Shown: piece after piece, positions 1 to 56,406 of the stretch
Layout: every line of letters begins with the position of its first letter
Numbering within the stretch: position 1 is the stretch's first letter
Assembly: GCA_039933235.1 (NCBI GenBank)
Contig: JBDTOL010000141.1
Location: forward strand, 1-56,406
DNA from: Spartobacteria bacterium
GTDB lineage: Bacteria > Verrucomicrobiota > Verrucomicrobiia > Chthoniobacterales > UBA10450
Direction of reading: 5' to 3'
Length of the DNA stretch: 56,406 nt
Notes under the pieces: generated by a model
Told to the model about the DNA's origin: nothing
The model's database searches: none
The model's input: only the letters and a program-made list of their open reading frames with translations
Translations under genes and position numbers: made by a program

Positions 1-106
1 GCTCCCGGAAGCCCCCGGGAAATTACAGCCGATAGCCATCGGCTCGGACAGTGTTGTTTGTTTTTGTTCCTCGTTCCGCGGTTGGCAGAACGAAATTCGT
101 TAGTTG

Positions 107-640
107 TCAGGCGGCGGCCTCGGCCGGTCGGCCTTCCTTCTCGGCCTTGGCGTTCAAGAGCCTGGCCAGCGAAGCGGCCGGTTCGTTCAAGGTGCGGACC
201 AGTTTGGTCGCCGGTGCCAGAAGCACCCCGAGGAATTGCCCCAGGAGCACGTCACGGGTCGGCAGATCGGCGAGCGATTCCACCTCTGCGGTCGAGAGCA
301 CGTTCTTGTCGACCACGCCAATCTTGAGCGTGGCGACTTTGAATTCCGCTGCGAAAGCTTTTAGCACCTTGGCCACCGGCGCGACATCCTGGTCACCCGT
401 CACGACCGCGGTCTGGCCGCTCAACTGCTCCGCCACGTCGGGAAGACCGCTCGCGCTCATGGCCCGTTTCAGGAAGCTGTTCTTGACCACGTGCACCTCG
501 GCCCCGGCGGGCGCCAGGCGATTACGCAGCTCGCCGAACTGCTCGACCTTCATGCGCTGGTAATCGGTAACCAGCAGAAACGGCGAGCGATTCAGTTTCT
601 CGGATAGGTCGGAAACGATGTTGGCTTTTTCAGGTCTCAT
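107..640 (-). CDS. rplJ: 50S ribosomal protein L10
   Basis: 177-aa ORF with an L10-type sequence (MRPEKANIVSDLSEKL..., VVKNSFLKRA). It lies 12 nt downstream of rplA on the same strand. Confidence 0.95.
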   Translation of the reverse strand: MRPEKANIVSDLSEKLNRSPFLLVTDYQRMKVEQFGELRNRLAPAGAEVHVVKNSFLKRAMSASGLPDVAEQLSGQTAVVTGDQDVAPVAKVLKAFAAEFKVATLKIGVVDKNVLSTAEVESLADLPTRDVLLGQFLGVLLAPATKLVRTLNEPAASLARLLNAKAEKEGRPAEAAA

Positions 641-652
641 AATGCGAAAAAT

Positions 653-1354
653 TTAGATACTGAGATACGGGGACGGATCGACATGCAGCCCGGGCGTCAT
701 CGTCGCGGCGAGCGTCATGCCCTCAACAAAACGGCCCTTGGCCGTGGCGGGGCGAGCCTTCACGACTGCCTCGATGATCGCCGTTCCGTTCTCGACCAGC
801 TGATTTTCGGCGAAAGAAAATTTTCCCACGGGCACGGCGATGTTGCCGTTCTTGTCGAGCTTGAATTCGACCCGGCCAGCCTTCACTTCAGCGACTGCTT
901 TCGCGGTGTCCTCCGTCACGGTGCCAGTCTTGGGATTGGGCATCAGGCCGCGGGGCCCGAGCACCTTGCCTAGCTTGCGCACTTCCGACATCGCGCCTGG
1001 CGTGGCAATGGCGACATCGAAATCCTGGAAACCTTCCTGGCATTTCTTGATCAGATCCTCGTAACCGACGTATTCCGCGCCGGCGTCCTTCGCGGCCTGC
1101 GCCGCAGCGCCCTGTGCGAAAACGAGCACGCGCACCTGTTTGCCGCTGCCGTGCGGGAGCGGGCAGGTGCCGCGAACCATCTGGTCGGCCTGCTTGGGAT
1201 CGACGCCCAGCCGGAACGACATCGTGACCGTCTGGTCAAACTTGGTCGGCGGCAGCTTCTTGAGGGTGCTGACGGCTTCCGGGAAGCTGTACGACTTGTT
1301 GCGGTCCACCAGCTCGGCGGCCGCACGATAACGTTTGCTGCGATTTTTTTGCAT
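653..1354 (-). CDS. rplA: 50S ribosomal protein L1
   Basis: 233-aa ORF with L1 signatures (FDQTVTMSFRLGVDPKQADQMVRG, KVLGPRGLMPNPKTGTVT). Confidence 0.95.
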   Translation of the reverse strand: MQKNRSKRYRAAAELVDRNKSYSFPEAVSTLKKLPPTKFDQTVTMSFRLGVDPKQADQMVRGTCPLPHGSGKQVRVLVFAQGAAAQAAKDAGAEYVGYEDLIKKCQEGFQDFDVAIATPGAMSEVRKLGKVLGPRGLMPNPKTGTVTEDTAKAVAEVKAGRVEFKLDKNGNIAVPVGKFSFAENQLVENGTAIIEAVVKARPATAKGRFVEGMTLAATMTPGLHVDPSPYLSI

Positions 1355-1496
1355 GATTTTGAAGCAGTGCGAACGCCCGGCACCTGGTCGGCCAAGTGGG
1401 ATAGGGCTCCTGCAGTTGTCCGCCGGATTCAGGTCACCCGAGCGGCGCGGGACGGGGAAGTTAGCGGCGTTTTGCTCCTTGTCAAAAAGGAAGCTC

Positions 1497-2261
1497 CTAC
1501 ATCTGCACGACCGTCAGTTCCGGGCGGCAATTGAAGCGCACCGGATACATGTAAGTGCCGATCCCGACGTTGACGTAGAGCGGTCCGCCTAACGACTCGT
1601 AGCTGCCCTTTTGGTAACGTCCAACCCCGTAGGGCAGGACGAGCGCGCCGTAAAGGGGAAGGCGCACCTGGCCTCCGTGGGAGTGGCCGGCCAGGATCAA
1701 ATCGTAGCGCCGCCCGTCGAGCCGGTCGGCCTGGGTCGGATAATGGATGAGCAGGAGTTGCCGCGCCGCCCGCGGACCGGTCAGCGCATGCACTCCTCGC
1801 AATCCCATCCCGACAATCTCGAGATCGTGCTTCGGCAGGACCACGCTCCGGTCGACCAACCAGCCGCCGCCCGTCGCGTGAAACGCCTTGTAGTATTCGA
1901 TAAAACTGGCGCCGCTCCCGTAATCCCAGTTACCCGGGCAGCCATAGACCGGCCGCTCGATCCGCCGGATGAAGTCAAGCGCCTCCGGCGCGTAGCGTTT
2001 ATCCTCCAGCAGATCGCCGGTGAAGCAGACAAAGTCCGGGGCGAGGTCGTTTATCGTGGCGACGAGCTTACTCGCGAATTCGGCGTCGCCTTTGTAATGC
2101 AAATCGCTGAACTGCACGAAGCGACAGGTTGGCTGCGGGTGGAAATCGAGCTGCGTGATGTGTAGCCAGGTCGGCTCAACGAAACGGCCGTCGAGCCCGG
2201 CCACTGCGGGCAGCGCGACGAGGCCCAGGCCGAGAAACTGCCTCCGGCTCAGATTGCGCAT
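1497..2261 (-). CDS. Tat-exported metallophosphoesterase (calcineurin-like)
   Basis: 254 aa. Twin-arginine signal SRRQFLGLG. Phosphoesterase motifs FSDLHY, GDLLED, GNWDY, GHSHGG. Confidence 0.85.
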   Translation of the reverse strand: MRNLSRRQFLGLGLVALPAVAGLDGRFVEPTWLHITQLDFHPQPTCRFVQFSDLHYKGDAEFASKLVATINDLAPDFVCFTGDLLEDKRYAPEALDFIRRIERPVYGCPGNWDYGSGASFIEYYKAFHATGGGWLVDRSVVLPKHDLEIVGMGLRGVHALTGPRAARQLLLIHYPTQADRLDGRRYDLILAGHSHGGQVRLPLYGALVLPYGVGRYQKGSYESLGGPLYVNVGIGTYMYPVRFNCRPELTVVQM

Positions 2262-2267
2262 CGCTCG

Positions 2268-3308
2268 TTAGTCCGGGAAGGTATAAAGCCGCATGAGCGA
2301 TTTGCCGCTGTCGGTCAGACGCCCGGTGCTGCCACGGCCGGCGAGGTTGCCCCGGGTCAGCTTACGGTAATCGACCGGGCTCGATTTGACGTAGATGAGC
2401 TCAGCCGAACCGACCACGTTACTGCTCGGGGAGAGCCGCAGCGGCACACCGGCGCGGTTGAACGAAATCTCCCAGGCCGCCGGCTTGTCGTTAGGCGCAC
2501 CCTCGATCATCCACGGGTAGCGCTGCGGCAATTGGAAGTCGGGCGAATTAGGCACCACGACTTTGTAGAAGACTTCTTCGCTTTGCAGGAAGGCCGGAAG
2601 GGTGAGCGCGGAATTCCGGCGCAAGGCGAGGAGGAGCCGCGGCAGGTCGATCCCGACGAGGTTGAGACCGTTGTAGATACCGTGACGGTTCGGATCGCTC
2701 CGAAAAAAGGTGTCGTGCCACTGCTCAAAATTGTCGTTGATGAGCAGGTTGAGCTCCACATGAACGTGCGACCGCTCGCGGTTGATCCCGCTCCCGGTGT
2801 GGCCCATGACCGCGAGCTTTTCCCCCTGCCGCACGGGTTGCCCCGTCTCAACCGTGATCGTGCTGAGGTGCGCATAGAGACTGTAATAGGGCGAACCGCC
2901 CCAGCGATGCTCGACCACCACATAGCGCCCATAATTCGAGGCGCCCGCCGCCTGGTTGGTGTAGACCACTTTGCCCTCCGCGATGGCACGCACCTCGTCG
3001 AGCGGTTCGCCGCGCGCGTCACGTTGGAGCGGGCGAATGTCCATCCCTTCATGGAACCGGGTGTAGATCGTTCCGGCTCCCGTTTCGACCGGATCACGGA
3101 CGAAACCGTATTGCCCGCCCTGCCACGGAAAGGAAACGACGCCGTGCTGGTTGCGCTGGATGACCTGGTAGAACTCCGCCCCGTCGCCGCGCAACAGAGC
3201 CTTTTTATCGGTCGGGAGCACGAGGTTGAGCGGCGCATCTTCCGCCCCCGCAAGAACAGTCATGGCGAAATAAAACAGCAGAGCGCCGCTGCGCATCCAA
3301 CGACTCAT
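2268..3308 (-). CDS. M23 family metallopeptidase (secreted)
   Basis: 346 aa with an N-terminal signal-like segment. M23 motifs HEGMDI and HTGSG...SHVHVELN. Its ATG overlaps the stop of the upstream gene (ATGA at 3305-3308). Confidence 0.85.
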   Translation of the reverse strand: MSRWMRSGALLFYFAMTVLAGAEDAPLNLVLPTDKKALLRGDGAEFYQVIQRNQHGVVSFPWQGGQYGFVRDPVETGAGTIYTRFHEGMDIRPLQRDARGEPLDEVRAIAEGKVVYTNQAAGASNYGRYVVVEHRWGGSPYYSLYAHLSTITVETGQPVRQGEKLAVMGHTGSGINRERSHVHVELNLLINDNFEQWHDTFFRSDPNRHGIYNGLNLVGIDLPRLLLALRRNSALTLPAFLQSEEVFYKVVVPNSPDFQLPQRYPWMIEGAPNDKPAAWEISFNRAGVPLRLSPSSNVVGSAELIYVKSSPVDYRKLTRGNLAGRGSTGRLTDSGKSLMRLYTFPD

Positions 3309-3769
3309 TTCTTCTTCCGCCTACCGAGCAATTTCCAATCCTTGTTCATCAACTTGATATCCGACTCGGTCAGGCCGGAAGCGAGATAGATCTTCCCGTC
3401 CGAGACGCGGCGATCCACCTGCAGTTCCGTGATCGGGCGGCCATTGAGGAAAACGAAAAGGTAGGAGCCCCGCCGCTCCACGCTCAGGGTGTCGAGGATG
3501 GTGCGACCGTGATCATCAAGCTGGAGGAGAGCCGCGTAGCTGCCATCCGCGGCCCGGTAGGGATAAAATCCTTTCACGTCGTTCTCACTCAGCCAGGGGG
3601 TCTTTTCGATAAAAACGTCACGGCCGCTGAGCGATCGGATCGGTTGGGCAAAAACCGACCCATCGTTTGCGTTTGCCGCCACGTGGACGCGAAAAGTGCA
3701 ATGGCGCGGACGCGCCTCCACGCCGGCTGCGAGCAGGAGACTGAGCGCGGCGATGAGCAGGGTCCTCAT
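3305..3769 (-). CDS. hypothetical secreted protein
   Basis: The ORF track gives 3305..3838. The internal Met at 3769 starts a clean signal peptide (MRTLLIAALSLLLAAGVEA). No recognisable catalytic motif. Confidence 0.55.
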   Translation of the reverse strand: MRTLLIAALSLLLAAGVEARPRHCTFRVHVAANANDGSVFAQPIRSLSGRDVFIEKTPWLSENDVKGFYPYRAADGSYAALLQLDDHGRTILDTLSVERRGSYLFVFLNGRPITELQVDRRVSDGKIYLASGLTESDIKLMNKDWKLLGRRKKK

Positions 3770-3822
3770 GGCGGATTGATAAAGGGTTTGACAGCTTTTG
3801 CAACGTTGGCCTCTTTGGGCGG

Positions 3823-4335
3823 ATGCGACGAACCTCATTTCTGACTGTGGCGCTCCTCCTCGCGGCAGTCCCGGTTGTGCCGGCGCAGGAGAAGCGCGGC
3901 TGGCTCAGCCGGATGTTTCATCCCTTCAGTTCGTCGGAAAATATTCCGGAATACAAGGATCGCAGGTTGCGCGGTCTGATGCTCGCCGTCGAGCTGCCGG
4001 AAGGCGCGATCAAGCTGACCGAGATGCGCCAGCTGCCGGTCCACATCATCCTGACGAACAAGGGCGATGGGACCGTGGAACTGAGTTTTCCGAGCGAGCA
4101 ACGGATCGAGATCCTGCTCCACGACTCGGCCGGCCGGGTGGTCACGCGCTGGTCGGAGAATCGCGCTTTCGAGGAGCGGCCGGGCCACCTCCTGATTAAT
4201 CCTAACGAGTACGTAGAGTATTCCGAGACGATCGCCACCCGCGAGCTGGAACCAGGCAAAGTCTTCACGGTCGAAGTCGTGGTCCCGGCCTATCCGGAGC
4301 TGGACGCGCAACGAAAATCGATTACGGCTCCGTGA
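3823..4335 (+). CDS. hypothetical secreted protein (small beta-sandwich-like)
   Basis: 170 aa with signal peptide MRRTSFLTVALLLAAVPVVPAQ. Coding-like composition. No motif I can name with confidence. Confidence 0.55.
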   Translation: MRRTSFLTVALLLAAVPVVPAQEKRGWLSRMFHPFSSSENIPEYKDRRLRGLMLAVELPEGAIKLTEMRQLPVHIILTNKGDGTVELSFPSEQRIEILLHDSAGRVVTRWSENRAFEERPGHLLINPNEYVEYSETIATRELEPGKVFTVEVVVPAYPELDAQRKSITAP

Positions 4336-4399
4336 TTAGCCTATTCGCCGGGCGAATCGCACGTTGTGACCGCTTCGCTCGGGAAGCTCGGAGGAGGCA

Positions 4400-5245
4400 A
4401 TGAACGCAGACACGGATCGGATTGGAGACAGCAACACGCCCGCCCGCGCTTCACACGGCGAAGCGGCTACAGTGCTCTTCTCCGATTACCATCTCCATCC
4501 GCAGGGACATCGGCTCCAGCCCTACTCGCAGGAATTGTTGCAACCCTGGGCCGACTATGCACGCCGCATCGGACTGCGCGACATCGCCCTGACCGACCAC
4601 GATCGCTACCATCGCGGCGTGGATTTTGATGAAATTGATCGATTGCGCGCGGCGAACCCCGACCTGAAAATCCGCGCCGGGATCGAGCTCGACAACGATC
4701 CGGTTCACTCCGCGGACGGGCGACGCTGGGTCGAGAAGCATTGGGACCGGCTCGACTTCGTGCTCGGCTCTGTCCATTTCCTGCGCGGAGACTGGGCTTT
4801 CGATCACGCCGGCGAGGAAGCGGAATTCGAGCGGCGCGACATCAATGAAGTCTATGCCGATTACTATGAGCGCATCCGGGCCATGGCGCGGAGCGGCCTG
4901 GTGGATTGCATGTCGCATCTCGACCTGGTGAAGATCTTCGGGTTTCGTCCGACGAACGATTTCGGTGCGACCCTCGACGCTGTTCTCTCCGAGATTCGCG
5001 CGGCCAATCTCGCGCTAGAACTGTCCACTGCCGGCTGGCGCAAACCGGTCGGCGAACTCTATCCCAGCGACGAAATCATCCATCGGGCAAAGGCGATGGA
5101 GATTCCCTTCACGACAGCTTCAGACGGGCATTCGCATGTCCAACAGGGGGAAAGTTTTGAGCGGCTCGGCCAAAAGATGACCGAGCTTGGGGTCCGTGAG
5201 GTGACAGTCTTCGAGCGGCATCAGCGGTGGCTGATCACTTTATAA
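4400..5245 (+). CDS. PHP-family histidinol-phosphatase-like hydrolase (HisJ/HisK type)
   Basis: PHP motifs DYHLHP, LTDHD, GSVHF, SHLDL, ASDGHS. The first 24 codons include a PE-2 palindrome. An in-frame GTG at 4472 (giving MLFSDYHLHP) is an alternative start. Confidence 0.8.
   Translation: MNADTDRIGDSNTPARASHGEAATVLFSDYHLHPQGHRLQPYSQELLQPWADYARRIGLRDIALTDHDRYHRGVDFDEIDRLRAANPDLKIRAGIELDNDPVHSADGRRWVEKHWDRLDFVLGSVHFLRGDWAFDHAGEEAEFERRDINEVYADYYERIRAMARSGLVDCMSHLDLVKIFGFRPTNDFGATLDAVLSEIRAANLALELSTAGWRKPVGELYPSDEIIHRAKAMEIPFTTASDGHSHVQQGESFERLGQKMTELGVREVTVFERHQRWLITL
4445..4472. repeat. PE-2 short palindromic repeat, copy a
   Basis: Sequence cgcgcttcacacggcgaagcggctacag. It is near-identical to the copy at 40215-40242, differing only in the loop. 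Confidence 0.7.
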
Positions 5246-5288
5246 GCAACCCTCCTGTTTCTGCGTTCCGGCGCTCGATCAGGCGCGG

Positions 5289-5864
5289 CTATTTCGTGCG
5301 TTTTAGGTCAGTGATATCTACGAAAGAAGTGACGAGACCGGTCGCATCGCATCGGGCGCACGTGGCGGTCTCTACAGATCGCCGTGGTTGAAAAGCATAA
5401 AACACCAGTCCCATTCCCTGGCAATCCGGGCAGATTTTTTTGTCCGGCGGAATCTCCAGAGTTCGATGACCGACACCCTTGCATACCGGGCAGACGTGTC
5501 TCTCTCTATGCAGCAGATCTTCGCCAGTAACGATGTACTTCTCTCCGCGACAAAGGGTACAAACCACGGTCTTTGGAACGCTCCCGATTGGCTCCAGGGC
5601 AGGTTTATTCACCGCTGCAGCAATGCTGTTGGCGTATGAGGCTATTCTATTACTGAGCCGGCCGATTTTCCGATGCTGCTTTAACGCGAACCCACCCAAC
5701 GCCAGAATACCAAAGCAAAGAAGGAGAACCGTGATTGGCCAGACCCTATGCGACCGGTAAACCAGCTGGACGGGGGGAGAGGGCTCGTCCACTTGCATTC
5801 GACTCAACACAAGACGCGAATACGGCGGACGCTGGGGCAGGAAGTTGCTGCGAATTGAACTCAT
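5289..5864 (-). CDS. membrane-anchored protein with a DnaJ-type cysteine-rich zinc-finger domain
   Basis: 191 aa. One TM segment (WPITVLLLCFGILALGGFAL), followed by four CxxC(x)G units (CTLCRGE, CPVCKGVG, CPDCQGMG, CARCDATG). Confidence 0.6.
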   Translation of the reverse strand: MSSIRSNFLPQRPPYSRLVLSRMQVDEPSPPVQLVYRSHRVWPITVLLLCFGILALGGFALKQHRKIGRLSNRIASYANSIAAAVNKPALEPIGSVPKTVVCTLCRGEKYIVTGEDLLHRERHVCPVCKGVGHRTLEIPPDKKICPDCQGMGLVFYAFQPRRSVETATCARCDATGLVTSFVDITDLKRTK

Positions 5865-6089
5865 GATGATCCGCGCGCAGCTGCGATGAGGGGGTGGCTT
5901 AGAACTTTATCGAACATGGGCAATAAGGTGGCGGGGCTTGGACAAAGGCAGTTGGTACGTTCTGAGCCGTCGGCTCTTCTGAATGGGACCTTCCGCATTT
6001 AGCCGTCATTATCGGACGTTTGGCAAGGTAAAATTGCCTCTGACGCCTAGTGGCCGACCAATGCTCAGTGGCTCCCTAAAGACAGTTTC

Positions 6090-6137
6090 AAAAAAACTGC
6101 CCGATTCCCCCGTTCGAAGTCGTGAGATCGAGGGCAG
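6090..6137 (-). terminator. possible intrinsic terminator downstream of ybaB
   Basis: On the minus strand, CTGCCC...GGGCAG forms a 6-bp stem with a large loop, followed directly by TTTTTTT. A tighter hairpin GGCGAC-ttgc-GTCGCC lies at 6160-6175. Confidence 0.35.
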
Positions 6138-6200
6138 CGCAGGAGAGAAGATTCCGACGGGCGACGCAAGTCGCCGGCCCCCTCCAGTCGCCAGCCCCTC

Positions 6201-6521
6201 CTACAGCCCTAACCCGCCGAGGCCGGGGAGATTCATGCCGCCGGTGATTTTGGACATCTCGCCGCTGGCCATTTCTTTCCCCTGGGTAATGGCCTGCTGG
6301 ACGCCGCTCAGAATGAGGTCTTCCAGGATCTCCACGTCCTCCGGGTCGATGATTTCCCGGGCGATCTTGATCGAGAGGACGTCGCCCGCGCCGTTCGCGA
6401 CGACCGTCACCTTGCCGCCACCCGCGGTCACTTCGACGGTCTTTTCCTCCAGCTCGGCCTGTGTCTTGGCCATTTGTTCCTGCATCTTCTGCGCTTGCTT
6501 CATCAATTTGTTGATATTCAT
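6201..6521 (-). CDS. ybaB: nucleoid-associated protein YbaB/EbfC
   Basis: 106 aa with the typical sequence MNINKLMKQAQKMQEQM...GGGKVTVVANG. It lies immediately downstream of dnaX, the conserved dnaX-ybaB arrangement. Confidence 0.9.
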   Translation of the reverse strand: MNINKLMKQAQKMQEQMAKTQAELEEKTVEVTAGGGKVTVVANGAGDVLSIKIAREIIDPEDVEILEDLILSGVQQAITQGKEMASGEMSKITGGMNLPGLGGLGL

Positions 6522-6526
6522 CGGAG

Positions 6527-8227
6527 TCAGGTGGTGACGGATTTGATTTCGCCTTTGAAAATCTCAAGGGCCTCTTTGATTAATGGATCGTCTTTGAAGG
6601 AATCGAGCGAATTGTCGGACGTCACTTTGGGAGGGGGTGCGGCGCCGTAAACTTCGGTGGCGGGCGCGACCGGGGTGATATTTTCGTCCAAGCTCGGTTT
6701 TATGGTCCAGTCGGTGCCGGTAAGCTCCTTGAGCAGGGCTTCGAGAAAACTGCGGTTGTTAGGGCGGGAGAGCCCTTCCATGATCGTTTTTTCCGAAGGG
6801 GCAAAACCGAGCAGGAGATTGCGACCCTCCGTCCCGAGGTAGTGCGAGGCGTCGATCCAGGTCTTGATCAAGGGACGGCGGGCGTGGCAGAGCTCGACCG
6901 CTTCCTGCCACACGACGGCCATATCCGCGCCTTCGGATCTGCTTTTAGGCGGAGATTTCTCCGGAGCCGAAGCCGAGGCGGACGCGGGATTTGGAACCGG
7001 CGAAGGAGGAGGTGGGGCGGATTTCTTTTCCGCAGCAGGTTTGGGCGCGGGACGGGGGCTGGCCTTCGGGGCCGAAGGAACCGGTGCAGCGCCCCCGCGC
7101 AGGGCGGAGAGGTTTTCGATCACTTCATTGAGCGTGACCTGGCTGAGCGTCTGGATCGCTTTGATCACCGCGACTTCGAAATGCAGCTTCTTGTTCGGCG
7201 CCCATTTCATGCGGCCTTCCGCCTCGGCGAATTGCTCGATCAACTCGAGCAGCCGGTCGGTCTCGATCAGGCCGGCCTCTTCGCCTAACGACGACTGCAG
7301 CTCGGGCGCCGCTTCGTCCGCCAGGGCGTCTGGTTTTACCTTGTAGACGAGCAGGTCGCGCAAATGCGCGATGAGATCGCTCATGAGCTTCATCATCTCC
7401 TTGCCCGCGGCCGCCTGGTCGTCGAGCAGGCCGAGCGCGGCGGAGGTCTCGCCGCGCAGGATCTTTTCCGTGAACCCGGCGATGGCCTGTCCGCTGGTGA
7501 AGCCAAAGACATTCAGGACGTCGCTCTCCGCGACCGTCTCGCCACAAAACGCAACGAGCTGGTCGAGCATCGATTCCGCGTCGCGCAGGCCGCCATCCGC
7601 GCCGCGCGCGATGGCGTGAGCTGCGGCCGGCTCGAGGGTGATCTTCTCCTGCCCCGCGATGTATTGCAGGTGCTGCGCGATGAGATTGGCCGGGATGCGG
7701 TGGAGATCGAACCGCTGACAGCGGCTCAGAATCGTGATCGGCAGCTTGTCGGGCTCCGTCGTAGCCAGGCAAAAAATCACATGCTGCGGGGGCTCCTCAA
7801 GAGTCTTGAGCAAGGCGTTGGCCGCTTCCTTCGTCAGCATGTGCACCTCGTCGACGATGTAGATTTTGTATTTCCCCTTCGCCGGGGCGTAGCGCACGTT
7901 GTCCCGCAACTCGCGGACGTCGTCGATGCCCCGGTTGCTGGCCGCGTCCAGCTCGAGCACGTCGAGACTGTTGCCCGAGGCGATCTCCTTGCAGTTATCG
8001 CACACGCCGCAGGGAGTCGTGGTCGGTCCGTGGATGCAATTGAGCGCCTTGGCCAGGATGCGGGCGGTCGAGGTTTTGCCGGTCCCGCGCGGGCCGACGA
8101 AAAGGTAGGCGTGGGCGAGCCGGTTCTGCTCGACTGCATTCCGCAGCGTGCGCGTCACATGCTCCTGGCCGACGAGGTCGTCGAAGGTCTGCGGCCGGTA
8201 TTTTCGCGCAAAAACCTGGTAGCTCAC
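6527..8227 (-). CDS. dnaX: DNA polymerase III subunit gamma/tau
   Basis: 566 aa. N-terminus YRPQTFDDLVGQEHV, Walker A GPRGTGKTS, DEVHML, zinc module CGVCDNC, and a Pro/Ala-rich linker. Confidence 0.95.
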   Translation of the reverse strand: MSYQVFARKYRPQTFDDLVGQEHVTRTLRNAVEQNRLAHAYLFVGPRGTGKTSTARILAKALNCIHGPTTTPCGVCDNCKEIASGNSLDVLELDAASNRGIDDVRELRDNVRYAPAKGKYKIYIVDEVHMLTKEAANALLKTLEEPPQHVIFCLATTEPDKLPITILSRCQRFDLHRIPANLIAQHLQYIAGQEKITLEPAAAHAIARGADGGLRDAESMLDQLVAFCGETVAESDVLNVFGFTSGQAIAGFTEKILRGETSAALGLLDDQAAAGKEMMKLMSDLIAHLRDLLVYKVKPDALADEAAPELQSSLGEEAGLIETDRLLELIEQFAEAEGRMKWAPNKKLHFEVAVIKAIQTLSQVTLNEVIENLSALRGGAAPVPSAPKASPRPAPKPAAEKKSAPPPPSPVPNPASASASAPEKSPPKSRSEGADMAVVWQEAVELCHARRPLIKTWIDASHYLGTEGRNLLLGFAPSEKTIMEGLSRPNNRSFLEALLKELTGTDWTIKPSLDENITPVAPATEVYGAAPPPKVTSDNSLDSFKDDPLIKEALEIFKGEIKSVTT

Positions 8228-8280
8228 ACGCTCAATCTAGTGCCTCGCTGTGGACGCGGAAACAGAAATTCGAAAAGGCA

Positions 8281-8368
8281 GACAGGATGAACAGGATTTG
8301 TAGGATCTTTTGGAAACGGCATCGCTCTCAACCCTCTTTTAATCCTGCAAAATCCTGTTAATCCTGTC
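8281..8368. promoter_or_regulatory. long imperfect inverted repeat built from AGGAT units in the dnaX / S58-peptidase divergent intergenic region
   Basis: Arms are gacaggatgaacaggatttgtaggatc (8281-8307) and aatcctgcaaaatcctgttaatcctgtc (8341-8368). The reverse complement of the right arm matches the left arm with one indel and a few mismatches. The right arm ends 5 nt before the ATG at 8374. Confidence 0.6.
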
Positions 8369-8373
8369 CCTGC

Positions 8374-9597
8374 ATGAACGAAAGATTTCTCGTAGCGGGC
8401 ACCGCGCTATTTTTTTCTGCCGGCCTGCTCGTCGCGCGCGAGCCGCAAACCTCGCCGCCGCCCCAGCAGAGCATCCGGGCGCGCGCGCTTGGAATACCTT
8501 TTCCCGGCCAGCCGGGTAAATTTAACGCAATCACCGATGTAGCCGGAGTCGAGGTCGGATACACGACCCTTATTAGCGGCGAAGGAAAACTCGCGGTCGG
8601 CAAAGGGCCGGTCCGGACCGGGGTGACCGCGATCATTCCGCGCGGGCACGACTCGCTCAACGATCCGGTTTACGCGGGCACCTTCAGCCTCAATGGCAAC
8701 GGGGAAATGACCGGCACCGCCTGGGTCGAAGAGAGCGGTTTCCTGGAAGGACCAATCATCATCACCAACACCCACAGCGTCGGCACGGCGCGCGACGCGG
8801 CCATCGCCTGGCGTCTTTCCCACGGGGCGGCGGACAAAACCGGCTACTGGTGGAGCCTGCCGGTCGTGGCCGAGACTTGGGACGGCTGGCTCAATGACAT
8901 CAACGGCTTCCATGTAAAACCGGAGCACATCACCCACGCGCTCGATACCGCGGCGGGCGGGCCGATCGCGGAGGGCAGCGTCGGCGGCGGTACAGGTATG
9001 ATTGCCTACGAATTCAAAGGTGGCACCGGGACCGCCTCGCGCGTCATCCCGGTGGCGGAGGCTGCCGACGCCGGTCGCTCCTACACCGTGGGCGCACTGG
9101 TCCAGGCCAACTGCGGCCGCCGCTCACTCCTCACGATCGCCGGCGTTCCGGTCGGAAAAGAAATTCCGGGCTCCATCTACCCGAAAGACACCGGCTCGAT
9201 CATTATCGTGGTCGCGACCGATGCGCCGCTCCTGCCGGGCCAATGCAAGCGCCTGGCCCGGCGCGCCAGCCTGGGATTGGCTCGCACCGGCAGCATTTCC
9301 GGGAACGGATCGGGCGATTTGTTCATCGCCTTCTCCACCGCCAATCCCGGCGCGGCCGATCCCGCGCAGCCGACCCACACGGTGCAGACCGTGCCTAACG
9401 ACCGGCTCGATCCGCTCTTCGATTCCACCGTGCAGGCGGTCGAGGAGGCGATCGTCAACGCGTTGGTCAATAATCGGAGCATGACCGGGCGCGACGGCCA
9501 TGAGGTGCCGGCCCTGCCGCATGATCAGCTGCGACAGATCATGCAGAAATACAACCGAATCGAGACCGGCAAGCCTGCCGCGTCGGCTTCGCCCTAA
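8374..9597 (+). CDS. P1/S58 family peptidase (DmpA-like aminopeptidase), secreted
   Basis: 407 aa with a signal-like N-terminus. DmpA-type blocks GPVRTGVTAI, GGGTGM, IIVVATDAPL. Confidence 0.8.
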   Translation: MNERFLVAGTALFFSAGLLVAREPQTSPPPQQSIRARALGIPFPGQPGKFNAITDVAGVEVGYTTLISGEGKLAVGKGPVRTGVTAIIPRGHDSLNDPVYAGTFSLNGNGEMTGTAWVEESGFLEGPIIITNTHSVGTARDAAIAWRLSHGAADKTGYWWSLPVVAETWDGWLNDINGFHVKPEHITHALDTAAGGPIAEGSVGGGTGMIAYEFKGGTGTASRVIPVAEAADAGRSYTVGALVQANCGRRSLLTIAGVPVGKEIPGSIYPKDTGSIIIVVATDAPLLPGQCKRLARRASLGLARTGSISGNGSGDLFIAFSTANPGAADPAQPTHTVQTVPNDRLDPLFDSTVQAVEEAIVNALVNNRSMTGRDGHEVPALPHDQLRQIMQKYNRIETGKPAASASP

Positions 9598-10031
9598 CGA
9601 CCGATATCCTCATCCCAGAGCTCGGGATGGGCCGCGATGAATTGCGTCATCATTTCGACGCATTCCGGCAGATCGAGATCGATCACCTCCACGCCGTGAC
9701 TCCGCATGAAGTCCGGTCCGCCGGGGAAAGTGCGACTTTCGCCCACGATCACTTTGGGAATGCCAAACTGCACCACGGCGCCGCTGCAGAGGTAGCACGG
9801 CATGAGCGTGGAATAGAGGACCGTGTCGCGAAAACTTCCGATCCGTCCGGCGTTGCGCAGGCAATCGATCTCCGCGTGCGTCACCGGGTCGATTTCCTGC
9901 ACGCGCTTGTTGTGGCCGAGAGCGAGCAACTCGCCGCCGCGCGCCAGGGTCGCGCCGATCGGGATCCCGCCTTCGCTCAGACTTTTCCGCGCCTGCGCGA
10001 TGGCCGCATCCATCAATTCTTTGTCGTTCAT
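9594..10031 (-). CDS. nucleoside/cytosine deaminase (CMP/dCMP-type zinc deaminase, Fcy1-like)
   Basis: Motifs HAEIDC...PCYLCSG. The C-terminal tail FIAAHPELWDEDIGR resembles yeast Fcy1. I chose the start at MNDKEL (10031) rather than the ORF-track start at 10097. Confidence 0.8.
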   Translation of the reverse strand: MNDKELMDAAIAQARKSLSEGGIPIGATLARGGELLALGHNKRVQEIDPVTHAEIDCLRNAGRIGSFRDTVLYSTLMPCYLCSGAVVQFGIPKVIVGESRTFPGGPDFMRSHGVEVIDLDLPECVEMMTQFIAAHPELWDEDIGR

Positions 10032-10213
10032 AGAGTTTTTTCCGGCTAACCGCAGAGTGTAAAGGCGGGCATGCCGCCCGCAAACCTTCCGCGGCAAATC
10101 GGGATTTATCCCAAAAAAACATCCTCGGCTTCCCTGCCGCCGACACGGCCGCCGTTACATTTCCACACCATCGCGGCCTTGCCTTCTCCCCGGTAATTCC
10201 GTGATGCTGCGGC

Positions 10214-10663
10214 GTGGGACGCACCTTTGAGGATTTTACAGTTGGCCGCCGCTTCGTCTCCGACCGCCATACCCTCTCGCGCGAAGAGATCGTCGAGTTT
10301 GCGCGGCGCTACGATCCGCAACCATTTCATCTCGACGCCGGCGCGACCGAGAACCTGCTCGGCGGCCTGGCCGCAAGCGGCTGGCAGACCGCCGCCGCCT
10401 CGATGCGCCTCTTCATCGACATGATGCAGGTCGAGGGTGGAATCATCGGACGCGCGATCGACGAGCTGCGCTGGCCCGCCGCCGTCCATCCCGGGGACAC
10501 CCTCCGCGTCGAGATCGAAATCCTCGAGGCGCGGCTTTCCCTTTCCAAGCCTGGCTACGGCCTCATCCGCTACCGCAGCCTCACCGTCAACCAGGAGGAC
10601 AAGGTGGTGCAAAGCTTCGTCGCGCTCGCCATCCTGGCAACGCGCTCTCCCTCTTCCTCTTAA
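10214..10663 (+). CDS. MaoC-like (R)-hydratase/dehydratase domain protein
   Basis: 149 aa with a hot-dog fold sequence (FEDFTVGRRF..., YDPQPFHLD, PGDTLRVEIEILE). Confidence 0.8.
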   Translation: MGRTFEDFTVGRRFVSDRHTLSREEIVEFARRYDPQPFHLDAGATENLLGGLAASGWQTAAASMRLFIDMMQVEGGIIGRAIDELRWPAAVHPGDTLRVEIEILEARLSLSKPGYGLIRYRSLTVNQEDKVVQSFVALAILATRSPSSS

Positions 10664-10704
10664 TCTAAAAACCAGAAAGCAGAGGAAGAGGAAGAGGAAA
10701 GGAA

Positions 10705-10776
10705 TGGGCGGTGAGGGAATCGAACCCCCGACCAACACGGTGTAAACGTGCCGCTCTACCGCTGAGCTAACCGCCC
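10705..10776 (-). tRNA. tRNA-Val (anticodon TAC)
   Basis: The reverse complement is GGGCGGTTAGCTCAGCGGTAGAGCGGCACGTTTACACCGTGTTGGTCGGGGGTTCGATTCCCTCACCGCCCA. It folds as a cloverleaf with anticodon loop TTTACAC and T-loop GGTTCGATTCC. CCA is not encoded. Confidence 0.9.
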
Positions 10777-10780
10777 GGAG

Positions 10781-11864
10781 TTGCTGTCAATCAGCGAATT
10801 ATATCTAACATCGCATTCCGCAGAGGGTCTTTATCGCTATCAGCCAACCGGCATCTACTTCGCCCGAATCCGGTTCACCGGCAAGCTCTACCGCCGGTCC
10901 CTAGAGACACCGACAAGACGCTTGCAAAGCGGAAGCTGGCGGACTTTCGGAACGATCTGGAACGGACTGATGCACGGGCGGGAAAACGACCTTTGCCGTG
11001 GTGCTCGACAGTTTCGAGGCGACGCTGGGGCATCTCGCGCAGGGCACGCAAGAACAAGCGGGCGATCATCGCGAAGCACCGGGAAACCTTTTTCGGAATC
11101 GGGGCGCTTCCGCTGCGGCACTTCCGACCGAGCGACGTTGCCAGATGGCTCGCCCGCCAATGCGCAAACGGGAGCGCCGCGTATTACACCGATGCTCTGA
11201 GCACGATCCGACAGGCGCTCGATCTGGCGGTCGATCACCGGATCATCGCAGAGTCGCCCGCCGCGAAATTGAAGTATCGGAAGCGGAGCAAACCGATCCG
11301 CCAGACGCCCACGTTTGAGCAGTTCCAGGCGATCGTCGCGAGCATCCGGTCGCAGCCCTTTGACCGGGAGCGTAACGATTCGGGCGACTTCGTGGAGTTC
11401 ATGGGCCTGAGCGGATTGGGACAAGCGGAAATGGCGTCGCTGGTTCGCAGTGACGTTGACCTGGACGCGGGCGCATCACGGTCTTCCGGGCCAAAACTTC
11501 AGAGAAATTCGTCATTCCGATCTTCCCACAACTGCGCCCGTTGGTCGAAGGTTGTGTGACGCAAGGCGCACGATGACGGCTTATTTCCGATTTACGAAGC
11601 GCGCAAGGCGTTCGCCAATGCCTGCCAACGACTCGGCTTCTCTCACCGATCGCTGCGCCGCATGTTCATCGTACGCTGCATCGAGAAGGGCATCGACGTA
11701 AAGCTAACCAGCAAATGGCAGGAGCATTCAGACGGCGGAAAGCTCATCCTCCGCACTACAGCCACATCAACCAACCGCACGAGCAACGGATGGCTCAGTT
11801 ACTGAGCGATGACGAGCCGGAGAACGTCGTCTTAGTTCACTCCTCGGCCATAGCCTCACGATGA
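10781..11864 (+). pseudogene. tyrosine recombinase (phage-type integrase), decayed by multiple frameshifts
   Basis: Integrase-like segments are spread over three frames. These include LYRYQPTGIYFARIRFTGKLYRRSLET, then ...FEQFQAIVASIRSQPF...FVEFMGLSGLGQAEM, then RITVFRAKTSEKFVIPIFPQLRPL. The C-terminal part is ...SDGGKLILRT / YSHINQPHEQRMAQLL, carrying the catalytic Tyr region. It starts 5 nt from the tRNA-Val 5' end. Confidence 0.75.
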
Positions 11865-11931
11865 GATGTTATAACCGGTAGCGAGATTGCGGTCTCTGTC
11901 TCGTAGCGGTGATTCGCATTCGGGCCGACGA

Positions 11932-13044
11932 CTACGGACCAAATGCCAGGTCAAAGGGCGCCGACCCGACATCAGCAATTGTGCCAGAGACGGTCAGCGA
12001 CGGAATATCGATAACCGTTACCGTCGTGTCGGTGGAGTTGCACACGTACAGTTTCTCGTCGTTTGGGCTGCCCAGCATAGTCCAGGGATGGTGTCCGACG
12101 GGGATCGTTGCGCTGACCGTATGCGTGGCGGTGTCAATGGCCGAAACAGTGTCGGAATATCCATTTTCTACGAAGGCCTTCTTTCCATCATGCGTAATTA
12201 CCACTCTCTGGGGAAGGTTTCCAGTAGGGATGGTAGCGACCACACTCAATGTGGTGGTATTGATGACAGAGACTGTCCCATCTTCCTGGTTGGTCGCGTA
12301 AATCTCCTCGCCGTTAGGCGTAATGGCAATTCCGATCGGTGACCGTCCAACACCAATGGTCGTGATCACTTGGTTCGTCGCCGTGTCGATGGCGGATACG
12401 GAGTTGTCCCCGTTGTTGGTGACGTAGACGCGGTCACCCGCGGGAGAGATGCAAAGGCGGCGGGCGGCACCCCTGGTGGGGATATTCGTTACTCGGTAGG
12501 TGTTGGTATTAATCACGTTCACTAGTCCCTCGGAAGTGTTCGCGACATATGCGAAGCGCCCATTCGGCGTGAACAAGATGTCTTTGCACTGGTGCCCGGG
12601 GAGAAGGACAGTGGTGATGACTAGGTTGGTTGCGGTGTCAATGACGGCGACGGGGCAGTGACCATTGAGGGCAGCTTGATGCACGACGAAAAGACGTCTA
12701 CCATCCGGCGTGATACTGCTCTCTCCGGGTACATTGTACACCGGAATGGTGGCAATGTTCGTCTGCGCCACCGTGTCTAGAACCGAGATGCTTGCAGAAA
12801 GCCCGTTGGAAACAAATGCCTTGCGCCGATCCCGTGTCATGGCAATACGAAGCGGGAAACTGCCCACGGGGATTTGGGTGACTACCTGGTTGGTCGAGGT
12901 GTCGATCACAGCAACGTCATCCGAGTATCTCGAGGGGACAAAAAGGGAGGGCTGGCGCGTGGGCGACATCTGCGCCGGTTGGGCCAAAGCCGAGGATGTA
13001 AAGGCGAAACCAATCAATAGCAAAGGGAGGCGATATGTTTTCAT
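11932..13044 (-). CDS. YVTN-family beta-propeller repeat protein (secreted), paralog 1
   Basis: Signal peptide MKTYRLPLLLIGFAFTSSALA. Repeated roughly 40-aa units of the type V.VIDT.TN.V..TIPVG..P.GIAITPDG...YV.N. Start chosen at 13044; the ORF track gives 13122. Confidence 0.85.
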   Translation of the reverse strand: MKTYRLPLLLIGFAFTSSALAQPAQMSPTRQPSLFVPSRYSDDVAVIDTSTNQVVTQIPVGSFPLRIAMTRDRRKAFVSNGLSASISVLDTVAQTNIATIPVYNVPGESSITPDGRRLFVVHQAALNGHCPVAVIDTATNLVITTVLLPGHQCKDILFTPNGRFAYVANTSEGLVNVINTNTYRVTNIPTRGAARRLCISPAGDRVYVTNNGDNSVSAIDTATNQVITTIGVGRSPIGIAITPNGEEIYATNQEDGTVSVINTTTLSVVATIPTGNLPQRVVITHDGKKAFVENGYSDTVSAIDTATHTVSATIPVGHHPWTMLGSPNDEKLYVCNSTDTTVTVIDIPSLTVSGTIADVGSAPFDLAFGP

Positions 13045-13131
13045 CGGTGACAGAAAACAAGTCTTACCGGGCAAGCGTCCTCTCAGCGCCGTCGCCACAC
13101 GATCTTGGAGCGCAATTCGCATTCGGGGTCG

Positions 13132-14217
13132 CTAGGGGCCAAATGCCAGGTCAAAGGGCGCCGACCCGACATCAGCAATTGTGCCAAAGACGGTCAGCGA
13201 CGGAATATCGATAACCGACACAGTCGTGTCGGTGGAGTTGCACACGTACAGTTTCTTATCGTTTAGGCTGCCCAGCATAGTCCAGGGATGGTGTCCAACG
13301 GGGATCGTTGCGCTGACCGTATGCGTGGCGGTGTTAATGGCCGAAACAGTGTCGGAGTATCCATTTTGTACGAAGGCCTTCGTTCCATCATGCGTAATTA
13401 CCACTCTCTGGCAAAGGTTTCCGGTAGGGATGGTCGCGACCACACTCAATGTGGTGGTATTGATAACGGAAACTGTCCCATCCTGCTGGTTGGTCACGTA
13501 AAGCTCCTGGTCGTTGGGGGTAATGGCAATTCCGATCGGTCTTTGTCCAACAGGGATGTCCGCGATCACTTGTTTCGTCGCGGTGTCGATGGCGGATAAG
13601 GTATCGCTCCCGTTGTTGGGGGTGTAGACGCGGTCACCCGAGGATGAGACGGTAAGACGACGGGGGCGACCCCCGGTGGGGATACTCGTTACCTGATAGG
13701 TAGCGGTGTCAATCGCGTCCACCTCTCCATTGGAATTGTTCGAGACCCAGGCGAAGCTTCCATCCGGCGAGAAGACGATGTCTTTGAGCTGACTCCCGGG
13801 GAGAAGGACAGTCCTGATGACCTGATTGGTTGCCGTATCAATGACATAGACGGGGCAGGTTCCATTGGAGCCAGCAGCTTCATGGACGACGAAAAGACGT
13901 CTACCATCCGGCGTGATAGCGCTCTCCCCGGGTACATTGCCCACCGGGATGGTGGCAATGTTCGTGCGCGTCACCGTGTCTAGAACTGAGACGTTTGCGG
14001 AAAGCGCGTTGGAAACAAAAGCCTTGCGCCGATCCGGTGTGATCGCAATACGAATCGGGAAACTGCCTACGGGGATTTGGGTGACTACCTGGCCGGTCGA
14101 GGTGTTGATCACAGCAACCTCATCGGAGTATCTCGCGGGGACAAAAAGGGATCCGGCCAAAGCCGAGGAGGCAAAGGTGCAAACGATCAATAGCAAAGGC
14201 AGAAGACATCTTTTCAT
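13132..14217 (-). CDS. YVTN-family beta-propeller repeat protein (secreted), paralog 2
   Basis: Same architecture as paralog 1, with signal peptide MKRCLLPLLLIVCTFASSALA. The 3' ~370 nt are near-identical to paralog 1 at a 1200-nt offset. Confidence 0.85.
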   Translation of the reverse strand: MKRCLLPLLLIVCTFASSALAGSLFVPARYSDEVAVINTSTGQVVTQIPVGSFPIRIAITPDRRKAFVSNALSANVSVLDTVTRTNIATIPVGNVPGESAITPDGRRLFVVHEAAGSNGTCPVYVIDTATNQVIRTVLLPGSQLKDIVFSPDGSFAWVSNNSNGEVDAIDTATYQVTSIPTGGRPRRLTVSSSGDRVYTPNNGSDTLSAIDTATKQVIADIPVGQRPIGIAITPNDQELYVTNQQDGTVSVINTTTLSVVATIPTGNLCQRVVITHDGTKAFVQNGYSDTVSAINTATHTVSATIPVGHHPWTMLGSLNDKKLYVCNSTDTTVSVIDIPSLTVFGTIADVGSAPFDLAFGP

Positions 14218-14518
14218 GATATTTTTAGTACAGTTTGCCCAGCAGAGTTGGCATACTTCCCCGGAGATGAGGCGTAAGACCGGCAGAATTCCGGTGACTG
14301 GCGCGAACAGAAACCCTTTCATCATTGAGACCTCCGATTTAACCGGAGCCTCGCTCGACAAGGCCGGCGCGATCCACCCTCGGAAGCGGGTCGGGATTAT
14401 CTAGTGGGGCTGGGGTAGATCGCGATTAAAGCGGCCCGCCGGGAGTGGTGTCAAGCTTAATTTTAGATATTTTTCTTCAGTCCGCCCCGAGCGAATCCCA
14501 CAGCGGCCCCAGATCCCG

Positions 14519-14725
14519 ATGTCGAGACTGAACCGTTACCCGATGCGCCTGCCTGCTTTACTCGCCGTCGTCCTCGCGCTGGCCACCGTCCGCGCCACCG
14601 CTTCCGCGCACAAGGCCCCGGCTGCAAAACCATTCGAGCGGATCGACGGCTGCCGGCTCGTGCCTACAACTCAGGAAAATCGGACCTTCTTAGCGCAACT
14701 GAGAATCAGACACCTATTTGCATGA
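14519..14725 (+). pseudogene. possible truncated remnant of a secreted protein gene
   Basis: A signal peptide plus KPFERIDGCRLVP, after which the sequence degenerates into lower-GC non-coding-looking DNA. Weak call. Confidence 0.25.
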
Positions 14726-15032
14726 ACACTCAAGCTAACATGAGATTGGTCTCGCCGACTGGTCAGCCGCCACGACGGCGCGCCCGCGGTGGCCGATCCT
14801 GTTCGCTGGCTGAGGGACTGAACTCTTACTGTTTCTGCGCCAGGTGCAACTCGCTGAGCCGCATGAGTAAACGATGTTTTAGCAGTTTCGCTCGAATAAT
14901 CGAAGTTAAGCAGCGTTTATTGTTTGTGGGATCCTAGCGCCAGCGCGATCAGGCCTGTGGCGCGTTCGACAATCCGCACTCTCACCTACGTCGCAGGCAA
15001 GATAAAACCGCCCATTGGCCAGCGCGCAGTTT

Positions 15033-15066
15033 CTGTAGACGCTTCGCTGCGCGAAGCGCGGGCTAC
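15033..15066. repeat. PE-2 short palindromic repeat, copy b
   Basis: Sequence ctgtagacgcttcgctgcgcgaagcgcgggctac. It shares GTAGACGCTTCGC...GCGAAGCGCG with the copy at 20144-20178. Confidence 0.65.
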
Positions 15067-15261
15067 GCGCGATGCCGAGGTCGGCCCGAAGTCGGTGTTC
15101 CGAAGCGAGTTCGAACAGTGTCATTCTAGGAGAACGGAGGCCGCTCGCCTTTCTTGGCGCTACCTTCATGTGGCGTCGGCGTCGGGCTGCGCAAATTTTC
15201 ACGAGCACATCAACCAGAAAACCGAAAAGAAATCATGATGACCGAAGAAGTGAGAACAAGA

Positions 15262-18126
15262 CTACTGCACCGTCAGCTTCGCGTCGTTGCTCGTGACACT
15301 GCCGCCTCCGTCACTGACAACGACGGAGAAAAGCGCGCCATTATCAGCAGTCGTCGCCGGCGGAGTCGTGTAGGAGGACTTGGTCGCGCCTGTGATGTTA
15401 AAGGCGTTCTTTCTCCATTGACACGTCAAGGGAGGCGCGCCGGTCGCGGCAACAGTGAAGTTAGCGGTCTGTCCTACGATAACTGTCTTATTCGCCGGCT
15501 GCTTCGTGATCGCGGGCGGGTCGACTGAATTCACCGTAAGCGTGGCATCACTACTCGTTACCGTCCCGTCGCCGTTACTCACGATGACGTGGAAATGCGC
15601 CCCATCATCCGTACTCGTGGCCGGCGGAGTTGTGTAGGAGGACTTATTCGCGCCCACGATGTCGAGGTTGTTCTTTTGCCACTGGTAAGCCAGGGGAGCC
15701 TTGCCGGTCGCCGTGACGCTGAACTTCGCGGGCTGCCCAGCGGTCACGGTCTTATCCGCCGGCTGCTTTGTAATCGATGGTGGCGTCGCGCCATTCACCG
15801 TAAGCTTGGCATCATTACTTGTGACATTGCCGGCACTATTACTGACCGTGACGTGAAAGAGAGCGCCGTTGTCACCGCTCCTGACTGCAGGCGTGATGTA
15901 AGTCGAACTTGTTGCGCCTCGAATATCGAAGCCGTTCTTCTGCCATTGGTAAGTTAGCGGAACGCTGCCCGTAGCCGCGACATCAAATCGCGCTTTTTCG
16001 CCCTGATTCACGGTCGCGTCGACCGGTTGCTGCGTGATCGCAGGCTGGCCGTTACTAACGACGTACTTGGCGTCGTCACTCACTGCGAGGGTGAGCGCGT
16101 CGATGATCCCGGAAGTAGTGAACGGCGCGAGATCGGTCGTGGAGGTCAAAACGCAATACTGCACGGCGCTGTTCGCAGGTTGCGGTGCTATCGTCGCCGA
16201 ATAGTTGGTCCCCGCGCCGTTCGCTTTGACGAGTTGCGAAGTGAGGAAGAAATCAGTCGACCATCGGAGGTATATGCGCTCTTCGGGCGATTTCGGCTGA
16301 TTTGTGCTGATGCTGACCACCACGGGGTCGTCAGCTGTAGGTGCGTCTGGTGTACGCCCGTTCAGGCTGCAGGAGATCGGGGCCGCGGAGGTTTTGAACA
16401 CACCGAGGTTCATGGCAGCGCCGGTTTGTCCAGACCATTCAAGGAGACGGAATGAGTAGTAGAAGTCCGCGTCGAAAGTGATGCTATTGGTAGGTCCCAG
16501 GGCAGTGCCGGTGAAATAGGGAACTAAAGTGGTAGTATCGATATTCATGGCCGCGCCGCCCCATTGGTTCGTATATTTTTGGCCAGCAATGACGGCAAAG
16601 GAATGAACTCCGGGAGTGGTATCGCCACCCGTGCGGGCGACGTGGATTGTGTTCGTGAACCAATTGGAAGCGTCCGGTGTGCCCGCGGGGGGCAGTGCCG
16701 GGCTGGATATTCTCGTTAGGTTCCAAGGCGCATGGGTGTCGGCTTTATTGAATCCGTTCCAATCGCCTGCTAAAACGAGCGGCTCCAAGTCCTGGTCGAC
16801 GTTTCGTTTCCAGAGAGGTGAGATTGTCTGCGTGTTCCATTGGGAATACAACTCCTGCAGATTAGCGACATCTTCCGGCTGGGCAGTGGCCACGTCTTGT
16901 GTTTCACCGATATCGTTCGCCAGATTGTAGAGAGCGGGCGGCAGGTCCGTGGTGTTAAGTTCCGTGACGAGTTTCAAACTGCCGCTTCGCACCGCCCAGA
17001 TAGTATCCGTACTTCCGGGTGGTCCATCAGGCCCCAGGCCGGCCCAGCGCCAGAACAAAGTGCGGTTGGGGTTGGTCTTTTGTCCCGTGAAGTAGGGCAG
17101 CAGATCGACTCCATCAAAGGCCCGATCGGTGGGAAGCGAGACTCCGGCGGCCGCAGCCGCGGTGGCCACAATGTCCAGGGAAGAAACTGAGTCCTGATAA
17201 ACAAGAGGCGTAGGCAGGCGGGCTGGCCATTGAAATGCGAAGGGGACGTGAATCCCTCCCTCCAAGACATTTGCCTTGTAGCCGCGCAGAGGCAGATTGC
17301 GGGTGAAAGACGCGTAGGGCGCTCCGTTATCGCTCAAAAGGAAGACAAGGGTGTTATCGCGAAGGTTGTTAGCCTCCAGAGTCGCCAGGACCTGACCTAC
17401 TCCATCATCCAGTGCAAGGATCATTGCGGCATACTTTCGCCGGTTGTAGTCGGGGATGCCTGCGACCCGATCCAAATAGTTGGCAGGAGGTTCGTCGTAC
17501 GGCAGATGGGGAGCGTTATAAGCCAGGTAAAGGAAGAAGGGCTGAGTGGGGTGGCGGTTGATAAAGGAGACAGCTTCGCGGGTGAAAGCATCAGTTAGAT
17601 AAGAAGACTCCCGGATCGTGCTACCATTTTGCAGGATGGTCGCGTTGTAATAGCCGGATTGGTCGCCGAGAAAGCAGAAGCATTCATCAAAACCGCGCTG
17701 CAGCGGCTGCAAATTCGGGGGATAGCCAAGATGCCATTTGCCGACCAGGCTGGAGACATATCCGGCGGGTTTGAGGAGTTGAGCCAGAGTGATTTCCGTT
17801 TCCGGCAGGCCGCGGCGAGGGTTGTCATTGTCGCCGGAGGGTTGCTCTTCGTGGCCAAAGCGTTGTTGATAGCGGCCGGTAAGCAAGGCCGCTCGCGATG
17901 GACTGCACAGCGGATGGGTAGCATATCCGTTCGTGCATGCGATGCCTTGGTTCGCAAAGCCATCGATGTTGGGCGTCTGATAATCCGGGCAGCCATTGAA
18001 GCTCACGTCGCCGTAGCCAAGGTCGTCTGCCATGATGACGACGATATTCGGCGGCGTTGATTGCGCGAAGGCGGAGCCGACCAAGGTACAGCTCGCAACT
18101 AACCAAGAAAGAAGCGTTTTTTTCAT
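15262..18126 (-). CDS. secreted arylsulfatase fused to an uncharacterised middle region and three C-terminal Ig-like domains
   Basis: Signal peptide MKKTLLSWLVASCTLVGSAFA. Sulfatase motifs IVVIMADDLGYGD and the formylglycine site CSPSRAALLTGR. Three C-terminal repeats of about 87 aa carry YQWQKNG-type motifs. Start chosen at 18126; the ORF track gives 18234. Confidence 0.85.
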   Translation of the reverse strand: MKKTLLSWLVASCTLVGSAFAQSTPPNIVVIMADDLGYGDVSFNGCPDYQTPNIDGFANQGIACTNGYATHPLCSPSRAALLTGRYQQRFGHEEQPSGDNDNPRRGLPETEITLAQLLKPAGYVSSLVGKWHLGYPPNLQPLQRGFDECFCFLGDQSGYYNATILQNGSTIRESSYLTDAFTREAVSFINRHPTQPFFLYLAYNAPHLPYDEPPANYLDRVAGIPDYNRRKYAAMILALDDGVGQVLATLEANNLRDNTLVFLLSDNGAPYASFTRNLPLRGYKANVLEGGIHVPFAFQWPARLPTPLVYQDSVSSLDIVATAAAAAGVSLPTDRAFDGVDLLPYFTGQKTNPNRTLFWRWAGLGPDGPPGSTDTIWAVRSGSLKLVTELNTTDLPPALYNLANDIGETQDVATAQPEDVANLQELYSQWNTQTISPLWKRNVDQDLEPLVLAGDWNGFNKADTHAPWNLTRISSPALPPAGTPDASNWFTNTIHVARTGGDTTPGVHSFAVIAGQKYTNQWGGAAMNIDTTTLVPYFTGTALGPTNSITFDADFYYSFRLLEWSGQTGAAMNLGVFKTSAAPISCSLNGRTPDAPTADDPVVVSISTNQPKSPEERIYLRWSTDFFLTSQLVKANGAGTNYSATIAPQPANSAVQYCVLTSTTDLAPFTTSGIIDALTLAVSDDAKYVVSNGQPAITQQPVDATVNQGEKARFDVAATGSVPLTYQWQKNGFDIRGATSSTYITPAVRSGDNGALFHVTVSNSAGNVTSNDAKLTVNGATPPSITKQPADKTVTAGQPAKFSVTATGKAPLAYQWQKNNLDIVGANKSSYTTPPATSTDDGAHFHVIVSNGDGTVTSSDATLTVNSVDPPAITKQPANKTVIVGQTANFTVAATGAPPLTCQWRKNAFNITGATKSSYTTPPATTADNGALFSVVVSDGGGSVTSNDAKLTVQ
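15265..16044 (-). repeat. three tandem coding repeats of about 261 nt (Ig-like domains) at the 3' end of the sulfatase gene
   Basis: Protein repeats are PAITQQPVDATV...AKLTVNGAT, PPSITKQPADKTV...ATLTVNSVD and PPAITKQPANKTV...AKLTVQ. Confidence 0.8.
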
Positions 18127-19090
18127 AAGCGAAAGAACGGCACATTCCCTTGGTTGGACCCTTCGTTTGCGGGCGTAGCGGCAGGGAAATTCGGCTTTCA
18201 GATCAAACTGCGAAATTCGGTTTCTGGCTGTCAAGGCAAATAAGAGTAAATTTTCTGCACAAGATCGCCCCTTCTGTTACAACGGATCGATATGCAAGTG
18301 GGCGCGACCAGACGCAGAACTCATCGGACGCTGCCTACGCTACGACTCATTTGGATCGGCGCTTGCTTTTCCCTGACAACTTCCAGCCTAAAGTTGATTG
18401 CCCGGTCGGAGGCTGCGAGAACGGAAACACTGGGTCCGCACGCGGCTCTCCAATCGCGCATCTCGTCATTCGCGCCGACCCAGGTCGAGAGTAGGATCGC
18501 GCCTGGCTCCGCACCGGTCGGCATGGCTTGGTTGCCGATGGCGAATTTTCCATGGGGAATCCCGACAGTCGCGGAATGATGGGCGGCGGACCGGATGCGA
18601 TGGCGGGCGCGCCAATCTCTGGACGAACATCCTTGCCCATTGGCTGACCAACGCCGAGCCGGAGAACGTTGTTCCATTCATGGCTAAGGCCGAGTTCGCG
18701 GCGCTCAGCGTAGGTGAGTTACGGCGTAACCCGCCTAGAGGCAGCAACGCAAAGCTAAGCTAAACAATTCCTCATTGACTCCCCTTTAACTCGACGCAGC
18801 CTTACGCTAGTCAGAGGTAGGACGTGTGCCGGTGGCGCGTGTCTGTGGGCTGACTGTCGCAGCGGGGCTGTGGCGTTCCCGGTGGGGACTGAACTTGCGA
18901 GCTAGACGGCTTCCGGTGGAGGCCACGCGGTGACCTTGCGATGAAAGCGTTCGCGTTGCTGTTTAACTGACCTCGTGTTTTGAGATAATTTCGGAGTCTG
19001 TGCGATAGGGCAGTTAGAAGGCTGTTTTGCCTTGGTAGACTGACTCTCCATAGGAGAAAAGCGATAATTCGATAACTACTCCTAGGACAG

Positions 19091-19129
19091 GGTGTAAACG
19101 TGCCGCTCTCCGGCTGAGCTAACCGCCCG
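19091..19129 (-). repeat. direct repeat of the tRNA-Val 5' half (putative distal att site of the island)
   Basis: The sequence ggtgtaaacgtgccgctctccggctgagctaaccgcccg matches 10739-10777 at 37 of 39 positions. Both mismatches fall in the D-arm. Identity stops just past the anticodon loop. Confidence 0.8.
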
Positions 19130-19201
19130 TTGCGACGCCTCGACTTTTAGTCCAAGGCGCTGAGCCTGTCGAGCGACGACCCTCTGTCACTTTCCTGCCG
19201 C

Positions 19202-20104
19202 TCAGGTCTGTCCGATCCAGGTCTTGGGCGCGACATCCTCCCAGCGCTCGCGGATTTCGCGGTATTTACTTTCGCCTAACAACCCCGCCTCGAGCAGGCG
19301 AGCGTTCTCCGCCCAGCGTTCGGGATTCTTCGTCCCGACAATCGCGGTGCGGACTCCCGGAACATGGAGAGTAAAACGGAGCGCGACCCCAACGATCTTT
19401 TCAAGCCTGGCGCTCTCCAAAAACGGATACCGCAGCGTCTGCAGCCGGTCCCAATAGACCTGATGATAGGAGTTCGCCGGCTTATGGCCGCTCTTCCAGG
19501 CCACGTTTGCTACCGGGCGCTTGGCGATCACGCCCTTTTCCTTCTCGCGCGCCAGCGGCAGGGTCAGCTCGATCGCTTCCTGGTCGGCGATGTTGATCGA
19601 TGTCTGGAGGGAATCGAAGGTGCCGCACTCGACCGCGTAACGCGCTGCCTCACTGTCGCTGCTGTAGCCGATGTAGCGCGCGTAGCCCTTCTCGCGGGCG
19701 GTCTGAAGCGCGACGATCGCTTCCCCCTTTTTCAGGACGGCCTCCGGGCAGCTGTGCAAATGCACGAGATCGACTCGATCGGTGCGCAGTCGTTGCAGGC
19801 TCCGCTCGATGCTCTCGAGGATGGAATCGGAAGTCCAGTTGGCGCCGCTCTCCATCCCGTAGGGATGCCCGCACTTGGTGAAAAGATAGAATTGATCGCG
19901 CCGTGAACCGACCGTGCGTCCGATCAATTCCTCGCTCTCGCCGTAACACTCGGCGGTGTCGATTACGTTGAGCCCGGCATCGAGCGCGCGGCCTAACAAT
20001 CGCTCGACCGTCGCTTCATCCGCGCCTTCGAGCCCGATTTCAGACCCGCCGAAACCGAGCACCGAAACCTGCATGTCAGTCTGGCCGAAGGGGCGCTCTT
20101 CCAT
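19202..20104 (-). CDS. aldo/keto reductase family oxidoreductase
   Basis: 300 aa with typical AKR blocks (LGFGGSEIG, NVIDTAECYGESEE, HLHSC, IGYS). Confidence 0.85.
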   Translation of the reverse strand: MEERPFGQTDMQVSVLGFGGSEIGLEGADEATVERLLGRALDAGLNVIDTAECYGESEELIGRTVGSRRDQFYLFTKCGHPYGMESGANWTSDSILESIERSLQRLRTDRVDLVHLHSCPEAVLKKGEAIVALQTAREKGYARYIGYSSDSEAARYAVECGTFDSLQTSINIADQEAIELTLPLAREKEKGVIAKRPVANVAWKSGHKPANSYHQVYWDRLQTLRYPFLESARLEKIVGVALRFTLHVPGVRTAIVGTKNPERWAENARLLEAGLLGESKYREIRERWEDVAPKTWIGQT

Positions 20105-20143
20105 GGAGAGAAATTAGCGAGTCGCGCCTGGGTTGTCATCCGC

Positions 20144-20178
20144 GTGTAGACGCTTCGCTTTGCGAAGCGCGAGGGTGA
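20144..20178. repeat. PE-2 short palindromic repeat, copy c
   Basis: Sequence gtgtagacgcttcgctttgcgaagcgcgagggtgag, located in the AKR-purM intergenic spacer. Confidence 0.65.
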
Positions 20179-20227
20179 GTGCAATTTGGAAATCAGACTT
20201 GGCCCGGCGTCGTCCACAGGGCGACGT

Positions 20228-21241
20228 CTAGAGTTGCACAACTCCGCGACCGCGCTCAACGCGACCAATTGGCTTGGCGCGGAGTTGCTTCGCCAGAGGC
20301 GCGGCGTCGTTAGGGGCAACGATCGCCGCCATCCCGATGCCCATGTTGAAGACCTGATACATCTCCGCCGCTGGCACGCGGCCGCGCTCCTGCATGATCT
20401 GGAAAATCGCCGGGACCGACCAGCTCTGCGTATTGATAGTAGCATCGCAATCGTCCGGCAGAACGCGCGGCAGGTTGTCGACCAACCCGCCGCCGGTGAT
20501 GTGCGCCAGGCCCTTTAATTTCCCACGCGGCACTTTCGCGAGAAGCGGCTGGTAGTTCTTGTGCGTGCGGAGGAGCTCTTCCCCTAGCGAAAAGCGCAGG
20601 CCCGCGATCCGAGCCGAGGGCTTGAGCCGCAGCTGCTCGAAAAATATCTTCCGTGCCAGTGAGTAGCCGTTCGTGTGCAGCCCGTTCGAGGGCAGTCCGA
20701 GAATGATATCGCCCGGTTTGATCCGCGACCCGTCAATCATCCGCACACGGTCCACCACCCCGACGATGCAACCCGCAAGATCGTATTCGCCGCGCCGATA
20801 CATCCCCGGCATCTGCGCCGTCTCGCCGCCAATCAAGGCGCAGCCGCCAGCACGGCAAGCCCGCGTGAAACCGCGCAGAATCTCATCGAAGACCTTCGGT
20901 TCGAGCTTCTCCGCCCCGATATAATCGAGAAAGAAGAGCGGCCTCGCCCCGAGAACGGCGATGTCATTGATGCAATGGTTCACCAGATCAGCCCCGACCG
21001 TGTCGTGCCGGTTCATCGCGAACGCGATCTTCAACTTCGTCCCGACGCCATCGACGCTCGCGACCAACACCGGCTCGCGCATCCCGGAGAAGTTCGGCGC
21101 GAACAAGCCGCCGAAACCACCAATCTTCCCCAGCACCTCCGGTCCATGCGTGCTCCGAACGCGGCCGTGGATCTTGCGCTTGATCAGGTTGCCCAGGTCG
21201 ACATCGACGCCGGCTTTGGTGTAGGCTTTCGTCCGCTTCAC
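20228..21241 (-). CDS. purM: phosphoribosylformylglycinamidine cyclo-ligase (AIR synthetase)
   Basis: PurM blocks YTKAGVDVDLGN, GGFGGLF, DGVGTKL, GGETA. The ORF-track start (21376) lies inside purF. An in-frame GTG at 21239-21241 overlaps the purF TGA (GTGA) and gives 337 aa. Confidence 0.9.
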   Translation of the reverse strand: MKRTKAYTKAGVDVDLGNLIKRKIHGRVRSTHGPEVLGKIGGFGGLFAPNFSGMREPVLVASVDGVGTKLKIAFAMNRHDTVGADLVNHCINDIAVLGARPLFFLDYIGAEKLEPKVFDEILRGFTRACRAGGCALIGGETAQMPGMYRRGEYDLAGCIVGVVDRVRMIDGSRIKPGDIILGLPSNGLHTNGYSLARKIFFEQLRLKPSARIAGLRFSLGEELLRTHKNYQPLLAKVPRGKLKGLAHITGGGLVDNLPRVLPDDCDATINTQSWSVPAIFQIMQERGRVPAAEMYQVFNMGIGMAAIVAPNDAAPLAKQLRAKPIGRVERGRGVVQL

Positions 21242-22677
21242 TTCAAGCCGGCAAAGAGGGTCGGCTGTTTCTCTTCCGCGAGCGCCTTGGCCCTCCCCTC
21301 GCGCTTTTCCATGATAAATTTGTCCAACTCGGGATCGACCGGCAGCGGGTAGTTTCCCGTGAAACAGGCCAGGCAAAAACTATTAGCCGGCTTGCCCGTG
21401 GCCTTGATCATTCCTTCCAGATCAAGGTAACCGAGACTGTCGACTCCGAGATAATCGCAAATTTCTGGCATCGTTTTCTGGTTCGCAATCAGCTTTTCCG
21501 GATCGGGAAAATCGATCCCATAATGACAGGCGAAACGATGCGGCGGACAGCTCACCCGCATGTGCACTTCCTTCGCGCCGGCTTCGCGCAGGTTGACGAC
21601 GCGCGCCCGCGCGGTGGTCCCCCTGACGATCGAGTCGTCGATCACCACCACGCGTTTTCCTTCCACTGCTTCCTTGATCAAATTAAGTTTCACCCGCACA
21701 TCGAAATCGCGGATGAGCTGGCTCGGCTGGAGAAAAGTGCGCCCGATGTAGTGATTGCGCACAAAGGCGTGCTCGTAGGGAATGTTGAGCTGGTGCGCGA
21801 ACCCGAGGGCGGCGTAGTTCCCCGAATCCGGCACCGGCACCACGATGTCAGCCTCGACCGGAAACCTCCGGGCCAGCTCGCGGCCCATCTCGGTCCGCAC
21901 CTTGGCCACGTTGACTCCGCCGATGATGCTGTCGGGCCGGGCGAAATAGACGTACTCAAACATGCAAAACGCCGGCTTCTCCTCCCGAAAGGGCCACTCC
22001 GAACGCAGGCCGTCCTCACTGATGATGAGCACCTCGCCCGGCTCGATCTCGCGAATGAACTCCGCATGGATCAGATCGAAAGCACAAGTCTCGGAAGCGA
22101 GCACGTAGGCCCCGTCGAGTTTGCCTAACGAAAGCGGCCGAAAGCCAAAGGGATCGCGCACCGCGATGATCTCGCGCTCGCTCATGATAATGACCGAGAA
22201 GGCGCCCTCGATCCGGCGCAGGGCAGTCAGGATATTGCCGCCATTGTTCGACGGCTGCGCCAGCAGGTGCAGGATGATCTCGCTGTCGGCGGTGGTTTGG
22301 AAGATGGAGCCTTTGCGTTCCAGCTCGTCGCGCAGGACATCGGCATTAATCAAGTTGCCGTTATGCGCAATCGCGATTTGCCCGCGAAAACAATCGACCA
22401 CAAAGGGCTGCGCATTTTTCACCGTGCTCGAGCCGGTCGTGGAATAGCGCGTATGCCCCACCGCGCGGGTGCCTTTGAGCCGGGCCAGTTCATCCTGACC
22501 GAAGACCTGCGAGACGAGGCCCATGTCGCGATGCAATTGGAAGGTCGAGCCGGGACCATTCGTCGTGACAATGCCGGCGCTCTCCTGGCCGCGATGCTGA
22601 AGAGCAAACAGCCCGTAGTAGGTCAACACTGCCGCATTAGGATGCCCGTAGACGGCAAAAATGCCGCATTCGTGCAT
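21238..22677 (-). CDS. purF: amidophosphoribosyltransferase
   Basis: N-terminal nucleophile context MHECGIFAVYG and PRTase loop VVVIDDSIVRGTT. The start is uncertain: Met codons at 22677, 22722 and 22743 would all leave a short propeptide before the Cys. Confidence 0.9.
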   Translation of the reverse strand: MHECGIFAVYGHPNAAVLTYYGLFALQHRGQESAGIVTTNGPGSTFQLHRDMGLVSQVFGQDELARLKGTRAVGHTRYSTTGSSTVKNAQPFVVDCFRGQIAIAHNGNLINADVLRDELERKGSIFQTTADSEIILHLLAQPSNNGGNILTALRRIEGAFSVIIMSEREIIAVRDPFGFRPLSLGKLDGAYVLASETCAFDLIHAEFIREIEPGEVLIISEDGLRSEWPFREEKPAFCMFEYVYFARPDSIIGGVNVAKVRTEMGRELARRFPVEADIVVPVPDSGNYAALGFAHQLNIPYEHAFVRNHYIGRTFLQPSQLIRDFDVRVKLNLIKEAVEGKRVVVIDDSIVRGTTARARVVNLREAGAKEVHMRVSCPPHRFACHYGIDFPDPEKLIANQKTMPEICDYLGVDSLGYLDLEGMIKATGKPANSFCLACFTGNYPLPVDPELDKFIMEKREGRAKALAEEKQPTLFAGLK

Positions 22678-22802
22678 CGGATAAGGCGGAAGCGGTGGCG
22701 CCAAAAATTCGTCCTGGACCATCGGAAGCGCAAAGATACTCATTCCCAGAGCCGCGTCATCTCCGCGCCTGCTGGCGCGGGCTTTCCTTCGTTCGGCGGA
22801 GA

Positions 22803-23216
22803 TCAAATAGGGATGGCGGAGTGCTTGAGGACGGTCGCTTCCGACCGGCAGGCGGGGCAGATGCTATGGGTCGAACGCACGTCGTGGGTGCGTTTCAGGT
22901 ATTGCTCAAACGAGATCCACTCCTCGGCCAGATGCACTTTGCGGCACCAGGCACAAACCTGGATAAAGTTTTCCATCAGACGGAGTCGTCGAAAGACCCA
23001 GACCGTCGCAATCACAACCCCGGCCGCCACCAGCAGAACGGTCAACGTTTCGAACCAGAATTCCTGCGGACGCGCCGGGGTTTTCGGCGCCCCAAAAAGA
23101 TAGAAGGGAACGTCGACGTATTCGTCGAGCCAGAGAGTGAGGATGACGGCGGCAAAACCAAAAAGTTCGAGGCCAAGAATAACCTTCTCGTAAGGGCGCT
23201 GTTTCTGGATCTTCAT
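22803..23216 (-). CDS. small two-TM membrane protein with a C-terminal CxxC...CxxC zinc-ribbon-like tail
   Basis: 137 aa from [13 protein letters not shown] segments are [19 protein letters not shown] and [18 protein letters not shown], with tail VCAWCRKVH...[12 protein letters not shown]. Its ATG overlaps the purL TGA (ATGA at 23213-23216). Confidence 0.6.
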
Positions 23217-25564
23217 GATGTCGTAATCTCTGCCCGCACCGCCTGGGCGATCGCGCCATACCAATCGTCGTGCAGCGGATCGATCGGCCAGCCGAGGGTC
23301 TGGCCGGAAACCGTTACTCTGAGCTCGTTTCCTCCGACCGTCCCGAGGCGACGGGCTGGCACCCCGCGCCTTTGCGACGACTGCAGCACCGCGTCGACAT
23401 TTTCTGGCACGGTAGAGATGACAATCCGGGACTGGCTTTCGTTGAAGAGGATTTGGTCGAGCCGCATTTCTCTCCCGGCTGGCAAATCGATCTCCGCGCC
23501 TAACGAACCGGCGGGATTGAAGCACGATTCGGCCAGCGCCACGGCCAGGCCGCCCTCGCTGCAATCGTGCGCGCTCCGCACCTGGCCCGCACGGATCAAT
23601 TCGCGCAGCAGATTTTGCAGCGCGAGTTCGCGCTCGAAATCTAGGCGCGGCGGCCGGCCCGCCTTCATCCGGTGAATTACCTTGAGAAACTGGGACCCGC
23701 CCATCTCATCCCCGAGATCTCCCAGCAGGATGACAACGTCGCCGTCGGCCTTGAAAAACTGCGTCGTGATCCATTCCTCGCGCTCGATCAGGCCGACCAT
23801 TGCAACGGTCGGCGTCGGATCGACCACGCCGGCCGGGCTTTCGTTGTAGAGCGAGACATTCCCGCCGATCACCGGCGTGCCAAAGGCGCGGCAGGCTTCC
23901 GCGAGGCCTTCGACGGCCTCGCGCAACTGCCAGAAATTTTCCGGCTTGTATGGATTGCCGAAGTTCAGGTTGTCCGTCACGGCGAGCGGCGTCGCGCCGG
24001 AGCAGGCGAGGTTGCGCGCCGCTTCCGCGACTGCGATGCGGCCGCCCTCCCGCGGGTCGAGCCGGCAGTAGAGCGAATTGCAGTCTGTCGTGGCGGCGAG
24101 GAATTTATTCGCCTCGCGCAGGTGAAAAACCGCCGCATCCGAGCCCGGCCTCACGACTGTGCCAGTGCGGACCATGTGATCGTACTGCCGGTAAACCCAG
24201 TTTTTCGAAGCGATCGACGGATCGCGCAGCAATTGCCGGAGAGATTCAACCGCCGATTCCGCAGATGGCGCGGATATTCTCTGCAACAGATCCTCATCTG
24301 TGTCATCCGTGGTTGCCTTCCTCGCCTCGCGTGAGTAGAGCGGCGCCTCGTCGGCCAGCGGTTTGGCCGGGATCTCTGCCGCAGTCGAGCCGTTATTCAG
24401 GACGCGCATCATGCCGTCGCCGGTCACGCGCCCGATCTCGGCGCAGGGCACGTCCCATTTCTCGAAAATTCGCCTCACGACGTCTTCTTTGCCTTTGCGG
24501 GCGATGATCAACATCCGTTCCTGCGATTCGCTCAGAAGCGTTTCGTAAGGCGTCATGCCGGACTCGCGCTGCGGCACTTTGGCGAGGTCAATCTCGACCC
24601 CGGTCCCGCCGCGGCTCGCTGTTTCGCAGGTGGAACAGGTCAGGCCGGCTGCGCCCATGTCCTGGATCCCGGCGACCGCATCGGTCGCGAGCAGTTCGAG
24701 GCAGGCTTCGAGGAGCAGTTTCTCCTTGAACGGGTCGCCCACCTGCACCGCGGGGCGATCTTCCCGGGATGCTTCGGTCAATTCACGCGAAGCGAAAGCC
24801 GCGCCGGCCAAACCATCGCGGCCGGTCTCGGCGCCGACATAAAAGACCGGGTTGCCCACACCGCTGGCCGCGCCGCGCGCCAACTGCTCGTGGCGCAACA
24901 CTCCGAGGCAAAAGACGTTGACCAGCGGATTGCCCTCAAAACTTTCGTCGAAGTAAATCTCCCCGCCGATGGTCGGGACGCCGATGCAATTGCCGTAATG
25001 AGCAATGCCAGCGATCACACCCGCGAAGAGCCGGCGATTCTGCGCGATCTGCCGGGTGCGGCTCGAGTTGGTAGGGCGAGACTCCGTCGAGCCAGAGGGT
25101 GCGTTATCGCCCAGCTCGACAGAGTCTCGCCCTACCGACTCGTGATCTGTGATCGGCCCGAAGCGGAGCGAATTGAGCAAAAACTCCGGTCGCGCCCCCA
25201 TCGTGAAGATATCGCGAATAATCCCCCCCACCCCGGTGGCCGCGCCTTGGAACGGCTCGATCGCACTCGGGTGATTGTGGCTCTCGATCTTGAACGCCAC
25301 CGCCCAGCCATCGCCGATGTCGACCACCCCGGCGTTTTCCTCCCCCGCCTTGACCAGAATGTTCGGCCCAGTGGTTGGGAATTTCTTCAGCTCTTTCTTC
25401 GAGTTTTTGTAGGAGCAATGCTCGCTCCACATGACCGAAAAAATGCCCAGCTCGGTGAAGTTCGGTTCGCGTCCGAGGATCCTCTGGATCCGCTCGTATT
25501 CCTCGGGCGTAAGGCCGTGTTTCGCGACCACCTCAGCAGTGACTTTCGGTTCCGCAGCAGGCAT
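23213..25564 (-). CDS. purL: phosphoribosylformylglycinamidine synthase subunit PurL (FGAM synthase II)
   Basis: Blocks [26 protein letters not shown] and [21 protein letters not shown]. Start chosen at MPAAEPK (25564) by comparison with typical PurL N-termini. The ORF stays open across the PE-1 element at 25070-25136. Confidence 0.92.
25070..25136. repeat. PE-1 palindromic element, short variant, inserted in frame in purL
   Basis: Sequence ggtagggcgagactccgtcgagc-(21 nt)-gctcgacagagtctcgccctacc. The arms are the same as in the three intergenic PE-1 copies. Confidence 0.85.
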
Positions 25565-25725
25565 GGAGAACGCACGGTAAGGGCGAGCGGGCGGAGTGCA
25601 ATTCCGCAAAGGATTTTCGTTCTCGTCGCAATCGAAATGGCTAAGCTCCAGCGTGGACTTATCGACCATCGCCAACGTCGCGACCGCTCACCGTTCTGAC
25701 CGGTGTCGCTTTCGGGATAATCGAA

Positions 25726-26157
25726 ATGCGGCGAGCGCGCCGCCACCGCGAGGAGCGGGCTGCGTTTACGGCAGTCCAGGCTTTGATGACTCCAGAATGG
25801 ATGAGTTCCTCCATGATTGTCGCTTCGATACCCGATGGCACGAGCGCCGCTGAACTGGAAAGCGATCCGCGTACACTCGAGGCGGCCCTCAAAATCGCCA
25901 CCATCATGGAAGGACTCGGTTATTCCGTGTTTGCCCGAATCGTTCCCCTTTCCGTGGCGGACGATTTGATCGGCGGAATGGCGCGGATCGCCTGGCGCAA
26001 GTTCCGGCCCTTCGTGGAAGACGAGCGGAGGCGGACCGAGACGGAAAAGAGTTGGGAGTGGTTCCAATGGCTGGCCGAACAACTCGATCGCCATGGCCAG
26101 AGCAAGACCAGCCTCAAGATCGGAGCGCCGGTCGCTCACCGCGACTGGAAACCATAG
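25726..26157 (+). CDS. hypothetical protein (start uncertain)
   Basis: 143-aa ORF with plausible coding composition (…LEAALKIATIMEGLGYSVFARIV…WEWFQWLAEQL). No motif recognised. Alternative Met at 25786. Confidence 0.4.
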   Translation: MRRARRHREERAAFTAVQALMTPEWMSSSMIVASIPDGTSAAELESDPRTLEAALKIATIMEGLGYSVFARIVPLSVADDLIGGMARIAWRKFRPFVEDERRRTETEKSWEWFQWLAEQLDRHGQSKTSLKIGAPVAHRDWKP

Positions 26158-26199
26158 CTGGCGTTTGCGCTCAGGCGCCAAATCGCAGAGCATTCCTTC

Positions 26200-27615
26200 G
26201 TGGCAATCGATCTCAAAGAGCTGGTCGCGGCGCGCCTGGGCGAGAACTACACGCTGCACGAACGGCACCTCAATCGCACCCTCGTGGCCGCACAGCGGGT
26301 GATCGGTTTCGACAAAGTCTATGCGCGGGCGGAGGGCGCGTATCTCTACGACATGGATAACGCGGCTTACCTCGATTTCCTGAGCGGCTACAGCGTTTTT
26401 AACATCGGGCGCAACCATCCCGCGGTACAGAAAGCGATCCGCGACGTGCTCGACCTCGACCTGCCCAACATGGTGCAGATGGATTGCTCGCTCCTCAGCG
26501 GGTTACTGGCCGAGGCCCTCACAAAGCGGACGCCAAAGCATCTCGACGCGGTTTTCTTTTGCAACTCCGGGACCGAAGCGATGGAAGGCGCGCTTAAGTT
26601 TGCCCGCGCCGCGACCCAGCGGCCGCGCGTCTTTTCGTTAGGAGGCGCTTTCCATGGCCTCAGCATGGGCTCGCTCTCGCTCATGGGCTGCGAAAGTTTC
26701 ACCGAGGGGTTCGGGCCGCTCATGCACGGCTTCGACGGCCGCATTCCTCTGAATGACGTAGCGACGCTCGAACGCGAGCTGGCCAAACGCGACGTCGCGG
26801 CCTTCGTCATCGAGCCGGTCCAGGGCAAGGGCGTGAATTATCCGCAGGGCGACTTCTTTAATCGGGCACAGGAGCTCTGCCGCAAACACGGCACGCTTCT
26901 GATCTGCGACGAAATCCAGACCGGCCTCGGCCGGACAGGCAGGATGTTCGGCTTCGAACATTGGAACCTCGAGCCCGATATCATCACTCTGGCCAAGACG
27001 CTGAGCGGCGGCTACGTCCCGTGCGGCGCGATCGTCGCGCGGCGCGAGATTTACCAGAAGACTTTCAGCCGGATGGACCGCTGCGTGGTGCATTCCACCA
27101 CCTTCGGCCGCAATAACCTCGCCATGGCCTGCGGCCTCGCCGCGCTCGAAGTGTTGGACGACGAGAACCTGATCGAGAACGCCGCCCGCATGGGCGCATT
27201 GCTGGTTGAGCGGCTCGACGCCCTGCGCGCGAAACATTCCTTCATCAAGGAAGTCCGCGGCAAGGGCCTTATGGTCGCAATCGAGTTTCATGAGCCTAAC
27301 GAGTTTAAGCTCAGGATGGCGTGGAAGCTCCTGCACAAGGTCGACAAGGTGCTCTTCGCACAGATGGTCGTGACGCAACTGCTGGCCCAACACCGGATCC
27401 TGACCCAGGTCGCCGGCCATGCGATGGATGTGGTTAAGATTCTCCCGCCGCTCATCATCGGCGAACGTGAAGTGGACCTCTTCGTCAACGCGCTCGACGC
27501 AACCCTGACCGAATGCCGCAAATTCCCCGGGCCGATGTGGGAAATCGGCAACAACTTCGTCCGTCACGCCCTACGCTCGAAGCGTTCGGTCGAGCCGGCG
27601 CCGGTCAAGTTGTAG
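26200..27615 (+). CDS. class-III PLP-dependent aminotransferase (acetylornithine/putrescine aminotransferase-like)
   Basis: 471 aa. Blocks [29 protein letters not shown], and TLAKTLSGG containing the PLP lysine. Confidence 0.88.
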
Positions 27616-27643
27616 CCGGTGACGCCAAGCCCCGCCGCCGGTC

Positions 27644-28207
27644 ATGCAATTACCGAGCTTCACCACCTTGAGCGTATTGCTGCTCGCTTCCGAGATCGCC
27701 TTGGCGGTTGCGAAGCGTTCCAAAACCGCCGGAACTGGCAAGGATCGCCTGACCCTCCCTCTCCTCTGGACCGTGATCGGCGGCAGTATCTTTGCCGGCT
27801 TCTATCTCCGCGGCGCTCTGCCGCAGGCGGCCCTGCCTTATCCGAAAGTCTATTACACCATTGGACTCATCCTATTCGTCCTTGGCTTGATCGTGCGCTG
27901 GATCGCGATCATTCACCTCGGCCGGTTCTTTACCGTGAACGTCACGATCGCCGAAGATCATCAGCTCATCACCACCGGCCCCTACCGCTACGTTCGCCAT
28001 CCCTCCTACACCGGCACGCTTCTGGTTTTTCTCGGGTTTGGCCTCTGCATGCTCAATATCTTTTCGCTCGTGGCGGTGTTCCTCCCCATCGCCGCTGCGT
28101 TTTTCTGGCGGATCCACGTGGAAGAGGAGGCGCTGCGAAGTGCGTTCGGCGACCGCTATCGCCTCTACGCCGGCCGCACCCGCCGAGTTATTCCCCTCGT
28201 GTATTAG
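27644..28207 (+). CDS. isoprenylcysteine carboxyl methyltransferase (ICMT) family membrane methyltransferase
   Basis: 187 aa, multi-TM, with signature GPYRYVRHPSYTG and C-terminal EEEALRSAFGDRY. Confidence 0.8.
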   Translation: MQLPSFTTLSVLLLASEIALAVAKRSKTAGTGKDRLTLPLLWTVIGGSIFAGFYLRGALPQAALPYPKVYYTIGLILFVLGLIVRWIAIIHLGRFFTVNVTIAEDHQLITTGPYRYVRHPSYTGTLLVFLGFGLCMLNIFSLVAVFLPIAAAFFWRIHVEEEALRSAFGDRYRLYAGRTRRVIPLVY

Positions 28208-28361
28208 CCCGGCAGTTGAATTAGTAGCGTGAAGTCTTAAAAAATCCCTCGGCATCTTCTCCCAAGTGCCGCCGAGCAGCCTGCCCGAATCGCAGTCATA
28301 AGCGTCGAGCAATTATGCCGAGTTTATAGAATGTGTTCGCGCACGCGGACGCGTTTTCTTC

Positions 28362-29438
28362 TTGTGCAGCGGACACAGGATTGGTTATGCAAGGGCATCG
28401 ACGATGCATTCGCTACGCGCATTTCTGCGGGGTTTGATCGGGTTCTTTCGCGCGATCCCGGAACTATTGCGATTGTTGTTCGAGCTTCCCCTGCGGCTCT
28501 GCCAGCTACTGGTCTATCTCTGCCGCCATGGCGTGAGTTGTCTCTGCCCGCGGTGTGATTGCAGGGGCGTTGCCGTCCCGCCGGAGATTTACAAGCGCCC
28601 GGACCCGATGCTTTACAGCCAGCAGTGGCTTATGAGCCAAGGGCTCGCGGTTACCTGGGATAACCCTGACATCCAGCTCTACCGGGACAATGCGCCGGTC
28701 GCCTCTCACCTGCTGGAAAGGGCGACGGAATACGAAGTGCGGGTACGCATTTGGAACAACTCGTACGACGCGCCCGCCCCCGCGCTGCCGGTCGATTTGC
28801 GCTTCTATGGCTTTGGAGCGGGGACGTCCGGGACTTTCATCGGCCAGACCTATGTTGATCTCGGAGCCAAAGGGACGGCGCAATGTCCGGTCTTCGCTTC
28901 CTTTCTTTGGAAAACGCCGGAGCAAGCCGGGCACTATTGCCTGCAGGCTAAACTCATCTGGGACGACGACGCCAACCCGAACAACAACCTCGGCCAGGAA
29001 AACACGACCGTAGGCACTATTCACTCACCCGTCAGCTTTAACTTTCGAGTGAAAAACAATGCCTCTGTACGCCGGCGGTTCTTTTTTGAAGTGGACGATT
29101 ACACGCTGCCGCAACTAGAGTTGTGCCGCGACGATCAACCAGCCCGCCGCCAGCAAATGACGCGACTGCGCCAAAGCCGCGAAAGATGGAAGCAGGCGCT
29201 CGCCAGCCAGGCCTATGGCCGGTTCTCCGACCTGCCGGATTGGACGATCCACTTCGAGCCGGAGCGGGACGTCCTCGCTCCGCGGGAGGAGATCGGGGTA
29301 AAGGTCGCGATCGAACCGAAGACGCCCGGCTTCAAGAGCCGGAAAGCGTTTAACGTGCATGTCTTTGCTTCCCCTTCCGAGGAGGAAAAGCAACACCGTC
29401 AGTATATTGGGGGCGTAACTCTCTACGTCGAAAGCTAA
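28362..29438 (+). CDS. hypothetical protein with a Cys-rich amphipathic N-terminus and CARDB-like beta-sandwich domains
   Basis: 358 aa. N-terminus LCRHGVSCLCPRCDC. A CARDB-like segment ends in DDDANPNNNLGQENT, followed by a second beta-rich domain. Alternative start at 28404 (MHSLRAF). Confidence 0.6.
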   Translation: MCSGHRIGYARASTMHSLRAFLRGLIGFFRAIPELLRLLFELPLRLCQLLVYLCRHGVSCLCPRCDCRGVAVPPEIYKRPDPMLYSQQWLMSQGLAVTWDNPDIQLYRDNAPVASHLLERATEYEVRVRIWNNSYDAPAPALPVDLRFYGFGAGTSGTFIGQTYVDLGAKGTAQCPVFASFLWKTPEQAGHYCLQAKLIWDDDANPNNNLGQENTTVGTIHSPVSFNFRVKNNASVRRRFFFEVDDYTLPQLELCRDDQPARRQQMTRLRQSRERWKQALASQAYGRFSDLPDWTIHFEPERDVLAPREEIGVKVAIEPKTPGFKSRKAFNVHVFASPSEEEKQHRQYIGGVTLYVES

Positions 29439-29445
29439 CTCCACC

Positions 29446-30660
29446 ATGGCGTTCAAAAAATATACTCAGTGTTACAGCTATCTGGAGACGGGGGTTAAGC
29501 CTTTCCACATCGACGATCTGGTCGCCACTGTCGCGGGAGCTGCAGGAGTGGGTGCGGTTGGAGCGATCATCTCGTGGGCTTTGGGCATATGGGTGCTCGG
29601 AGGCATTTTTTTCACGATTGGGTTTGTGAACGCCATCATCACGGTGGCTAACCTCTGGCTTTATCACCGGCTCGCCTGCCTGACAGGGGTGAAATGTGCG
29701 GTCGGCATGGTACATCAAAAGCCAGATGACGGTGGCCTGGGTAATTTCGATAACGACCAGTTTTTCAACGTTATCCTGATGCCGCATCGCTTGGAAGACA
29801 CGAATGGTGCCGATGGCAACACGACGCCCGAGCTCGATGCGCATCCCGAGAACTACGTGCACCGCGATGGCCTGATGGGTGAGGAGCTTCTCACCAGCAT
29901 TCCAGAAAGCGGCGATCTGCCCTACGACTTCAGCAAGGAAGAATCGACCACTTTGCATTGCGAAGCGGAGGGAGCCTTCTGGGTGAAGATGAAGGAGTGG
30001 GCCGTGGTAATGGGAATCATTCTCGGCACCACCACCACCTTGGGCGTGGCGGGAGGTGCGGCGGCGGGCGCAGCCATTGGTTGTGCCTTCGGTCCCATCA
30101 TTTGCCTGCTCGCCATTATCATCGGTGCCATCATTGGCGGGCTCATTGGCGGAGCGGTGGGCGGGGCGATCGATGCCGGCATCATGGCGATTATTTTCGA
30201 GGCCAGCATGGGCGATGTCGAAGAGGCTAACGTAGGCGACGCCGATTTGGGTCCGATTCGCGAGGGCGATCGGGTAATCGTTCTCGGCGAACACGTCTAT
30301 GACGGATTCCACGAAGGCTGGAACGAATTTCATCCCCTCATGGCCGTGATGAAACTGAATCAAACCAACCAGTTCAGCTATCTGCTTTGGGACCCTGCCT
30401 TTCCCGATGGTGGGGCCGCGCCCGGCGATACTGATGATATGCCGGCCGATATTCGGAATCTTTTCGCCCAAGATATTCAGGAAGGGTTGAGCTCGACGAA
30501 ATTCGCGAAGAGAGCACATTGGTTGCGCCGAAAATATTGCGGGATGCTGCGCGATGCGTTTGAGCCGCGGACGCGCGACGAACAAAAGAAAGCACGCCAT
30601 CGTTGGACAATTCATCCGGCGGTAGATGGATGCCGGGAGGAGGAAGAGATAATCCACTGA
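29446..30660 (+). CDS. hypothetical integral membrane protein with glycine-zipper segments
   Basis: 404 aa. Gly/Ala-rich TM blocks are VAGAAGVGAVGAIISWALGIWVLGG and GVAGGAAAGAAIGCAFGP...GAIIGGLIGGAVGGAIDAG. The soluble part contains His-rich GEHVYDGFHEGWNEFHP. It starts 8 nt after the preceding gene. Confidence 0.6.
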   Translation: MAFKKYTQCYSYLETGVKPFHIDDLVATVAGAAGVGAVGAIISWALGIWVLGGIFFTIGFVNAIITVANLWLYHRLACLTGVKCAVGMVHQKPDDGGLGNFDNDQFFNVILMPHRLEDTNGADGNTTPELDAHPENYVHRDGLMGEELLTSIPESGDLPYDFSKEESTTLHCEAEGAFWVKMKEWAVVMGIILGTTTTLGVAGGAAAGAAIGCAFGPIICLLAIIIGAIIGGLIGGAVGGAIDAGIMAIIFEASMGDVEEANVGDADLGPIREGDRVIVLGEHVYDGFHEGWNEFHPLMAVMKLNQTNQFSYLLWDPAFPDGGAAPGDTDDMPADIRNLFAQDIQEGLSSTKFAKRAHWLRRKYCGMLRDAFEPRTRDEQKKARHRWTIHPAVDGCREEEEIIH

Positions 30661-30698
30661 GAGACGCTGTGCCGACGCGGCGCAGCCCTCGTCCTTCG

Positions 30699-32066
30699 TT
30701 AGCTTGACTTAAACTCCGCCACCAGCGCCTGCAGGCTGGCCTTGGCGTCGCCGAATAGCATCCGGGTGTTCGGCTTGAAGAAGAGCGGGTTTTCGATTCC
30801 CGCAAAACCCGAGGCCATTGAGCGTTTGAGAACAAAGACGGTGCCCGCTTCGTCCACGTTGATGATCGGCATGCCGTAGATTGGACTCGATGGGTTTTCG
30901 CGCGCGGCCGGGTTGACCACATCGTTCGCGCCGATCACGATCGCGACGTCCATTGTAGCCATCGTGGGATTGATCGCGTCCATTTCCACCAGCTGCTCAT
31001 AAGGCACATCCGCTTCGGCCAGGAGGACGTTCATGTGGCCCGGCATCCGGCCTGCCACGGGATGGATGGCATAACGAACCTCGGCGCCGTTGGCCTCAAG
31101 CAGGTCAGCCAGCTCACGCAAAACGTGCTGGGCTTGCGCCACGGCCATGCCGTAACCCGGCACAAGCACGACCTGCGAGGCCGCCTCGAGCACAAAGTAA
31201 GCTGACTCCGGCGTGATCGGCTTGGCTTCACCGGTGACTGACTCTTCCCCGGCGCTGGAGGTGGCGCCGAAGCCGGCCAGGAATACATTAGCGATGGAGC
31301 GATTCATCGCCTTGCACATGATCTGGGTAAGGATGATACCGCTCGCTCCCACCAGGGAGCCGGCCACAATAAGCACGGTGTTTTGAATGATGAATCCTGC
31401 CGCCGCCGCGGCCAGGCCCGAGTAACTATTGAGCAACGCAATGACGACTGGCATATCCGCGCCGCCAATCGGGATCACGGCCAGCACTCCCAGGATGAGC
31501 GAGAGCAGGATGATGAGGAGGAAAATAAAGTAGTTACCCCCGGGATGAGCACAGAAGATAAAGCCGAGCAGAACAACCAGAAGAAGGAGACCGGCGTTGA
31601 TGACCTGTTGGAAGGAGAACAGGATCGGGCGCGATTGGATCTTTTCCGCCAGCTTGGCGTAAGCGAGCACGCTGCCGGTGAGAGTGACACCACCGATCAG
31701 GACGGCCAGGAAGATGGGCAGCGTCGTCGCCACGGGCTGGACGGGGTGATTGTGGTATTCCACCCATCCGACGAGCAAGCTCGAGAGACCTCCTGCGCCA
31801 TTGAAGAGAGCGACCATCTCCGGCATCGCGGTCATCTGCACTCGTTGGGCTGCGACCGCGCCGATGGCCGCTCCGACGACCAGGCCGACGATGATCCATT
31901 GATAATGAAGACCGCTGACCAGCAGTGTCGCGACGATCGCGAGCAACATGCCGATGGCAGAGATCAGGTTGCCCCGGCGAGACGTCGCTTGTTTCCCGAG
32001 AAACTTGAGACCCAGGATGAAAAGGATCGCCGCGACGAGGTAGGACCAATCGATGAGCAGAGGCAT
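30699..32066 (-). CDS. pntB: NAD(P) transhydrogenase subunit beta
   Basis: 455 aa. Multi-TM N-terminal half plus the NADP(H)-binding dIII domain (PGYGMAVAQAQH..., VIGANDVVNPAA). Confidence 0.92.
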   Translation of the reverse strand: MPLLIDWSYLVAAILFILGLKFLGKQATSRRGNLISAIGMLLAIVATLLVSGLHYQWIIVGLVVGAAIGAVAAQRVQMTAMPEMVALFNGAGGLSSLLVGWVEYHNHPVQPVATTLPIFLAVLIGGVTLTGSVLAYAKLAEKIQSRPILFSFQQVINAGLLLLVVLLGFIFCAHPGGNYFIFLLIILLSLILGVLAVIPIGGADMPVVIALLNSYSGLAAAAAGFIIQNTVLIVAGSLVGASGIILTQIMCKAMNRSIANVFLAGFGATSSAGEESVTGEAKPITPESAYFVLEAASQVVLVPGYGMAVAQAQHVLRELADLLEANGAEVRYAIHPVAGRMPGHMNVLLAEADVPYEQLVEMDAINPTMATMDVAIVIGANDVVNPAARENPSSPIYGMPIINVDEAGTVFVLKRSMASGFAGIENPLFFKPNTRMLFGDAKASLQALVAEFKSS

Positions 32067-32069
32067 GAG

Positions 32070-32345
32070 CTACTTCTTCTTCGATTTGAACATCGCCAGC
32101 ATGCGATCGGTTACGAGATATCCGCCGACCACATTGACCGTGGCGAAGATAACCGCGAGCACACCGAGAGTGGTTGCGACCGCGCCACCTTCGGTGCCGG
32201 CCGCGATCAAGGCGCCCACGATCGTGATCCCGGAAATGGCGTTCGAGCCAGACATGAGCGGGGTGTGCAATTGCGAAGGTACCTTGGCGATCAGCTCGAA
32301 GCCGAGAAAGACGCAAAGAACAAAAATGAAAAGGAGAAGGATCAT
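32070..32345 (-). CDS. pntAB: NAD(P) transhydrogenase subunit alpha, part 2 (membrane)
   Basis: 91 aa with three TM helices (HTPLMSGSNAISGITIVGA). Its stop is 3 nt upstream of the pntB start. Confidence 0.88.
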   Translation of the reverse strand: MILLLFIFVLCVFLGFELIAKVPSQLHTPLMSGSNAISGITIVGALIAAGTEGGAVATTLGVLAVIFATVNVVGGYLVTDRMLAMFKSKKK

Positions 32346-32475
32346 AAGTCAGTCGGACAGATCTTGGAGGGACGGGAGCTGTCCCGTCCCCGGCTCAGAA
32401 TCGGGGACGAAACCCGCCACGGCGGGCAGGCTCCGGTCGTCCCTTTTGCGAACTTGTTTGTCACGGTCATATTCG

Positions 32476-33612
32476 TTAGGCAGAATAAAGCTTCTTGATC
32501 GTGTCGTTCACGATCTTGCCGTCGTGAGTCAGAACACAGTACTTAAGGATCTCGTCGTTCAGGTCGAGGCGAAAACTCTTCGCTTCCTTGTCCCAGAAAT
32601 GCTCGAGCAGGCTGACCAGGTTATTCGAATACATCTCGCTTGCGTGCCGGGCCACGCGTCCCGGGAGATTTCTCATCCCGATAACCCGGACGCCATTGCG
32701 TTCGACCACTTCGTCGGACCTGGAACATTCGACGTTGCCGCCGCTCTCCACCGCCATGTCGACGATGACGCTGCCCGGCTGCATCTGGTCGACCATCGCG
32801 TTGGTCACGATTAAAGGCGCTTTCCGCCCAAAAACCTGCGCGGTCGTGATGACGATGTCGGCCTTCGCACAATGTTGAGCCATCACTTCGCGCTGCTTCT
32901 CCAGCTGCTCGGGGGTCAGCTCCCGCGCATAACCCTGGTCGGTCTGACCAGTTTCTCCGAGATCGACTCTGACGAATTTCGCCCCTAACGAATGGACCTG
33001 CTCTTCCACCGCCGGCCGGGTGTCGAACGCCTCGACCCGCGCGCCGAGACGCCGCGCCGTCGCAATGACCTGGAGGCCGGCCACGCCCACCCCGATAACA
33101 AAGAGGCGGACCGGTTTGAGTGTCCCGGCCGGTGTCATCATCATCGGAAATATGCGGTCGATCGTTCCGGCGGCGGCGATGACCGCGGCGTAGCCTGCCA
33201 AGCTGGCTTGGGAACTGAGCACGTCCATCTTTTGCGCAATCGTGATCCGGGGCAGCATCTCGAGACCGATGGCGGTCACCCCCGCGGCGGCAAGGGCGCG
33301 GACCAGCTCGCGCTCGTTAAAGGCGTCGAGCAGGCTGACGTGAATGCAGCCGCGCTTGAGGCTGGCGACTTCGTCTTGCGGCGGCTTGCGCACGCGCAGG
33401 ACAACATCACTTGACCGCAGCGCTTCCGCACGATCGCTCGTGATCTGTGCGCCGGCCGCCTGGTAGGCTTCATCCGAGGCGGAAATAGCCTGGCCTAAGC
33501 CGGCTTCGACCCAGATTTCCGGGCCCAGCGCAGCGAGACGCTTCACTGCGTCCGGCACCAGCGCGACGCGGGTTTCCCCGCTCTCGGTTTCTCTTGGAAC
33601 AAAAACTCGCAT
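32476..33612 (-). CDS. pntAA: NAD(P) transhydrogenase subunit alpha, part 1 (dI, alanine dehydrogenase-like)
   Basis: 378 aa. Blocks RVALVPD and Rossmann loop VIGVGVAGLQ, with typical dI sequence throughout. Confidence 0.92.
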   Translation of the reverse strand: MRVFVPRETESGETRVALVPDAVKRLAALGPEIWVEAGLGQAISASDEAYQAAGAQITSDRAEALRSSDVVLRVRKPPQDEVASLKRGCIHVSLLDAFNERELVRALAAAGVTAIGLEMLPRITIAQKMDVLSSQASLAGYAAVIAAAGTIDRIFPMMMTPAGTLKPVRLFVIGVGVAGLQVIATARRLGARVEAFDTRPAVEEQVHSLGAKFVRVDLGETGQTDQGYARELTPEQLEKQREVMAQHCAKADIVITTAQVFGRKAPLIVTNAMVDQMQPGSVIVDMAVESGGNVECSRSDEVVERNGVRVIGMRNLPGRVARHASEMYSNNLVSLLEHFWDKEAKSFRLDLNDEILKYCVLTHDGKIVNDTIKKLYSA

Positions 33613-33684
33613 GATCCGCGCAACGCTAACAACTCAGGCACCCACAGCAACCAAAAGTGCGGCAGACCGTCGCCCACTCGATCG

Positions 33685-34167
33685 TTAGGCAACTCTCCCC
33701 GCGTCGAGACGGTAAACTGCCGCGACCACTTCCTGCTCCATGGGCGCCGCGGGATAACCGACGGTGAGGCACTCCGTCAGGTATTGGCGGAGAAATTCCT
33801 CGATGCCACCAAGGCGCTCATACTGCTCCGTGTGCGCCAATTCGTGGGCGATAAGCCGCCCATCCCGCCAGCAATCAGCCCGGACAAAAATACCGTAACG
33901 CAAGGCCAGCCCGCGCGTGGCCGGGGTAAGGAATTCCACCGCAGAAGCGGCGGCGCGCAAGGTGAGATCATCCGGCATCGGCACGCGGGCAAGACAGAGC
34001 AACCGCACCTTGCCGGGATCGCGCACCCCGAGTGCCCGCGCATCCGACAGCTCGTCTTCCGTCAGCGGCACGCCTTCGCGCAGGATCCGCCTCTCGAGCG
34101 CCTCGGCCCAGCGCGCGGCGAGCGGAAGCCATCTGCCGGATTGGGCCAGCAACATTTTTCGAGTCAT
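33685..34167 (-). CDS. hypothetical small HExxH protein (putative zinc-dependent hydrolase)
   Basis: Motif IAHELAHTEQYERLGG. Start chosen at MTRKMLL (34167); the ORF track gives 34212. Confidence 0.5.
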   Translation of the reverse strand: MTRKMLLAQSGRWLPLAARWAEALERRILREGVPLTEDELSDARALGVRDPGKVRLLCLARVPMPDDLTLRAAASAVEFLTPATRGLALRYGIFVRADCWRDGRLIAHELAHTEQYERLGGIEEFLRQYLTECLTVGYPAAPMEQEVVAAVYRLDAGRVA

Positions 34168-34260
34168 CGGACGCGAGAGAGTCTGGCGCGGGCCGGCGCG
34201 TTCGTCGAGCACGCCACGTTTCCACTTGTCGGCGACGCGCGCTTCGTTGATTCATCCGCC

Positions 34261-35250
34261 ATGGCCGAGTCGAAGTGCGCGCTCATCACCGGGATCACCG
34301 GCCAGGACGGCTCCTATCTGACCGAGCTGCTGCTGGCCAAGGGCTATGCCGTCCACGGAGTCGTTAGGCGGACGAGCAACCTGCTCCGTTCCCGCATCGA
34401 GCACCTGCGCGCCGACGATTCCATCTATGGGAGCAGGTTGTTCCTGCACTACGGCAACCTGACCGACGGCACCACGCTGCGCCGGATCTTCGCCAAGGTG
34501 CAACCGGCGGAGGTTTACCATCTCGCCGGTCAAAGCCACGTCGGCCTGAGCTTTGAAATCCCGGAGTCGACCTCGGAAGAGATCGCCATGGCGACGCTGC
34601 GACTGCTCGAGATCTCGCGCGATCAGCCGCAACCAGTGCGTTTTTATAACGCCTCGAGCTCGGAGATTTTCGGCTCCGCGACCGAATCGCCCCAGACCGA
34701 GGAGACACCGCTTCGCCCGGCCAGTCCCTACGGTTGCGCGAAGGCCTTTGCGACCCAGCTGGCGCGCGTCTACCGCGAGGCCTACGGCTTGTTTGTCTGT
34801 AACGGCATTCTCTATAATCACGAGTCGCCCCGGCGCGGGGAGAACTTCGTCACCCGCAAAATCGCGCGCGCGGTGGCGCGGATCAGCCGCGGTCTCGAAC
34901 AGGAGCTGGTGCTTGGCAACGTTTCCGCCAGACGCGATTGGGGCCATGCGCAGGACTACGTGGAAGCGATGTGGCTGATGCTGCAGCATGCGACGCCGGA
35001 TGATTACGTGGTGGCGACGGGTGAAACGCATTCCGTCGAAGATTTCATCGAAGCGGCCTTCGCGGTGGTCGATCTTCCACCGGAGAAATATGTGAAGCAG
35101 GACGCTTCTTTTGAGCGCCCGACCGAGCCCTCCCGGCTGGTCGGTTCACCGGAGAAAATCCGGCGCGCGCTCGGTTGGAAACCGCAGCACGATTTCAAGG
35201 CGCTGGTGCGCGAGATGGTGGAGGCGGAGCTAGCTGCCATCCCTTTGTAA
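34261..35250 (+). CDS. gmd: GDP-mannose 4,6-dehydratase
   Basis: Starts MAESKCALITGITGQDGSYLTELLL, with SPYGCAK and NHESPRRG blocks. The 488-aa track ORF is an artefactual upstream extension across the opposite-strand gene. Confidence 0.92.
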   Translation: MAESKCALITGITGQDGSYLTELLLAKGYAVHGVVRRTSNLLRSRIEHLRADDSIYGSRLFLHYGNLTDGTTLRRIFAKVQPAEVYHLAGQSHVGLSFEIPESTSEEIAMATLRLLEISRDQPQPVRFYNASSSEIFGSATESPQTEETPLRPASPYGCAKAFATQLARVYREAYGLFVCNGILYNHESPRRGENFVTRKIARAVARISRGLEQELVLGNVSARRDWGHAQDYVEAMWLMLQHATPDDYVVATGETHSVEDFIEAAFAVVDLPPEKYVKQDASFERPTEPSRLVGSPEKIRRALGWKPQHDFKALVREMVEAELAAIPL

Positions 35251-35313
35251 CGCACGCTACAGGATCCCAGGACAGCGTTACCGATGGCTTGCGCTTTATT
35301 TCGCCGGTTCTAG

Positions 35314-35661
<348 letters not shown>

Positions 35662-35686
35662 CGGCCGCCGCGTTCAGCTTCTGCCG

Positions 35687-36553
35687 ATGCACGACTATCT
35701 GCTTTCCATCCTGCTCGGCGTGCTCGAGGGACTGACGGAATTTCTCCCGGTCAGCTCCACCGCACATCTGCGAATCGCGGAGGCGCTGTTCGCGATCGAC
35801 CTGAAGGACGGCTTTTGGAAAATGTACAGCATCGTCATCCAACTCGGGGCGGTCCTGGCTCTGACCGCGTTTTTCTGGCGGCGCATCCTGAATTTCCTCC
35901 GCACGTTTCCGCGCGGTGAAGGTGAGGATCGCACGCTGCTGACGCATCCGCTTAGCCTGGTGCTGGTGGCGTTCGTCGTGACCGCGATCCCGGCCTTTCT
36001 CCTCACCAAACTGATCGGCAAGAATCTCGAAAACCTCGCCGTGATGGCGTGGGCGCTCCTCATCGGCGGCATCGTGATGTGGATCGTCGATTCGGTCTTC
36101 GTTAGGCCGCGGATCCAGCGGATGGAGCAGACGACTCTCCCGACCGCGATCTGGATCGGCGCGGTGCAGGTGCTCTCAGCGGTTTTCCCCGGCACATCCC
36201 GCTCCATGAGCACGATCGCGGCTGGGCAGGTGGCGGGGATGTCGCGCGAGGCGGCGCTGGAGTTCTCCTTTTTTCTTTCCATCCCAACGATGTTTGTCGC
36301 GACCGGCTACGATCTGCTCAAGACGATCCGGCCTCATGCCGCGACCGAGGCCATCGCACCGCTCGTCATGACGCAGCATCTATGGACCGTGCTCGCGATC
36401 GGCTTCGTCTCGGCTTTTGTCGTGGCGCTCGCGGTCGTCGCCTGGTTCCTGCACTGGGTGCGGCGCCATGGTTTCGCCCCATTTGCGATCTATCGGATCG
36501 TGCTCGGCCTCGTGCTTCTTTTTGCGCTCTCGCACGGACTGCTTGGCCGCTGA
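35687..36553 (+). CDS. uppP: undecaprenyl-diphosphate phosphatase
   Basis: 288 aa, multi-TM, with BacA signature EGLTEFLPVSSTAHL and PGTSRS. Confidence 0.92.
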   Translation: MHDYLLSILLGVLEGLTEFLPVSSTAHLRIAEALFAIDLKDGFWKMYSIVIQLGAVLALTAFFWRRILNFLRTFPRGEGEDRTLLTHPLSLVLVAFVVTAIPAFLLTKLIGKNLENLAVMAWALLIGGIVMWIVDSVFVRPRIQRMEQTTLPTAIWIGAVQVLSAVFPGTSRSMSTIAAGQVAGMSREAALEFSFFLSIPTMFVATGYDLLKTIRPHAATEAIAPLVMTQHLWTVLAIGFVSAFVVALAVVAWFLHWVRRHGFAPFAIYRIVLGLVLLFALSHGLLGR

Positions 36554-36577
36554 GGCGAACCGGAGTAAGCTTCCTTC

Positions 36578-36979
36578 GTGCAAGCCCAGGTAATTTTACC
36601 CGATCTTCAGAGTTGCGTGCTCTGCGAGGACGTCCGTTGCGAGTTCAACGGCATGCAGACGCTCGTGGGCGTTCTCAACATCGTGCCCACGCCGAAGCTG
36701 CCGGTGAATTACCTGCGCCTTTGTATCTGGACCCGCTGGTGCAGCGGCGCCGGCCGGTTCCATCAACGCTCCAAGATCATCGGGCCGGATGACGCGCACA
36801 CGATTGCGCAGGCGGAAGTCGATTTCGATCTCAAGGAAATGGAAGGTCACGCCACCAATGTCCATTACTTTGGCGGGGTGCAGTTCCAGCAATTCGGCCT
36901 GCATCACGTCGAGATCTATCTTGGCGACGAGCTTAAACTGCGTTTCCCGCTGCCGGTGATCCAGGTCAAGACGGCCTGA
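36578..36979 (+). CDS. hypothetical protein
   Basis: 133 aa with a GTG start and coding-like composition. No motif recognised. Confidence 0.5.
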   Translation: MQAQVILPDLQSCVLCEDVRCEFNGMQTLVGVLNIVPTPKLPVNYLRLCIWTRWCSGAGRFHQRSKIIGPDDAHTIAQAEVDFDLKEMEGHATNVHYFGGVQFQQFGLHHVEIYLGDELKLRFPLPVIQVKTA

Positions 36980-38398
<1,419 letters not shown>

Positions 38399-38408
38399 CG
38401 GATTCCGA

Positions 38409-39113
38409 ATGACGAAGTCCATCCCTCGCCACGTCGCCATCATCATGGATGGCAACGGCCGCTGGGCGAAAGAGCGCGGCCTGCCCCGGATCAAGGGTCA
38501 CGAGAAAGGCGCCGACGCGGTCCGGGCCTGCGTCGAAGGCTGCGGCGATCTGCGAATCGAGTTCCTCACCCTCTACGCCTTCTCCGCGGAGAACTGGCAA
38601 CGCCCCAAGAGCGAAGTCTTCGCGCTGATGAACCTGCTCGAGCGTTTCCTGAAAGAGAAGACGCCCGAGCTCGTGGAAAAAAATGTGCGGCTCCAAGCGA
38701 TCGGGCGCTTGACCGATCTGCCGGAGGCCTGCCAGAAGCAGCTCCACAAATCGATCGAGCAGACCGCCGGCAACCACGGGCTTACCCTAATCCTTGCGCT
38801 CAGTTATGGCGGCCGGCTCGAGATCATCGACGGAATTAAGAGTCTGTTTCACGCGATCGAGCAGGGGCACATCGATCCTGCGATGATCGATGTCGAGATG
38901 TTCAGCAAACATCTTTACACCCGCTACTATCCCGATCCCGATCTGCTCATCCGCACTTCAGGCGAGATGCGGATTTCTAATTTCCTCCTCTGGCAGCTCT
39001 CCTACACCGAGATGTATGTGACCCCGAAACTGTGGCCGGATTTCGGGAAGGAAGACCTGCTCGATGCGGTCAACGAGTTTGGCCGACGCCAGCGCCGCTA
39101 CGGCGGGGTCTGA
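38409..39113 (+). CDS. uppS: isoprenyl transferase (undecaprenyl diphosphate synthase)
   Basis: 234 aa. Blocks HVAIIMDGNGRWA, FSAENWQRP, IRTSGEMRISNFLLWQ. Confidence 0.93.
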   Translation: MTKSIPRHVAIIMDGNGRWAKERGLPRIKGHEKGADAVRACVEGCGDLRIEFLTLYAFSAENWQRPKSEVFALMNLLERFLKEKTPELVEKNVRLQAIGRLTDLPEACQKQLHKSIEQTAGNHGLTLILALSYGGRLEIIDGIKSLFHAIEQGHIDPAMIDVEMFSKHLYTRYYPDPDLLIRTSGEMRISNFLLWQLSYTEMYVTPKLWPDFGKEDLLDAVNEFGRRQRRYGGV

Positions 39114-39114
39114 T

Positions 39115-39200
39115 GGTGGAGCGAGACTCCGTCGAGCAAGGGAGAGCGGGTGCCTGCCTTAACGCTACTCTTTCCCAGCTCGACAGAGTCTCGCACCACC
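39115..39200. repeat. PE-1 palindromic element (86 nt) between convergent uppS and hemW
   Basis: Sequence ggtggagcgagactccgtcgagc-(40 nt)-gctcgacagagtctcgcaccacc. It starts 2 nt after the uppS stop. Confidence 0.85.
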
Positions 39201-39208
39201 GACAACCG

Positions 39209-40435
39209 CTAGATAAACGCTTCCGCAACGGAGTCGGCGAGAAAACGACCGGCGCGCGTCAGCACATAGCGCTCTTGCTGCGGCAGCATCAATCCTAGCT
39301 TAACAAACTCTTCAATTTCGTCCGGCCGATCGCTCACCCATGCCGCGGGTATCCCCCAGCTGGTCCGCAGGGAGAGCGCGATTGACTCCGCGCGCTTCAT
39401 TTGCGGAGTGAGAATTTCATCCCCGGTCGACGCCGTTTCACCTCGAAGCACACGATCGGTGTAGGCCCGATAATCCGAAACATTCTGCCAGCGACGGAGT
39501 CCAATGGTCGAGACGGCGCTTGGTCCCAGCCCGAGATAATCGCGGCCGCTCCAGTAGGCCCGGTTATGGACCGACTGGAAACCGGCCCGGGCATAATTGG
39601 AAACCTCGTACTGTTCAAAGCCAGCCGCGCCTAACAATTCACCGGCCAGATGGAAAAAATCCGCGTCTGCGTCCGCATCGACGCGAAATTCGCCGCGCGC
39701 ATGACGCAGAAAAAACTCCGTGTCCTCCTCGTAGGTGAGGCAGTAGGCCGAAACATGGTCCGGTCCCAGCGCGATGGCGCGGCACAAGGTCGTTTCCCAT
39801 TGCGCCAACGTCTGCCCCGGCAGGCCGAACATCAGGTCGATGTTCAAATTTTTGCAGCCGCTGCGGCGTAAAAGGTCGAACGACGCCTCGGCCTGCACCG
39901 CGGAATGTTCGCGGCCGAGCAGGCGCAGGAGCCCGTCATCAAAGGATTGCACCCCAAGGCTGATCCGGTTCACCCCCGACTCCCGCAGGAGCCGCGCTTT
40001 CCCTTCCGAGACGCTGCCGGGATTGGCTTCGAAGGTCCATTCGCGCAGCCCCGCGAGATCGAGCGACGCGCCGAAACCGCCGAGCAGTCTCTCCAGTTGC
40101 TTCGTCGTTAGGGCGGTGGGTGTTCCTCCGCCAAAGAAGATCGTTTCCGGTTGTAGCCGACGCCCCGTAGGCGACGCGGGAGTGGGTTTTTTTGTTCCAA
40201 GATCCGTCAACTCCCGCGCTTCGCAGAGCGAAGCGGCTACAGTTAAGCTTGCTCGCAGTTCGGCCAGGATCGCCTCGCAAAAGCGGGCCGCCTGGGCCGG
40301 GTCGGCCCGTTCCTTGTAGAAGGCGCAGTAGGGACAAATCCGGGCGCAAAACGGGATGTGCACGTAGATGTGCCGGGCCGCGCCGACCGCCGCCGCCGAG
40401 TTGTCAATCGCCTCCTCGCCCATAGAGTCCACCAT
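39209..40435 (-). CDS. hemW: radical SAM heme chaperone HemW (coproporphyrinogen oxidase-like)
   Basis: Radical SAM cluster motif HIPFCARICPYCAF, FFGGGTP, and an HemN-type C-terminal domain. It contains an in-frame repeat-derived segment at about 40150-40245. Alternative Met start at 40423. Confidence 0.88.
   Translation of the reverse strand: MVDSMGEEAIDNSAAAVGAARHIYVHIPFCARICPYCAFYKERADPAQAARFCEAILAELRASLTVAASLCEARELTDLGTKKPTPASPTGRRLQPETIFFGGGTPTALTTKQLERLLGGFGASLDLAGLREWTFEANPGSVSEGKARLLRESGVNRISLGVQSFDDGLLRLLGREHSAVQAEASFDLLRRSGCKNLNIDLMFGLPGQTLAQWETTLCRAIALGPDHVSAYCLTYEEDTEFFLRHARGEFRVDADADADFFHLAGELLGAAGFEQYEVSNYARAGFQSVHNRAYWSGRDYLGLGPSAVSTIGLRRWQNVSDYRAYTDRVLRGETASTGDEILTPQMKRAESIALSLRTSWGIPAAWVSDRPDEIEEFVKLGLMLPQQERYVLTRAGRFLADSVAEAFI
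40215..40242. repeat. PE-2 short palindromic repeat, copy d (inside hemW)
   Basis: Sequence cgcgcttcgcagagcgaagcggctacag, translated as TVAASLCEAR within HemW. A related palindrome tgtagccgacgccccgtaggcgacgcggg lies at 40152-40180. Confidence 0.7.
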
Positions 40436-41498
40436 CGACGCTCGCCTCTTCCGCTCAATCGCTTTTCTGCTCGCCGGCGTCGCGGGCGCCGCCGCCGCGC
40501 TGGCCCAGGAGATCCCGCCACCGCCCGCCCCGACACCCTCCGTGGTTTACCGGGCGCACAACGACGCCGCCATCCGGGATTATCGGGTCAATCCCGACCT
40601 GGTCAGGCGCATGACCAACGCGCTCGTCCTCGCGGTTACCCATCAGCCGGACGTGGCCAGCGCCTGGCGTTCGCTGGTCCAGCCTAACGACAGAATCGGG
40701 ATCAAAATCTCGGCTGCGGGTGGCGAACTTTTTACGACCCACCGCGCGATCGTCAACACCATCGTGGACGGTCTGGTCGCAGCCGGCCACTCGCGCCGCG
40801 ACATCATCGTTTGGGATAAGTCCCTCGGCGGGATCAGAGAAGCGGGCTATACCGGCGCCGAAGGTTATCAGCTCAAGTCGATCCCGCCGCGCGACGGATA
40901 CGACCCGAAGGCGACCGTCTCCGCGCCCTTCCTCGGCAACCTGATCTGGGGCGATTTCGAATACACCGCCGGCGGCGGGCAGATGCCGCTCCTGAGCGAC
41001 ACTGAGAACACGAGCAGCGTGAGCCATCTCTCGAAGATCGTGGCCAACGAAGTAACGAAGATCATCAACCTGCCGGTGCTGAGCGACAATGTGCGCAACG
41101 GCGTGGCCGGCTGCCTCTACAACGTCACGATCCCAAACCTCGACAATTGGCGCCGCTTTGGCGTGCCGCCCGATTTCGGCGCCTCGAGCATTCCGGAGAT
41201 CTACAGCGATCCGCACATCGGGCCGAAGGTCATCTTCAACCTGATGGATGGTCTCCTCGCCCAGTATGCGGGCGGGCCGGAATCGCAGCCCGGTTATTCC
41301 TTCCCCTTCGCCACGCTCTACGCGAGCAAGGACCCGGTCGCGATCGACGCCATCGCGCTACGACAGCTCGAGGAGTGGCGCGCGAAGAGGAAGGTGCCGC
41401 CGATCAAGCGCCTCGGCGCGCATGTGCAAGTGGCGGAACAATTCGGACTCGGGAACGCGAATCTCTCGCGCATCCAAATCCGTGACGTCGGCCCGTGA
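40368..41498 (+). CDS. DUF362 domain-containing protein (secreted or periplasmic)
   Basis: 376 aa with DUF362-type blocks (IGIKISAAGG, IVNTIVDGLVAAGHSRRDIIVWDK). The track start overlaps the hemW 5' end on the opposite strand by 68 nt, so one of the two starts is probably shorter. Confidence 0.75.
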   Translation: MCRAAPTAAAELSIASSPIESTIDARLFRSIAFLLAGVAGAAAALAQEIPPPPAPTPSVVYRAHNDAAIRDYRVNPDLVRRMTNALVLAVTHQPDVASAWRSLVQPNDRIGIKISAAGGELFTTHRAIVNTIVDGLVAAGHSRRDIIVWDKSLGGIREAGYTGAEGYQLKSIPPRDGYDPKATVSAPFLGNLIWGDFEYTAGGGQMPLLSDTENTSSVSHLSKIVANEVTKIINLPVLSDNVRNGVAGCLYNVTIPNLDNWRRFGVPPDFGASSIPEIYSDPHIGPKVIFNLMDGLLAQYAGGPESQPGYSFPFATLYASKDPVAIDAIALRQLEEWRAKRKVPPIKRLGAHVQVAEQFGLGNANLSRIQIRDVGP

Positions 41499-42433
41499 AA
41501 GAGATCCTCCAATCCGTCTCGCGATCGTTCTATCTCACGATCCGTTTCCTGCCGCGTCCGTTGCGCGAGCCGGTTAGCCTCGCCTACCTGCTGGCGCGCG
41601 CGACCGACACGATTGCAGACACAGCGACAATCCCCGCGTCCGCTCGCCTAACGAATCTGCGAGACTTCGCACGGGTCATCCGAGGCGAACTGGATTTCGA
41701 CACGGTCGAGGAATCACTCCGCACTTTCGCCGCGCAACAGACCGATCCGGCCGAGCGCAACCTGATCGAGAATCTGCGCGGCTGCATTGCGTGGCTGACC
41801 CGGATGGATCCGGCCGACCGGGCCGACATTCGCACAGTGCTCCAGACGATCGTGCGCGGACAGGAACTCGACCTGGAGCGATTTGGCGAGTCCGGCACAG
41901 TGCACTCCCTGCGCACCGCCGCTGAACTGGACGAATACACCCACCTCGTTGCCGGGTGTGTCGGCGAATTCTGGACGAAGCTGGGGCTGCGGCGCCTGCC
42001 ACCGTTCACGAACCGGTCGCCGGATGAAATGCAGCAACTCGGGATCGAGTACGGAAAGGGTCTGCAATTGATCAACGTCCTGCGCGATCGCGGCTCCGAT
42101 CTTAAGAATGGCCGCGACTACCTGCCGTCGGAAGAACTGGCGGGTGCGCCGGTCGCGGAAGTTTTCGCGCGCTGGCTCGATCGGACAGAGGAACACCTGA
42201 AGAGCGGCATCGACTACTGCGGTGCCCTAACAAATTGGCGGGTGCGTTACGCGACCGCGCTGCCGGCGTTGATCGGCGCCCGCACCATTGCGCTGCTTCG
42301 CGCCGCCGGACCCGGCTCGGCAGGAATCAAAGTCCCACGCGCGGAAGTGCGTCGCATCCTCGTTATCGGGGCGTGGGCAGCGCTTTCGACGCCCTCTCTC
42401 GAAGCGCTCTTCCTACGCCTCCTCGCGCGGTAA
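41495..42433 (+). CDS. squalene/phytoene synthase family protein (HpnC/HpnD-like)
   Basis: 312 aa with a GTG start overlapping the upstream TGA (GTGA). Blocks SFYLTIRFLP and two Asp-rich motifs ATDTIAD and NVLRDRGSD. Confidence 0.85.
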   Translation: MKEILQSVSRSFYLTIRFLPRPLREPVSLAYLLARATDTIADTATIPASARLTNLRDFARVIRGELDFDTVEESLRTFAAQQTDPAERNLIENLRGCIAWLTRMDPADRADIRTVLQTIVRGQELDLERFGESGTVHSLRTAAELDEYTHLVAGCVGEFWTKLGLRRLPPFTNRSPDEMQQLGIEYGKGLQLINVLRDRGSDLKNGRDYLPSEELAGAPVAEVFARWLDRTEEHLKSGIDYCGALTNWRVRYATALPALIGARTIALLRAAGPGSAGIKVPRAEVRRILVIGAWAALSTPSLEALFLRLLAR

Positions 42434-42447
42434 AGTTTCCCCTTCCC

Positions 42448-42532
42448 GGTGGAGCGAGACTCCGTCGAGCTTGGGAGTAGACGCGGCCGTGAGACAGTCC
42501 TCCTACCCGGCTCGACAGAGCCTCGCTCCACC
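42448..42532. repeat. PE-1 palindromic element (85 nt)
   Basis: Sequence ggtggagcgagactccgtcgagc-(39 nt)-gctcgacagagcctcgctccacc. It lies 15 nt after the stop of the squalene-synthase-like gene. Confidence 0.85.
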
Positions 42533-42605
42533 GCGACAAAGCTCTCCGGGCCATCGAGATGATTTGCAGGTTGGAAGCCTCCGTGCGCGCCCCTAAAGTC
42601 GCACC

Positions 42606-43949
42606 ATGAAAAGTGCTCGATCGATTCTCTTGCTCGTCGTTGTCGCCGTTTGCCTAACGACGCGGTCCCATTCTGCCGAACTAACCGCTCTCGTGGGCGG
42701 TCGCCTGATCGACGGTTTCGGCGGACCGCCTCTCGCGAATAGCGTCATCCTGATCGACGGCGAGCGCATCACCAAGATCGGCCAGGTCGGTACCCTGGCT
42801 GTGCCGAAGGATGCCGAGGTAATCTCGACCGAAGGGATGGACGTCCTCCCCGGCCTCTGGGACGCGCACGTGCACACCATGCTGCTCGGGCACAGCGACT
42901 ACGATCATTGGGACAAAACGTATCCGGCCCGGCTCGGCTCGGAGATCATGCCGGCGGCCGCGCATCAGTTACTCATGGCCGGCGTGACCAGCGCCCGCGA
43001 CCTGGGCGCGCCGCTCAAGGAGAGCCTCGAGGTGCGCGACCGGATCAACCGCGGCGAAATTCCCGGTCCGAATCTCTACGTCTCCGGCCCCTTCATCCAA
43101 CATGAGCCCTACCCGGGCACGGAGGCTTTCCGCTGGGGCGTAAAAGGAGCCGCGGACGGCCGCGCCAAGGTCAAGAAACTGGCCGAGGCTGGTGTGAACA
43201 TCATCAAGCTGATCGACCAGGACCAGATGACGATGGAGGAAGTCAAAGCCGTGGTGGACGAAGCGCACGCGAACAAGCTGCCAGTCGTCGCACATGGCCA
43301 TCGGCCGGAGGAAATCCGGCGCGGGCTCGCCGCGGGCGTGGACGATTTTGAGCACACCGGCCTTTCCACCGCGCCTGGTTACCCGGAAGACATCCTGAAA
43401 GCGATCGCGGAACGCACCGCCAAGATGAGCTTGGGCCCGCTCTTCTGGTGTCCGACGATCGAGGGGTTTCTCAATTACCAGGCGCTGATCGACAATCCCG
43501 AGCAGCTCGACGACCCGGCCTGGCAACTCGATGTGCCTAACGACATCGTGCAGGACATCAAGAAATCGATCCAGCACCCGGGGCAGCTCAGCTATTATCA
43601 GATCACACCGCTGCGCGCCGCGACGGTGAAGAAGAAGTTTCACCAATTGCAGGATGCGGGCGTGGTCATGCTGGTCGGGACCGACAGCGGGATCCCGATG
43701 AAATTTCACAGCAACTCAACCTGGCACGAGATGGAAGCCTGGGTGCACGAACTCGGGGTGGATCCGATGGCGACGATTCGGGCGGCGACCTACTGGCCGG
43801 CGGTGATGATGAAGGTGGACAAGGACTACGGCTCGATCAGCGAAGGAAAGTTTGCCGACATCATCGCGGTGAAAGGCGACGTCCTGCGCTACATCGACCT
43901 GCTGCAACGGGTCGACCTCGTGCTAAAGCACGGCCACCGCTACAAGTAA
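42606..43949 (+). CDS. amidohydrolase family protein (secreted)
   Basis: 447 aa with a signal peptide. Metal-binding motif WDAHVHT, a later HGH, and the typical C-terminal block GSISEGKFADIIAV. Confidence 0.85.
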   Translation: MKSARSILLLVVVAVCLTTRSHSAELTALVGGRLIDGFGGPPLANSVILIDGERITKIGQVGTLAVPKDAEVISTEGMDVLPGLWDAHVHTMLLGHSDYDHWDKTYPARLGSEIMPAAAHQLLMAGVTSARDLGAPLKESLEVRDRINRGEIPGPNLYVSGPFIQHEPYPGTEAFRWGVKGAADGRAKVKKLAEAGVNIIKLIDQDQMTMEEVKAVVDEAHANKLPVVAHGHRPEEIRRGLAAGVDDFEHTGLSTAPGYPEDILKAIAERTAKMSLGPLFWCPTIEGFLNYQALIDNPEQLDDPAWQLDVPNDIVQDIKKSIQHPGQLSYYQITPLRAATVKKKFHQLQDAGVVMLVGTDSGIPMKFHSNSTWHEMEAWVHELGVDPMATIRAATYWPAVMMKVDKDYGSISEGKFADIIAVKGDVLRYIDLLQRVDLVLKHGHRYK

Positions 43950-44058
43950 ATCACGGCGTTACGGTGGAGATCACTAAATCGTCATATGGTTTGCGTTGAC
44001 CGGGGTGGATGCCGATGCAACTGGAAGGGGCTCTCTCCCGTAGAACTCTTTTGAGACT

Positions 44059-44910
44059 ATGGATATAAGGCTTCTTCTCGTCCCGTACGACTCCGGCCAG
44101 CGCAACGTGCGAATGGGGGCAGGGCCCGAACATCTCCGGTCGGCCGGCCTCGAGGGACAGCTCACCGCCCAGGGGCACCGGGTCGACCTCCAGGTGATCG
44201 AGCCCGCCTCAATGAACTGGCGGGCAGAAGTGCAAACCAGTTTTGAGCTAATGCGCGCAGTGGCGGAGCACGTGCGCGCCGCACGCTCCGAGGGTCGGTT
44301 CCCGATCGTACTCTCCGGCAATTGCCTTTCTGCGGTTGGCGTCATCTCAGGCCTCGGCGCCCAGACCGGCGTGATGTGGATCGATGCCCACGGCGATTTC
44401 AATACGCCGCAGACCACGATGAGCGGTTTCCTCGATGGGATGACCCTGGCAACGGCGACTGGGCGTTGCTGGCTGGAGCTGGCACGCAGCATCGAGGGCT
44501 TCGAGCCGGTCAAGGACAAGGCGGTCGTGATGTTCGGCACGCGCGATCTCGATCCGGGCGAAGGCCCGGCCCTGGCCCGCAGTGAGATCGTTAGGCTAAG
44601 CGCAGAGGCGAAGCTTGAGGAGATCGAGAAGGTTCTTCAGTCGATCCGCCCCACGATGGAAAGATTCTACGTCCATCTCGACATGGACGCGCTCGATCCC
44701 AAGGAAGGCCGGGCCAACGGCTATACTGCACGAGGCGGATTCTCCAGCGAGAAACTGCAGACGCTCCTCCGCGCGATCGCCGGGAATCTTCCGGTCGAGG
44801 CGCTCACCATCGCCAGTTACGATCCGTCCTATGACAGCGAAGGCAAAGTCTGCGCGGCGGCCTTGGAGGCTGCGGTGACCGTGCTCGGTGGCAGCCCGTC
44901 AGCACGCTGA
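44059..44910 (+). CDS. arginase-family hydrolase (arginase/agmatinase/formimidoylglutamase)
   Basis: 283 aa with Mn-binding blocks IDAHGDFNTP, GFLDGM, VHLDMDALDP. Confidence 0.85.
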   Translation: MDIRLLLVPYDSGQRNVRMGAGPEHLRSAGLEGQLTAQGHRVDLQVIEPASMNWRAEVQTSFELMRAVAEHVRAARSEGRFPIVLSGNCLSAVGVISGLGAQTGVMWIDAHGDFNTPQTTMSGFLDGMTLATATGRCWLELARSIEGFEPVKDKAVVMFGTRDLDPGEGPALARSEIVRLSAEAKLEEIEKVLQSIRPTMERFYVHLDMDALDPKEGRANGYTARGGFSSEKLQTLLRAIAGNLPVEALTIASYDPSYDSEGKVCAAALEAAVTVLGGSPSAR

Positions 44911-44915
44911 CCCTC

Positions 44916-45000
44916 GGTAGGGCGAGACTCAGTCGGGCCTGGGATAGCGGCAGGCGGCAAGATACTCCTCCTCCCATGCTCGACGGAATCTCGCACCACC
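44916..45000. repeat. PE-1 palindromic element (85 nt) between the convergent arginase-family gene and ligD
   Basis: Sequence ggtagggcgagactcagtcgggc-(39 nt)-gctcgacggaatctcgcaccacc. This copy is more diverged than the others. Confidence 0.8.
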
Positions 45001-45007
45001 GATCGGC

Positions 45008-46723
45008 CTAGCCCTCCGGATCGGCCGGGCTCTCGCGCTTCACTTCAGCCGGCTCTTTATCGTCGCGCAGCCCGAGGAAAACCGGCGCGCGCAATTTCGC
45101 GTCGCGCGTCCACTCCGCGAATTTAACCTGGCAAACGAAGACGGGGTTGAGCCAGGTGATCTTGCGCATCATGCCGGGGGTAATTCCCTGCGACCATTTC
45201 CCGGCGCTCTTGGAAGGCAGATCGGTAAAGGGACAATCGTCGCGTAGTTCGCGCTGAAATTTCTCATGCAAGCTCGCAAGCATTTTGGTGTCGAAGCCAG
45301 TCCCGACTTTGCCCGCGAAGAGCAGCTTCTTCTTCTCGTAATAGCCCACCAGCACCGCGCCGAAATATTTGCGCGCGCCGGCCGGCGGGGTGTAACCCCC
45401 GATGACGAATTCCTGCTCATTCTGGCACTTCAGCTTGATCCACGCGCCGCTCCGCCGGCCCGCTTCGTAGAGAGAATCGGCCCGCTTCCCGATGATTCCT
45501 TCCAAGCCGCGCCGTTTTACTTCCGCGAGGAGCGCTTTCGGATCGTCGCCGAGCTCGCCGGAGTATCGGATCGGTTCGCGCGCCCCCGCCGACAGCTGTC
45601 GCAGCATTTCCTTGCGCGTTGCCAGCGGAAATCCGACCAGGCTTTTGCCTTCCAGCTGGAGAAGATCGAAAACGTAATAGGAAAGCGGCGCGTCGTAGCC
45701 TTCCATCTCGCGCGCCTGCAACAACTGGAAGGAGGAGCGCCCCTCCTCGTCGAGCGCGACCACTTCGCCGTCGATCACGCACTCCGCGCAGGGCAGAGTG
45801 GTGAGCGCCTCCGCCACCTCCGGGAATTTCTTTGTCAGGTCGTTTTCATTGCGCGAGATCAACTTCACTTTCCCGTCGCTCTTCAATGCCAGCACGCGGA
45901 AGCCGTCGAACTTTAGCTCATAGATCCAGCCGCCTCCGGCCGGCGGCGTTTCGACCAGCTTCGGTTTCATCGGATGGATGAAGCGCGGTTTCCCCGCCGG
46001 CAGGGAATCAGGCAGCGCGACCGCGCTGTTACCTACTTTTGCGGCGCGCGGGACTTTTTTTTTAGGGCCGCGCTCCTTTTCCCCGATCGCCTTGCGAATG
46101 CGCGTACGCAGGTTCTCCTTCGCGCCGCCGTCCTCGCGATGGGATTGCCATTCCGCATCGCGATCCTGCGCGATCTGTTTCATCGTCCGCCCGGTCTTGG
46201 CCGATTCGTCATCGCGCTTTATTGAAATGGGCTTTACGTCGGCGTCGCTTTTCAAAAGCAGCCACTGGTTTTTGCCGCCATCACGCCGGGTGCGGATGAG
46301 GGCCCAGTCGCCCTTCAGCTTTTTTCCTTCGAGCACGAGATGCAGCCGGCCTTCCGCGAGCGCCTGGAGCGGTTTCTCACCGTGCACATAATAGTTGCCC
46401 TTGTCCCACACCATCACGGTGCCGCCGCCGTAGCTCCCCTCCGGGATGATCCCCTCAAAATCTTCGTAATCGATCGGGTGATCTTCCACCTCGACCGCGA
46501 GATGTTTCTCGCCCCGCAGCCAGGGAATCCCCTTGGGCACCGCCCAGGATTTTAGGACACCATCCATCTCGAGCCGGAAATCGTAGTGCAGCCGGCTGGC
46601 ATCATGTTTTTGAATGACAAACCGGGAGGCGCCCGCGACGCGTTTCGGGCGCGGTTTCTTCACGCCACTCGGCTCGGAGGTGACGGCGAAATTCCTTTTG
46701 CGTTTGTATTCCGTGAGTCCCAT
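45008..46723 (-). CDS. ligD: DNA ligase D, phosphoesterase + ATP-dependent ligase domains only
   Basis: Starts MGLTEYKRKRNFAVTSEP. PE domain FVIQKHDASRLHYDFRLE and adenylation motif YELKFDGFR. The extra 12 codons in the track ORF are the translated T-run of the upstream terminator. Confidence 0.88.
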   Translation of the reverse strand: MGLTEYKRKRNFAVTSEPSGVKKPRPKRVAGASRFVIQKHDASRLHYDFRLEMDGVLKSWAVPKGIPWLRGEKHLAVEVEDHPIDYEDFEGIIPEGSYGGGTVMVWDKGNYYVHGEKPLQALAEGRLHLVLEGKKLKGDWALIRTRRDGGKNQWLLLKSDADVKPISIKRDDESAKTGRTMKQIAQDRDAEWQSHREDGGAKENLRTRIRKAIGEKERGPKKKVPRAAKVGNSAVALPDSLPAGKPRFIHPMKPKLVETPPAGGGWIYELKFDGFRVLALKSDGKVKLISRNENDLTKKFPEVAEALTTLPCAECVIDGEVVALDEEGRSSFQLLQAREMEGYDAPLSYYVFDLLQLEGKSLVGFPLATRKEMLRQLSAGAREPIRYSGELGDDPKALLAEVKRRGLEGIIGKRADSLYEAGRRSGAWIKLKCQNEQEFVIGGYTPPAGARKYFGAVLVGYYEKKKLLFAGKVGTGFDTKMLASLHEKFQRELRDDCPFTDLPSKSAGKWSQGITPGMMRKITWLNPVFVCQVKFAEWTRDAKLRAPVFLGLRDDKEPAEVKRESPADPEG

Positions 46724-46742
46724 TCCCTTACGGTTCCATCCC

Positions 46743-46783
46743 GAAAAGAAAAACGCCACCGCGATCGCACGGATCGCGGTGGC
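46743..46783 (-). terminator. intrinsic terminator after the DUF892 gene
   Basis: Perfect 12-bp stem GCCACCGCGATC / GATCGCGGTGGC with a 5-nt loop (46755-46783). On the minus strand it is followed by GTTTTTCTTTTC. Confidence 0.75.
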
Positions 46784-46807
46784 GAAAATCTGCTCCCGTA
46801 GTCGGGT

Positions 46808-47341
46808 CTAACGGCGGGAACGGGAACGCGACGAGACGACCTCTTCGCCTTCTTCTTCGGCTTCCTCGTTAACGATGCTTTCGGCGATCTCGGTCAGCTT
46901 TTCATCGGCCGCGCCTTCCTCGTCCAGCGTTTCCTGGAGCAGATCCTGCGCTTCATTCTCCCCGAGAAGGGAGGCAAAGGTGCGGACCACGCCGTAGCCG
47001 GCCATCTCGTAATGCTCGACCCGCTGAGCGGCGGCGATGATGCCGGCGTCAATGACCGACTCCGGGCCGTCTTCTTTCATCATTTCGGAGCCTTCCTCGA
47101 CCAGGCCCTTCATTGCCTTGCAGGTCTTGCCGCTCGGCTTTTTGCCGAGTTTCACGAAGATCTCGTCGAGCCGCTCAACGTGCGTCTGAGTCTCCTCGAG
47201 ATGACTCTCGAAAGCCTCCTTCAGTTCCGGAGTACTCGCCTTTTTCGCCATCTTGGGCAACGCCTTCAAGAGTTGATTCTCGGCGTTGTAGAGATCGCGC
47301 ATTTCTTCAATCCATAACGTGCGGAGTGAATCCAATTTCAT
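46808..47341 (-). CDS. ferritin-like DUF892 protein (YciE/YciF family)
   Basis: 177 aa with the typical sequence LWIEEMRDLYNAENQLLKALPKMAKKA...LEETQTHVERL. Acidic C-terminal tail. Confidence 0.85.
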   Translation of the reverse strand: MKLDSLRTLWIEEMRDLYNAENQLLKALPKMAKKASTPELKEAFESHLEETQTHVERLDEIFVKLGKKPSGKTCKAMKGLVEEGSEMMKEDGPESVIDAGIIAAAQRVEHYEMAGYGVVRTFASLLGENEAQDLLQETLDEEGAADEKLTEIAESIVNEEAEEEGEEVVSSRSRSRR

Positions 47342-47510
47342 AATGATAGCCTTTGGTTTGTGTTTGGTTTTCGGACTTCCCGCAGGTTGTCCGGCCGGCT
47401 TTTGCTTTTTCTAGAATCGCCGTGCAAAGCTTTAAACGGATCACGCCAGCCCGCCGCGTGTATCCGGATTTCCTAGAGGAATATGGGAAAATTCCGGACC
47501 CTGAACTGCC

Positions 47511-48692
47511 TCAATCGCACAGTTCCACGGTCACGCTTGCGCCGGCCGCAAAGGTGCTTCCGGGCGCCGCGCGCAGGAGCGCGTTAGCCCGGCTCAGACC
47601 AAAAAGAGCATGCGATTCCTGACGTCCGGTAAGAGTAAAAACGCCATCCTGCAATCGGCCGCGCAGATAGTGTGGTCGATCGCCGCTGTTGGTCACCTCT
47701 GAGGCGAGCCGCGCGGGGACTTCGGGCAGGCCGAGGTGTTCCCCCGCTGCGCCACGCATTTGTAAAAGGGCTGGGCGGACAAATTTCAGAAAGGTGACAA
47801 AAGCCGAGACCGGGTTTCCCGGCAGGCCAAAAATGCAGCAACCACCGGCCCGGCCAAAGAGGAACGGCTTGCCGGGCTTGAGCGCGACCCGCCAGAGATC
47901 GATCTCCGCGCCCAGAGCGCGCAAGGCCGGTTTAACCAAATCATGGTCGCCGACCGAGACGCCACCGCTCACGATCAGGGCATCGGTCTCCAAGCCGCGA
48001 CGAAACAGTTCCGTCATGCGCTCGAGAGCGTCTGGGCAATGCTCGACCAGCCGCACGTCCGCTCCGGCGCGGCGGGCCAGAGCGTGGAGCATGATCGCGT
48101 TGCTCTCGAAGATCTGCCCCGGCTGCAGCGTTCCTCCGGGCCTAACGAGTTCGTCGCCGGTCGAGACGATCGCGACCGCGGGCGTTCCCCCCACCTCGAT
48201 CTCCGCCAGTCCCTGCGCGGCGAGGAGCGCCATTGTCTGGGCGGTGATCGGTTCGCCGCGGCCAAGAATTTTTTGCCCCTCCGCGAGGTCAGCTCCCTGC
48301 CGCCGGATGAATTCACCAAGCTCCGCAGCGCACTGCGCGGTGATGCGCTCCTCCTCGCGGTGGACGTCCTCTTGCATGATCACCGCGTCGGCACCCGCGG
48401 GGAGCGGCGCGCCGGTGAAGATGCGGATCGCTTCCCCTGCTCCGACCGTCAGGCCGCGCGCGGCGCCGGCCGGTTGCTCGCCCACGACCCGCAGGATGGC
48501 GCCCTTTCCGCACGAGTCCGCCTGGACCGCATAGCCGTCCATCGCGGAATTATCGAAGGCCGGGAGCGGTCGCACCGCGCCAACGTCCCGGGCAGAGATT
48601 TGGCCTAACGATTCGATCAGCGTGGCTCGGCGGGCAGGTAGCGCCGTGACCCGGCTCAACACTGCGGCTAAGGCCTCGGCTTCGCTGGTCAT
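47511..48692 (-). CDS. moeA: molybdopterin molybdotransferase
   Basis: 393 aa with MoeA blocks (PAFDNSAMDGYAV, IVSTGDEL, SGGVSVGDHD, PGNPVSAFV). Confidence 0.92.
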   Translation of the reverse strand: MTSEAEALAAVLSRVTALPARRATLIESLGQISARDVGAVRPLPAFDNSAMDGYAVQADSCGKGAILRVVGEQPAGAARGLTVGAGEAIRIFTGAPLPAGADAVIMQEDVHREEERITAQCAAELGEFIRRQGADLAEGQKILGRGEPITAQTMALLAAQGLAEIEVGGTPAVAIVSTGDELVRPGGTLQPGQIFESNAIMLHALARRAGADVRLVEHCPDALERMTELFRRGLETDALIVSGGVSVGDHDLVKPALRALGAEIDLWRVALKPGKPFLFGRAGGCCIFGLPGNPVSAFVTFLKFVRPALLQMRGAAGEHLGLPEVPARLASEVTNSGDRPHYLRGRLQDGVFTLTGRQESHALFGLSRANALLRAAPGSTFAAGASVTVELCD

Positions 48693-49042
48693 CGCGCGAC
48701 CTTATCACCCACCGCCGGCTCGCCGTCGATGATATCCGCCGCGATAAAGGGCCTCTTCTGTTCCGGCGACGCTTTCAAATGGGCGGTCTCGCCCGCTGCG
48801 TTAGTCGAGCGGAGTTCCTCGCCCGGCGCCGGCACGTAGAGGCTGGAGTCGAGATCGACCAGGACAAAGCGCTTTTCCTCATCCACCACTGCGATTTCCC
48901 CAATCACGATCGTCCCCGGCCGGGGCGGCGGTTTGACCGCATGACGGGCCCGGACCGCGCAACCGCTGCCGAAAGCGAGCACCCACATTGAGACGCCCAG
49001 AAGCATCAGGCAGCGAAACGGATTGGACAGCGGAAAGGACAT
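48689..49042 (-). CDS. hypothetical lipoprotein
   Basis: 117 aa with a lipobox-like LAFGSGC. Its stop overlaps the moeA ATG (ATGA). Confidence 0.55.
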   Translation of the reverse strand: MSFPLSNPFRCLMLLGVSMWVLAFGSGCAVRARHAVKPPPRPGTIVIGEIAVVDEEKRFVLVDLDSSLYVPAPGEELRSTNAAGETAHLKASPEQKRPFIAADIIDGEPAVGDKVAR

Positions 49043-49107
49043 GGCGCGGCAACCGGTTGACGAGCATGGAACGACCCCGATATTCTCGCAACTTCGACGG
49101 CGCAGTG

Positions 49108-49195
49108 GGTGAGGTGGCTGAGTGGTCGAAAGCAGCGCTTTGCTAAAGCGCCGTACCCCAAAAGGGTACCGAGGGTTCGAATCCCTCCCTCACCG
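49108..49195 (+). tRNA. tRNA-Ser (anticodon GCT)
   Basis: GGTGAGG acceptor stem pairing with CCTCACC. Anticodon stem-loop GCGCT-TTGCTAA-AGCGC, a long variable arm CGTACCCCAAAAGGGTACC, and T-arm GAGGGTTCGAATCCCTC. Confidence 0.9.
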
Positions 49196-49218
49196 TTTCC
49201 CCTCGGAAGCATTCCGGA

Positions 49219-50748
49219 TCATGCGAGAGTAAAATCGACGTAGAGGTCGCTGATTTTCACGCGCTGATCCGCGCTGGCCTGGACCTGTGCTGCCTTCCAT
49301 TCCTTCCAGGTGGCGTCGTCAACCAGACTCTCGAATTCCTTTTCCGTGGCCTTGTCCGCGGCGTTCTTTGCGTTATCCGCCCAGCCCAGATCGGAACGTA
49401 CGACGCGCCCCTGGCATTTTTCCAACAGGCGTCGGTAGAGAGCGCGCGCGGGCATTTGCCAGGAATCCTTGGGGTTTCGCCCTAGCGCCACGGCGCGGTC
49501 GACCGGAATGAAGGCGATCAATTCATCCTCCCGGCGCATCAGCTCGAGGCCCTTTGCTTTGGCGGTCGCGTTGTGGCTGGAGTGGTGGCCGACTTTGTAG
49601 AAGACGGTTTCGGCGAGCAATTGGTCGGCCGTCTTTTCCTTCACGGTGGAGCCCTCCTGGACCGTCCATTTCATGTCGGGCGCGTGCCAGGAAAGCCAGT
49701 TGCCCTGTTGCGCGTCGGCTGGGAAAAGCAGCACCTTGCCGTCGCTCTTCCGTTCGATCGCGAGCGCCAGGCTGGTGTTGTTCGTCATGCTGTCCAGTTG
49801 CAGGGCCAGGTCAGCCGCCGCGCGCAACCATTCGTGGTCGATGCGACGCCAGTCGTCTGGCGGGTTGAGATAATTTTCGCTGGCCGGACGCGCCAGAGAA
49901 TGGTCGCCGGGGAGCCGGCGATAGGCGTCAAACGACATTTCGCTTTCCCGCTCGTCCGCGCTCGCCGCGGCGCCGCTGGCCGCGATCCGCATCCCGTCGC
50001 TAATATGATAGAGCTCTGCGCTCTCGTGCTCTCCCATGTCGCGCAAGCTCAACCGCGACGTCGGCGGCCCAAGCACGTAAAAGCGAAATCCGGGCAGCCA
50101 ATCCTCTTCCAAGGCGGCTCCGCCCGGTTTTTTGTAAAGCGCTTCCTGGCCGAACCCCGTCCGCACAAAAGTCATCGCTTCATCGACGGTCTTCGCAAAA
50201 CCGGCCGCCCCCAGCGCCAACGGATCACCGGAAAACCCGAGGATGCTTTGAATAGCGGCGCCTAATTGCGCGGACTCATCGTTAGAGCACCGCGTCAAAG
50301 CGAGGGCGGCAGCGGCCAGGGCAGCGCCAAGGTCGTCCTTGTACTTCACAATCTCCCGGGCGTCGGGGTCCTTGGGGTTTTCCGTCCATGCCATCCAGAC
50401 GCGGTCCACCTGGATTTGTTCGAATTCCTTCCGGCAACTGCGGAATCCGCAGACGTGGTCCTGATGCTCGTGCGTGGCGATGAGAAGATGAAGATGATCG
50501 TTCGTGGTCCGGCGAATGTCGGCCACGACGTCGGCCAGTTTCACGCCGGTTGTTTTCGCGCCGAGGGAACCGCAATCGATCAACATGTGAACCTCCTTGC
50601 CGCCGGGATCGAAAGTGACGAGGAAACAATCCCCCAGGCCCGACCGATACATCCGCACTCGCACTGGCGGGCCGCTCTTGCCGGCGCGGGTGGATTTTCT
50701 TTTTTTGGACGCCTTCTTGGACGTGGGGCGACGTTTTCTAGAGGCCAC
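49219..50748 (-). CDS. metallo-beta-lactamase-fold hydrolase with a large internal insertion (ComEC-type MBL motifs)
   Basis: Motifs GLGDCFLV, ATHEHQDHVCGF, NNTSLAL, LFPADAQQGNW, YKVGHHSSHNAT. Start uncertain. A GTG at 50748 overlaps the upstream gene by 11 nt and adds a Lys/Arg-rich tail (KRRPTSKKASKKRKSTRAGK). Alternative starts at 50664 and 50652. Confidence 0.8.
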   Translation of the reverse strand: MASRKRRPTSKKASKKRKSTRAGKSGPPVRVRMYRSGLGDCFLVTFDPGGKEVHMLIDCGSLGAKTTGVKLADVVADIRRTTNDHLHLLIATHEHQDHVCGFRSCRKEFEQIQVDRVWMAWTENPKDPDAREIVKYKDDLGAALAAAALALTRCSNDESAQLGAAIQSILGFSGDPLALGAAGFAKTVDEAMTFVRTGFGQEALYKKPGGAALEEDWLPGFRFYVLGPPTSRLSLRDMGEHESAELYHISDGMRIAASGAAASADERESEMSFDAYRRLPGDHSLARPASENYLNPPDDWRRIDHEWLRAAADLALQLDSMTNNTSLALAIERKSDGKVLLFPADAQQGNWLSWHAPDMKWTVQEGSTVKEKTADQLLAETVFYKVGHHSSHNATAKAKGLELMRREDELIAFIPVDRAVALGRNPKDSWQMPARALYRRLLEKCQGRVVRSDLGWADNAKNAADKATEKEFESLVDDATWKEWKAAQVQASADQRVKISDLYVDFTLA

Positions 50749-53700
50749 GATGTAACGCCGCGAAGGGCTCCTCCAGTTCTGCGTTCCACCTCGGACTACC
50801 GAAATAAACTCCCCGTCGGGTGCTGTGCGAGGTCTCGGCGAAAGCCTGCTGCCGCTCCAGGCGACTCTGGCTATTGACACCCTTGCGGATGCAATAGCGA
50901 ATGCGGCAGGAGCGCAAATCCGCGATCAAACTGCAGCCCCCTTCGAACACCATTTTTGGTCCGCGCGGATCGTCCGGATCCGCCGGCCGGGGTCGGCGCT
51001 GCAAAATGCCGAGCAGGAGTTGCGGGTTCATTCCGCCATCCGGGCTGGTCCGAAAGGCGATCCTGGCGGAGCGCACTTCGAAGGTCAGCTTCGGGTCGAG
51101 TCCGAGGTAGGCCGCGTCGCTGACGCCGGCCGGGCCGGACAGGAAATGTGCTTTCATCCACTCATGGATCTGCCACCGCATCGAGCGTTCGAGGTGGAAC
51201 AGCGCTTCGCGCGATTCGCTGTAGGTGTGCTCTTGGGCGTACTGCCGGAGCTGAATGAGGGCGGCTTCCAGCTGGGGTGAAGGCGTGAGGCCGTCTTGTT
51301 CCAAGTTGCGCCAGAGCAGGCTCTCCACGCTCAACGTCCGGACCTCCCGGGGATAGAGCGCGCGCTTGCGGAACGCCTCGATGAAGGCGGTGCGATAGCC
51401 GAGATCATCGTCGGGCACGAGATCGAAGTCGGCCGTGATGATGGCGCGCAGATATTCGCCAAAGGTGATGTCGACCGGTGGGCAATAATCCAAGGCCCGC
51501 ACGCACATCATCAAAACGTGATCGGCGGACTTGGCTGCTTCGACGGCGAGCCGGTTGACCAGGTCGGGATGGATTGCGTCGGGCTGAACCACTCCGGTGC
51601 CGCCGGTGGCCAGCCGCAGCAAATCTGCCGTGCGACGCTCGTAAATGGAGAGGAAGGCGTCAAAAACAGCCGCCACCAGGATGGCGCCACGCCGATGCGG
51701 TTCGAAGGTGTTTTCGTACTCGTCCGGCTTGGGCTGATGCGGCTTCCAGGTTCCATTTTCGATTCGGCCAATGGCGTCGCGTAACGCCGTGCGCAGCCCG
51801 GTGCCGCGGCCGAACTCACCCGCCAGTTGGCCGAGGAGGTTTTCCTGCGAGCGAACCGCGCCGCGGGTACTGGAGATTTGGTGCCGCAGGATTTCCGGAA
51901 AAGTAAAGTGCTGAAAGAGCGCCACCAGATCGGCAAAGGCCTCGTGAAAGGCATGCACGTCCGGATTGGTGGGGCTGAGGAAAGAGCGATTCATCCCATC
52001 GAGGAGCGCGTGCGTCGTTTCGTGGGCGATGATGTCATGCGAGAGACAAGAGAAAACCATCCCGCCGGCCATGTGCTCACCGGGAGCATCGGCGGACGCT
52101 CTGAAGTATCCAAAAAGCAAAGCGACTTTGGCCGGCGTATAGTAGGCGTTTCGCTCGCGCAACCCGTGCGGATAAATCCGCAGGCGCTGCACGAAATTGG
52201 AATCGTTTTTCGGCTTTCGAGGATCGGGCGAAGGCCCGGGGCGCCACAAGCTACGGCGACCGAGTGCGCGCTCGAACTTGTGTATTGTTAGGCTGGTGAC
52301 CGCATACACCATCTGTTGATGGAACTGCGGCGTGCCTGCGCTTGGGGCAAGGCCATCCTGCGCCAGCAATTTTGGATCGTCCAGGCGGACCGGTTCGTAG
52401 AAACAATCGCTGCCCGGGTCGAAATCGATCACTTCAAGATATTCGCCGCGTGGCCCGGGTTCGAGATTCTCCCAGGGCAACTGCAGCGTGATCTCGCTAA
52501 TGCCGACGGTCTTGAGATCGATCGCGAGACTGGGATCGAGGGAGAACCCCCGCAGCCTCCGGAAAGGCGGCGTCGCAACGGTGAAGGCCCTCGGCCCCGG
52601 CGTCATTGAAGGCTCCAGTTTCTGATCGACCGCAGGATTCTTGCGTGCGACCCGCGTCCGTTTGCCTCTGGTAGGACCGCGCGGTGTTTGCGGGAGCAGG
52701 CTCTCGACATACCGAACCAATCGGTCGGAGGCCAGAGGATGATCGTGCAACGCTTCGAGGTAAGCGAGCCGTTGCGATCCAGAAATCGCCTCCGGTGGAG
52801 AATCGGGATCGGGCAGAACGGTTTCGAACGGATTGGGGACGTCGGTCCGTGGCCACCGCTGCGCCAGTTGAGTCGCTTCGAGTTCCAGCATGCGGCTGGC
52901 AGGGTCCGCTACGAGACCGAAACCGCTCAGCGCGCGCAGGAACGGAAATATGGCGCGGTCTGGCGGCGTTTTTTGCAGCGCCGAAGCTTTCGGTGGTGCG
53001 AACGCCAAGGCGCGCGCCGATTTGAGGATGCCGTTGCCGAGTTTCTCGGAGCTGCCTCCGTCGGCGGATTTGTCGGCGCTGGCAAATAAGCCACGCCGGA
53101 CCGCTTCCACCCGCATCCAATTCTCCGGATATTTCGCGATCTCGGTTAAGTGCCGTTGCAGATACAACGCGGCCGCGGCGGCAACCTGGGGCGTGGCGGC
53201 TGACGTTCCCTGGCCGTTCATGTCGACGATATCCGCGCAGCCCAGTTCGGCCCAGGGGATGTTAGGCGTGAAAGCGGCAAGAGCCGTCGCCATCTTACTG
53301 GCCGGTCCCCAATTCCCCTGCATCGTCCCGAACGACAGTCCGTAGTAAGGGTGCGCATTCGCCATCACGCCGCAGGCCGCGATGACCCGGCGGAAGCGCG
53401 CCGGATAAACGATGAACCGGGTCGGCACTCCAAACGGCCCGGCGGAAAAGTTGTTGCCCGCCGCGCACACGTAAACGATTCCCGCTTCATAGGCCTTGTT
53501 CACCGCATCCGCCCACGCCTGCGAGGCCACGCCGCCCATGCTCATTGACATGACATGCACCCGCGTCGCTTCCTTTGCGCAGAGCTCGGCCGCGTAATTG
53601 ATCCCCGCGGCCACGGTGCTGGTATAAAGCTGGACGACGGATTTTCCCACCCGGACAGGAACGATCTCCGCCTGCGGAGCGCCGCCGATTAAATCATCGA

Positions 53701-54442
53701 ATTGATTCGGGTAGCCGGCGCCATTGAATTTGAAGTGCCCGCCGGCGAGAATGCTCAGAGTGCCAGTGCCGTGCCCGGGGTTTCGCAGCAGCTCATGCTT
53801 GCCCGGATCGTGCGCATCGTTGGCCGCCTGATCATTGACGAAGTTTCGTTGCAGATCACGTCGCAAATGCGGCGGCAGAACGGAATGGTTCGGATCGTAA
53901 CCGGTATCGAGGTGAGCGATTCGCACGACCTTGCCGTTGGCCGCTCCGTCCCGGGCCGATTTCAACTGCGAGTAACCATCACCGAGATGCCAGGCAAAAC
54001 GGCCATTGATACGCGGCAGATTCGGTATCTGATCATCGAAAACGCACGCCGCAGCCGCGACGACCCCGGCCGGCGACGGCAGCAACGGGTTCTCCGGGAG
54101 CCATTGCTGCTCGAAATCCGGTTCAATGAAAACCTCCGGGCTGCCCGTCAGTCCCACCTGCTTGCGCACGGCGTCGTGGGCCAGATCCCATGCTTTCCTG
54201 CCAGTCACTGCCGTCGGCCGAGCGACATACCACTCCCAGCCTTCGCCAGCGGCGGCCACGCCGAATTCCGCCGATGGAGGTCCGGTGCTGAAGAGTGGCT
54301 CGATATCAAAGCTCACACCCGACACGCCCAAGAAGGTTCGCGTGTCGATCGCCAACGCCGCGCCGCTGCCAGCGGGGAGACGCAGTAGAAGAGCGGAAAA
54401 CTTCGCTTCTTTCATACCCACCAGAAATTCGCCCCAAGCCAT
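50738..54442 (-). CDS. large cytoplasmic fusion protein: S8 subtilase domain + thermolysin-like (gluzincin HExxH) domain
   Basis: S8 triad contexts IAHLDTGYD, GHGTGTLS, GQGTSAATPQVAAAAALY. The C-terminal half has NAYYTP...LFGYF, DIIAHETTHALLDG, FHEAFADLVALF. This parallels thermolysin NAFW..., VVAHELTHAV, NEAISDIFG. No signal peptide. Candidate starts at 54442 and 54415 (ATG) and 54490 (TTG). Confidence 0.85.
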   Translation of the reverse strand: MAWGEFLVGMKEAKFSALLLRLPAGSGAALAIDTRTFLGVSGVSFDIEPLFSTGPPSAEFGVAAAGEGWEWYVARPTAVTGRKAWDLAHDAVRKQVGLTGSPEVFIEPDFEQQWLPENPLLPSPAGVVAAAACVFDDQIPNLPRINGRFAWHLGDGYSQLKSARDGAANGKVVRIAHLDTGYDPNHSVLPPHLRRDLQRNFVNDQAANDAHDPGKHELLRNPGHGTGTLSILAGGHFKFNGAGYPNQFDDLIGGAPQAEIVPVRVGKSVVQLYTSTVAAGINYAAELCAKEATRVHVMSMSMGGVASQAWADAVNKAYEAGIVYVCAAGNNFSAGPFGVPTRFIVYPARFRRVIAACGVMANAHPYYGLSFGTMQGNWGPASKMATALAAFTPNIPWAELGCADIVDMNGQGTSAATPQVAAAAALYLQRHLTEIAKYPENWMRVEAVRRGLFASADKSADGGSSEKLGNGILKSARALAFAPPKASALQKTPPDRAIFPFLRALSGFGLVADPASRMLELEATQLAQRWPRTDVPNPFETVLPDPDSPPEAISGSQRLAYLEALHDHPLASDRLVRYVESLLPQTPRGPTRGKRTRVARKNPAVDQKLEPSMTPGPRAFTVATPPFRRLRGFSLDPSLAIDLKTVGISEITLQLPWENLEPGPRGEYLEVIDFDPGSDCFYEPVRLDDPKLLAQDGLAPSAGTPQFHQQMVYAVTSLTIHKFERALGRRSLWRPGPSPDPRKPKNDSNFVQRLRIYPHGLRERNAYYTPAKVALLFGYFRASADAPGEHMAGGMVFSCLSHDIIAHETTHALLDGMNRSFLSPTNPDVHAFHEAFADLVALFQHFTFPEILRHQISSTRGAVRSQENLLGQLAGEFGRGTGLRTALRDAIGRIENGTWKPHQPKPDEYENTFEPHRRGAILVAAVFDAFLSIYERRTADLLRLATGGTGVVQPDAIHPDLVNRLAVEAAKSADHVLMMCVRALDYCPPVDITFGEYLRAIITADFDLVPDDDLGYRTAFIEAFRKRALYPREVRTLSVESLLWRNLEQDGLTPSPQLEAALIQLRQYAQEHTYSESREALFHLERSMRWQIHEWMKAHFLSGPAGVSDAAYLGLDPKLTFEVRSARIAFRTSPDGGMNPQLLLGILQRRPRPADPDDPRGPKMVFEGGCSLIADLRSCRIRYCIRKGVNSQSRLERQQAFAETSHSTRRGVYFGSPRWNAELEEPFAALHRGL

Positions 54443-54646
54443 TCTCGATAACCGTGATCGAGCGCGTGGGGAGGATTCACGTTGCTGCAATTTTTCCGGG
54501 TCTCTTCCTGGAGGTCAATCAAAATTCTTAGCTGGAGGCTCTGGAACGCCCGATTTCCGCCTGCAGCTCCTGTCACCTTGGCGGAGATGGGAGCATCCTA
54601 AACTCTTGCGCCTTCCCGCGACCTCCGCTGAAGATCGCGGAGTGGT

Positions 54647-55240
54647 ATGAAGGTATGGAAGGCTGCCCTGCTCCTGGCCGCGCTCGCGGCAGTTATTTGG
54701 TGGTTGTCGCCGCAGCGCGCGATCAAGCCTAACGAACCGGGCGTGGTCGAAATCAACTTCACCGGCGACGCCGGGGCAAACAAGGCGGCGTTGGATGAGG
54801 CTTTTCTGGCCTTCGAAACGGAGAGCCGGGCGCTTCACGAAAAAGATCCGCATCAGCCGATTTATCGCGTCATCGCCGGGCAAAGCGCCTCGCGCGATCA
54901 GACCGCGGATCCTCTTGAGGACGCAGCCCGGCTCGATGGATGCGGTTTTTTTCGCATCTACTGGCACATCATGCTCCCGCTCGTTAGGCCAACCCTGGCC
55001 GCGATCGCGATCTTTACCTTTCTCGCGACCTGGAACGAATTCACGATGCCGCTCATCTACCTGGCCAATCAGCGGATCTATCCGCTTTCCTTCGGCCTTT
55101 ACGCTTTCCAGGTGCAGGTCTCGATTCCCGGCACGGCCAAGGGCATGGGCATGGTAATGGCCGCCTCCTTCCTCATAATGCTGCCAGTGATCGCGATCTT
55201 CCTCTTTGCCCAGCGCTACTTCCTGCGCGGGTCACCCTGA
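54647..55240 (+). pseudogene. chimeric remnant of a carbohydrate ABC transporter operon (binding-protein N-terminus fused to the permease C-terminus)
   Basis: About the first 85 aa look like a solute-binding-protein leader (MKVWKAALLLAALAAVIWWL...). The rest is the EAA-loop-to-C-terminus of a BPD-type permease (EDAARLDGCGFFRIYWHIMLPLVRP...WNEFTMPL). Confidence 0.65.
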
Positions 55241-55348
55241 CCGGGATGAAGGGATAGGCCGTGTGATGCACTGGCTCACCGCAAAACCCCCGCCGCCCAA
55301 ATTCGCTGAGGACAGCGGACGCTACAGTATCGGAATAAGAAAAGCTCG

Positions 55349-55939
55349 TTAGGGCGCCTTGTCCGCCTCGATGTCGATCGAGATCGTGACCTCTTCGCCG
55401 ACTACCGCGGTGCCTTCGACCGCTTTGTTCCAGGTCAACCGATAGTCGCCGCGCTTGATCGGATCGGGCGTCACCTGCCAGCCGCTGATTTGACTGCCGC
55501 CCATCCCTTTTCCCTTGCCGAGGAACTTGACGTGCAACGTGATCTCCTTGGTCACGCCATGCATGGTGAGTTCGCCAACGATGTCGCCGCTATCGGCGCC
55601 GGTTTGCTTCACGTTCTTGCTCTTGAAAGTGATCGTCGGGTGCTTCGCGACATCGAAGAAATCGCCACTGCGCAGGTCCGCATCGCGTTTCTCATTCTTG
55701 GTATCGACGCTGGCGGCATCGATCGTGGCGGTGACGGAAGATTTTTCCGGATGATCGGGATCGACTTTGATCGTGCCTTCAAATTTTTTGAAGCTGCCGT
55801 TCACGTAACTGAAAAAATGCCGCACCTTGAAACTGATCGCCGAATGGACGGGATCGATCTTGTAGGTGTCTTCGGCCTGGGCGGTGAGGGTGGAACCGCA
55901 GAGCAAAGCGGCGGCGAGCGGGGACAAAGATTTTTTCAT
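55349..55939 (-). CDS. YceI family periplasmic protein
   Basis: 196 aa with a signal peptide. YKIDPVHSAISFKVRHF and a typical YceI lipocalin-like sequence. Confidence 0.88.
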   Translation of the reverse strand: MKKSLSPLAAALLCGSTLTAQAEDTYKIDPVHSAISFKVRHFFSYVNGSFKKFEGTIKVDPDHPEKSSVTATIDAASVDTKNEKRDADLRSGDFFDVAKHPTITFKSKNVKQTGADSGDIVGELTMHGVTKEITLHVKFLGKGKGMGGSQISGWQVTPDPIKRGDYRLTWNKAVEGTAVVGEEVTISIDIEADKAP

Positions 55940-56044
55940 GGCTTCGTGACGCTAACGAGATGCCGCCGGCTGACTACAGATTTTGTCAGGGAAAAGGTTA
56001 CGACAGGCCAAATTCACGAAGCGCGAGGCCAAACGACCGCGCGA

Positions 56045-56406
56045 TCAGGGCAGCGGGATCACGTAGTTCGTTAGGATTCCCCTGGTCCGATCGAAGGTCC
56101 TGGCCGGTGTAGTCGTTGCATCGGTGACGAGAAACGCGATCCCGCCGACGCAAGGCGGGCCGACGTGCTTGAACTTCACCTGGCCCCGGGAGTTGGTCGT
56201 GCCGGAGACGATTTCATCGAGCCAATAGTCGTCCAGGAAATGGCCGGTAATCTTCACGCCCGCCAGCGGAGCGCCTGCCTCGTTCGTGACGGTCAACTGC
56301 GCCTGCGCCTGGGCACTTCCCTGATCGCAAAAGGCGGGGCCCTTGCCCTTCATCCGAATGCTGGTCACCTGGATGCAATTGCTGGTGCAGGGCTGAGCCG
56401 GAACCA
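56045..56406 (-). CDS. C-terminal part of a larger protein (Ig-like / carboxypeptidase-regulatory-like domain), truncated by the window edge
   Basis: The reading frame stays open upstream of the GTG at 56368 to the end of the window. Sequence LTVTNEAGAPLAGVKITGHF...TNSRGQVKFK. Confidence 0.5.
   Translation of the reverse strand, partial: VPAQPCTSNCIQVTSIRMKGKGPAFCDQGSAQAQAQLTVTNEAGAPLAGVKITGHFLDDYWLDEIVSGTTNSRGQVKFKHVGPPCVGGIAFLVTDATTTPARTFDRTRGILTNYVIPLP

What the first reader, a model, noticed from the sequence alone, without database searches (positions are those of the whole stretch)
1588..56075. The 8-mer CCTAACGA (usually GCCTAACGA) is massively over-represented, in both orientations and all reading frames: an uptake-signal-like genomic tag
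I count at least 29 exact copies.
- CCTAACGA on the + strand at 1588, 4201, 7284, 9394, 9593, 22124, 23499, 27295, 32984, 40683, 41647, 42653, 43536, 48141, 48604, 54728.
- TCGTTAGG on the + strand at 2488, 16713, 20307, 26635, 32473, 33682, 34361, 36099, 40105, 44588, 54981, 55346, 56068.

A rough estimate assumes about 60% GC and independent bases. An 8-mer with 4 A/T and 4 G/C positions is then expected only about 1-2 times on both strands of 56 kb. About 20 of the 29 copies are preceded by G. One-mismatch variants are also frequent (CCTAACAA or its complement at 6765, 19275, 19991, 39630, 42226, 52285).

The motif sits in every frame and on both the sense and antisense strands of conserved genes. 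It forces codons that are rare in GC-rich genomes:
- tcg TTA ggc = S-L-G in the phosphoesterase
- gtc gtt AGG = V-V-R in gmd
- ttc gtt AGG in uppP
- cct aac ga = P-N-D/E elsewhere
- cta acg = L-T in a signal peptide

It also provides the stop-codon context of at least four genes (9593, 32473, 33682, 55346). Strand split is 16:13 and there is no bias relative to transcription.

This pattern points to selection on the DNA itself rather than on protein. It matches the behaviour of Neisseria DUS and Pasteurellaceae USS, which occur about once per kb in both orientations and mostly inside genes.

The motif is nearly absent from the segments I consider foreign: 1 copy in 10777-19090, 0 in 28208-30698, 0 in 48612-54727. 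The rest of the window carries about one copy per 1.5 kb.
Basis: partly seen in the sequence, partly recalled or inferred. Interest (0 to 1): 0.8.

Follow-up and report, generated by a model that had tools for sequence, protein, structure and literature searches.

The report
Lineage-wide 9-base DNA tag, uptake-signal-like
A nine-letter DNA word, GCCTAACGA, is written into the genes of a group of soil Verrucomicrobia about 40-140 times more often than chance allows, by rewriting codons. It behaves statistically like the "take up my own DNA" tags so far known only from Neisseria and Haemophilus relatives, but no function has been shown.

Summary
All 29 exact CCTAACGA copies sit at the stated coordinates (16 on +, 13 on -). 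Chance gives 0.74 by dinucleotide shuffles and 1.04 by a codon-aware shuffle that keeps the proteins.

The word acts at the DNA level:
- It uses all four stop-free reading frames on both strands.
- It supplies the TAA stop codon of three genes.
- It forces the rare codons TTA, AGG, CTA and GTT.

The window comes from a Chthoniobacterales bacterium (Verrucomicrobiota). Ten sister species carry the word at 0.45-1.03 per kb, often at orthologous positions. There, invariant peptides are recoded synonymously, for example V-V-R from GTC GTG CGC to GTC GTT AGG. In 677 kb of distant bacteria the word is not enriched.

A sister, Udaeobacter-like clade carries a different word, AAGATCGACA. An 8.35-kb island at tRNA-Val, missing from relatives, holds one copy.

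The pattern matches DNA uptake sequences in density, strand symmetry, sharpness, clade-specific words and depletion in atypical genes. It differs in having no inverted pairs. Uptake, competence genes and a receptor were not testable.

Verdict: the tag is real and I found no report of it in the open-access text searched. Uptake signal is the best-supported mechanism (about 0.45) but is unproven.

The parts
1588..1595 (+). CCTAACGA copy. Antisense in the metallophosphoesterase gene (1497-2261 -). Coding strand reads TCG TTA GGC = S-L-G.
2488..2495 (-). Copy. Sense in the M23 peptidase gene (2268-3308 -). CCT AAC GAC = P-N-D.
4201..4208 (+). Copy. Sense in the BsuPI-domain gene (3847-4335 +). P-N-E.
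7284..7291 (+). Copy. Antisense in dnaX (6527-8227 -). S-L-G.
9394..9401 (+). Copy. Sense in the S58 peptidase gene (8374-9597 +). P-N-D.
9593..9600 (+). Copy whose TAA (9595-9597) is the stop codon of the S58 peptidase gene.
16713..16720 (-). The only copy inside the tRNA-Val island. Sense in the sulfatase-Ig gene, L-T frame.
20307..20314 (-). Copy. Sense in purM (20228-21241 -). P-N-D. Shared with L022 at the orthologous column.
22124..22131 (+). Copy. Antisense in purF. TCG TTA GGC = S-L-G. Shared with 6 sister species, where outgroups have V-L-G.
23499..23506 (+). Copy. Antisense in purL. S-L-G. Shared with L002, L003, L007 and L009.
26635..26642 (-). Copy. Antisense in the class-III aminotransferase gene (26200-27615 +). 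S-L-G. Shared with L003 and L022.
27295..27302 (+). Copy. Sense in the same aminotransferase gene. P-N-E. Shared with L003 and L022.
32473..32480 (-). Copy whose TAA (complement of 32476-32478) is the stop codon of pntA (32476-33612 -).
32984..32991 (+). Copy. Antisense in pntA. S-L-G.
33682..33689 (-). Copy in non-coding DNA upstream of pntA. It would be the stop of a doubtful ORF (33685-34212 -).
34361..34368 (-). Copy. Antisense in the gmd ORF. GTC GTT AGG = V-V-R.
36099..36106 (-). Copy. Antisense in uppP/bacA (35687-36553 +). TTC GTT AGG = F-V-R.
40105..40112 (-). Copy. Sense in the radical-SAM gene (39209-40435 -), L-T frame. The frame was worked out by hand from the coordinates.
40683..40690 (+). 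Copy. Sense in the DUF362 gene. P-N-D.
41647..41654 (+). Copy. Sense in the squalene/phytoene synthase gene. R-L-T-N.
42653..42660 (+). Copy. Sense near the 5' end of the amidohydrolase gene (42606-43949 +). C-L-T-T.
43536..43543 (+). Copy. Sense in the amidohydrolase gene. P-N-D.
44588..44595 (-). Copy. Antisense in the arginase-family gene. I-V-R.
48141..48148 (+). Copy. Antisense in moeA (47511-48692 -). L-V-R.
48604..48611 (+). Copy. Antisense in moeA. S-L-G.
54728..54735 (+). Copy. Sense in the ABC-permease ORF (54647-55240 +). P-N-E.
54981..54988 (-). Copy. Antisense in the same ORF. L-V-R.
55346..55353 (-). Copy whose TAA is the stop codon of yceI (55349-55939 -).
56068..56075 (-). Copy. 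Sense in ORF 56045-56404 (-). I-L-T-N.
6756..6763 (-). CCTAACAA, the only one-off variant that is enriched (G7 to A).
19275..19282 (+). CCTAACAA variant in the aldo/keto reductase gene. Coding strand TTG TTA GGC = L-L-G. L009 has TCG TTA GGC at the same column.
19992..19999 (+). CCTAACAA variant in the aldo/keto reductase gene. L-L-G, conserved in L006 and L019.
39630..39637 (+). CCTAACAA variant.
42226..42233 (+). CCTAACAA variant.
52285..52292 (-). CCTAACAA variant.
10777..19129 (.). Contrast region: an 8.35-kb island at tRNA-Val. It is bounded by a 43-nt direct repeat of the tRNA (10735-10777 and 19087-19129). It is absent from relatives, has GC 0.55-0.57 and the least typical codon usage, and holds 1 motif copy where 4-6 are expected.

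Best explanation
(G)CCTAACGA, with weak T-T-C upstream and an A tolerated at position 7, is a DNA-level tag of one lineage within the Chthoniobacterales (Verrucomicrobiota).

**Shown**
- The word is created and kept in the DNA itself. This happens through synonymous recoding with rare codons, through occasional amino-acid replacements, and through use of its TAA as a stop codon.
- It occurs on both strands and in all permitted frames.
- It has been kept at orthologous sites across species.
- It is rare in recently inserted DNA and in genes with atypical codon usage.

**Inferred**
- The process that favours the word is most likely preferential uptake of word-bearing DNA by a type IV pilus-based competence machinery.
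- Homologous recombination would follow uptake. Word-bearing alleles would then replace word-less ones more often than the reverse (molecular drive), as proposed for Neisseria DUS and Pasteurellaceae USS.
- The different word in the Udaeobacter-like sister clade would then be a different uptake specificity.
For: **Enrichment**
- Window: 29 observed against 0.74, 0.79 or 1.04 (codon-aware).
- Ten sister species: 133 observed against 2.0 expected for the 8-mer, and 107 against 0.8 for the 9-mer.
- Density is 0.45-1.03 per kb in a clade that is monophyletic on a PurL tree.
- Negative control: 3 observed against 6.2 expected in 677 kb of distant bacteria.

**DNA level, not protein level**
- Four frames, both strands and stop codons are all used.
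- 15.8% of all TTA codons and 21.6% of all AGG codons lie inside the word.
- The invariant peptides V-V-R and S-I-V-R-G-T are recoded from GTG CGC to GTT AGG only in the motif clade. K to R, P to T/S and V to S replacements create the word.
- When the peptide is identical between two species, motif 8-mers are DNA-identical in 80% of cases and control 8-mers in 29%.
- T enrichment at -4/-3 and G at -1 hold in every frame class and in non-coding copies.

**Likeness to uptake sequences**
- Strands are 16:13 and interleaved. Sense to antisense is 13:12 (with 40105 added by hand).
- Specificity is sharp: one-off variants are 83 observed against 77 expected, and only CCTAACAA is enriched. In Kingella oralis, allowing one mismatch adds only 21% to the kingDUS count (PMC3630211).
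- Words are clade-specific: AAGATCGACA in Udaeobacter-like loci, with 167 copies of its core in 274 kb, on both strands and in five reading frames, mainly two.
- The word is depleted in atypical-codon genes, 13 observed against 29.1 expected, P < 5e-5. The tRNA-Val island holds one copy.

**Literature**
- A Chthoniobacteraceae genome encodes type IV pili and no flagella (PMC11596606).
Against: - No uptake, transformation or competence data exist for this lineage in the literature searched.
- No competence or pilus gene lies in the window or in the related loci held. The necessary machinery is therefore only inferred from one paper on a family member.
- Inverted-repeat pairs that act as terminators hold about half of all DUS/USS (bioRxiv 10.1101/2025.10.24.684340). 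None is seen here: no close inverted pair in the window and only one 55-bp pair in the clade.
- Only about 1 of 29 window copies is intergenic.
- One-off variants other than G7A show no excess, whereas a drive model would be expected to leave some.
- Every statistical property seen could also come from selection for an orientation-free intracellular binding site.
- In the window alone, depletion in 'foreign' DNA is not significant.
Confidence: 0.45

Rival explanations
1. The word is an orientation-independent binding or recognition site for an abundant intracellular protein. Examples would be a nucleoid-organising factor, a recombination or repair cofactor, or a 'self' mark that restrains a nuclease or defence system. 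Ordinary selection on chromosome function maintains it, with no role in DNA uptake.
For: - Sites are kept at orthologous positions well beyond synonymous expectation.
- All 8-9 positions are sharply required, with no excess of near-matches. That fits a binding site under purifying selection at least as well as a drive process.
- There is no terminator pairing.
- Depletion in foreign DNA is expected for any host-specific mark.
Against: - I know of no nucleoid or repair site that reaches about 1 per kb with 40-140-fold enrichment of a non-palindromic 9-mer on both strands. The known motifs (Chi, KOPS, matS, parS, SlmA and Noc sites) are far rarer, polar or palindromic. This rests on established knowledge and was not tested here.
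- A site needed for chromosome function would not be expected to vary two-fold in density between sister species at orthologous DNA (0.51 against 0.92 per kb). It would also not be expected to be replaced by an unrelated word in the sister clade.
Confidence: 0.25
2. The word is a by-product of a sequence-specific DNA modification or repair system, in the way HIP1 is suspected to be in cyanobacteria. A methyltransferase or mismatch-correction activity that recognises the word would bias mutation or gene conversion towards it.
For: - The only enriched variant, CCTAACAA (= TTGTTAGG), differs by a C-to-T change at the CpG on the complementary strand. That is the change cytosine methylation and deamination would give.
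- HIP1 is likewise an 8-mer found in all frames and conserved at orthologous sites (established knowledge of HIP1, not tested here).
Against: - The word is not palindromic, unlike HIP1 and typical Dcm/Vsr targets.
- A converter acting on near-matches should deplete one-off variants, but they sit at chance level (68 observed against about 76 expected without G7A).
- At least some CCTAACAA copies sit where the protein needs Leu (TTG) instead of Ser (TCG) and are conserved across species. They look like constrained best fits rather than decay products.
- Contiguous 8-9-base non-palindromic methyltransferase targets are very unusual (general knowledge).
Confidence: 0.12
3. The word is a Chi-like or KOPS-like polar signal, a recombination hotspot for RecBCD/AddAB or an FtsK-orienting sequence.
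For: It is a short word that is over-represented, lineage-specific and found in core genes.
Against: - Strands are 16:13, with + and - copies interleaved along 56 kb and no switch point. Under a 75:25 skew the probability of such a balanced split is 0.016, and under 90:10 it is about 1e-6.
- Enrichment of 40-140-fold is much greater than the modest over-representation I recall for Chi (established knowledge, not checked here).
- Caveat: the window shows no usable GC-skew or skewed-oligomer signal, so its replication direction could not be fixed.
Confidence: 0.03
4. The copies belong to a dispersed repeat element (REP or MITE), or reflect a repeated protein motif or base composition.
For: None beyond the raw count.
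Against: - Flanks are unconserved beyond 4 bases.
- 28 of 29 copies are inside or touching ORFs of unrelated families, in four frames.
- Composition-aware and codon-aware nulls give about 1 copy.
- A true repeat element seen in L069, which is all intergenic with conserved flanks, looks quite different.
Confidence: 0.01

Closest known systems
DNA uptake sequences of Neisseriaceae (DUS, GCCGTCTGAA and its dialects; receptor is the minor pilin ComP)
   Same: - It is a non-palindromic 9-12-base word at roughly 0.5-1 per kb.
- It occurs on both strands and in every permissible reading frame.
- Perfect copies vastly outnumber the excess of near-matches.
- A weaker extension lies upstream of the core.
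- Related clades carry different words.
- It is depleted in inserted DNA (DUS gaps are used to find integrative and conjugative elements, ICEs; PMC7371117).
- It causes amino-acid and codon changes in proteins.
   Different: - The sequence is unrelated and the phylum is different (Verrucomicrobiota).
- No inverted pairs or terminator association were found.
- Almost all window copies are intragenic.
- The sister-clade word is unrelated rather than a 1-2-base dialect.
- Uptake preference, competence and a ComP-like receptor are untested.
Uptake signal sequences of Pasteurellaceae (USS, AAGTGCGGT / ACAAGCGGT)
   Same: - It has a 9-base core with a weak flanking T-rich preference.
- It is mostly inside genes and strand-symmetric.
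- There are two unrelated-looking types in sister clades.
- It is accommodated by changes in the proteome.
   Different: - USS one-off variants are, as I recall, enriched several-fold. Here only one variant is.
- Many USS are terminator-associated.
- Function is demonstrated for USS and not here.
HIP1 (GCGATCGC) of cyanobacteria
   Same: It is a hyper-abundant 8-mer found in all frames and conserved at orthologous sites beyond neutral expectation. It is lineage-specific and its function is still unknown.
   Different: HIP1 is a palindrome containing GATC and CGATCG methylation sites. The word here is asymmetric.
Chi sites and KOPS (polar chromosome motifs)
   Same: They are short words specific to a lineage and enriched in the core genome.
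   Different: They are strongly strand-polar and only a few-fold enriched. The word here shows no polarity and 40-140-fold enrichment.

Membership tests
DNA uptake-enhancing sequences (DUS/USS) | Short (9-12 nt) word at hundreds to thousands of copies per genome, about 1 per kb, far above compositional expectation | tested here: met
   Window: 0.51 per kb, 29 observed against 0.74-1.04 expected. Ten sister species: 0.45-1.03 per kb, 133 against 2.0. Whole-genome totals could not be counted.
DNA uptake-enhancing sequences (DUS/USS) | Both orientations about equally, with no polarity relative to replication or transcription | tested here: met
   16:13 and interleaved. Sense to antisense 13:12 (with 40105 added by hand). 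The window's replication direction could not be fixed.
DNA uptake-enhancing sequences (DUS/USS) | Occurs inside genes in all stop-free frames and shapes codons and amino acids | tested here: met
   Four frames plus use as a stop codon. Synonymous recoding and amino-acid replacements. Share of rare codons inside the word.
DNA uptake-enhancing sequences (DUS/USS) | Frequent inverted-repeat pairs in intergenic terminators (about half of DUS/USS per bioRxiv 10.1101/2025.10.24.684340) | tested here: not met
   No close inverted pair in the window. One 55-bp pair in 324 kb of lineage loci. This feature is common but not strictly defining.
DNA uptake-enhancing sequences (DUS/USS) | Enriched in the core genome and depleted in recently acquired DNA | tested here: met
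   Clade-wide, atypical-codon genes hold 13 against 29.1 expected, P < 5e-5. The tRNA-Val island holds 1 copy in 8.35 kb. In the window alone the depletion is not significant.
DNA uptake-enhancing sequences (DUS/USS) | Clade-specific dialects or types | tested here: met
   GCCTAACGA is at 138 times expectation in the window clade, 31 times in neighbouring clades and 17 times in the Udaeobacter-like clade. AAGATCGACA is at 65 times expectation only in the Udaeobacter-like clade.
DNA uptake-enhancing sequences (DUS/USS) | Competent cells preferentially take up DNA that carries the word | not testable with these tools
   This needs an uptake or transformation assay. No report was found.
DNA uptake-enhancing sequences (DUS/USS) | Competence machinery (type IV pilus, secretin, ComEA, ComEC, DprA) and a word-specific receptor (ComP or ComN-type minor pilin) | not testable with these tools
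   None in the window or the loci held. Literature reports type IV pilus genes in one Chthoniobacteraceae genome (PMC11596606).
Chi / KOPS polar motifs | Strong strand bias co-oriented with replication | tested here: not met
   16:13 with no switch point. Binomial tests.
HIP1-type iterated palindromes | Palindromic word | tested here: not met
   CCTAACGA and TCGTTAGG are different sequences.
REP / MITE dispersed repeats | Conserved extended sequence or hairpin, intergenic location | tested here: not met
   Flanks are unconserved beyond -4. 28 of 29 copies are in or touching ORFs.
Restriction-modification target | Target words are typically avoided, not enriched | tested here: not met
   Enrichment is 40-140-fold. 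Methylation status was not testable.

The most novel reading that the evidence does not exclude
The word is not an uptake signal. It would instead be the readout of a so far undescribed, orientation-free 'self-DNA' marking system inside the cell. A protein would read a 9-12-base asymmetric word about once per kb and create strong enough pressure to rewrite codons across the core genome. Different Chthoniobacterales clades would have switched to unrelated words (GCCTAACGA, AAGATCGACA). The less radical novel reading is a third, independent family of DNA uptake sequences, the first outside Proteobacteria. I give that reading about 0.45.
Probability: 0.2. Interest if true: 0.9.

Novelty: new variant of a known kind. 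Interest (0 to 1): 0.72.

Why it matters
A preprint of October 2025 describes sequence-specific self-DNA uptake tags only in Neisseriaceae and Pasteurellaceae, two families of Proteobacteria (bioRxiv 10.1101/2025.10.24.684340). A tag with the same genomic statistics in Chthoniobacterales would matter in several ways.

- **Soil biology.** The Udaeobacter relatives in this order are, to my knowledge, among the most abundant soil bacteria. The tag would suggest that natural transformation with a preference for own-kind DNA operates in a dominant and largely uncultured soil lineage.
- **Evolution of uptake specificity.** It would give an independent third case for testing drive against selection theories.
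- **Practical use.** The tag offers a marker for spotting foreign DNA, for binning contigs, and possibly for making these organisms genetically tractable by adding the word to transforming DNA.
- **If it is not an uptake signal.** It is then an unexplained genome-wide constraint strong enough to recode invariant peptides, which is interesting in itself.

Tried and rejected
- **Maximal-order Markov expectation.** It was uninformative because the 7-mer sub-words are themselves made up almost entirely of motif copies. Dinucleotide shuffles, a second-order Markov model and codon shuffles were used instead.
- **Literature search for the word itself.** It returned only primers and unrelated sequences. 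Searches for uptake sequences or competence in Verrucomicrobia, Chthoniobacter or Udaeobacter returned nothing relevant.
- **Exact-protein look-ups to find the source genome.** Neither protein is on record.
- **Regular-expression screens of all held loci** for prepilin leaders, PilB/PilT boxes, DprA, ComEA and secretin motifs. No hits, so the question is uninformative rather than answered in the negative.
- **Metagenome scan with PurA** to obtain an unlinked locus from the motif clade. It returned no close relatives. It served only as a negative control and as a second locus for the Udaeobacter word.
- **Test of the window's motif gaps as evidence for foreign DNA.** The gaps are not different from random placement.
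- **Search for att-like repeats** around the other two 'foreign' segments. None was found.
- **Search for a replication-direction signal in the window.** None was found.
- **Pooled strand counts across relatives (82:123).** These were not used as evidence of polarity, because the loci are syntenic and share inherited sites.
- **Other over-represented words in relatives.** GGTAGGGA in L069 and CCCTACA in several loci turned out to be mainly intergenic repeat elements, not words of this kind.

Full report

Yes.

| Null model | Expected copies |
|---|---|
| Dinucleotide-preserving shuffles | 0.74 (largest 3) |
| Second-order Markov | 0.79 |
| Synonymous codons shuffled within genes, proteins kept | 1.04 +/- 0.96 (largest 6 in 1000) |

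Resampling codons from window-wide usage gives 0.90. Enrichment is therefore about 25-40-fold in the window.

Twenty of the 29 copies have G at -1. The 9-mer GCCTAACGA is 20 observed against 0.30 expected. CCTAACGA ties for the second most frequent 8-mer in the window, alongside pure G+C words, and GCCTAACGA is the most frequent 9-mer. Flanks beyond a few bases are unconserved, so this is a word and not a repeat element.

**2. Where the copies sit**

The word contains TAA in one sense frame and TAG in one antisense frame, which leaves four stop-free frames. All four are used (with 40105 assigned by hand):

| Frame | Coding strand | Peptide | Copies |
|---|---|---|---|
| Sense, frame 0 | CCT AAC GAN | P-N-D/E | 9 |
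| Sense, frame 2 | nnC CTA ACG Ann | L-T | 4, plus 40105 |
| Antisense, frame 0 | TCG TTA GGN | S-L-G | 8 |
| Antisense, frame 1 | nTC GTT AGG | V-R | 5 |

- In three further copies the motif's own TAA is the stop codon of a solid gene: the S58 peptidase at 9593, pntA at 32473 and yceI at 55346. The fourth case claimed (33682) depends on a doubtful ORF.
- The host genes are unrelated housekeeping genes. They include dnaX, purF, purL, purM, pntA, gmd, uppP, moeA, an aminotransferase and an amidohydrolase.
- By my tally, sense to antisense is 13:12.
- The codons forced by the word are rare. Across 324 kb of lineage DNA, 15.8% of all TTA codons and 21.6% of all AGG codons lie inside the word.

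**3. Whose genome, and is the word confined to this window?**

A scan of one genome per species with the window's PurL returned 80 loci. Nearly all are titled Chthoniobacterales, Spartobacteria, Verrucomicrobiota or Candidatus Udaeobacter, and the best shares 85% identity. The window therefore comes from a Chthoniobacterales bacterium whose own genome is not in the collections.

- Counting the word in those loci and ordering them on a PurL neighbour-joining tree shows a monophyletic clade: the window plus L001-L007, L009, L012 and L022.
- Density in that clade is 0.45-1.03 per kb. The ten sister loci together hold 133 copies against 2.0 expected, and 107 against 0.8 for the 9-mer.
- Neighbouring clades with about 60% GC have the 9-mer at 31 times expectation. 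The Udaeobacter-like clade has it at 17 times.
- In 677 kb from distant bacteria, fetched with PurA from metagenomes, the word is 3 observed against 6.2 expected.

**4. The pressure acts on DNA and has acted for a long time**

Codon alignments of purL, purF, purM and the aldo/keto reductase show many copies at orthologous columns in several species, with presence/absence turnover.

- *Synonymous recoding.* The invariant S-I-V-R-G-T of PurF is ATC GTG CGC in all outgroups and ATC GTT AGG in six species that carry the word. Two V-V-R sites in PurL behave the same way.
- *Amino-acid replacements that create the word.* These include K to R (CTC GTT AGG), P to T/S (CTA ACG Ann) and V to S (TCG TTA GGC).
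- *Retention.* When two clade members encode the same peptide, ordinary 8-mers are identical at the DNA level in 29% of cases and motif 8-mers in 80%. The species pairs are not phylogenetically independent, but the effect is large.
- *Partial erosion in the window.* At several sites where its relatives have perfect copies, the window has one-off versions (GTC GTG AGG, TCG CTA GGG). Its density at homologous DNA is about half theirs, 0.51 against 0.92 per kb.

**5. Anatomy of the signal**

- Pooled over 204 lineage copies, position -1 is G in 79% and C in 15%, and position -2 is C in 45%. Positions -3 and -4 are T in 45% against about 20% background.
- The T and G preferences hold in each coding frame class and in non-coding copies, so they belong to the DNA signal. 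The consensus is roughly T-T-c-G-CCTAACGA.
- Specificity is sharp. The 24 one-off variants together are at chance: 83 observed against 77 expected in the clade, and 39 against 29 in the window.
- The exception is CCTAACAA: 15 against 0.8 in the clade, and 6 against 0.3-0.43 in the window.
- Some CCTAACAA copies sit where the protein keeps Leu (TTG TTA GGC) and are shared between species. They look like the best fit allowed by the protein rather than decay products.
- No pair of copies forms a terminator-like inverted repeat.

**6. Foreign DNA**

- tRNA-Val lies at 10705-10776.
- A 43-nt piece of that tRNA is repeated at 19087-19129 with 93% identity.
- The 8.35 kb between the repeats is absent from all relatives. 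Their gene order S58 peptidase, orf9594, MaoC, (aldo/keto reductase), purM is otherwise contiguous.
- The segment has GC 0.55-0.57 and the least typical codon usage in the window.
- It carries one copy where 4-6 would be expected.

The other two segments have no such support. The third is bounded exactly by two motif copies, so that argument is circular.

The window's gap sizes are what random placement of 29 points gives (P = 0.51). Across the clade, however, genes in the least typical codon-usage quartile carry 13 copies against 29.1 expected in a test stratified by locus (P < 5e-5; densities 0.31 against about 0.87 per kb).

**7. A second word in the sister clade**

De novo word statistics per locus show that Udaeobacter-like loci carry c-AAGATCGACA-t instead.

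- The core AGATCGAC occurs 167 times in 274 kb.
- Strands are 73:94, and five reading frames are used, mainly two.
- The 10-mer is at 65 times expectation.
- It is also frequent at an unlinked purA locus (L083).

Other apparent words in single loci (GGTAGGGA in L069, CCCTACA) are mainly intergenic repeat elements. A weaker word, CCGGCTCGA, is about 5-8-fold enriched in the clades with about 60% GC.

**8. What it most likely is**

*Shown.* This is a clade-specific, strand-symmetric, sharply defined 9-12-base DNA word. Something that reads DNA, not protein, writes it into core genes and keeps it there, and it is scarce in recently acquired DNA.

*Inferred.* Among known phenomena, only DNA uptake sequences combine these properties.
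- A 2025 survey describes them as 9-10-nt words in hundreds to thousands of copies. It lists clade dialects, frame biases, avoidance of stop frames, enrichment in the core genome and absence from recently acquired genes. It knows them only in Neisseriaceae and Pasteurellaceae (bioRxiv 10.1101/2025.10.24.684340).
- In Kingella oralis, allowing one mismatch adds only 21% to the DUS count (PMC3630211). The sharpness seen here is therefore in character.
- A Chthoniobacteraceae genome is reported to encode type IV pili and no flagella (PMC11596606), so the outer part of an uptake machine is plausible.

I therefore take biased uptake followed by homologous recombination as the best explanation. My confidence is only about 0.45, for four reasons:
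- Nothing functional could be tested.
- No competence gene is in the sequence held.
- The terminator-pair habit of DUS/USS is absent.
- An intracellular binding site under selection would produce the same statistics.

*Rivals.*
- A polar Chi/KOPS signal is unlikely given 16:13 interleaved copies. The window's replication direction could not be fixed, though.
- A modification- or repair-driven origin of the HIP1 type is possible but fits poorly. The word is asymmetric and its near-matches are not depleted.
- A repeat element, a protein motif and base composition are excluded.

**9. Novelty**

No paper in the searchable library mentions the word in this role, or reports uptake sequences or transformation in Verrucomicrobia, Chthoniobacter or Udaeobacter. 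I file it as a new variant of a known kind. It is uptake-sequence-like in behaviour, but it differs in four respects:
- It occurs in a different phylum.
- Its sequence is unrelated.
- It is not associated with terminators.
- Its membership is unproven, because the defining functional features could not be tested.

Noticed in passing
window 10705-19129: An 8.35-kb genomic island sits at tRNA-Val, bounded by a 43-nt direct repeat of the tRNA (10735-10777 and 19087-19129). It carries two paralogous beta-propeller genes (11932-13044 and 13132-14361, with 90-94% identical stretches) and a 990-aa sulfatase with three Ig-like repeats. No integrase is visible. It is absent from all 80 related loci.
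   Followed up: yes
L028, L030, L035, L041, L045, L046, L057, L071, L072, L078 and other Udaeobacter-like loci; also L083: A different hyper-abundant word, cAAGATCGACAt, occurs here. Its core appears 167 times in 274 kb. Strands are 73:94 and five reading frames are used, mainly two. The 10-mer is at 65 times expectation. It looks like a second clade-specific tag of the same kind.
   Followed up: partly
window, 18 copies (for example within 9402-9410); also all Chthoniobacterales loci with about 60% GC: CCGGCTCGA is a weaker second over-represented word: 18 observed against 2.3 expected in the window, 9:9 on the two strands, in several frames. It is about 4.7-fold enriched in related clades and 1.4-fold in Udaeobacter-like loci.
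   Followed up: partly
window versus L002, L003, L006, L009, L022 (purL, purF and purM columns): The window genome has about half the motif density of its sister species at homologous DNA (0.51 against 0.92 per kb). It carries one-off remnants (GTC GTG AGG, TCG CTA GGG) where they have perfect copies. This suggests the pressure has weakened in this lineage.
   Followed up: partly
L069 (22 kb): Thirteen copies of CAGGTAGGGAC, all intergenic and with conserved flanks. This is a dispersed repeat element (REP/MITE-like), not a short word.
   Followed up: no
window 49108-49195: tRNA-Ser(GCT) lies next to a 553-aa ORF with no Pfam match and a 1250-aa S8 subtilase with low codon typicality. No duplicated tRNA fragment was found, so an island here is only a suspicion.
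   Followed up: partly
window 45008-46759 (-): A LigD-type gene encodes a phosphoesterase plus ATP-dependent ligase, without a polymerase domain hit. This suggests non-homologous end joining capacity. The gene contains no motif copy.
   Followed up: no
L040: There are 155 overlapping A8 windows, meaning a long poly-A run in a MAG contig. It is probably an assembly artefact.
   Followed up: no

Follow-up and report, generated by a model that had tools for sequence, protein, structure and literature searches.

GTAG-tagged REPs and REPINs are reportedly mobilised by RAYT transposases, as Nunvar in 2010 and Ton-Hoang in 2012 are said to have found. REPIN-RAYT systems were described by Bertels & Rainey 2011 (PMC3116915) and Di Nocera 2013 (PMC3733652). 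Passages of the latter describe GTAG REPs and REP dimers that lie in frame within genes and reach their highest numbers in the verrucomicrobium Opitutus terrae, and entries in its Additional file 3 place two GTAG-17 dimers in the PurL of this organism (Oter_3711, phosphoribosylformylglycinamidine synthase). Rickettsia palindromic elements (RPEs; Ogata et al. 2000, as summarised in parts of PMC3733652 and PMC10969869) are also palindromic and lie in frame in many unrelated genes that are still functional. The passage on them in Di Nocera 2013 (PMC3733652) equates the short RPE-4 and RPE-6 with CGTC REPs.

We analysed a 56,406-nt stretch of DNA (the window) from a soil verrucomicrobium in which purL, a gene of purine synthesis, contains a near-perfect hairpin of 67 nt (24+19+24 nt, 25070-25136). 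We conclude that the hairpin is very probably a GTAG-tagged REPIN with a cognate RAYT, inserted in frame and tolerated in a loop of PurL. A preliminary description had reported a 67-nt inverted repeat sharing its arms with three intergenic copies, which is borne out by the arm matches described below. We found that GGTAGGGCGAGACTCCGTCGAGC (25070-25092) is complementary to 25114-25136 except at one position, and that the hairpin is best described as 24-nt arms (25070-25093 and 25113-25136) with a 19-nt centre between them. In the core, two GTAG-tagged REPs of 24 nt each form a tail-to-tail dimer. The first unit, GGTAGGGCGAGACTCCGTCGAGCC (25070-25093, plus strand), is identical to the family consensus and corresponds to GSTESRPT in the mRNA, while the second, GGTAGGGCGAGACTCTGTCGAGCT (25113-25136, minus strand), corresponds to VGRDSVEL. 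The centre (25094-25112) is specific to purL copies. Five more base pairs outside the REP arms (CGAGT/ACTCG), also present in the fold and missing from the other copies in the window, lengthen the palindrome to 25064-25142. The folding energy was -51 kcal/mol for the plus strand and -55 kcal/mol for the mRNA strand, with z about -10. In an Rfam scan of the window the hairpin had no family match, and the gathering score was reached by two tRNAs only. An intrinsic terminator was rejected, as neither strand has a T-run after the hairpin and the terminator scan made no call; neither a terminator nor a promoter role is supported.

Related arms were found in the window at 39115/39178, 42448/42510 and 44916/44978. 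When the window was scanned for arms with up to three mismatches, seven matches were obtained, versus none in 100 shuffles. The three intergenic REPINs lie 1-14 nt past stop codons, at the 3' ends of genes, two of them between convergent genes. The copy at 39115-39200 occupies exactly the space between two convergent ORFs, 38409-39113 (plus strand) and 39209-40435 (minus strand), from stop codon to stop codon. The copy at 42448-42532 is 14 nt downstream of ORF 41495-42433 (plus strand) and upstream of 42606-43949 (plus strand), and the copy at 44916-45000, with partly degenerate arms, lies between convergent ORFs 44059-44910 (plus strand) and 45008-46759 (minus strand). Their centres are about 37-38 nt long. 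All three are more degenerate than the purL copy, which is nearer to the family consensus and differs from these copies of its own genome in both arm variant and centre.

The REP family was detected at no fewer than 118 loci, spread over at least 56 assemblies of Verrucomicrobiota, most of them from Chthoniobacterales. The REP unit, G-GTAG/GTGG-GGCGAGAC-TCY-GTCGAGCC, consists of a head and an imperfect stem-loop; a single arm folds as ....(((..(((...)))..))) at -6.6 kcal/mol, i.e. GTAG plus a stem-loop. The arm consensus is sharply bounded, with pairing of at least 0.87 at arm positions versus 0.18-0.38 at flanking ones, and the head position covaries (G-C 57, A-T 49, G.T 8, A.C 4). We counted 123 dimers and 17 unpaired arms in a sample that the search pattern biases towards dimers. 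The elements are 67-86 nt long, with spacers of 15-45 nt that are related within a genome and unrelated between genomes. No target-site duplication was found, the ends being flanked by direct repeats of 2-8 nt no more often than with shuffled flank pairings. Intragenic copies made up roughly 5% of the 124 sampled. In-frame copies were found in PdxJ, ArgJ, a sulfotransferase (Sulfotransfer_1) and COX15-CtaA, with one Pfam match spanning each insert, and a further one lies in frame between the domains of a PSCyt2/PSD1 protein.

Putative RAYT ORFs were found in four MAGs, with the repeat on both sides in L047, L058 and L088 and on one side in L117; L047 and the purL of P0011 come from the same MAG. 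The ORFs match NCBIfam NF047646 ('REP-associated tyrosine transposase', E 3e-21 and 2.6e-16) with 75.8 and 59.8 bits, just under the curated cut-off of 80, and E. coli TnpA-REP (PDB:4ER8) with E 1.2e-8. Both a HUH motif (LMPDHLHL) and a tyrosine region (ESY..W.YI..NP) are present. A Pfam search gave no match even at E 10, the Y1_Tnp model being silent, so the identity of the transposase rests on NCBIfam and the PDB. No RAYT gene was found within the window. The preliminary description had left the repeat unclassified as 'PE-1', a status replaced here, from REP anatomy and RAYT linkage, by that of a GTAG REP dimer (REPIN). Insertion of the repeat was probably mediated by the RAYT.

The host gene (23213-25564, minus strand, 783 aa plus stop) encodes the FGAM synthase subunit PurL of the small type, as judged from the ORF, a match to T. 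thermophilus PurL (PDB:3VIU, E 4.7e-205), orthologues and synteny. Its start Met is at 25564, and it is the sole long ORF in the window's ORF list that spans the hairpin. The 120 orthologues, with Pfam domains FGAR-AT_linker, AIRS and AIRS_C, are 77-88% identical to it, and the gene order Aminotran_3 - purL - small ORF - purF - purM is kept across relatives. Protein identity to orthologues is 84-88%, yet four-fold sites are only 0.53-0.61 identical. The preliminary description had noted that the ORF stays open across the repeat and had named a purL pseudogene as a possible objection. The repeat is indeed read in frame within an intact gene; purL is syntenic and under purifying selection and, judging from its sequence, is functional rather than a pseudogene.

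We used alignment with orthologues, as had been suggested, to delimit the inserted block to 25052-25147 (minus strand). The DNA of the filled site was compared with the empty site of P0009/L119; in the closest insert-free orthologues the loop reads ITGSKGQIAAN. The 96-nt block, residues 140-171 of the window PurL (P0001), takes the place of 12 nt (GSKG) and lengthens the gene by a net 28 codons. A repeat-derived in-frame insertion had been described before and stands, though its size of about 25 aa does not. Against 3VIU, the unaligned stretch of PurL sits between LRFGP and NRRLF. The span from SLRFG to YGN is 61 aa in the window PurL versus 28-33 aa in most relatives, in line with the earlier remark that other PurLs have a short loop here, and none of the orthologues without the repeat has a homologous segment. 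Among the 120 orthologues the loop varies from 5 to 55 residues. An AlphaFold2 model made with 60 close orthologues had a mean pLDDT of 60.6, mostly below 50 in the N-terminal half, which is too poor to measure exposure, and a Foldseek search with this model confirmed the PurL fold only (3VIU, TM 0.59-0.65). Because the model is poor, we base the surface exposure of the insert, which is probable, on alignment and length variation and not on coordinates. Public runs holding the sequence are DNA metagenomes only; their contigs stop at the repeat, so the junctions are neither confirmed nor contradicted by them. The inserted segment is probably translated.

These findings are consistent with the following origin. 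A RAYT of the HUH/Y1 type, present as a single gene copy, would mobilise the family by acting on hairpins in single-stranded DNA, and no target-site duplication would arise. A member of the family would have landed in the codons joining the strand LLNSLRFGP to the next helix, in the first PurM-like domain of PurL, and may have survived because the arms are free of stops in five of six frames and the net change kept the reading frame. Translation would then simply add about 28 polar and probably disordered residues to a loop in which large differences in length are tolerated. At least six lineages inherited this old insertion vertically, and its stem is still nearly perfect.

Six purL copies (P0001-5 and P0011) share both flanks and the 19-nt centre, neither of which was found elsewhere in 1.3 Mb of related DNA, and this clade has a common ancestry at the site. 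A homologous centre is recognisable also in P0069 and P0007. Flanks and centre common to at least six lineages indicate that the purL insert is old. The best-surviving alternative is that repeated recent insertions or replacements took place at a preferred landing site, instead of one old insertion, which would trivially explain the fresh look of the arms. Other repeat families do occur at the same position: P0008 bears a different GTAG hairpin (GTAGAGGCGGCCGTGTCGGCCGC..., -74 kcal/mol), present in L061 too, and P0015, L125 and L131 carry a GTGGCGCAGGC/GTAGCGCAAGC repeat type. Strong hairpins were found at the loop in eight of the metagenomic PurLs (z < -4.5). Flanks vary between groups of insert-bearing sequences, and the centres of P0010 and P0029 are long and unrelated. 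In a neighbour-joining tree of 117 loop-masked PurLs, which is star-like and too poorly resolved for counting gains or losses, insert types were scattered and the insert-bearing sequences did not form one clade. Repeated insertion is nevertheless hard to reconcile with flanks and a centre that are common to P0001-5 and P0011 and absent from other copies, with the recognisable centre of P0069 and P0007, or with a window copy unlike the intergenic copies of its own genome. We looked for a landing-site motif and found none, as most empty loops lack GTAG, GTGG or any other common motif. Rarer insert sites in PurL near residues 435, 617 and 695 suggest a tolerance filter rather than targeting. We consider repeated insertion possible, though on the doubtful side. 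The P0008/P0017 insert was also considered as a decayed copy of the purL REPIN, and this was rejected as it is a different GTAG hairpin.

A second alternative concerns the fate of the old insertion. Decay would be expected of a pure passenger, but the arms are far better kept than the gene, and the RNA or DNA stem might be retained by selection for some role, such as slowing ribosomes, setting mRNA half-life via a double-strand-specific RNase or binding the RAYT. Identity at four-fold sites was 0.83 (0.828) in the arms versus 0.58 in the rest of purL (null 0.584 +/- 0.06), a conservation that is inflated because the orthologues were chosen for recognisable arms and decayed copies were left out. 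The arm value was reached by none of 5000 random site sets and by 9 of 4859 random codon blocks. Within the clade sharing flanks, identity was 0.94-0.96 in the arms versus 0.77 in the centre, 0.64 in the 5' flank and 0.64 at third positions of the gene; the 3' flank was, however, equally conserved (0.94) though it lies outside the stem. All ten sequenced purL copies fold stably, at -62 to -90 kcal/mol, and the window copy is better preserved than the three intergenic ones. P0069 has the centre of the clade with arms changed jointly on both sides (GGTGGTGC / GCACCACC). The variable arm positions, on the other hand, are those that are polymorphic throughout the family, so that replacement or gene conversion by other copies would fit too. 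The arms of P0007 have three mismatches, so decay does occur, and many close relatives thrive with an empty loop or with another repeat in this position. Selection for a role of the stem is unlikely on this evidence. An equally tentative reading, which we would not favour at present, combines a purL stem selected as a working RNA or DNA structure with a PurL loop that serves as a recurrent 'safe harbour' for unrelated REP families in several soil lineages. If true, intragenic REPINs would be long-lived, possibly regulatory residents and not accidents.

Ribosomes bypass the gap of phage T4 gene 60 and mitochondrial 'byp' hairpins, and a very stable hairpin within a coding region could in principle be bypassed too, or cut from the mRNA, so that the segment would not be in the protein. 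We regard this as very improbable, because nothing would enforce frame and freedom from stops on a skipped segment. All 13 insert-bearing orthologues are in frame and stop-free, despite varied centre lengths, duplicated arms and different flanks, as are the copies in PdxJ, ArgJ, the sulfotransferase and CtaA. A chance palindrome, an assembly artefact or a pseudogene can practically be dismissed. In two metagenome runs the short-read contigs end at the repeat and give no independent confirmation, but shuffles gave no matches, nine further purL genes assembled independently in different studies carry this insert, and the ORF is uninterrupted and evolves under purifying selection.

An inserted REPIN agrees well with known REPIN-RAYT systems. 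Shared features are the GTAG/GTGG head, the imperfect stem-loop, inverted dimers with variable spacers, many copies at gene 3' ends, a repeat-flanked RAYT gene, the lack of target-site duplication, and arms conserved across genomes while spacers drift. It differs from them in a RAYT that falls slightly short of the NCBIfam cut-off. A literature search found no REP paper on Chthoniobacterales, the host clade here. Classical bacterial MITEs (Correia, ERIC, Nezha and others) are likewise small non-autonomous inverted-repeat elements with occasional in-frame fusions, according to parts of PMC10969869, but they originate from DDE insertion sequences and duplicate their target sites. A MITE identity was rejected, as no target-site duplication was found and the partner enzyme is a RAYT, an HUH tyrosine transposase. 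The resemblance to RPEs put forward in the preliminary description holds as an analogy, since both add peptides in frame to working genes (here purL, PdxJ, ArgJ, the sulfotransferase and CtaA), but it is one of behaviour and no sign of common descent, the repeat being a GTAG REP dimer. As described, RPEs are about 100-150 bp long versus 67-86 nt here, and we rejected RPE membership on size and the GTAG tag. Their hosts are obligate intracellular alphaproteobacteria, and CGTC repeats are not known to be linked to a RAYT.

The closest case is that of Opitutus terrae, as presented in passages of Di Nocera 2013 (PMC3733652), and it refutes the earlier view that no equivalent was known for this kind of genome. 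Phylum and enzyme are the same, and the dimers encode about 16-30 residues in housekeeping genes. The REP family is different (peptides VAGVADPGTGLSEAGY), and the host is a large single-chain PurL of 1438 aa with dimers at residues 878 and 1017, whereas the window copy occupies the strand-helix loop of a small PurL. Neither our repeat sequence nor its encoded peptides were found in the portions of the supplementary lists compared. Because the basic phenomenon was published in 2013, the purL result refines rather than changes what is known, and it underlines that 'extragenic' is not a strict term for REP elements. In Chthoniobacterales, which are abundant in soil but uncultured, members of a REPIN family appear to be regularly translated inside core enzymes, with effects on gene calling, protein-length comparison and structure prediction for MAGs of this order. 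The strand-helix loop is marked as unusually permissive, which may be useful for protein engineering. The passages of Di Nocera 2013 (PMC3733652) on intragenic repeats do not analyse how old the insertions are, how conserved their silent sites are or whether one loop is used repeatedly. What we add would be the age of the insert, the conservation of its arms at silent sites and the presence of unrelated hairpin repeats in the same loop, making purL a probable case of a dated, vertically inherited intragenic REPIN in which neutrality, selection and refreshment by the transposase can be asked.

The palindromic repeat at 25070-25136 was found to consist of two arms around a spacer, GGTAGGGCGAGACTCCGTCGAGCC-(19 nt)-AGCTCGACAGAGTCTCGCCCTACC, with the arms recurring in the window at 39115/39178, 42448/42510 and 44916/44978. 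Searching the window for the arms with up to three mismatches gave seven matches, against none in 100 shuffles, which bears out the preliminary description in giving the purL repeat the same arms as three intergenic copies (39115, 42448, 44916). A long hairpin was predicted for all four elements (-43 to -60 kcal/mol, z -4.5 to -10.5). The purL copy lies within a minus-strand ORF (23213..25675) whose product from Met 25564 is a 783-aa small-type PurL, matching T. thermophilus PurL (3VIU) with E 4.7e-205. It is translated in frame as a 22-residue peptide, and the 3VIU alignment has an unaligned stretch exactly between LRFGP and NRRLF. Arm matches, translation and alignment together confirmed an in-frame repeat in an open purL frame. 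An Rfam scan of the whole window returned two tRNA genes (10705-10776, minus strand; 49108-49195, plus strand) and no further matches. In two metagenome runs contig depth spiked to 110-490 at 25112-25135, the pattern a repeat should give.

The MAGs that supplied the 120 best PurL relatives (77-88% identity) bear the names Chthoniobacterales, Spartobacteria or Verrucomicrobia, and synteny was kept around the gene (aminotransferase, DUF4760, purL, small ORF, purF, purM). Orthologues were 84-88% identical to the window PurL in protein and only 0.53-0.61 identical at four-fold degenerate sites; purL is therefore subject to strong purifying selection and not a pseudogene, a case raised earlier. The AlphaFold model was weak (mean pLDDT 60.6); in it strand 127-135 precedes the insert and helix 166-193 follows, and residues 142-164 have pLDDT below 50. 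Foldseek confirmed only the overall PurL fold. The insert falls between 3VIU residues 130 and 132, and this alignment, with the natural length variation of the loop, suggests that it is surface-exposed.

Compared with the closest insert-less orthologue, P0009, whose empty site reads ATC ACG GGT AGC AAG GGG CAG ATC, the window has 12 nt exchanged for 96 nt (25052-25147; net +28 codons), made up of an 11-nt flank, the 67-nt element and an 18-nt flank. The element was present in 13 of the 120 orthologous PurLs, and all ten copies with DNA retrieved formed a stem of ~24 bp (-62 to -90 kcal/mol). Flanks and 19-nt centre are common to P0001-5 (P0001 being the window's PurL) and P0011 and absent elsewhere in 1.3 Mb of related DNA, so these inserts descend from a single ancestral insertion. 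The P0001-type centre was still recognisable in P0069 and P0007, while P0010 and P0029 carry long, different centres. P0011 (L207 2429-2543) carries three in-frame copies of the downstream arm (STESRPT x3).

A hairpin-core scan of one genome per species retrieved at least 118 loci from 56 assemblies, nearly all Verrucomicrobiota. Across 122-124 copies the paired region begins sharply at GGT, with a pairing fraction of at least 0.87 at arm positions versus 0.18-0.38 at flanking positions, and the head position covaries (G-C 57, A-T 49, G.T 8, A.C 4). Each 24-nt arm carries a GTAG or GTGG tag and forms an imperfect stem-loop, GGCGAGAC-TCY-GTCGAGCC, and so is built as GTAG REPs are. Tail-to-tail dimers predominated over unpaired arms (123 vs 17), a count skewed by a search pattern that favoured dimers. 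Spacers of 15-45 nt were related within one genome and unrelated between genomes, and no target-site duplication was found at element ends. The three intergenic window copies lie 1-14 nt from stop codons, two of them between convergent genes, the usual REP position. These copies (39115-39200, 42448-42532, 44916-45000) are more degenerate than the intragenic one, with 2-4 consensus mismatches per arm, and their left and right arms differ in head variant. The arm core GCGAGACTCCGTC (window 25076-25088, and other arms) exactly matches the 3' terminus of the human Alu consensus; the likeness is probably coincidental, but it could trip human-read filters.

At L047 and L058, from two different MAGs, the element flanks both sides of a ~150-aa ORF containing LMPDHLHL (HUH motif) and ESY..W.YI..NP. 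These ORFs matched the NCBIfam 'REP-associated tyrosine transposase' (RAYT) model with E 3e-21 and 2.6e-16, just below the curated cut-off, and E. coli TnpA-REP (PDB 4ER8) with E 1.2e-8; a Pfam search gave no match. RAYT homologues also adjoin the element in L088 and L117, so that four of the at least 118 loci, all retrieved through the repeat alone, have a RAYT directly beside it. The L047 locus and the insert-bearing P0011 purL both come from MAG JBBPZS01. On all this evidence the element is a REPIN, a REP dimer belonging to a REP-RAYT system. At L088 (4488-4932) the homologue matches as two overlapping pieces in different frames, which suggests that the gene is frameshifted, either as a pseudogene or through misassembly. 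Beside the L047 RAYT (577-700), one arm stands alone immediately before a complete dimer, and partial arm ends come next.

In-frame copies, defined by an ORF that runs without a stop for 60 codons or more to either side and with hosts checked by Pfam, made up ~5% of 124 copies. A single Pfam domain match spans the insert in PdxJ (L004), ArgJ (L028), Sulfotransfer_1 (L086) and COX15-CtaA (L010), and in L063 the copy separates PSCyt2 from PSD1 within a large protein. Two more hosts are probable, a PMT_2 glycosyltransferase (L094) and a peptidase M19 (L020). At least three of five copies sampled from MAG JBKJNW01 (Chthoniobacterales ant_bin.387) were in frame (sulfotransferase L086, PMT_2 glycosyltransferase L094, purL L205). 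Reading frames differ between copies; the only stop codon, which is formed by TAG in the GTAG head, falls in one of six arm frames, and in-frame survival is feasible because the other five are stop-free.

Four-fold-site identity among the ten purL copies was 0.828 in the arms versus 0.585 in the rest of purL, the arm value being reached by 0/5000 random site sets and 9/4859 random codon blocks. Within the shared-flank clade, identity was 0.94-0.96 in the arms, 0.77 in the centre, 0.64 in the 5' flank, 0.94 in the 3' flank and 0.64 at purL third positions. P0069 has a clade-type centre and arms altered in concert on both sides (GGTGGTGC/GCACCACC), and the window purL copy is closer to the family consensus than are the three intergenic copies. 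The purL arms are more conserved than a passive passenger should be, with the caveats that the copies compared were picked for recognisable arms, that the variable arm sites are the family's own polymorphic sites, and that P0007 has three arm mismatches. Selection on pairing could account for the persistence of the stem; conversion or replacement by other copies, or re-insertion, are also possible. Outside the stem, the 24 nt lying immediately 3' of the insert in the mRNA (25040-25063, AGCCGCACCCGGCAGATCGCGCAG) were 0.94 identical in six lineages, silent sites included, with third codon positions otherwise at 0.64.

This PurL loop is used repeatedly, as a site of landing or of retention. The SLRFG..YGN span, 28 aa long in most PurLs, measures 33 aa in baseline Chthoniobacterales and reaches 96 aa in some relatives. 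In P0008 (L209 3547-3681), which is closely related to the window PurL, a different GTAG REP dimer (GTAGAGGCGGCCGTGTCGGCCGC..., -74 kcal/mol) occupies the same loop, and this repeat recurs in an unrelated MAG locus (L061, 7076-7100 and 3871-3888). Unrelated hairpin repeats from other soil lineages sit there in L125, L138, L140, L146, L149, L153, L161 and L195 (strong hairpins, z < -4.5), and also in L131, L180 and P0015; their folding z reaches -10, several non-family hairpins start with GTAG, and their peptides include VAADVSRR..SRLTSAAT, GSARASRA..TREGACAP and PSPRPSPPGEGE..PLPGGEGWGEGE. A tandemly repeated heptamer, (CCGAAAT)n, translated as NPKSEIRNPK, is found in the loop of P0069, P0021, P0038, P0052 and P0059, in P0069 (L208 ~2425-2458) directly upstream of the REPIN. 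Rarer insert sites lie near P0001 residues 435, 617 and 695, that at 617 being used in P0005, P0011, P0069, P0080, P0101, P0104 and P0114; P0113 has a 49-aa insert near 695, ending RKLEARAT. Second-site peptides, VAGIGDPGY and VAGDAVPG...AGDGVP among them, resemble O. terrae GTAG-17 REP peptides given in PMC3733652. Targeted insertion into the loop is the less favoured reading: no target motif common to empty loops was found, and other insert sites exist. We therefore favour the loop as a tolerance filter, with REP insertions arriving at a high rate.

The purL hairpin is a real feature whose kind is already known: a REPIN lying in frame inside a gene. We found no literature linking Chthoniobacter with REPs, and the text of the PMC3733652 supplements contains neither the present repeat string nor its encoded peptides; as far as that text goes, the family is one without earlier listing. 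What is modestly new and testable is how old the insert is, how well its arms are conserved at silent sites and how one PurL loop has been used repeatedly. The proposed resemblance to Rickettsia palindromic elements holds as a functional analogy and no further. The related statement that no equivalent was known to be described for such a genome did not stand: Di Nocera et al. 2013 (PMC3733652) defined REPs tagged with GTAG or CGTC, HH/TT dimers and RAYT 'REPtrons', they reported GTAG REPs and REP dimers lying in frame within genes, in greatest number in the verrucomicrobium Opitutus terrae, and entries in their Additional file 3 place two GTAG-17 dimers in the O. terrae phosphoribosylformylglycinamidine synthase.

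Follow-up and report, generated by a model that had tools for sequence, protein, structure and literature searches.

Protease-licensed MBL zymogen DNases, which are unlocked by a partner protease, are described in three 2025 papers, and modules pairing a trypsin-like protease with an MBL zymogen occur in Hachiman (HamM), AVAST Avs1/2/4, Lamassu, DRT, and other systems (Tuck et al. 2025, PMC12799240; Evans et al. 2025, PMC12642450; Huang et al. 2025, 10.1101/2025.09.03.673762). The trypsin-associated MBLs are zymogen dsDNases that open after two cleavages in linkers occluding the active site (PMC12642450), and the protease of the tested clades is fused to a variable sensor (PMC12799240; PMC12642450). 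The survey by Evans et al. 2025 also names an S8-associated MBL clade ("Clade 3", subtilisin-associated), the tested clade being the trypsin-associated one, and states that effector-less proteases can likewise defend (PMC12642450). The cassette analyzed here resembles these modules; by analogy with them, the evidence leans, on a modest balance, towards a cytoplasmic, self-contained conflict module of the anti-phage/abortive-infection type in which a protease would license a latent MBL DNase. The first-pass annotation had proposed a candidate novel system, acting as a protease-triggered or protease-executing module with a nuclease partner; a self-contained, mobile protease–nuclease module of conflict/defence type is retained from this proposal, with a protease-triggered nuclease as the best-supported mechanism, while the novelty is given up, since the 2025 papers already describe modules of this kind.

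Within the window (the whole 56,406-nt stretch of Spartobacteria bacterium DNA analyzed), ORFs and ARAGORN agree with the initial description of two overlapping minus-strand genes directly after tRNA-Ser(gct), which is located at 49108..49195 on the plus strand and separated by 23 nt from the 3′ terminus of gene 2. Gene 1 (50738..54415, minus strand) encodes a 1225-aa cytoplasmic fusion protein in which an N-terminal region precedes an S8 subtilase, itself joined by a basic linker to a zincin-like C-terminal domain. Its ORF and its stop, which ends at 50738, are as first annotated (50738–54442); the start is not, as homologue N-termini favor ATG 54415 (MKEAKF) over the in-frame ATG 54442 located nine codons upstream. 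Gene 2 (49219..50748, minus strand; defined by its ORF and the junction sequence) encodes a 509-aa ComEC-like MBL-fold hydrolase, a predicted zymogen DNase. Its start is most likely GTG 50748, giving an 11-nt overlap with the gene 1 stop, rather than ATG 50652 as in the database gene call, because the frame upstream of ATG 50652 codes for a conserved PxVRVRMYR and a Lys/Arg-rich tail. The 231-nt intergenic sequence upstream of gene 1 (54416..54646) presumably contains the promoter; the ORF beside it (54647–55240) is a truncated ABC permease, in which Pfam covers just the last 100 positions of BPD_transp_1. The genes flanking the cassette are of the housekeeping type (MoeA, DUF892, YceI, and the ABC remnant).

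Gene 1 has more than 1800 full-length homologues. The N-terminal region (~135 aa; 54011..54415, minus strand) ends in a conserved IEPD..Q.W, and L10, R12, P14, E98, P99, and Q103 are conserved in the homologue alignment; a Pfam search matched nothing in this region, which is placed where a subtilase propeptide would sit and, judging by position, may act as one. The Peptidase_S8 catalytic domain (53030..53935, minus strand; Pfam E 9e-30) contains the complete triad that had been noted initially; D170 (53906–53908), H215 (53771–53773), and S405 (53201–53203), as well as the oxyanion residues N321/N322 (53450–53455), are invariant in 20 homologues. The S8 and zincin-like domains are joined by a linker (52580..52729, minus strand) that has a high content of Lys, Arg, and Pro, varies in length, and falls in poorly conserved, gap-rich alignment columns. 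Since secretion is classical for enzymes of the S8 and M4 families and gene 1 shows weak NCBIfam matches to mycosin and PatA-type proteases, it was considered whether the pair could encode degradative enzymes that are secreted or periplasmic (a nutrient-scavenging protease with a phosphodiesterase) or a RiPP-type peptide-maturation protease pair. This reading appears very improbable: as already claimed for gene 1, a signal-peptide-like hydrophobic N-terminus is absent (0/119 gene 1 and 0/120 gene 2 homologues), as are TM segments in the same homologues, and both proteins are placed in the cytoplasm because their homologues lack signal peptides. In addition, the top PDB sequence matches of the S8 domain are intracellular subtilisins, every NCBIfam match is far under its cut-off, and the neighborhoods contain no conserved precursor peptide, transporter, or other gene.

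The zincin-like C-terminal domain (613 aa; 50741..52579, minus strand), recognized by invariant motifs and a local thermolysin match, carries HETTH (residues 798–802; 52010–52024) and HEAFAD (824–829), including H824-E825 (51941–51946) and D829 (51929–51931). Both motifs are invariant in the gene 1 homologue alignment, and HExxH...HE..D is kept in 155/156 related loci, those lacking the MBL included. The thermolysin-type arrangement recognized in the first pass is thus present, and the only proteases found when the domain profile was compared with PDB sequences were thermolysin and neutral protease (weak, E 0.25–0.7), the alignment coinciding exactly with the strand and with the two helices that bear HExxH and the Glu; hhalign gave a probability of 84% against thermolysin across 49 columns. 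As in M4 gluzincins, an edge strand precedes the HExxH helix, followed ~20 residues later by a helix with E..D, and the active-site core reads ..CLSHDIIAHETTHA..AFHEAFAD.. in the window and ..PLSGGIDVVAHELTHA..AINEAISD.. in thermolysin. However, the HExxH-to-Glu spacing is 23 residues rather than the 20 of thermolysin, and the domain is twice as large, cytoplasmic, and equipped with helical and beta subdomains of its own. The domain has no Pfam match (M4 included) even at E 10 and no NCBIfam or PADLOC family, and its AF2 model (pLDDT 79, pTM 0.84) found no fold match in the PDB, peptidases included. It is the 49-column motif match that suggests that the domain is a peptidase.

In gene 2, the split MBL motifs described initially were recovered: D26 (50575–50577), HEHQDH (motif 2; 50455..50472), NNTS (49771–49782), D313 (49714–49716), and HH356/357 (49582–49587), all on the minus strand, are conserved in 98–99/99 homologues, in S8-fused and S8-less systems alike. 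The Lys/Arg-rich N-terminal tail, tentatively noted before, is found in 80/116 homologues (median K+R fraction 0.33). The suspected likeness to the ComEC branch is borne out by the AF2 model (pLDDT 82), whose top fold match is the ComEC MBL nuclease domain 9ic4 (E 1.4e-5; TM 0.68, by target). Besides this best structural match, gene 2 shares the NNxS, xDxQ, and HH motifs with the C-terminal MBL nuclease domain of ComEC, which functions in natural competence; in contrast to ComEC, it is soluble, without the membrane channel and OB domains, and has the basic tail and two large insertions. The insertions are deduced from the spread of the 266-residue ComEC target over 426 columns (~160 extra alignment columns). 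Insertion 1 (aa 93–168, numbered from Met 50652; 50149..50376, minus strand; seen in secondary structure and pLDDT) is helical, with a low-confidence loop carrying a conserved LGF140.GD; F140 is present in 80/99 MBL homologues. Insertion 2 (aa 198–290, same numbering; 49783..50061, minus strand; seen in pLDDT) is also helical, and its low-confidence loops carry a near-universal P-F241-D (S-F-D in the window), with F241 in 98/99 homologues and Y261, W268, and R269 also conserved. The LGF140.GD and P-F241-D loops, which are common to the MBLs of S8-fused and S8-less systems, are candidate sites at which cleavage may occur.

The linkage data comprise 165 related loci from a genome set and a metagenome set. 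That the gene pair is kept in other genomes is evident from the genome set, in which gene 1 is immediately followed by the MBL in 57/85 loci; among S8-fused loci of the metagenome set, nine have the MBL and five do not. The zincin-like domain also exists as a standalone, S8-less protein, each time paired with an MBL (42/42 loci with downstream room). Pooling both sets gave 66 loci with S8 and MBL, 27 with S8 and no MBL, 51 with MBL and no S8, and at most one with neither (2×2 Fisher p = 1.9e-5, the sets having been collected with different queries, so that the sample is not unbiased); the MBL is absent only from loci where S8 is present. The MBL is therefore linked with the HExxH domain and not with S8, which is optional. 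Around the zincin-like core, S8 is one of several elements, along with a lipase-like alpha/beta-hydrolase, GDPD, an adjacent patatin, or an HExxH-less zincin-like duplicate, and the N-terminal S8 slot is elsewhere filled by the lipase-like domain or the dead duplicate; such modularity is typical of effectors. The constancy of the MBL in S8-less loci, its loss only where S8 is present, and the interchangeable slot indicate that the family is built on the HExxH domain as its constant core, around which S8 and MBL look like effectors. No third conserved gene recurs beside the pair in the neighborhoods examined.

These data also bear on a more classical arrangement, in which the subtilase would cleave and activate the MBL, leaving the HExxH domain as a sensor, a regulator, or a second protease, e.g., with a phage-protein target. 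Such an arrangement would be in line with PMC12642450, which classifies these MBLs according to the S8 protease encoded next to them, and with the fusion of protease and variable sensor in the tested clades. The catalytic residues of S8 are intact in essentially all fused forms. Phe suits the P1 preference of subtilases, which the Phe conserved in the loops of the MBL would fit. Nevertheless, we consider this arrangement rather unlikely, because the MBL persists in all of the S8-less loci, around which no further protease gene recurs, its loop motifs are identical with or without S8, the S8 slot elsewhere holds either a lipase-like domain or the dead copy of the zincin-like one, and MBL loss is confined to S8-fused forms.

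In the preferred explanation, that of a protease-licensed DNase, gene 2 would encode a ComEC-like metal-dependent DNase held inactive by two large insertions near its active site, with the basic tail aiding DNA binding; by analogy with the trypsin-associated clade, the MBL would be gated. Gene 1 would encode the controlling protein, with a thermolysin-type HExxH...E site at its zincin-like core and a sensing function probably residing in the large helical and beta subdomains around this site. Once triggered, the zincin-like domain, as the putative activating protease, would cut the MBL insertion loops, with candidate sites around F140 and F241, and would most likely free the cis-fused S8 subtilase, a putative effector, from its N-terminal pro-region. 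Two executioners, the DNase and a broad protease, would then halt phage replication and sacrifice the cell. The protease-then-MBL gene order, the housekeeping flanks in the window, the sampled contexts (about half) that lack defence genes, the matches of the MBL to defence profiles far under their cut-offs, and the missing peptidase fold match of the zincin-like domain count against this explanation.

Horizontal acquisition had initially been proposed from the tRNA location and from the absence of CCTAACGA in the cassette; neither argument held. This word is real (29 copies in the window vs. 0.74 expected), but the 6.1-kb CCTAACGA-free gap across the cassette (Poisson probability ~0.05) is unexceptional, given a 7.1-kb gap elsewhere in the window. 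Integration at tRNA-Ser is not supported, as neither an att-like repeat of the tRNA 3′ end nor an integrase was found at the window locus, and the cassette GC (~0.61) is the same as that of the flanks, its composition being equal to the host genome; other copies of the pair adjoin neither this tRNA nor the flanking genes of the window.

The matching composition, the ordinary metabolic genes that flank the window pair and that of several genomes, and the frequency of the pair in large-genome soil bacteria (Planctomycetes, Acidobacteria, and Rhizobiales are common hosts) may suggest a non-immune mobile module for intracellular proteolysis and nucleic-acid turnover or a stress response (starvation, damage, or developmental/programmed cell death); stress-response roles for protease–effector modules are raised in PMC12642450. 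The wider distribution makes this an improbable reading. The pair is found in at least 555 of 185,579 species genomes, patchily spread over about ten phyla with 43–60% identity across phyla, and is carried by 54 plasmids (35 conjugative), though never found on viral contigs; the window copy and its 85%-identical copy share nothing in their flanks. Copies directly adjoin CBASS, Hachiman, SIR2, and restriction systems; among the neighbors are Hachiman-type DUF1837 with a helicase, AAA with HNH, a type IIG restriction enzyme, a mad3/LmuB-like ATPase, an integrase, and IS5, and the effector slots are modular. Defence genes are absent from about half of the sampled contexts.

Among known systems, ietAS, reported in 2020 by Gao et al., reportedly also uses an S8-type protease for defence, with an ATPase as partner. 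The comparison, raised initially, proved beside the point, as the partner here is an MBL, no IetA-like ATPase recurs, and PADLOC gives gene 1 only a weak generic 'subtilase' match (E 3.9e-7). The likeness to the trypsin–MBL modules is closer: the window MBL is ComEC-like, with complete metal motifs and two insertions; its family is strictly linked to an adjacent protease-type gene and is cytoplasmic, mobile, and found in defence islands; and its ~90 N-terminal residues give partial HMM matches to LmuA-, Avs1a-, DRT-, and 6A-type MBL profiles. These matches are, however, far below the curated cut-offs (41.9 vs. 420 bits for Avs1a), the helical insertions (~75 and 93 aa) greatly exceed those of the trypsin–MBL modules in size, the partner differs from a trypsin-like protease, the gene order is reversed, with the protease first, and the pair has no attached sensor of the STAND, Hachiman, or RT kind. 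By the definition given in PMC12642450, the window MBL probably belongs to the same family as Clade 3; the available text does not describe the C-terminal domain of the S8 protein, and the linkage found here is between the MBL and the HExxH domain, with S8 dispensable. The words metalloprotease, zincin, and metallopeptidase are absent from the available portions of PMC12799240, PMC12642450, and 10.1101/2025.09.03.673762. What is new here is that the constant partner of the MBL is a previously undescribed zinc-protease-like domain, not the subtilase; by analogy, the pair may represent a branch of the known immune modules in which a protease unlocks a suicide nuclease.

The complete S8 catalytic triad that the first-pass annotation had read in gene 1 (minus strand; stop at 50738) was confirmed. 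Peptidase_S8 (PF00082) was the only Pfam family matched by this protein (E = 9e-30; 104 bits, versus a cut-off of 21.8), and D170, H215, and S405, as well as the oxyanion residues N321/N322, are invariant across 20 homologues that are 55–86% identical to the window protein. An Asp-His-Ser triad in this order, an oxyanion Asn, and a profile score above the cut-off place this part of gene 1 in peptidase family S8; its nearest solved sequences are intracellular subtilisins. The protein also lacks a signal peptide, as originally noted, with 0/119 full-length homologues showing a hydrophobic run of >6 residues in the first 45 residues; their shared N-terminal LL.R.P motif instead has the look of a strand within a fold. 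Translation had been started at ATG 54442, which is in frame and located nine codons upstream of ATG 54415; since the N-termini of homologues agree with the latter, ATG 54415 (MKEAKF…, 1225 aa) is preferred here. The linker that follows the S8 domain is basic and varies in length.

The C-terminal domain of gene 1 (613 aa) had been described as carrying a thermolysin-type site. Its HETTH (798–802) and HEAFAD (824–829) motifs are invariant, with H798, E799, H802, E825, and D829 representing an HExxH motif followed by an ExxxD helix that supplies the Glu ligand, an arrangement shared with peptidase family M4 (thermolysin); 155 of 156 loci retain the complete HExxH…E motif, and each of the 27 loci without an MBL gene is among them. 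The profile searches that had been proposed as checks recovered Peptidase_S8 but neither Peptidase_M4 nor M4_C, and structure comparison did not recover the thermolysin fold; Pfam (at E up to 10), NCBIfam, and PADLOC hold no matching family for the C-terminal domain, and Foldseek against the PDB yielded no fold match with E < 0.1 for its AlphaFold2 model, which is itself confident (pLDDT 79, pTM 0.84). A profile of the domain searched against 177,635 PDB sequences retrieved only thermolysin and neutral protease, at non-significant E values (0.25–0.7), with the alignment in exactly the expected register (edge strand, HExxH helix, and Glu helix). Alignment of the domain to thermolysin by hhalign gave a probability of 84% over 49 columns; the thermolysin sequence used agrees with the portion shown in the PDB-profile alignment. 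Attempts to assign a global fold identity failed, and the local active-site match alone survives; the thermolysin-type arrangement is real at the active-site core, and the domain is not a member of family M4. It is represented by 3941 clusters, many of which are 630–690 aa proteins consisting of the domain alone.

The two minus-strand genes were confirmed to follow tRNA-Ser(gct) (49108–49195, plus strand), which lies 23 nt from them. The database gene call starts gene 2 (minus strand; stop at 49219) at ATG 50652 (477 aa; residue numbers below are counted from this Met). The frame upstream of this codon encodes …KRRPTSKKASKKRKSTRAGKSGPPVRVRMYR, and gene 2 homologues share a basic tail as well as the VRVRMYR motif in this region; the tail comprises at least 10 residues in 80 of 116 homologues (median K+R fraction of 0.33), in agreement with the Lys/Arg-rich N-terminal tail suspected previously. 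Because of this conservation, GTG 50748 is most likely the true start, which would give the overlap with gene 1 a length of 11 nt. D26, HxHxDH, NNxS, D313, and HH356/357 are conserved in 98–99 of 99 MBL homologues. The model of gene 2 (pLDDT 82) has the ComEC MBL nuclease domain 9ic4 as its only significant PDB match (E = 1.4e-5; TM of 0.68 on the target, with the 266-residue target spread over 426 alignment columns), which upholds the noted resemblance to the ComEC/nuclease branch of the MBL fold. The additional residues make up two helical insertions with low-confidence loops (aa 93–168 and 198–290), and two strongly conserved aromatic motifs, LGF140 (80/99 homologues) and P-F241 (98/99 homologues), sit in these loops. 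PADLOC and NCBIfam models for LmuA (2e-15), DRT MBL, Avs1a (5e-11), and 6A-MBL matched only the first ~90 residues of gene 2; placement of gene 2 in the trypsin-associated MBL clade (Avs1a, LmuA-MBL, and 6A-MBL) was rejected, as scores were far under the curated cut-offs (41.9 bits versus 420 for Avs1a; 23.6 versus 220 for 6A-MBL).

Homologues of gene 1 (>1800) and gene 2 (>3000) are numerous in the protein collection searched, and among the best 120 listed for each, almost every one is full length. When one genome was scanned per species, relatives turned up in at least 555 species, with matches in Planctomycetota, Acidobacteriota, Verrucomicrobiota, Alpha-, Beta-, Gamma-, and Deltaproteobacteria, Gemmatimonadota, Chloroflexota, and Deinococcota. 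In the co-occurrence check that had been proposed, the gene pair is conserved elsewhere: an MBL gene is located directly downstream of the gene 1 homologue, on the same strand, in 57 of 85 genome loci (5 from contig look-ups and 80 kept from the species-genome scan). About 20 of these 85 loci have room for an MBL gene yet lack one; no substitute partner was found in the MBL-less genome loci, where downstream ORFs are mutually unrelated. A metagenome scan, using a profile built from standalone C-terminal-domain proteins, returned 80 further loci. MBL follows 42/42 standalone (S8-less) loci with room on the contig (seven others had no room) and 9/14 S8-fused loci with room (five without MBL; four others had no room); all three loci with a different N-terminus have MBL next, as do nine loci with an N-terminus cut off by the contig end, with one more locus of this type having room and no MBL. 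In the pooled table, MBL is present in 66 and absent from 27 loci with S8, versus 51 and at most one (a contig-edge case) without S8 (156 complete loci of both scans; Fisher p = 1.9e-5), with the caveat that the two scans used different queries. All-against-all clustering of neighbour ORFs (942 from the 85 genome loci and 362 from the 80 metagenome loci) identified no third conserved gene, be it for an ATPase, a sensor, or an immunity protein, the exceptions being patatin in eight loci and lineage-specific synteny.

The N-terminal slot, ahead of the zincin-like (HExxH) C-terminal domain, is either empty or filled by S8, by a second zincin-like domain that lacks HExxH, or by an alpha/beta-hydrolase. 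Tandem zincin-like proteins of ~1200 aa, each followed by an MBL gene, were found in three loci (L114 5054–8836, L127 4417–8094, and L159 5315–8872); only the C-terminal copy retains HExxH, making the N-terminal copy a pseudo-protease duplicate. In L102 (2037–5288), also with an MBL gene next to it, the domain is fused to a ~420-aa lipase-like N-terminal alpha/beta-hydrolase with an AHSQG nucleophile elbow and sub-threshold matches to LCAT, Tle3 phospholipase, and Abhydrolase. A triple fusion of S8, the zincin-like domain, and a C-terminal glycerophosphodiester phosphodiesterase (GDPD) domain (protein P0280; 1498 aa) is a candidate for a further effector swap. Patatin is encoded beside the pair on rhizobial plasmids and in 8 of 80 metagenome loci (e.g., L131 5706–7034), and genes for a patatin-like phospholipase, a standalone zincin-like protein, and an MBL form, in this order, a recurrent trio (L166 5861–10576 on pColt5.8d and L170 5815–10452 on pRle248a). 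Based on the linkage counts and this modular slot, the constant unit is the zincin-like domain plus the MBL; this linkage is strict and the proteins are cytoplasmic, while S8 belongs to a set of degradative modules that may be added or left out, with MBL dispensable only where S8 is present.

Other loci showed individual peculiarities. A 1285-aa ParA-like/TIR/nSTAND1/TPR protein is encoded 4 nt upstream of a standalone zincin-like gene in L163 (2945–6799), and in L096 (4783–6954) the gene 11 nt upstream of another encodes a 724-aa protein that combines M6-like and caspase (C14) domains; both may represent extra sensors or proteases of some variants. The sole locus with the pair split is L015 from Thermoanaerobaculia, in which a 1233-aa CarboxypepD_reg-repeat protein (6078–9776) is encoded between the S8-zincin and MBL genes. 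In Schlesneria paludicola (L001), the MBL gene is immediately followed, on its own strand, by a 1167-aa ORF without Pfam or PADLOC match (15294–18794); this locus also contains SNase, S1-P1 nuclease, a 1908-aa SNF2 helicase, and a transposase.

The co-occurrence data bear on which protease activates the nuclease. The main alternative, in which S8 activates the MBL and the HExxH domain is a sensor, is opposed by these data, although they are less conclusive for the S8-fused forms. We favor the zincin-like domain as the protease that would open the MBL, because it is the sole protease-like element in every MBL-containing system and because the MBL loop motifs are unchanged with or without S8. 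By analogy with the experimentally tested clade, the MBL is predicted to be a DNase that its insertions keep latent. Sensing of the trigger may fall to the large subdomains of the core, both helical and beta, and S8 would be a second, cis-fused effector whose ~135-aa N-terminal region may serve as a pro-inhibitor; this would explain why S8-bearing systems alone can dispense with MBL. We consider it possible, if somewhat unlikely, that the ~620-aa domain is a new cytoplasmic gluzincin family and a fourth class of MBL-zymogen partner (after trypsin-like, caspase-like, and S8), a sensing and initiator protease that licenses an MBL DNase in trans and S8, lipase-like, GDPD, or patatin effectors in cis or from adjacent genes. 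The version in the window would then join an initiator/executioner protease cascade within one polypeptide to a nuclease, much as caspase cascades feed CAD, of which it would be the bacterial counterpart. The cassette that the first-pass annotation had observed is real, and its interpretation as a protease and nuclease abortive-infection module is supported in part.

Horizontal acquisition had been suggested from the tRNA location and from the lack of the 8-mer CCTAACGA in the cassette; horizontal mobility is well supported, but by comparative data and not by either of these arguments. No att-like direct repeat of the tRNA-Ser 3′ end was found, no integrase is present among the ORFs of the cassette region, and composition does not shift at the cassette (GC of 0.60–0.64, as in the flanks); a tRNA-integrated genomic island was therefore dropped, the tRNA being simply a neighbour. 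The CCTAACGA-free stretch around the cassette (6.1 kb) is within the spread of gaps in the window, another of which measures 7.1 kb, and was likewise dropped as a mark of foreign DNA. This over-represented genomic word, possibly an uptake-signal or Chi-like word, occurs in 29 copies on both strands of the window versus 0.74 expected from shuffles, with sites spanning 1588 to 56075 (e.g., 48141, 48604, 54728, and 54981). By comparison, loci with 85% (L003) and 73% (L012) identity share no synteny with the window outside the cassette (no empty site was found), and the zincin-like domain is present on 54 plasmids, 35 of which are conjugative. No relatives were found in 2.9 million viral contigs (IMG/VR). 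The one substantial match in the phage collection (L173 3599–4834; partial zincin-like domain with 46% identity over residues 2–434) is on MT836994.1, a 9.5-kb scaffold obtained from human faeces and labelled “UNVERIFIED: Bacteriophage sp.” that is probably a misassigned bacterial fragment; the other match covered 30% of the query at 28% identity.

Defence genes are frequent neighbours of the pair. On R. rhizogenes pColt5.8d (L166), the patatin-zincin-MBL trio is preceded by a CBASS cyclase and SAVED gene with CapP/CapH-like ImmA and HTH genes and followed by AAA and HNH genes; on R. leguminosarum pRle248a (L170), it is located between CBASS and Hachiman-type DUF1837 and DEAD/DEAH helicase genes. 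The S8-zincin and MBL genes of M. extorquens pCMU01 are flanked by SIR2 genes and an IS5 element, a Deinococcus plasmid has an adjacent integrase with patatin and ThiF nearby, and Hymenobacter plasmids carry an AAA ATPase directly upstream as well as JAB/MPN, WYL, and ThiF; neighbours on a Phyllobacterium plasmid are not of defence type. The proposed PADLOC check, run on 109 neighbour ORFs of 19 genome loci, gave strong hits to a type IIG restriction enzyme (L006) and a mad3/LmuB-like ATPase (L009), and further hits to a CBASS SAVED-HNH effector, SngC, BrxH, and PDC-S71. Other contexts are plainly housekeeping, including that of the window (MoeA, DUF892, YceI, and a truncated ABC permease), and defence-gene enrichment around the pair is suggestive. 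The truncated permease is part of a 197-aa ORF (54647–55240, plus strand) in which the C-terminal end of an ABC permease (last ~110 residues; BPD_transp_1 positions 79–179 of 184) follows an N-terminus of unrelated sequence that begins like a signal peptide; this ORF, immediately upstream of the cassette, resembles the scar of a deletion or rearrangement.

Bacterial immunity has newly been seen to rely to a dominant extent on suicide effectors licensed by proteases, a logic that parallels the caspase, gasdermin, and CAD pathways and that the present family extends in three respects. The obligate partner of the nuclease described here appears to be a metalloprotease-type domain annotated in no database. 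Because this domain is unannotated, surveys based on Pfam proteases miss the S8-less members (42 of 80 metagenome loci) and mislabel the rest by the wrong domain. Naturally occurring variants, which retain or lack S8, retain or lack MBL, or carry a dead zincin duplicate, provide a test of sensor, initiator, and executioner roles. Soil and rhizosphere bacteria carry the family in abundance, as do conjugative plasmids of rhizobia, and little work has been done on phage defence in these settings. If the proposed mechanism is true, a latent DNase and two orthogonal proteases would be packed into only two genes, and such a compact system could serve as a programmable kill switch.

Three recent reports (Tuck et al., Science 2025, PMC12799240; Evans et al., bioRxiv 2025, PMC12642450; Huang et al., 10.1101/2025.09.03.673762) show that MBL nucleases paired with trypsin-like proteases, as found in Hachiman, AVAST, Lamassu, DRT, and other systems, are zymogens. 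Their active site is covered by two linkers until the activated protease cuts at two sites; the cleaved MBL then acts as a dsDNase that depends on Zn, and the infected cell dies. Protease-associated MBLs were divided into trypsin-like, caspase-like, and S8 subtilisin-like clades by Evans et al. (PMC12642450), with experiments restricted to the trypsin-like clade. The protease-licensed kind of MBL was thus already known, and its association with S8 already noted. The term “metalloprotease” does not occur in the texts of these three reports, nor do “zincin” or “metallopeptidase” in Huang et al. (10.1101/2025.09.03.673762), and the literature searched contained no description of the HExxH domain or of its primacy over S8. 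The cassette shares with the modules of Tuck et al. and Evans et al. a ComEC-like MBL with intact metal motifs and a conserved adjacency of protease and MBL genes; it differs in that the MBL gene is downstream, the protease consists of S8 plus the zincin-like domain, and STAND, Hachiman, and RT domains are absent. Unlike ietAS, which pairs the S8 protease IetS with the ATPase IetA, the cassette has neither an ATPase nor a recurrent third gene, and unlike AVAST type 1 (Avs1), it has no STAND NTPase gene in or next to it, the Avs1a match being far below the cut-off. The class to which the cassette belongs was established only recently; within it, the cassette represents a branch that is uncharacterised and unexpected in its architecture.
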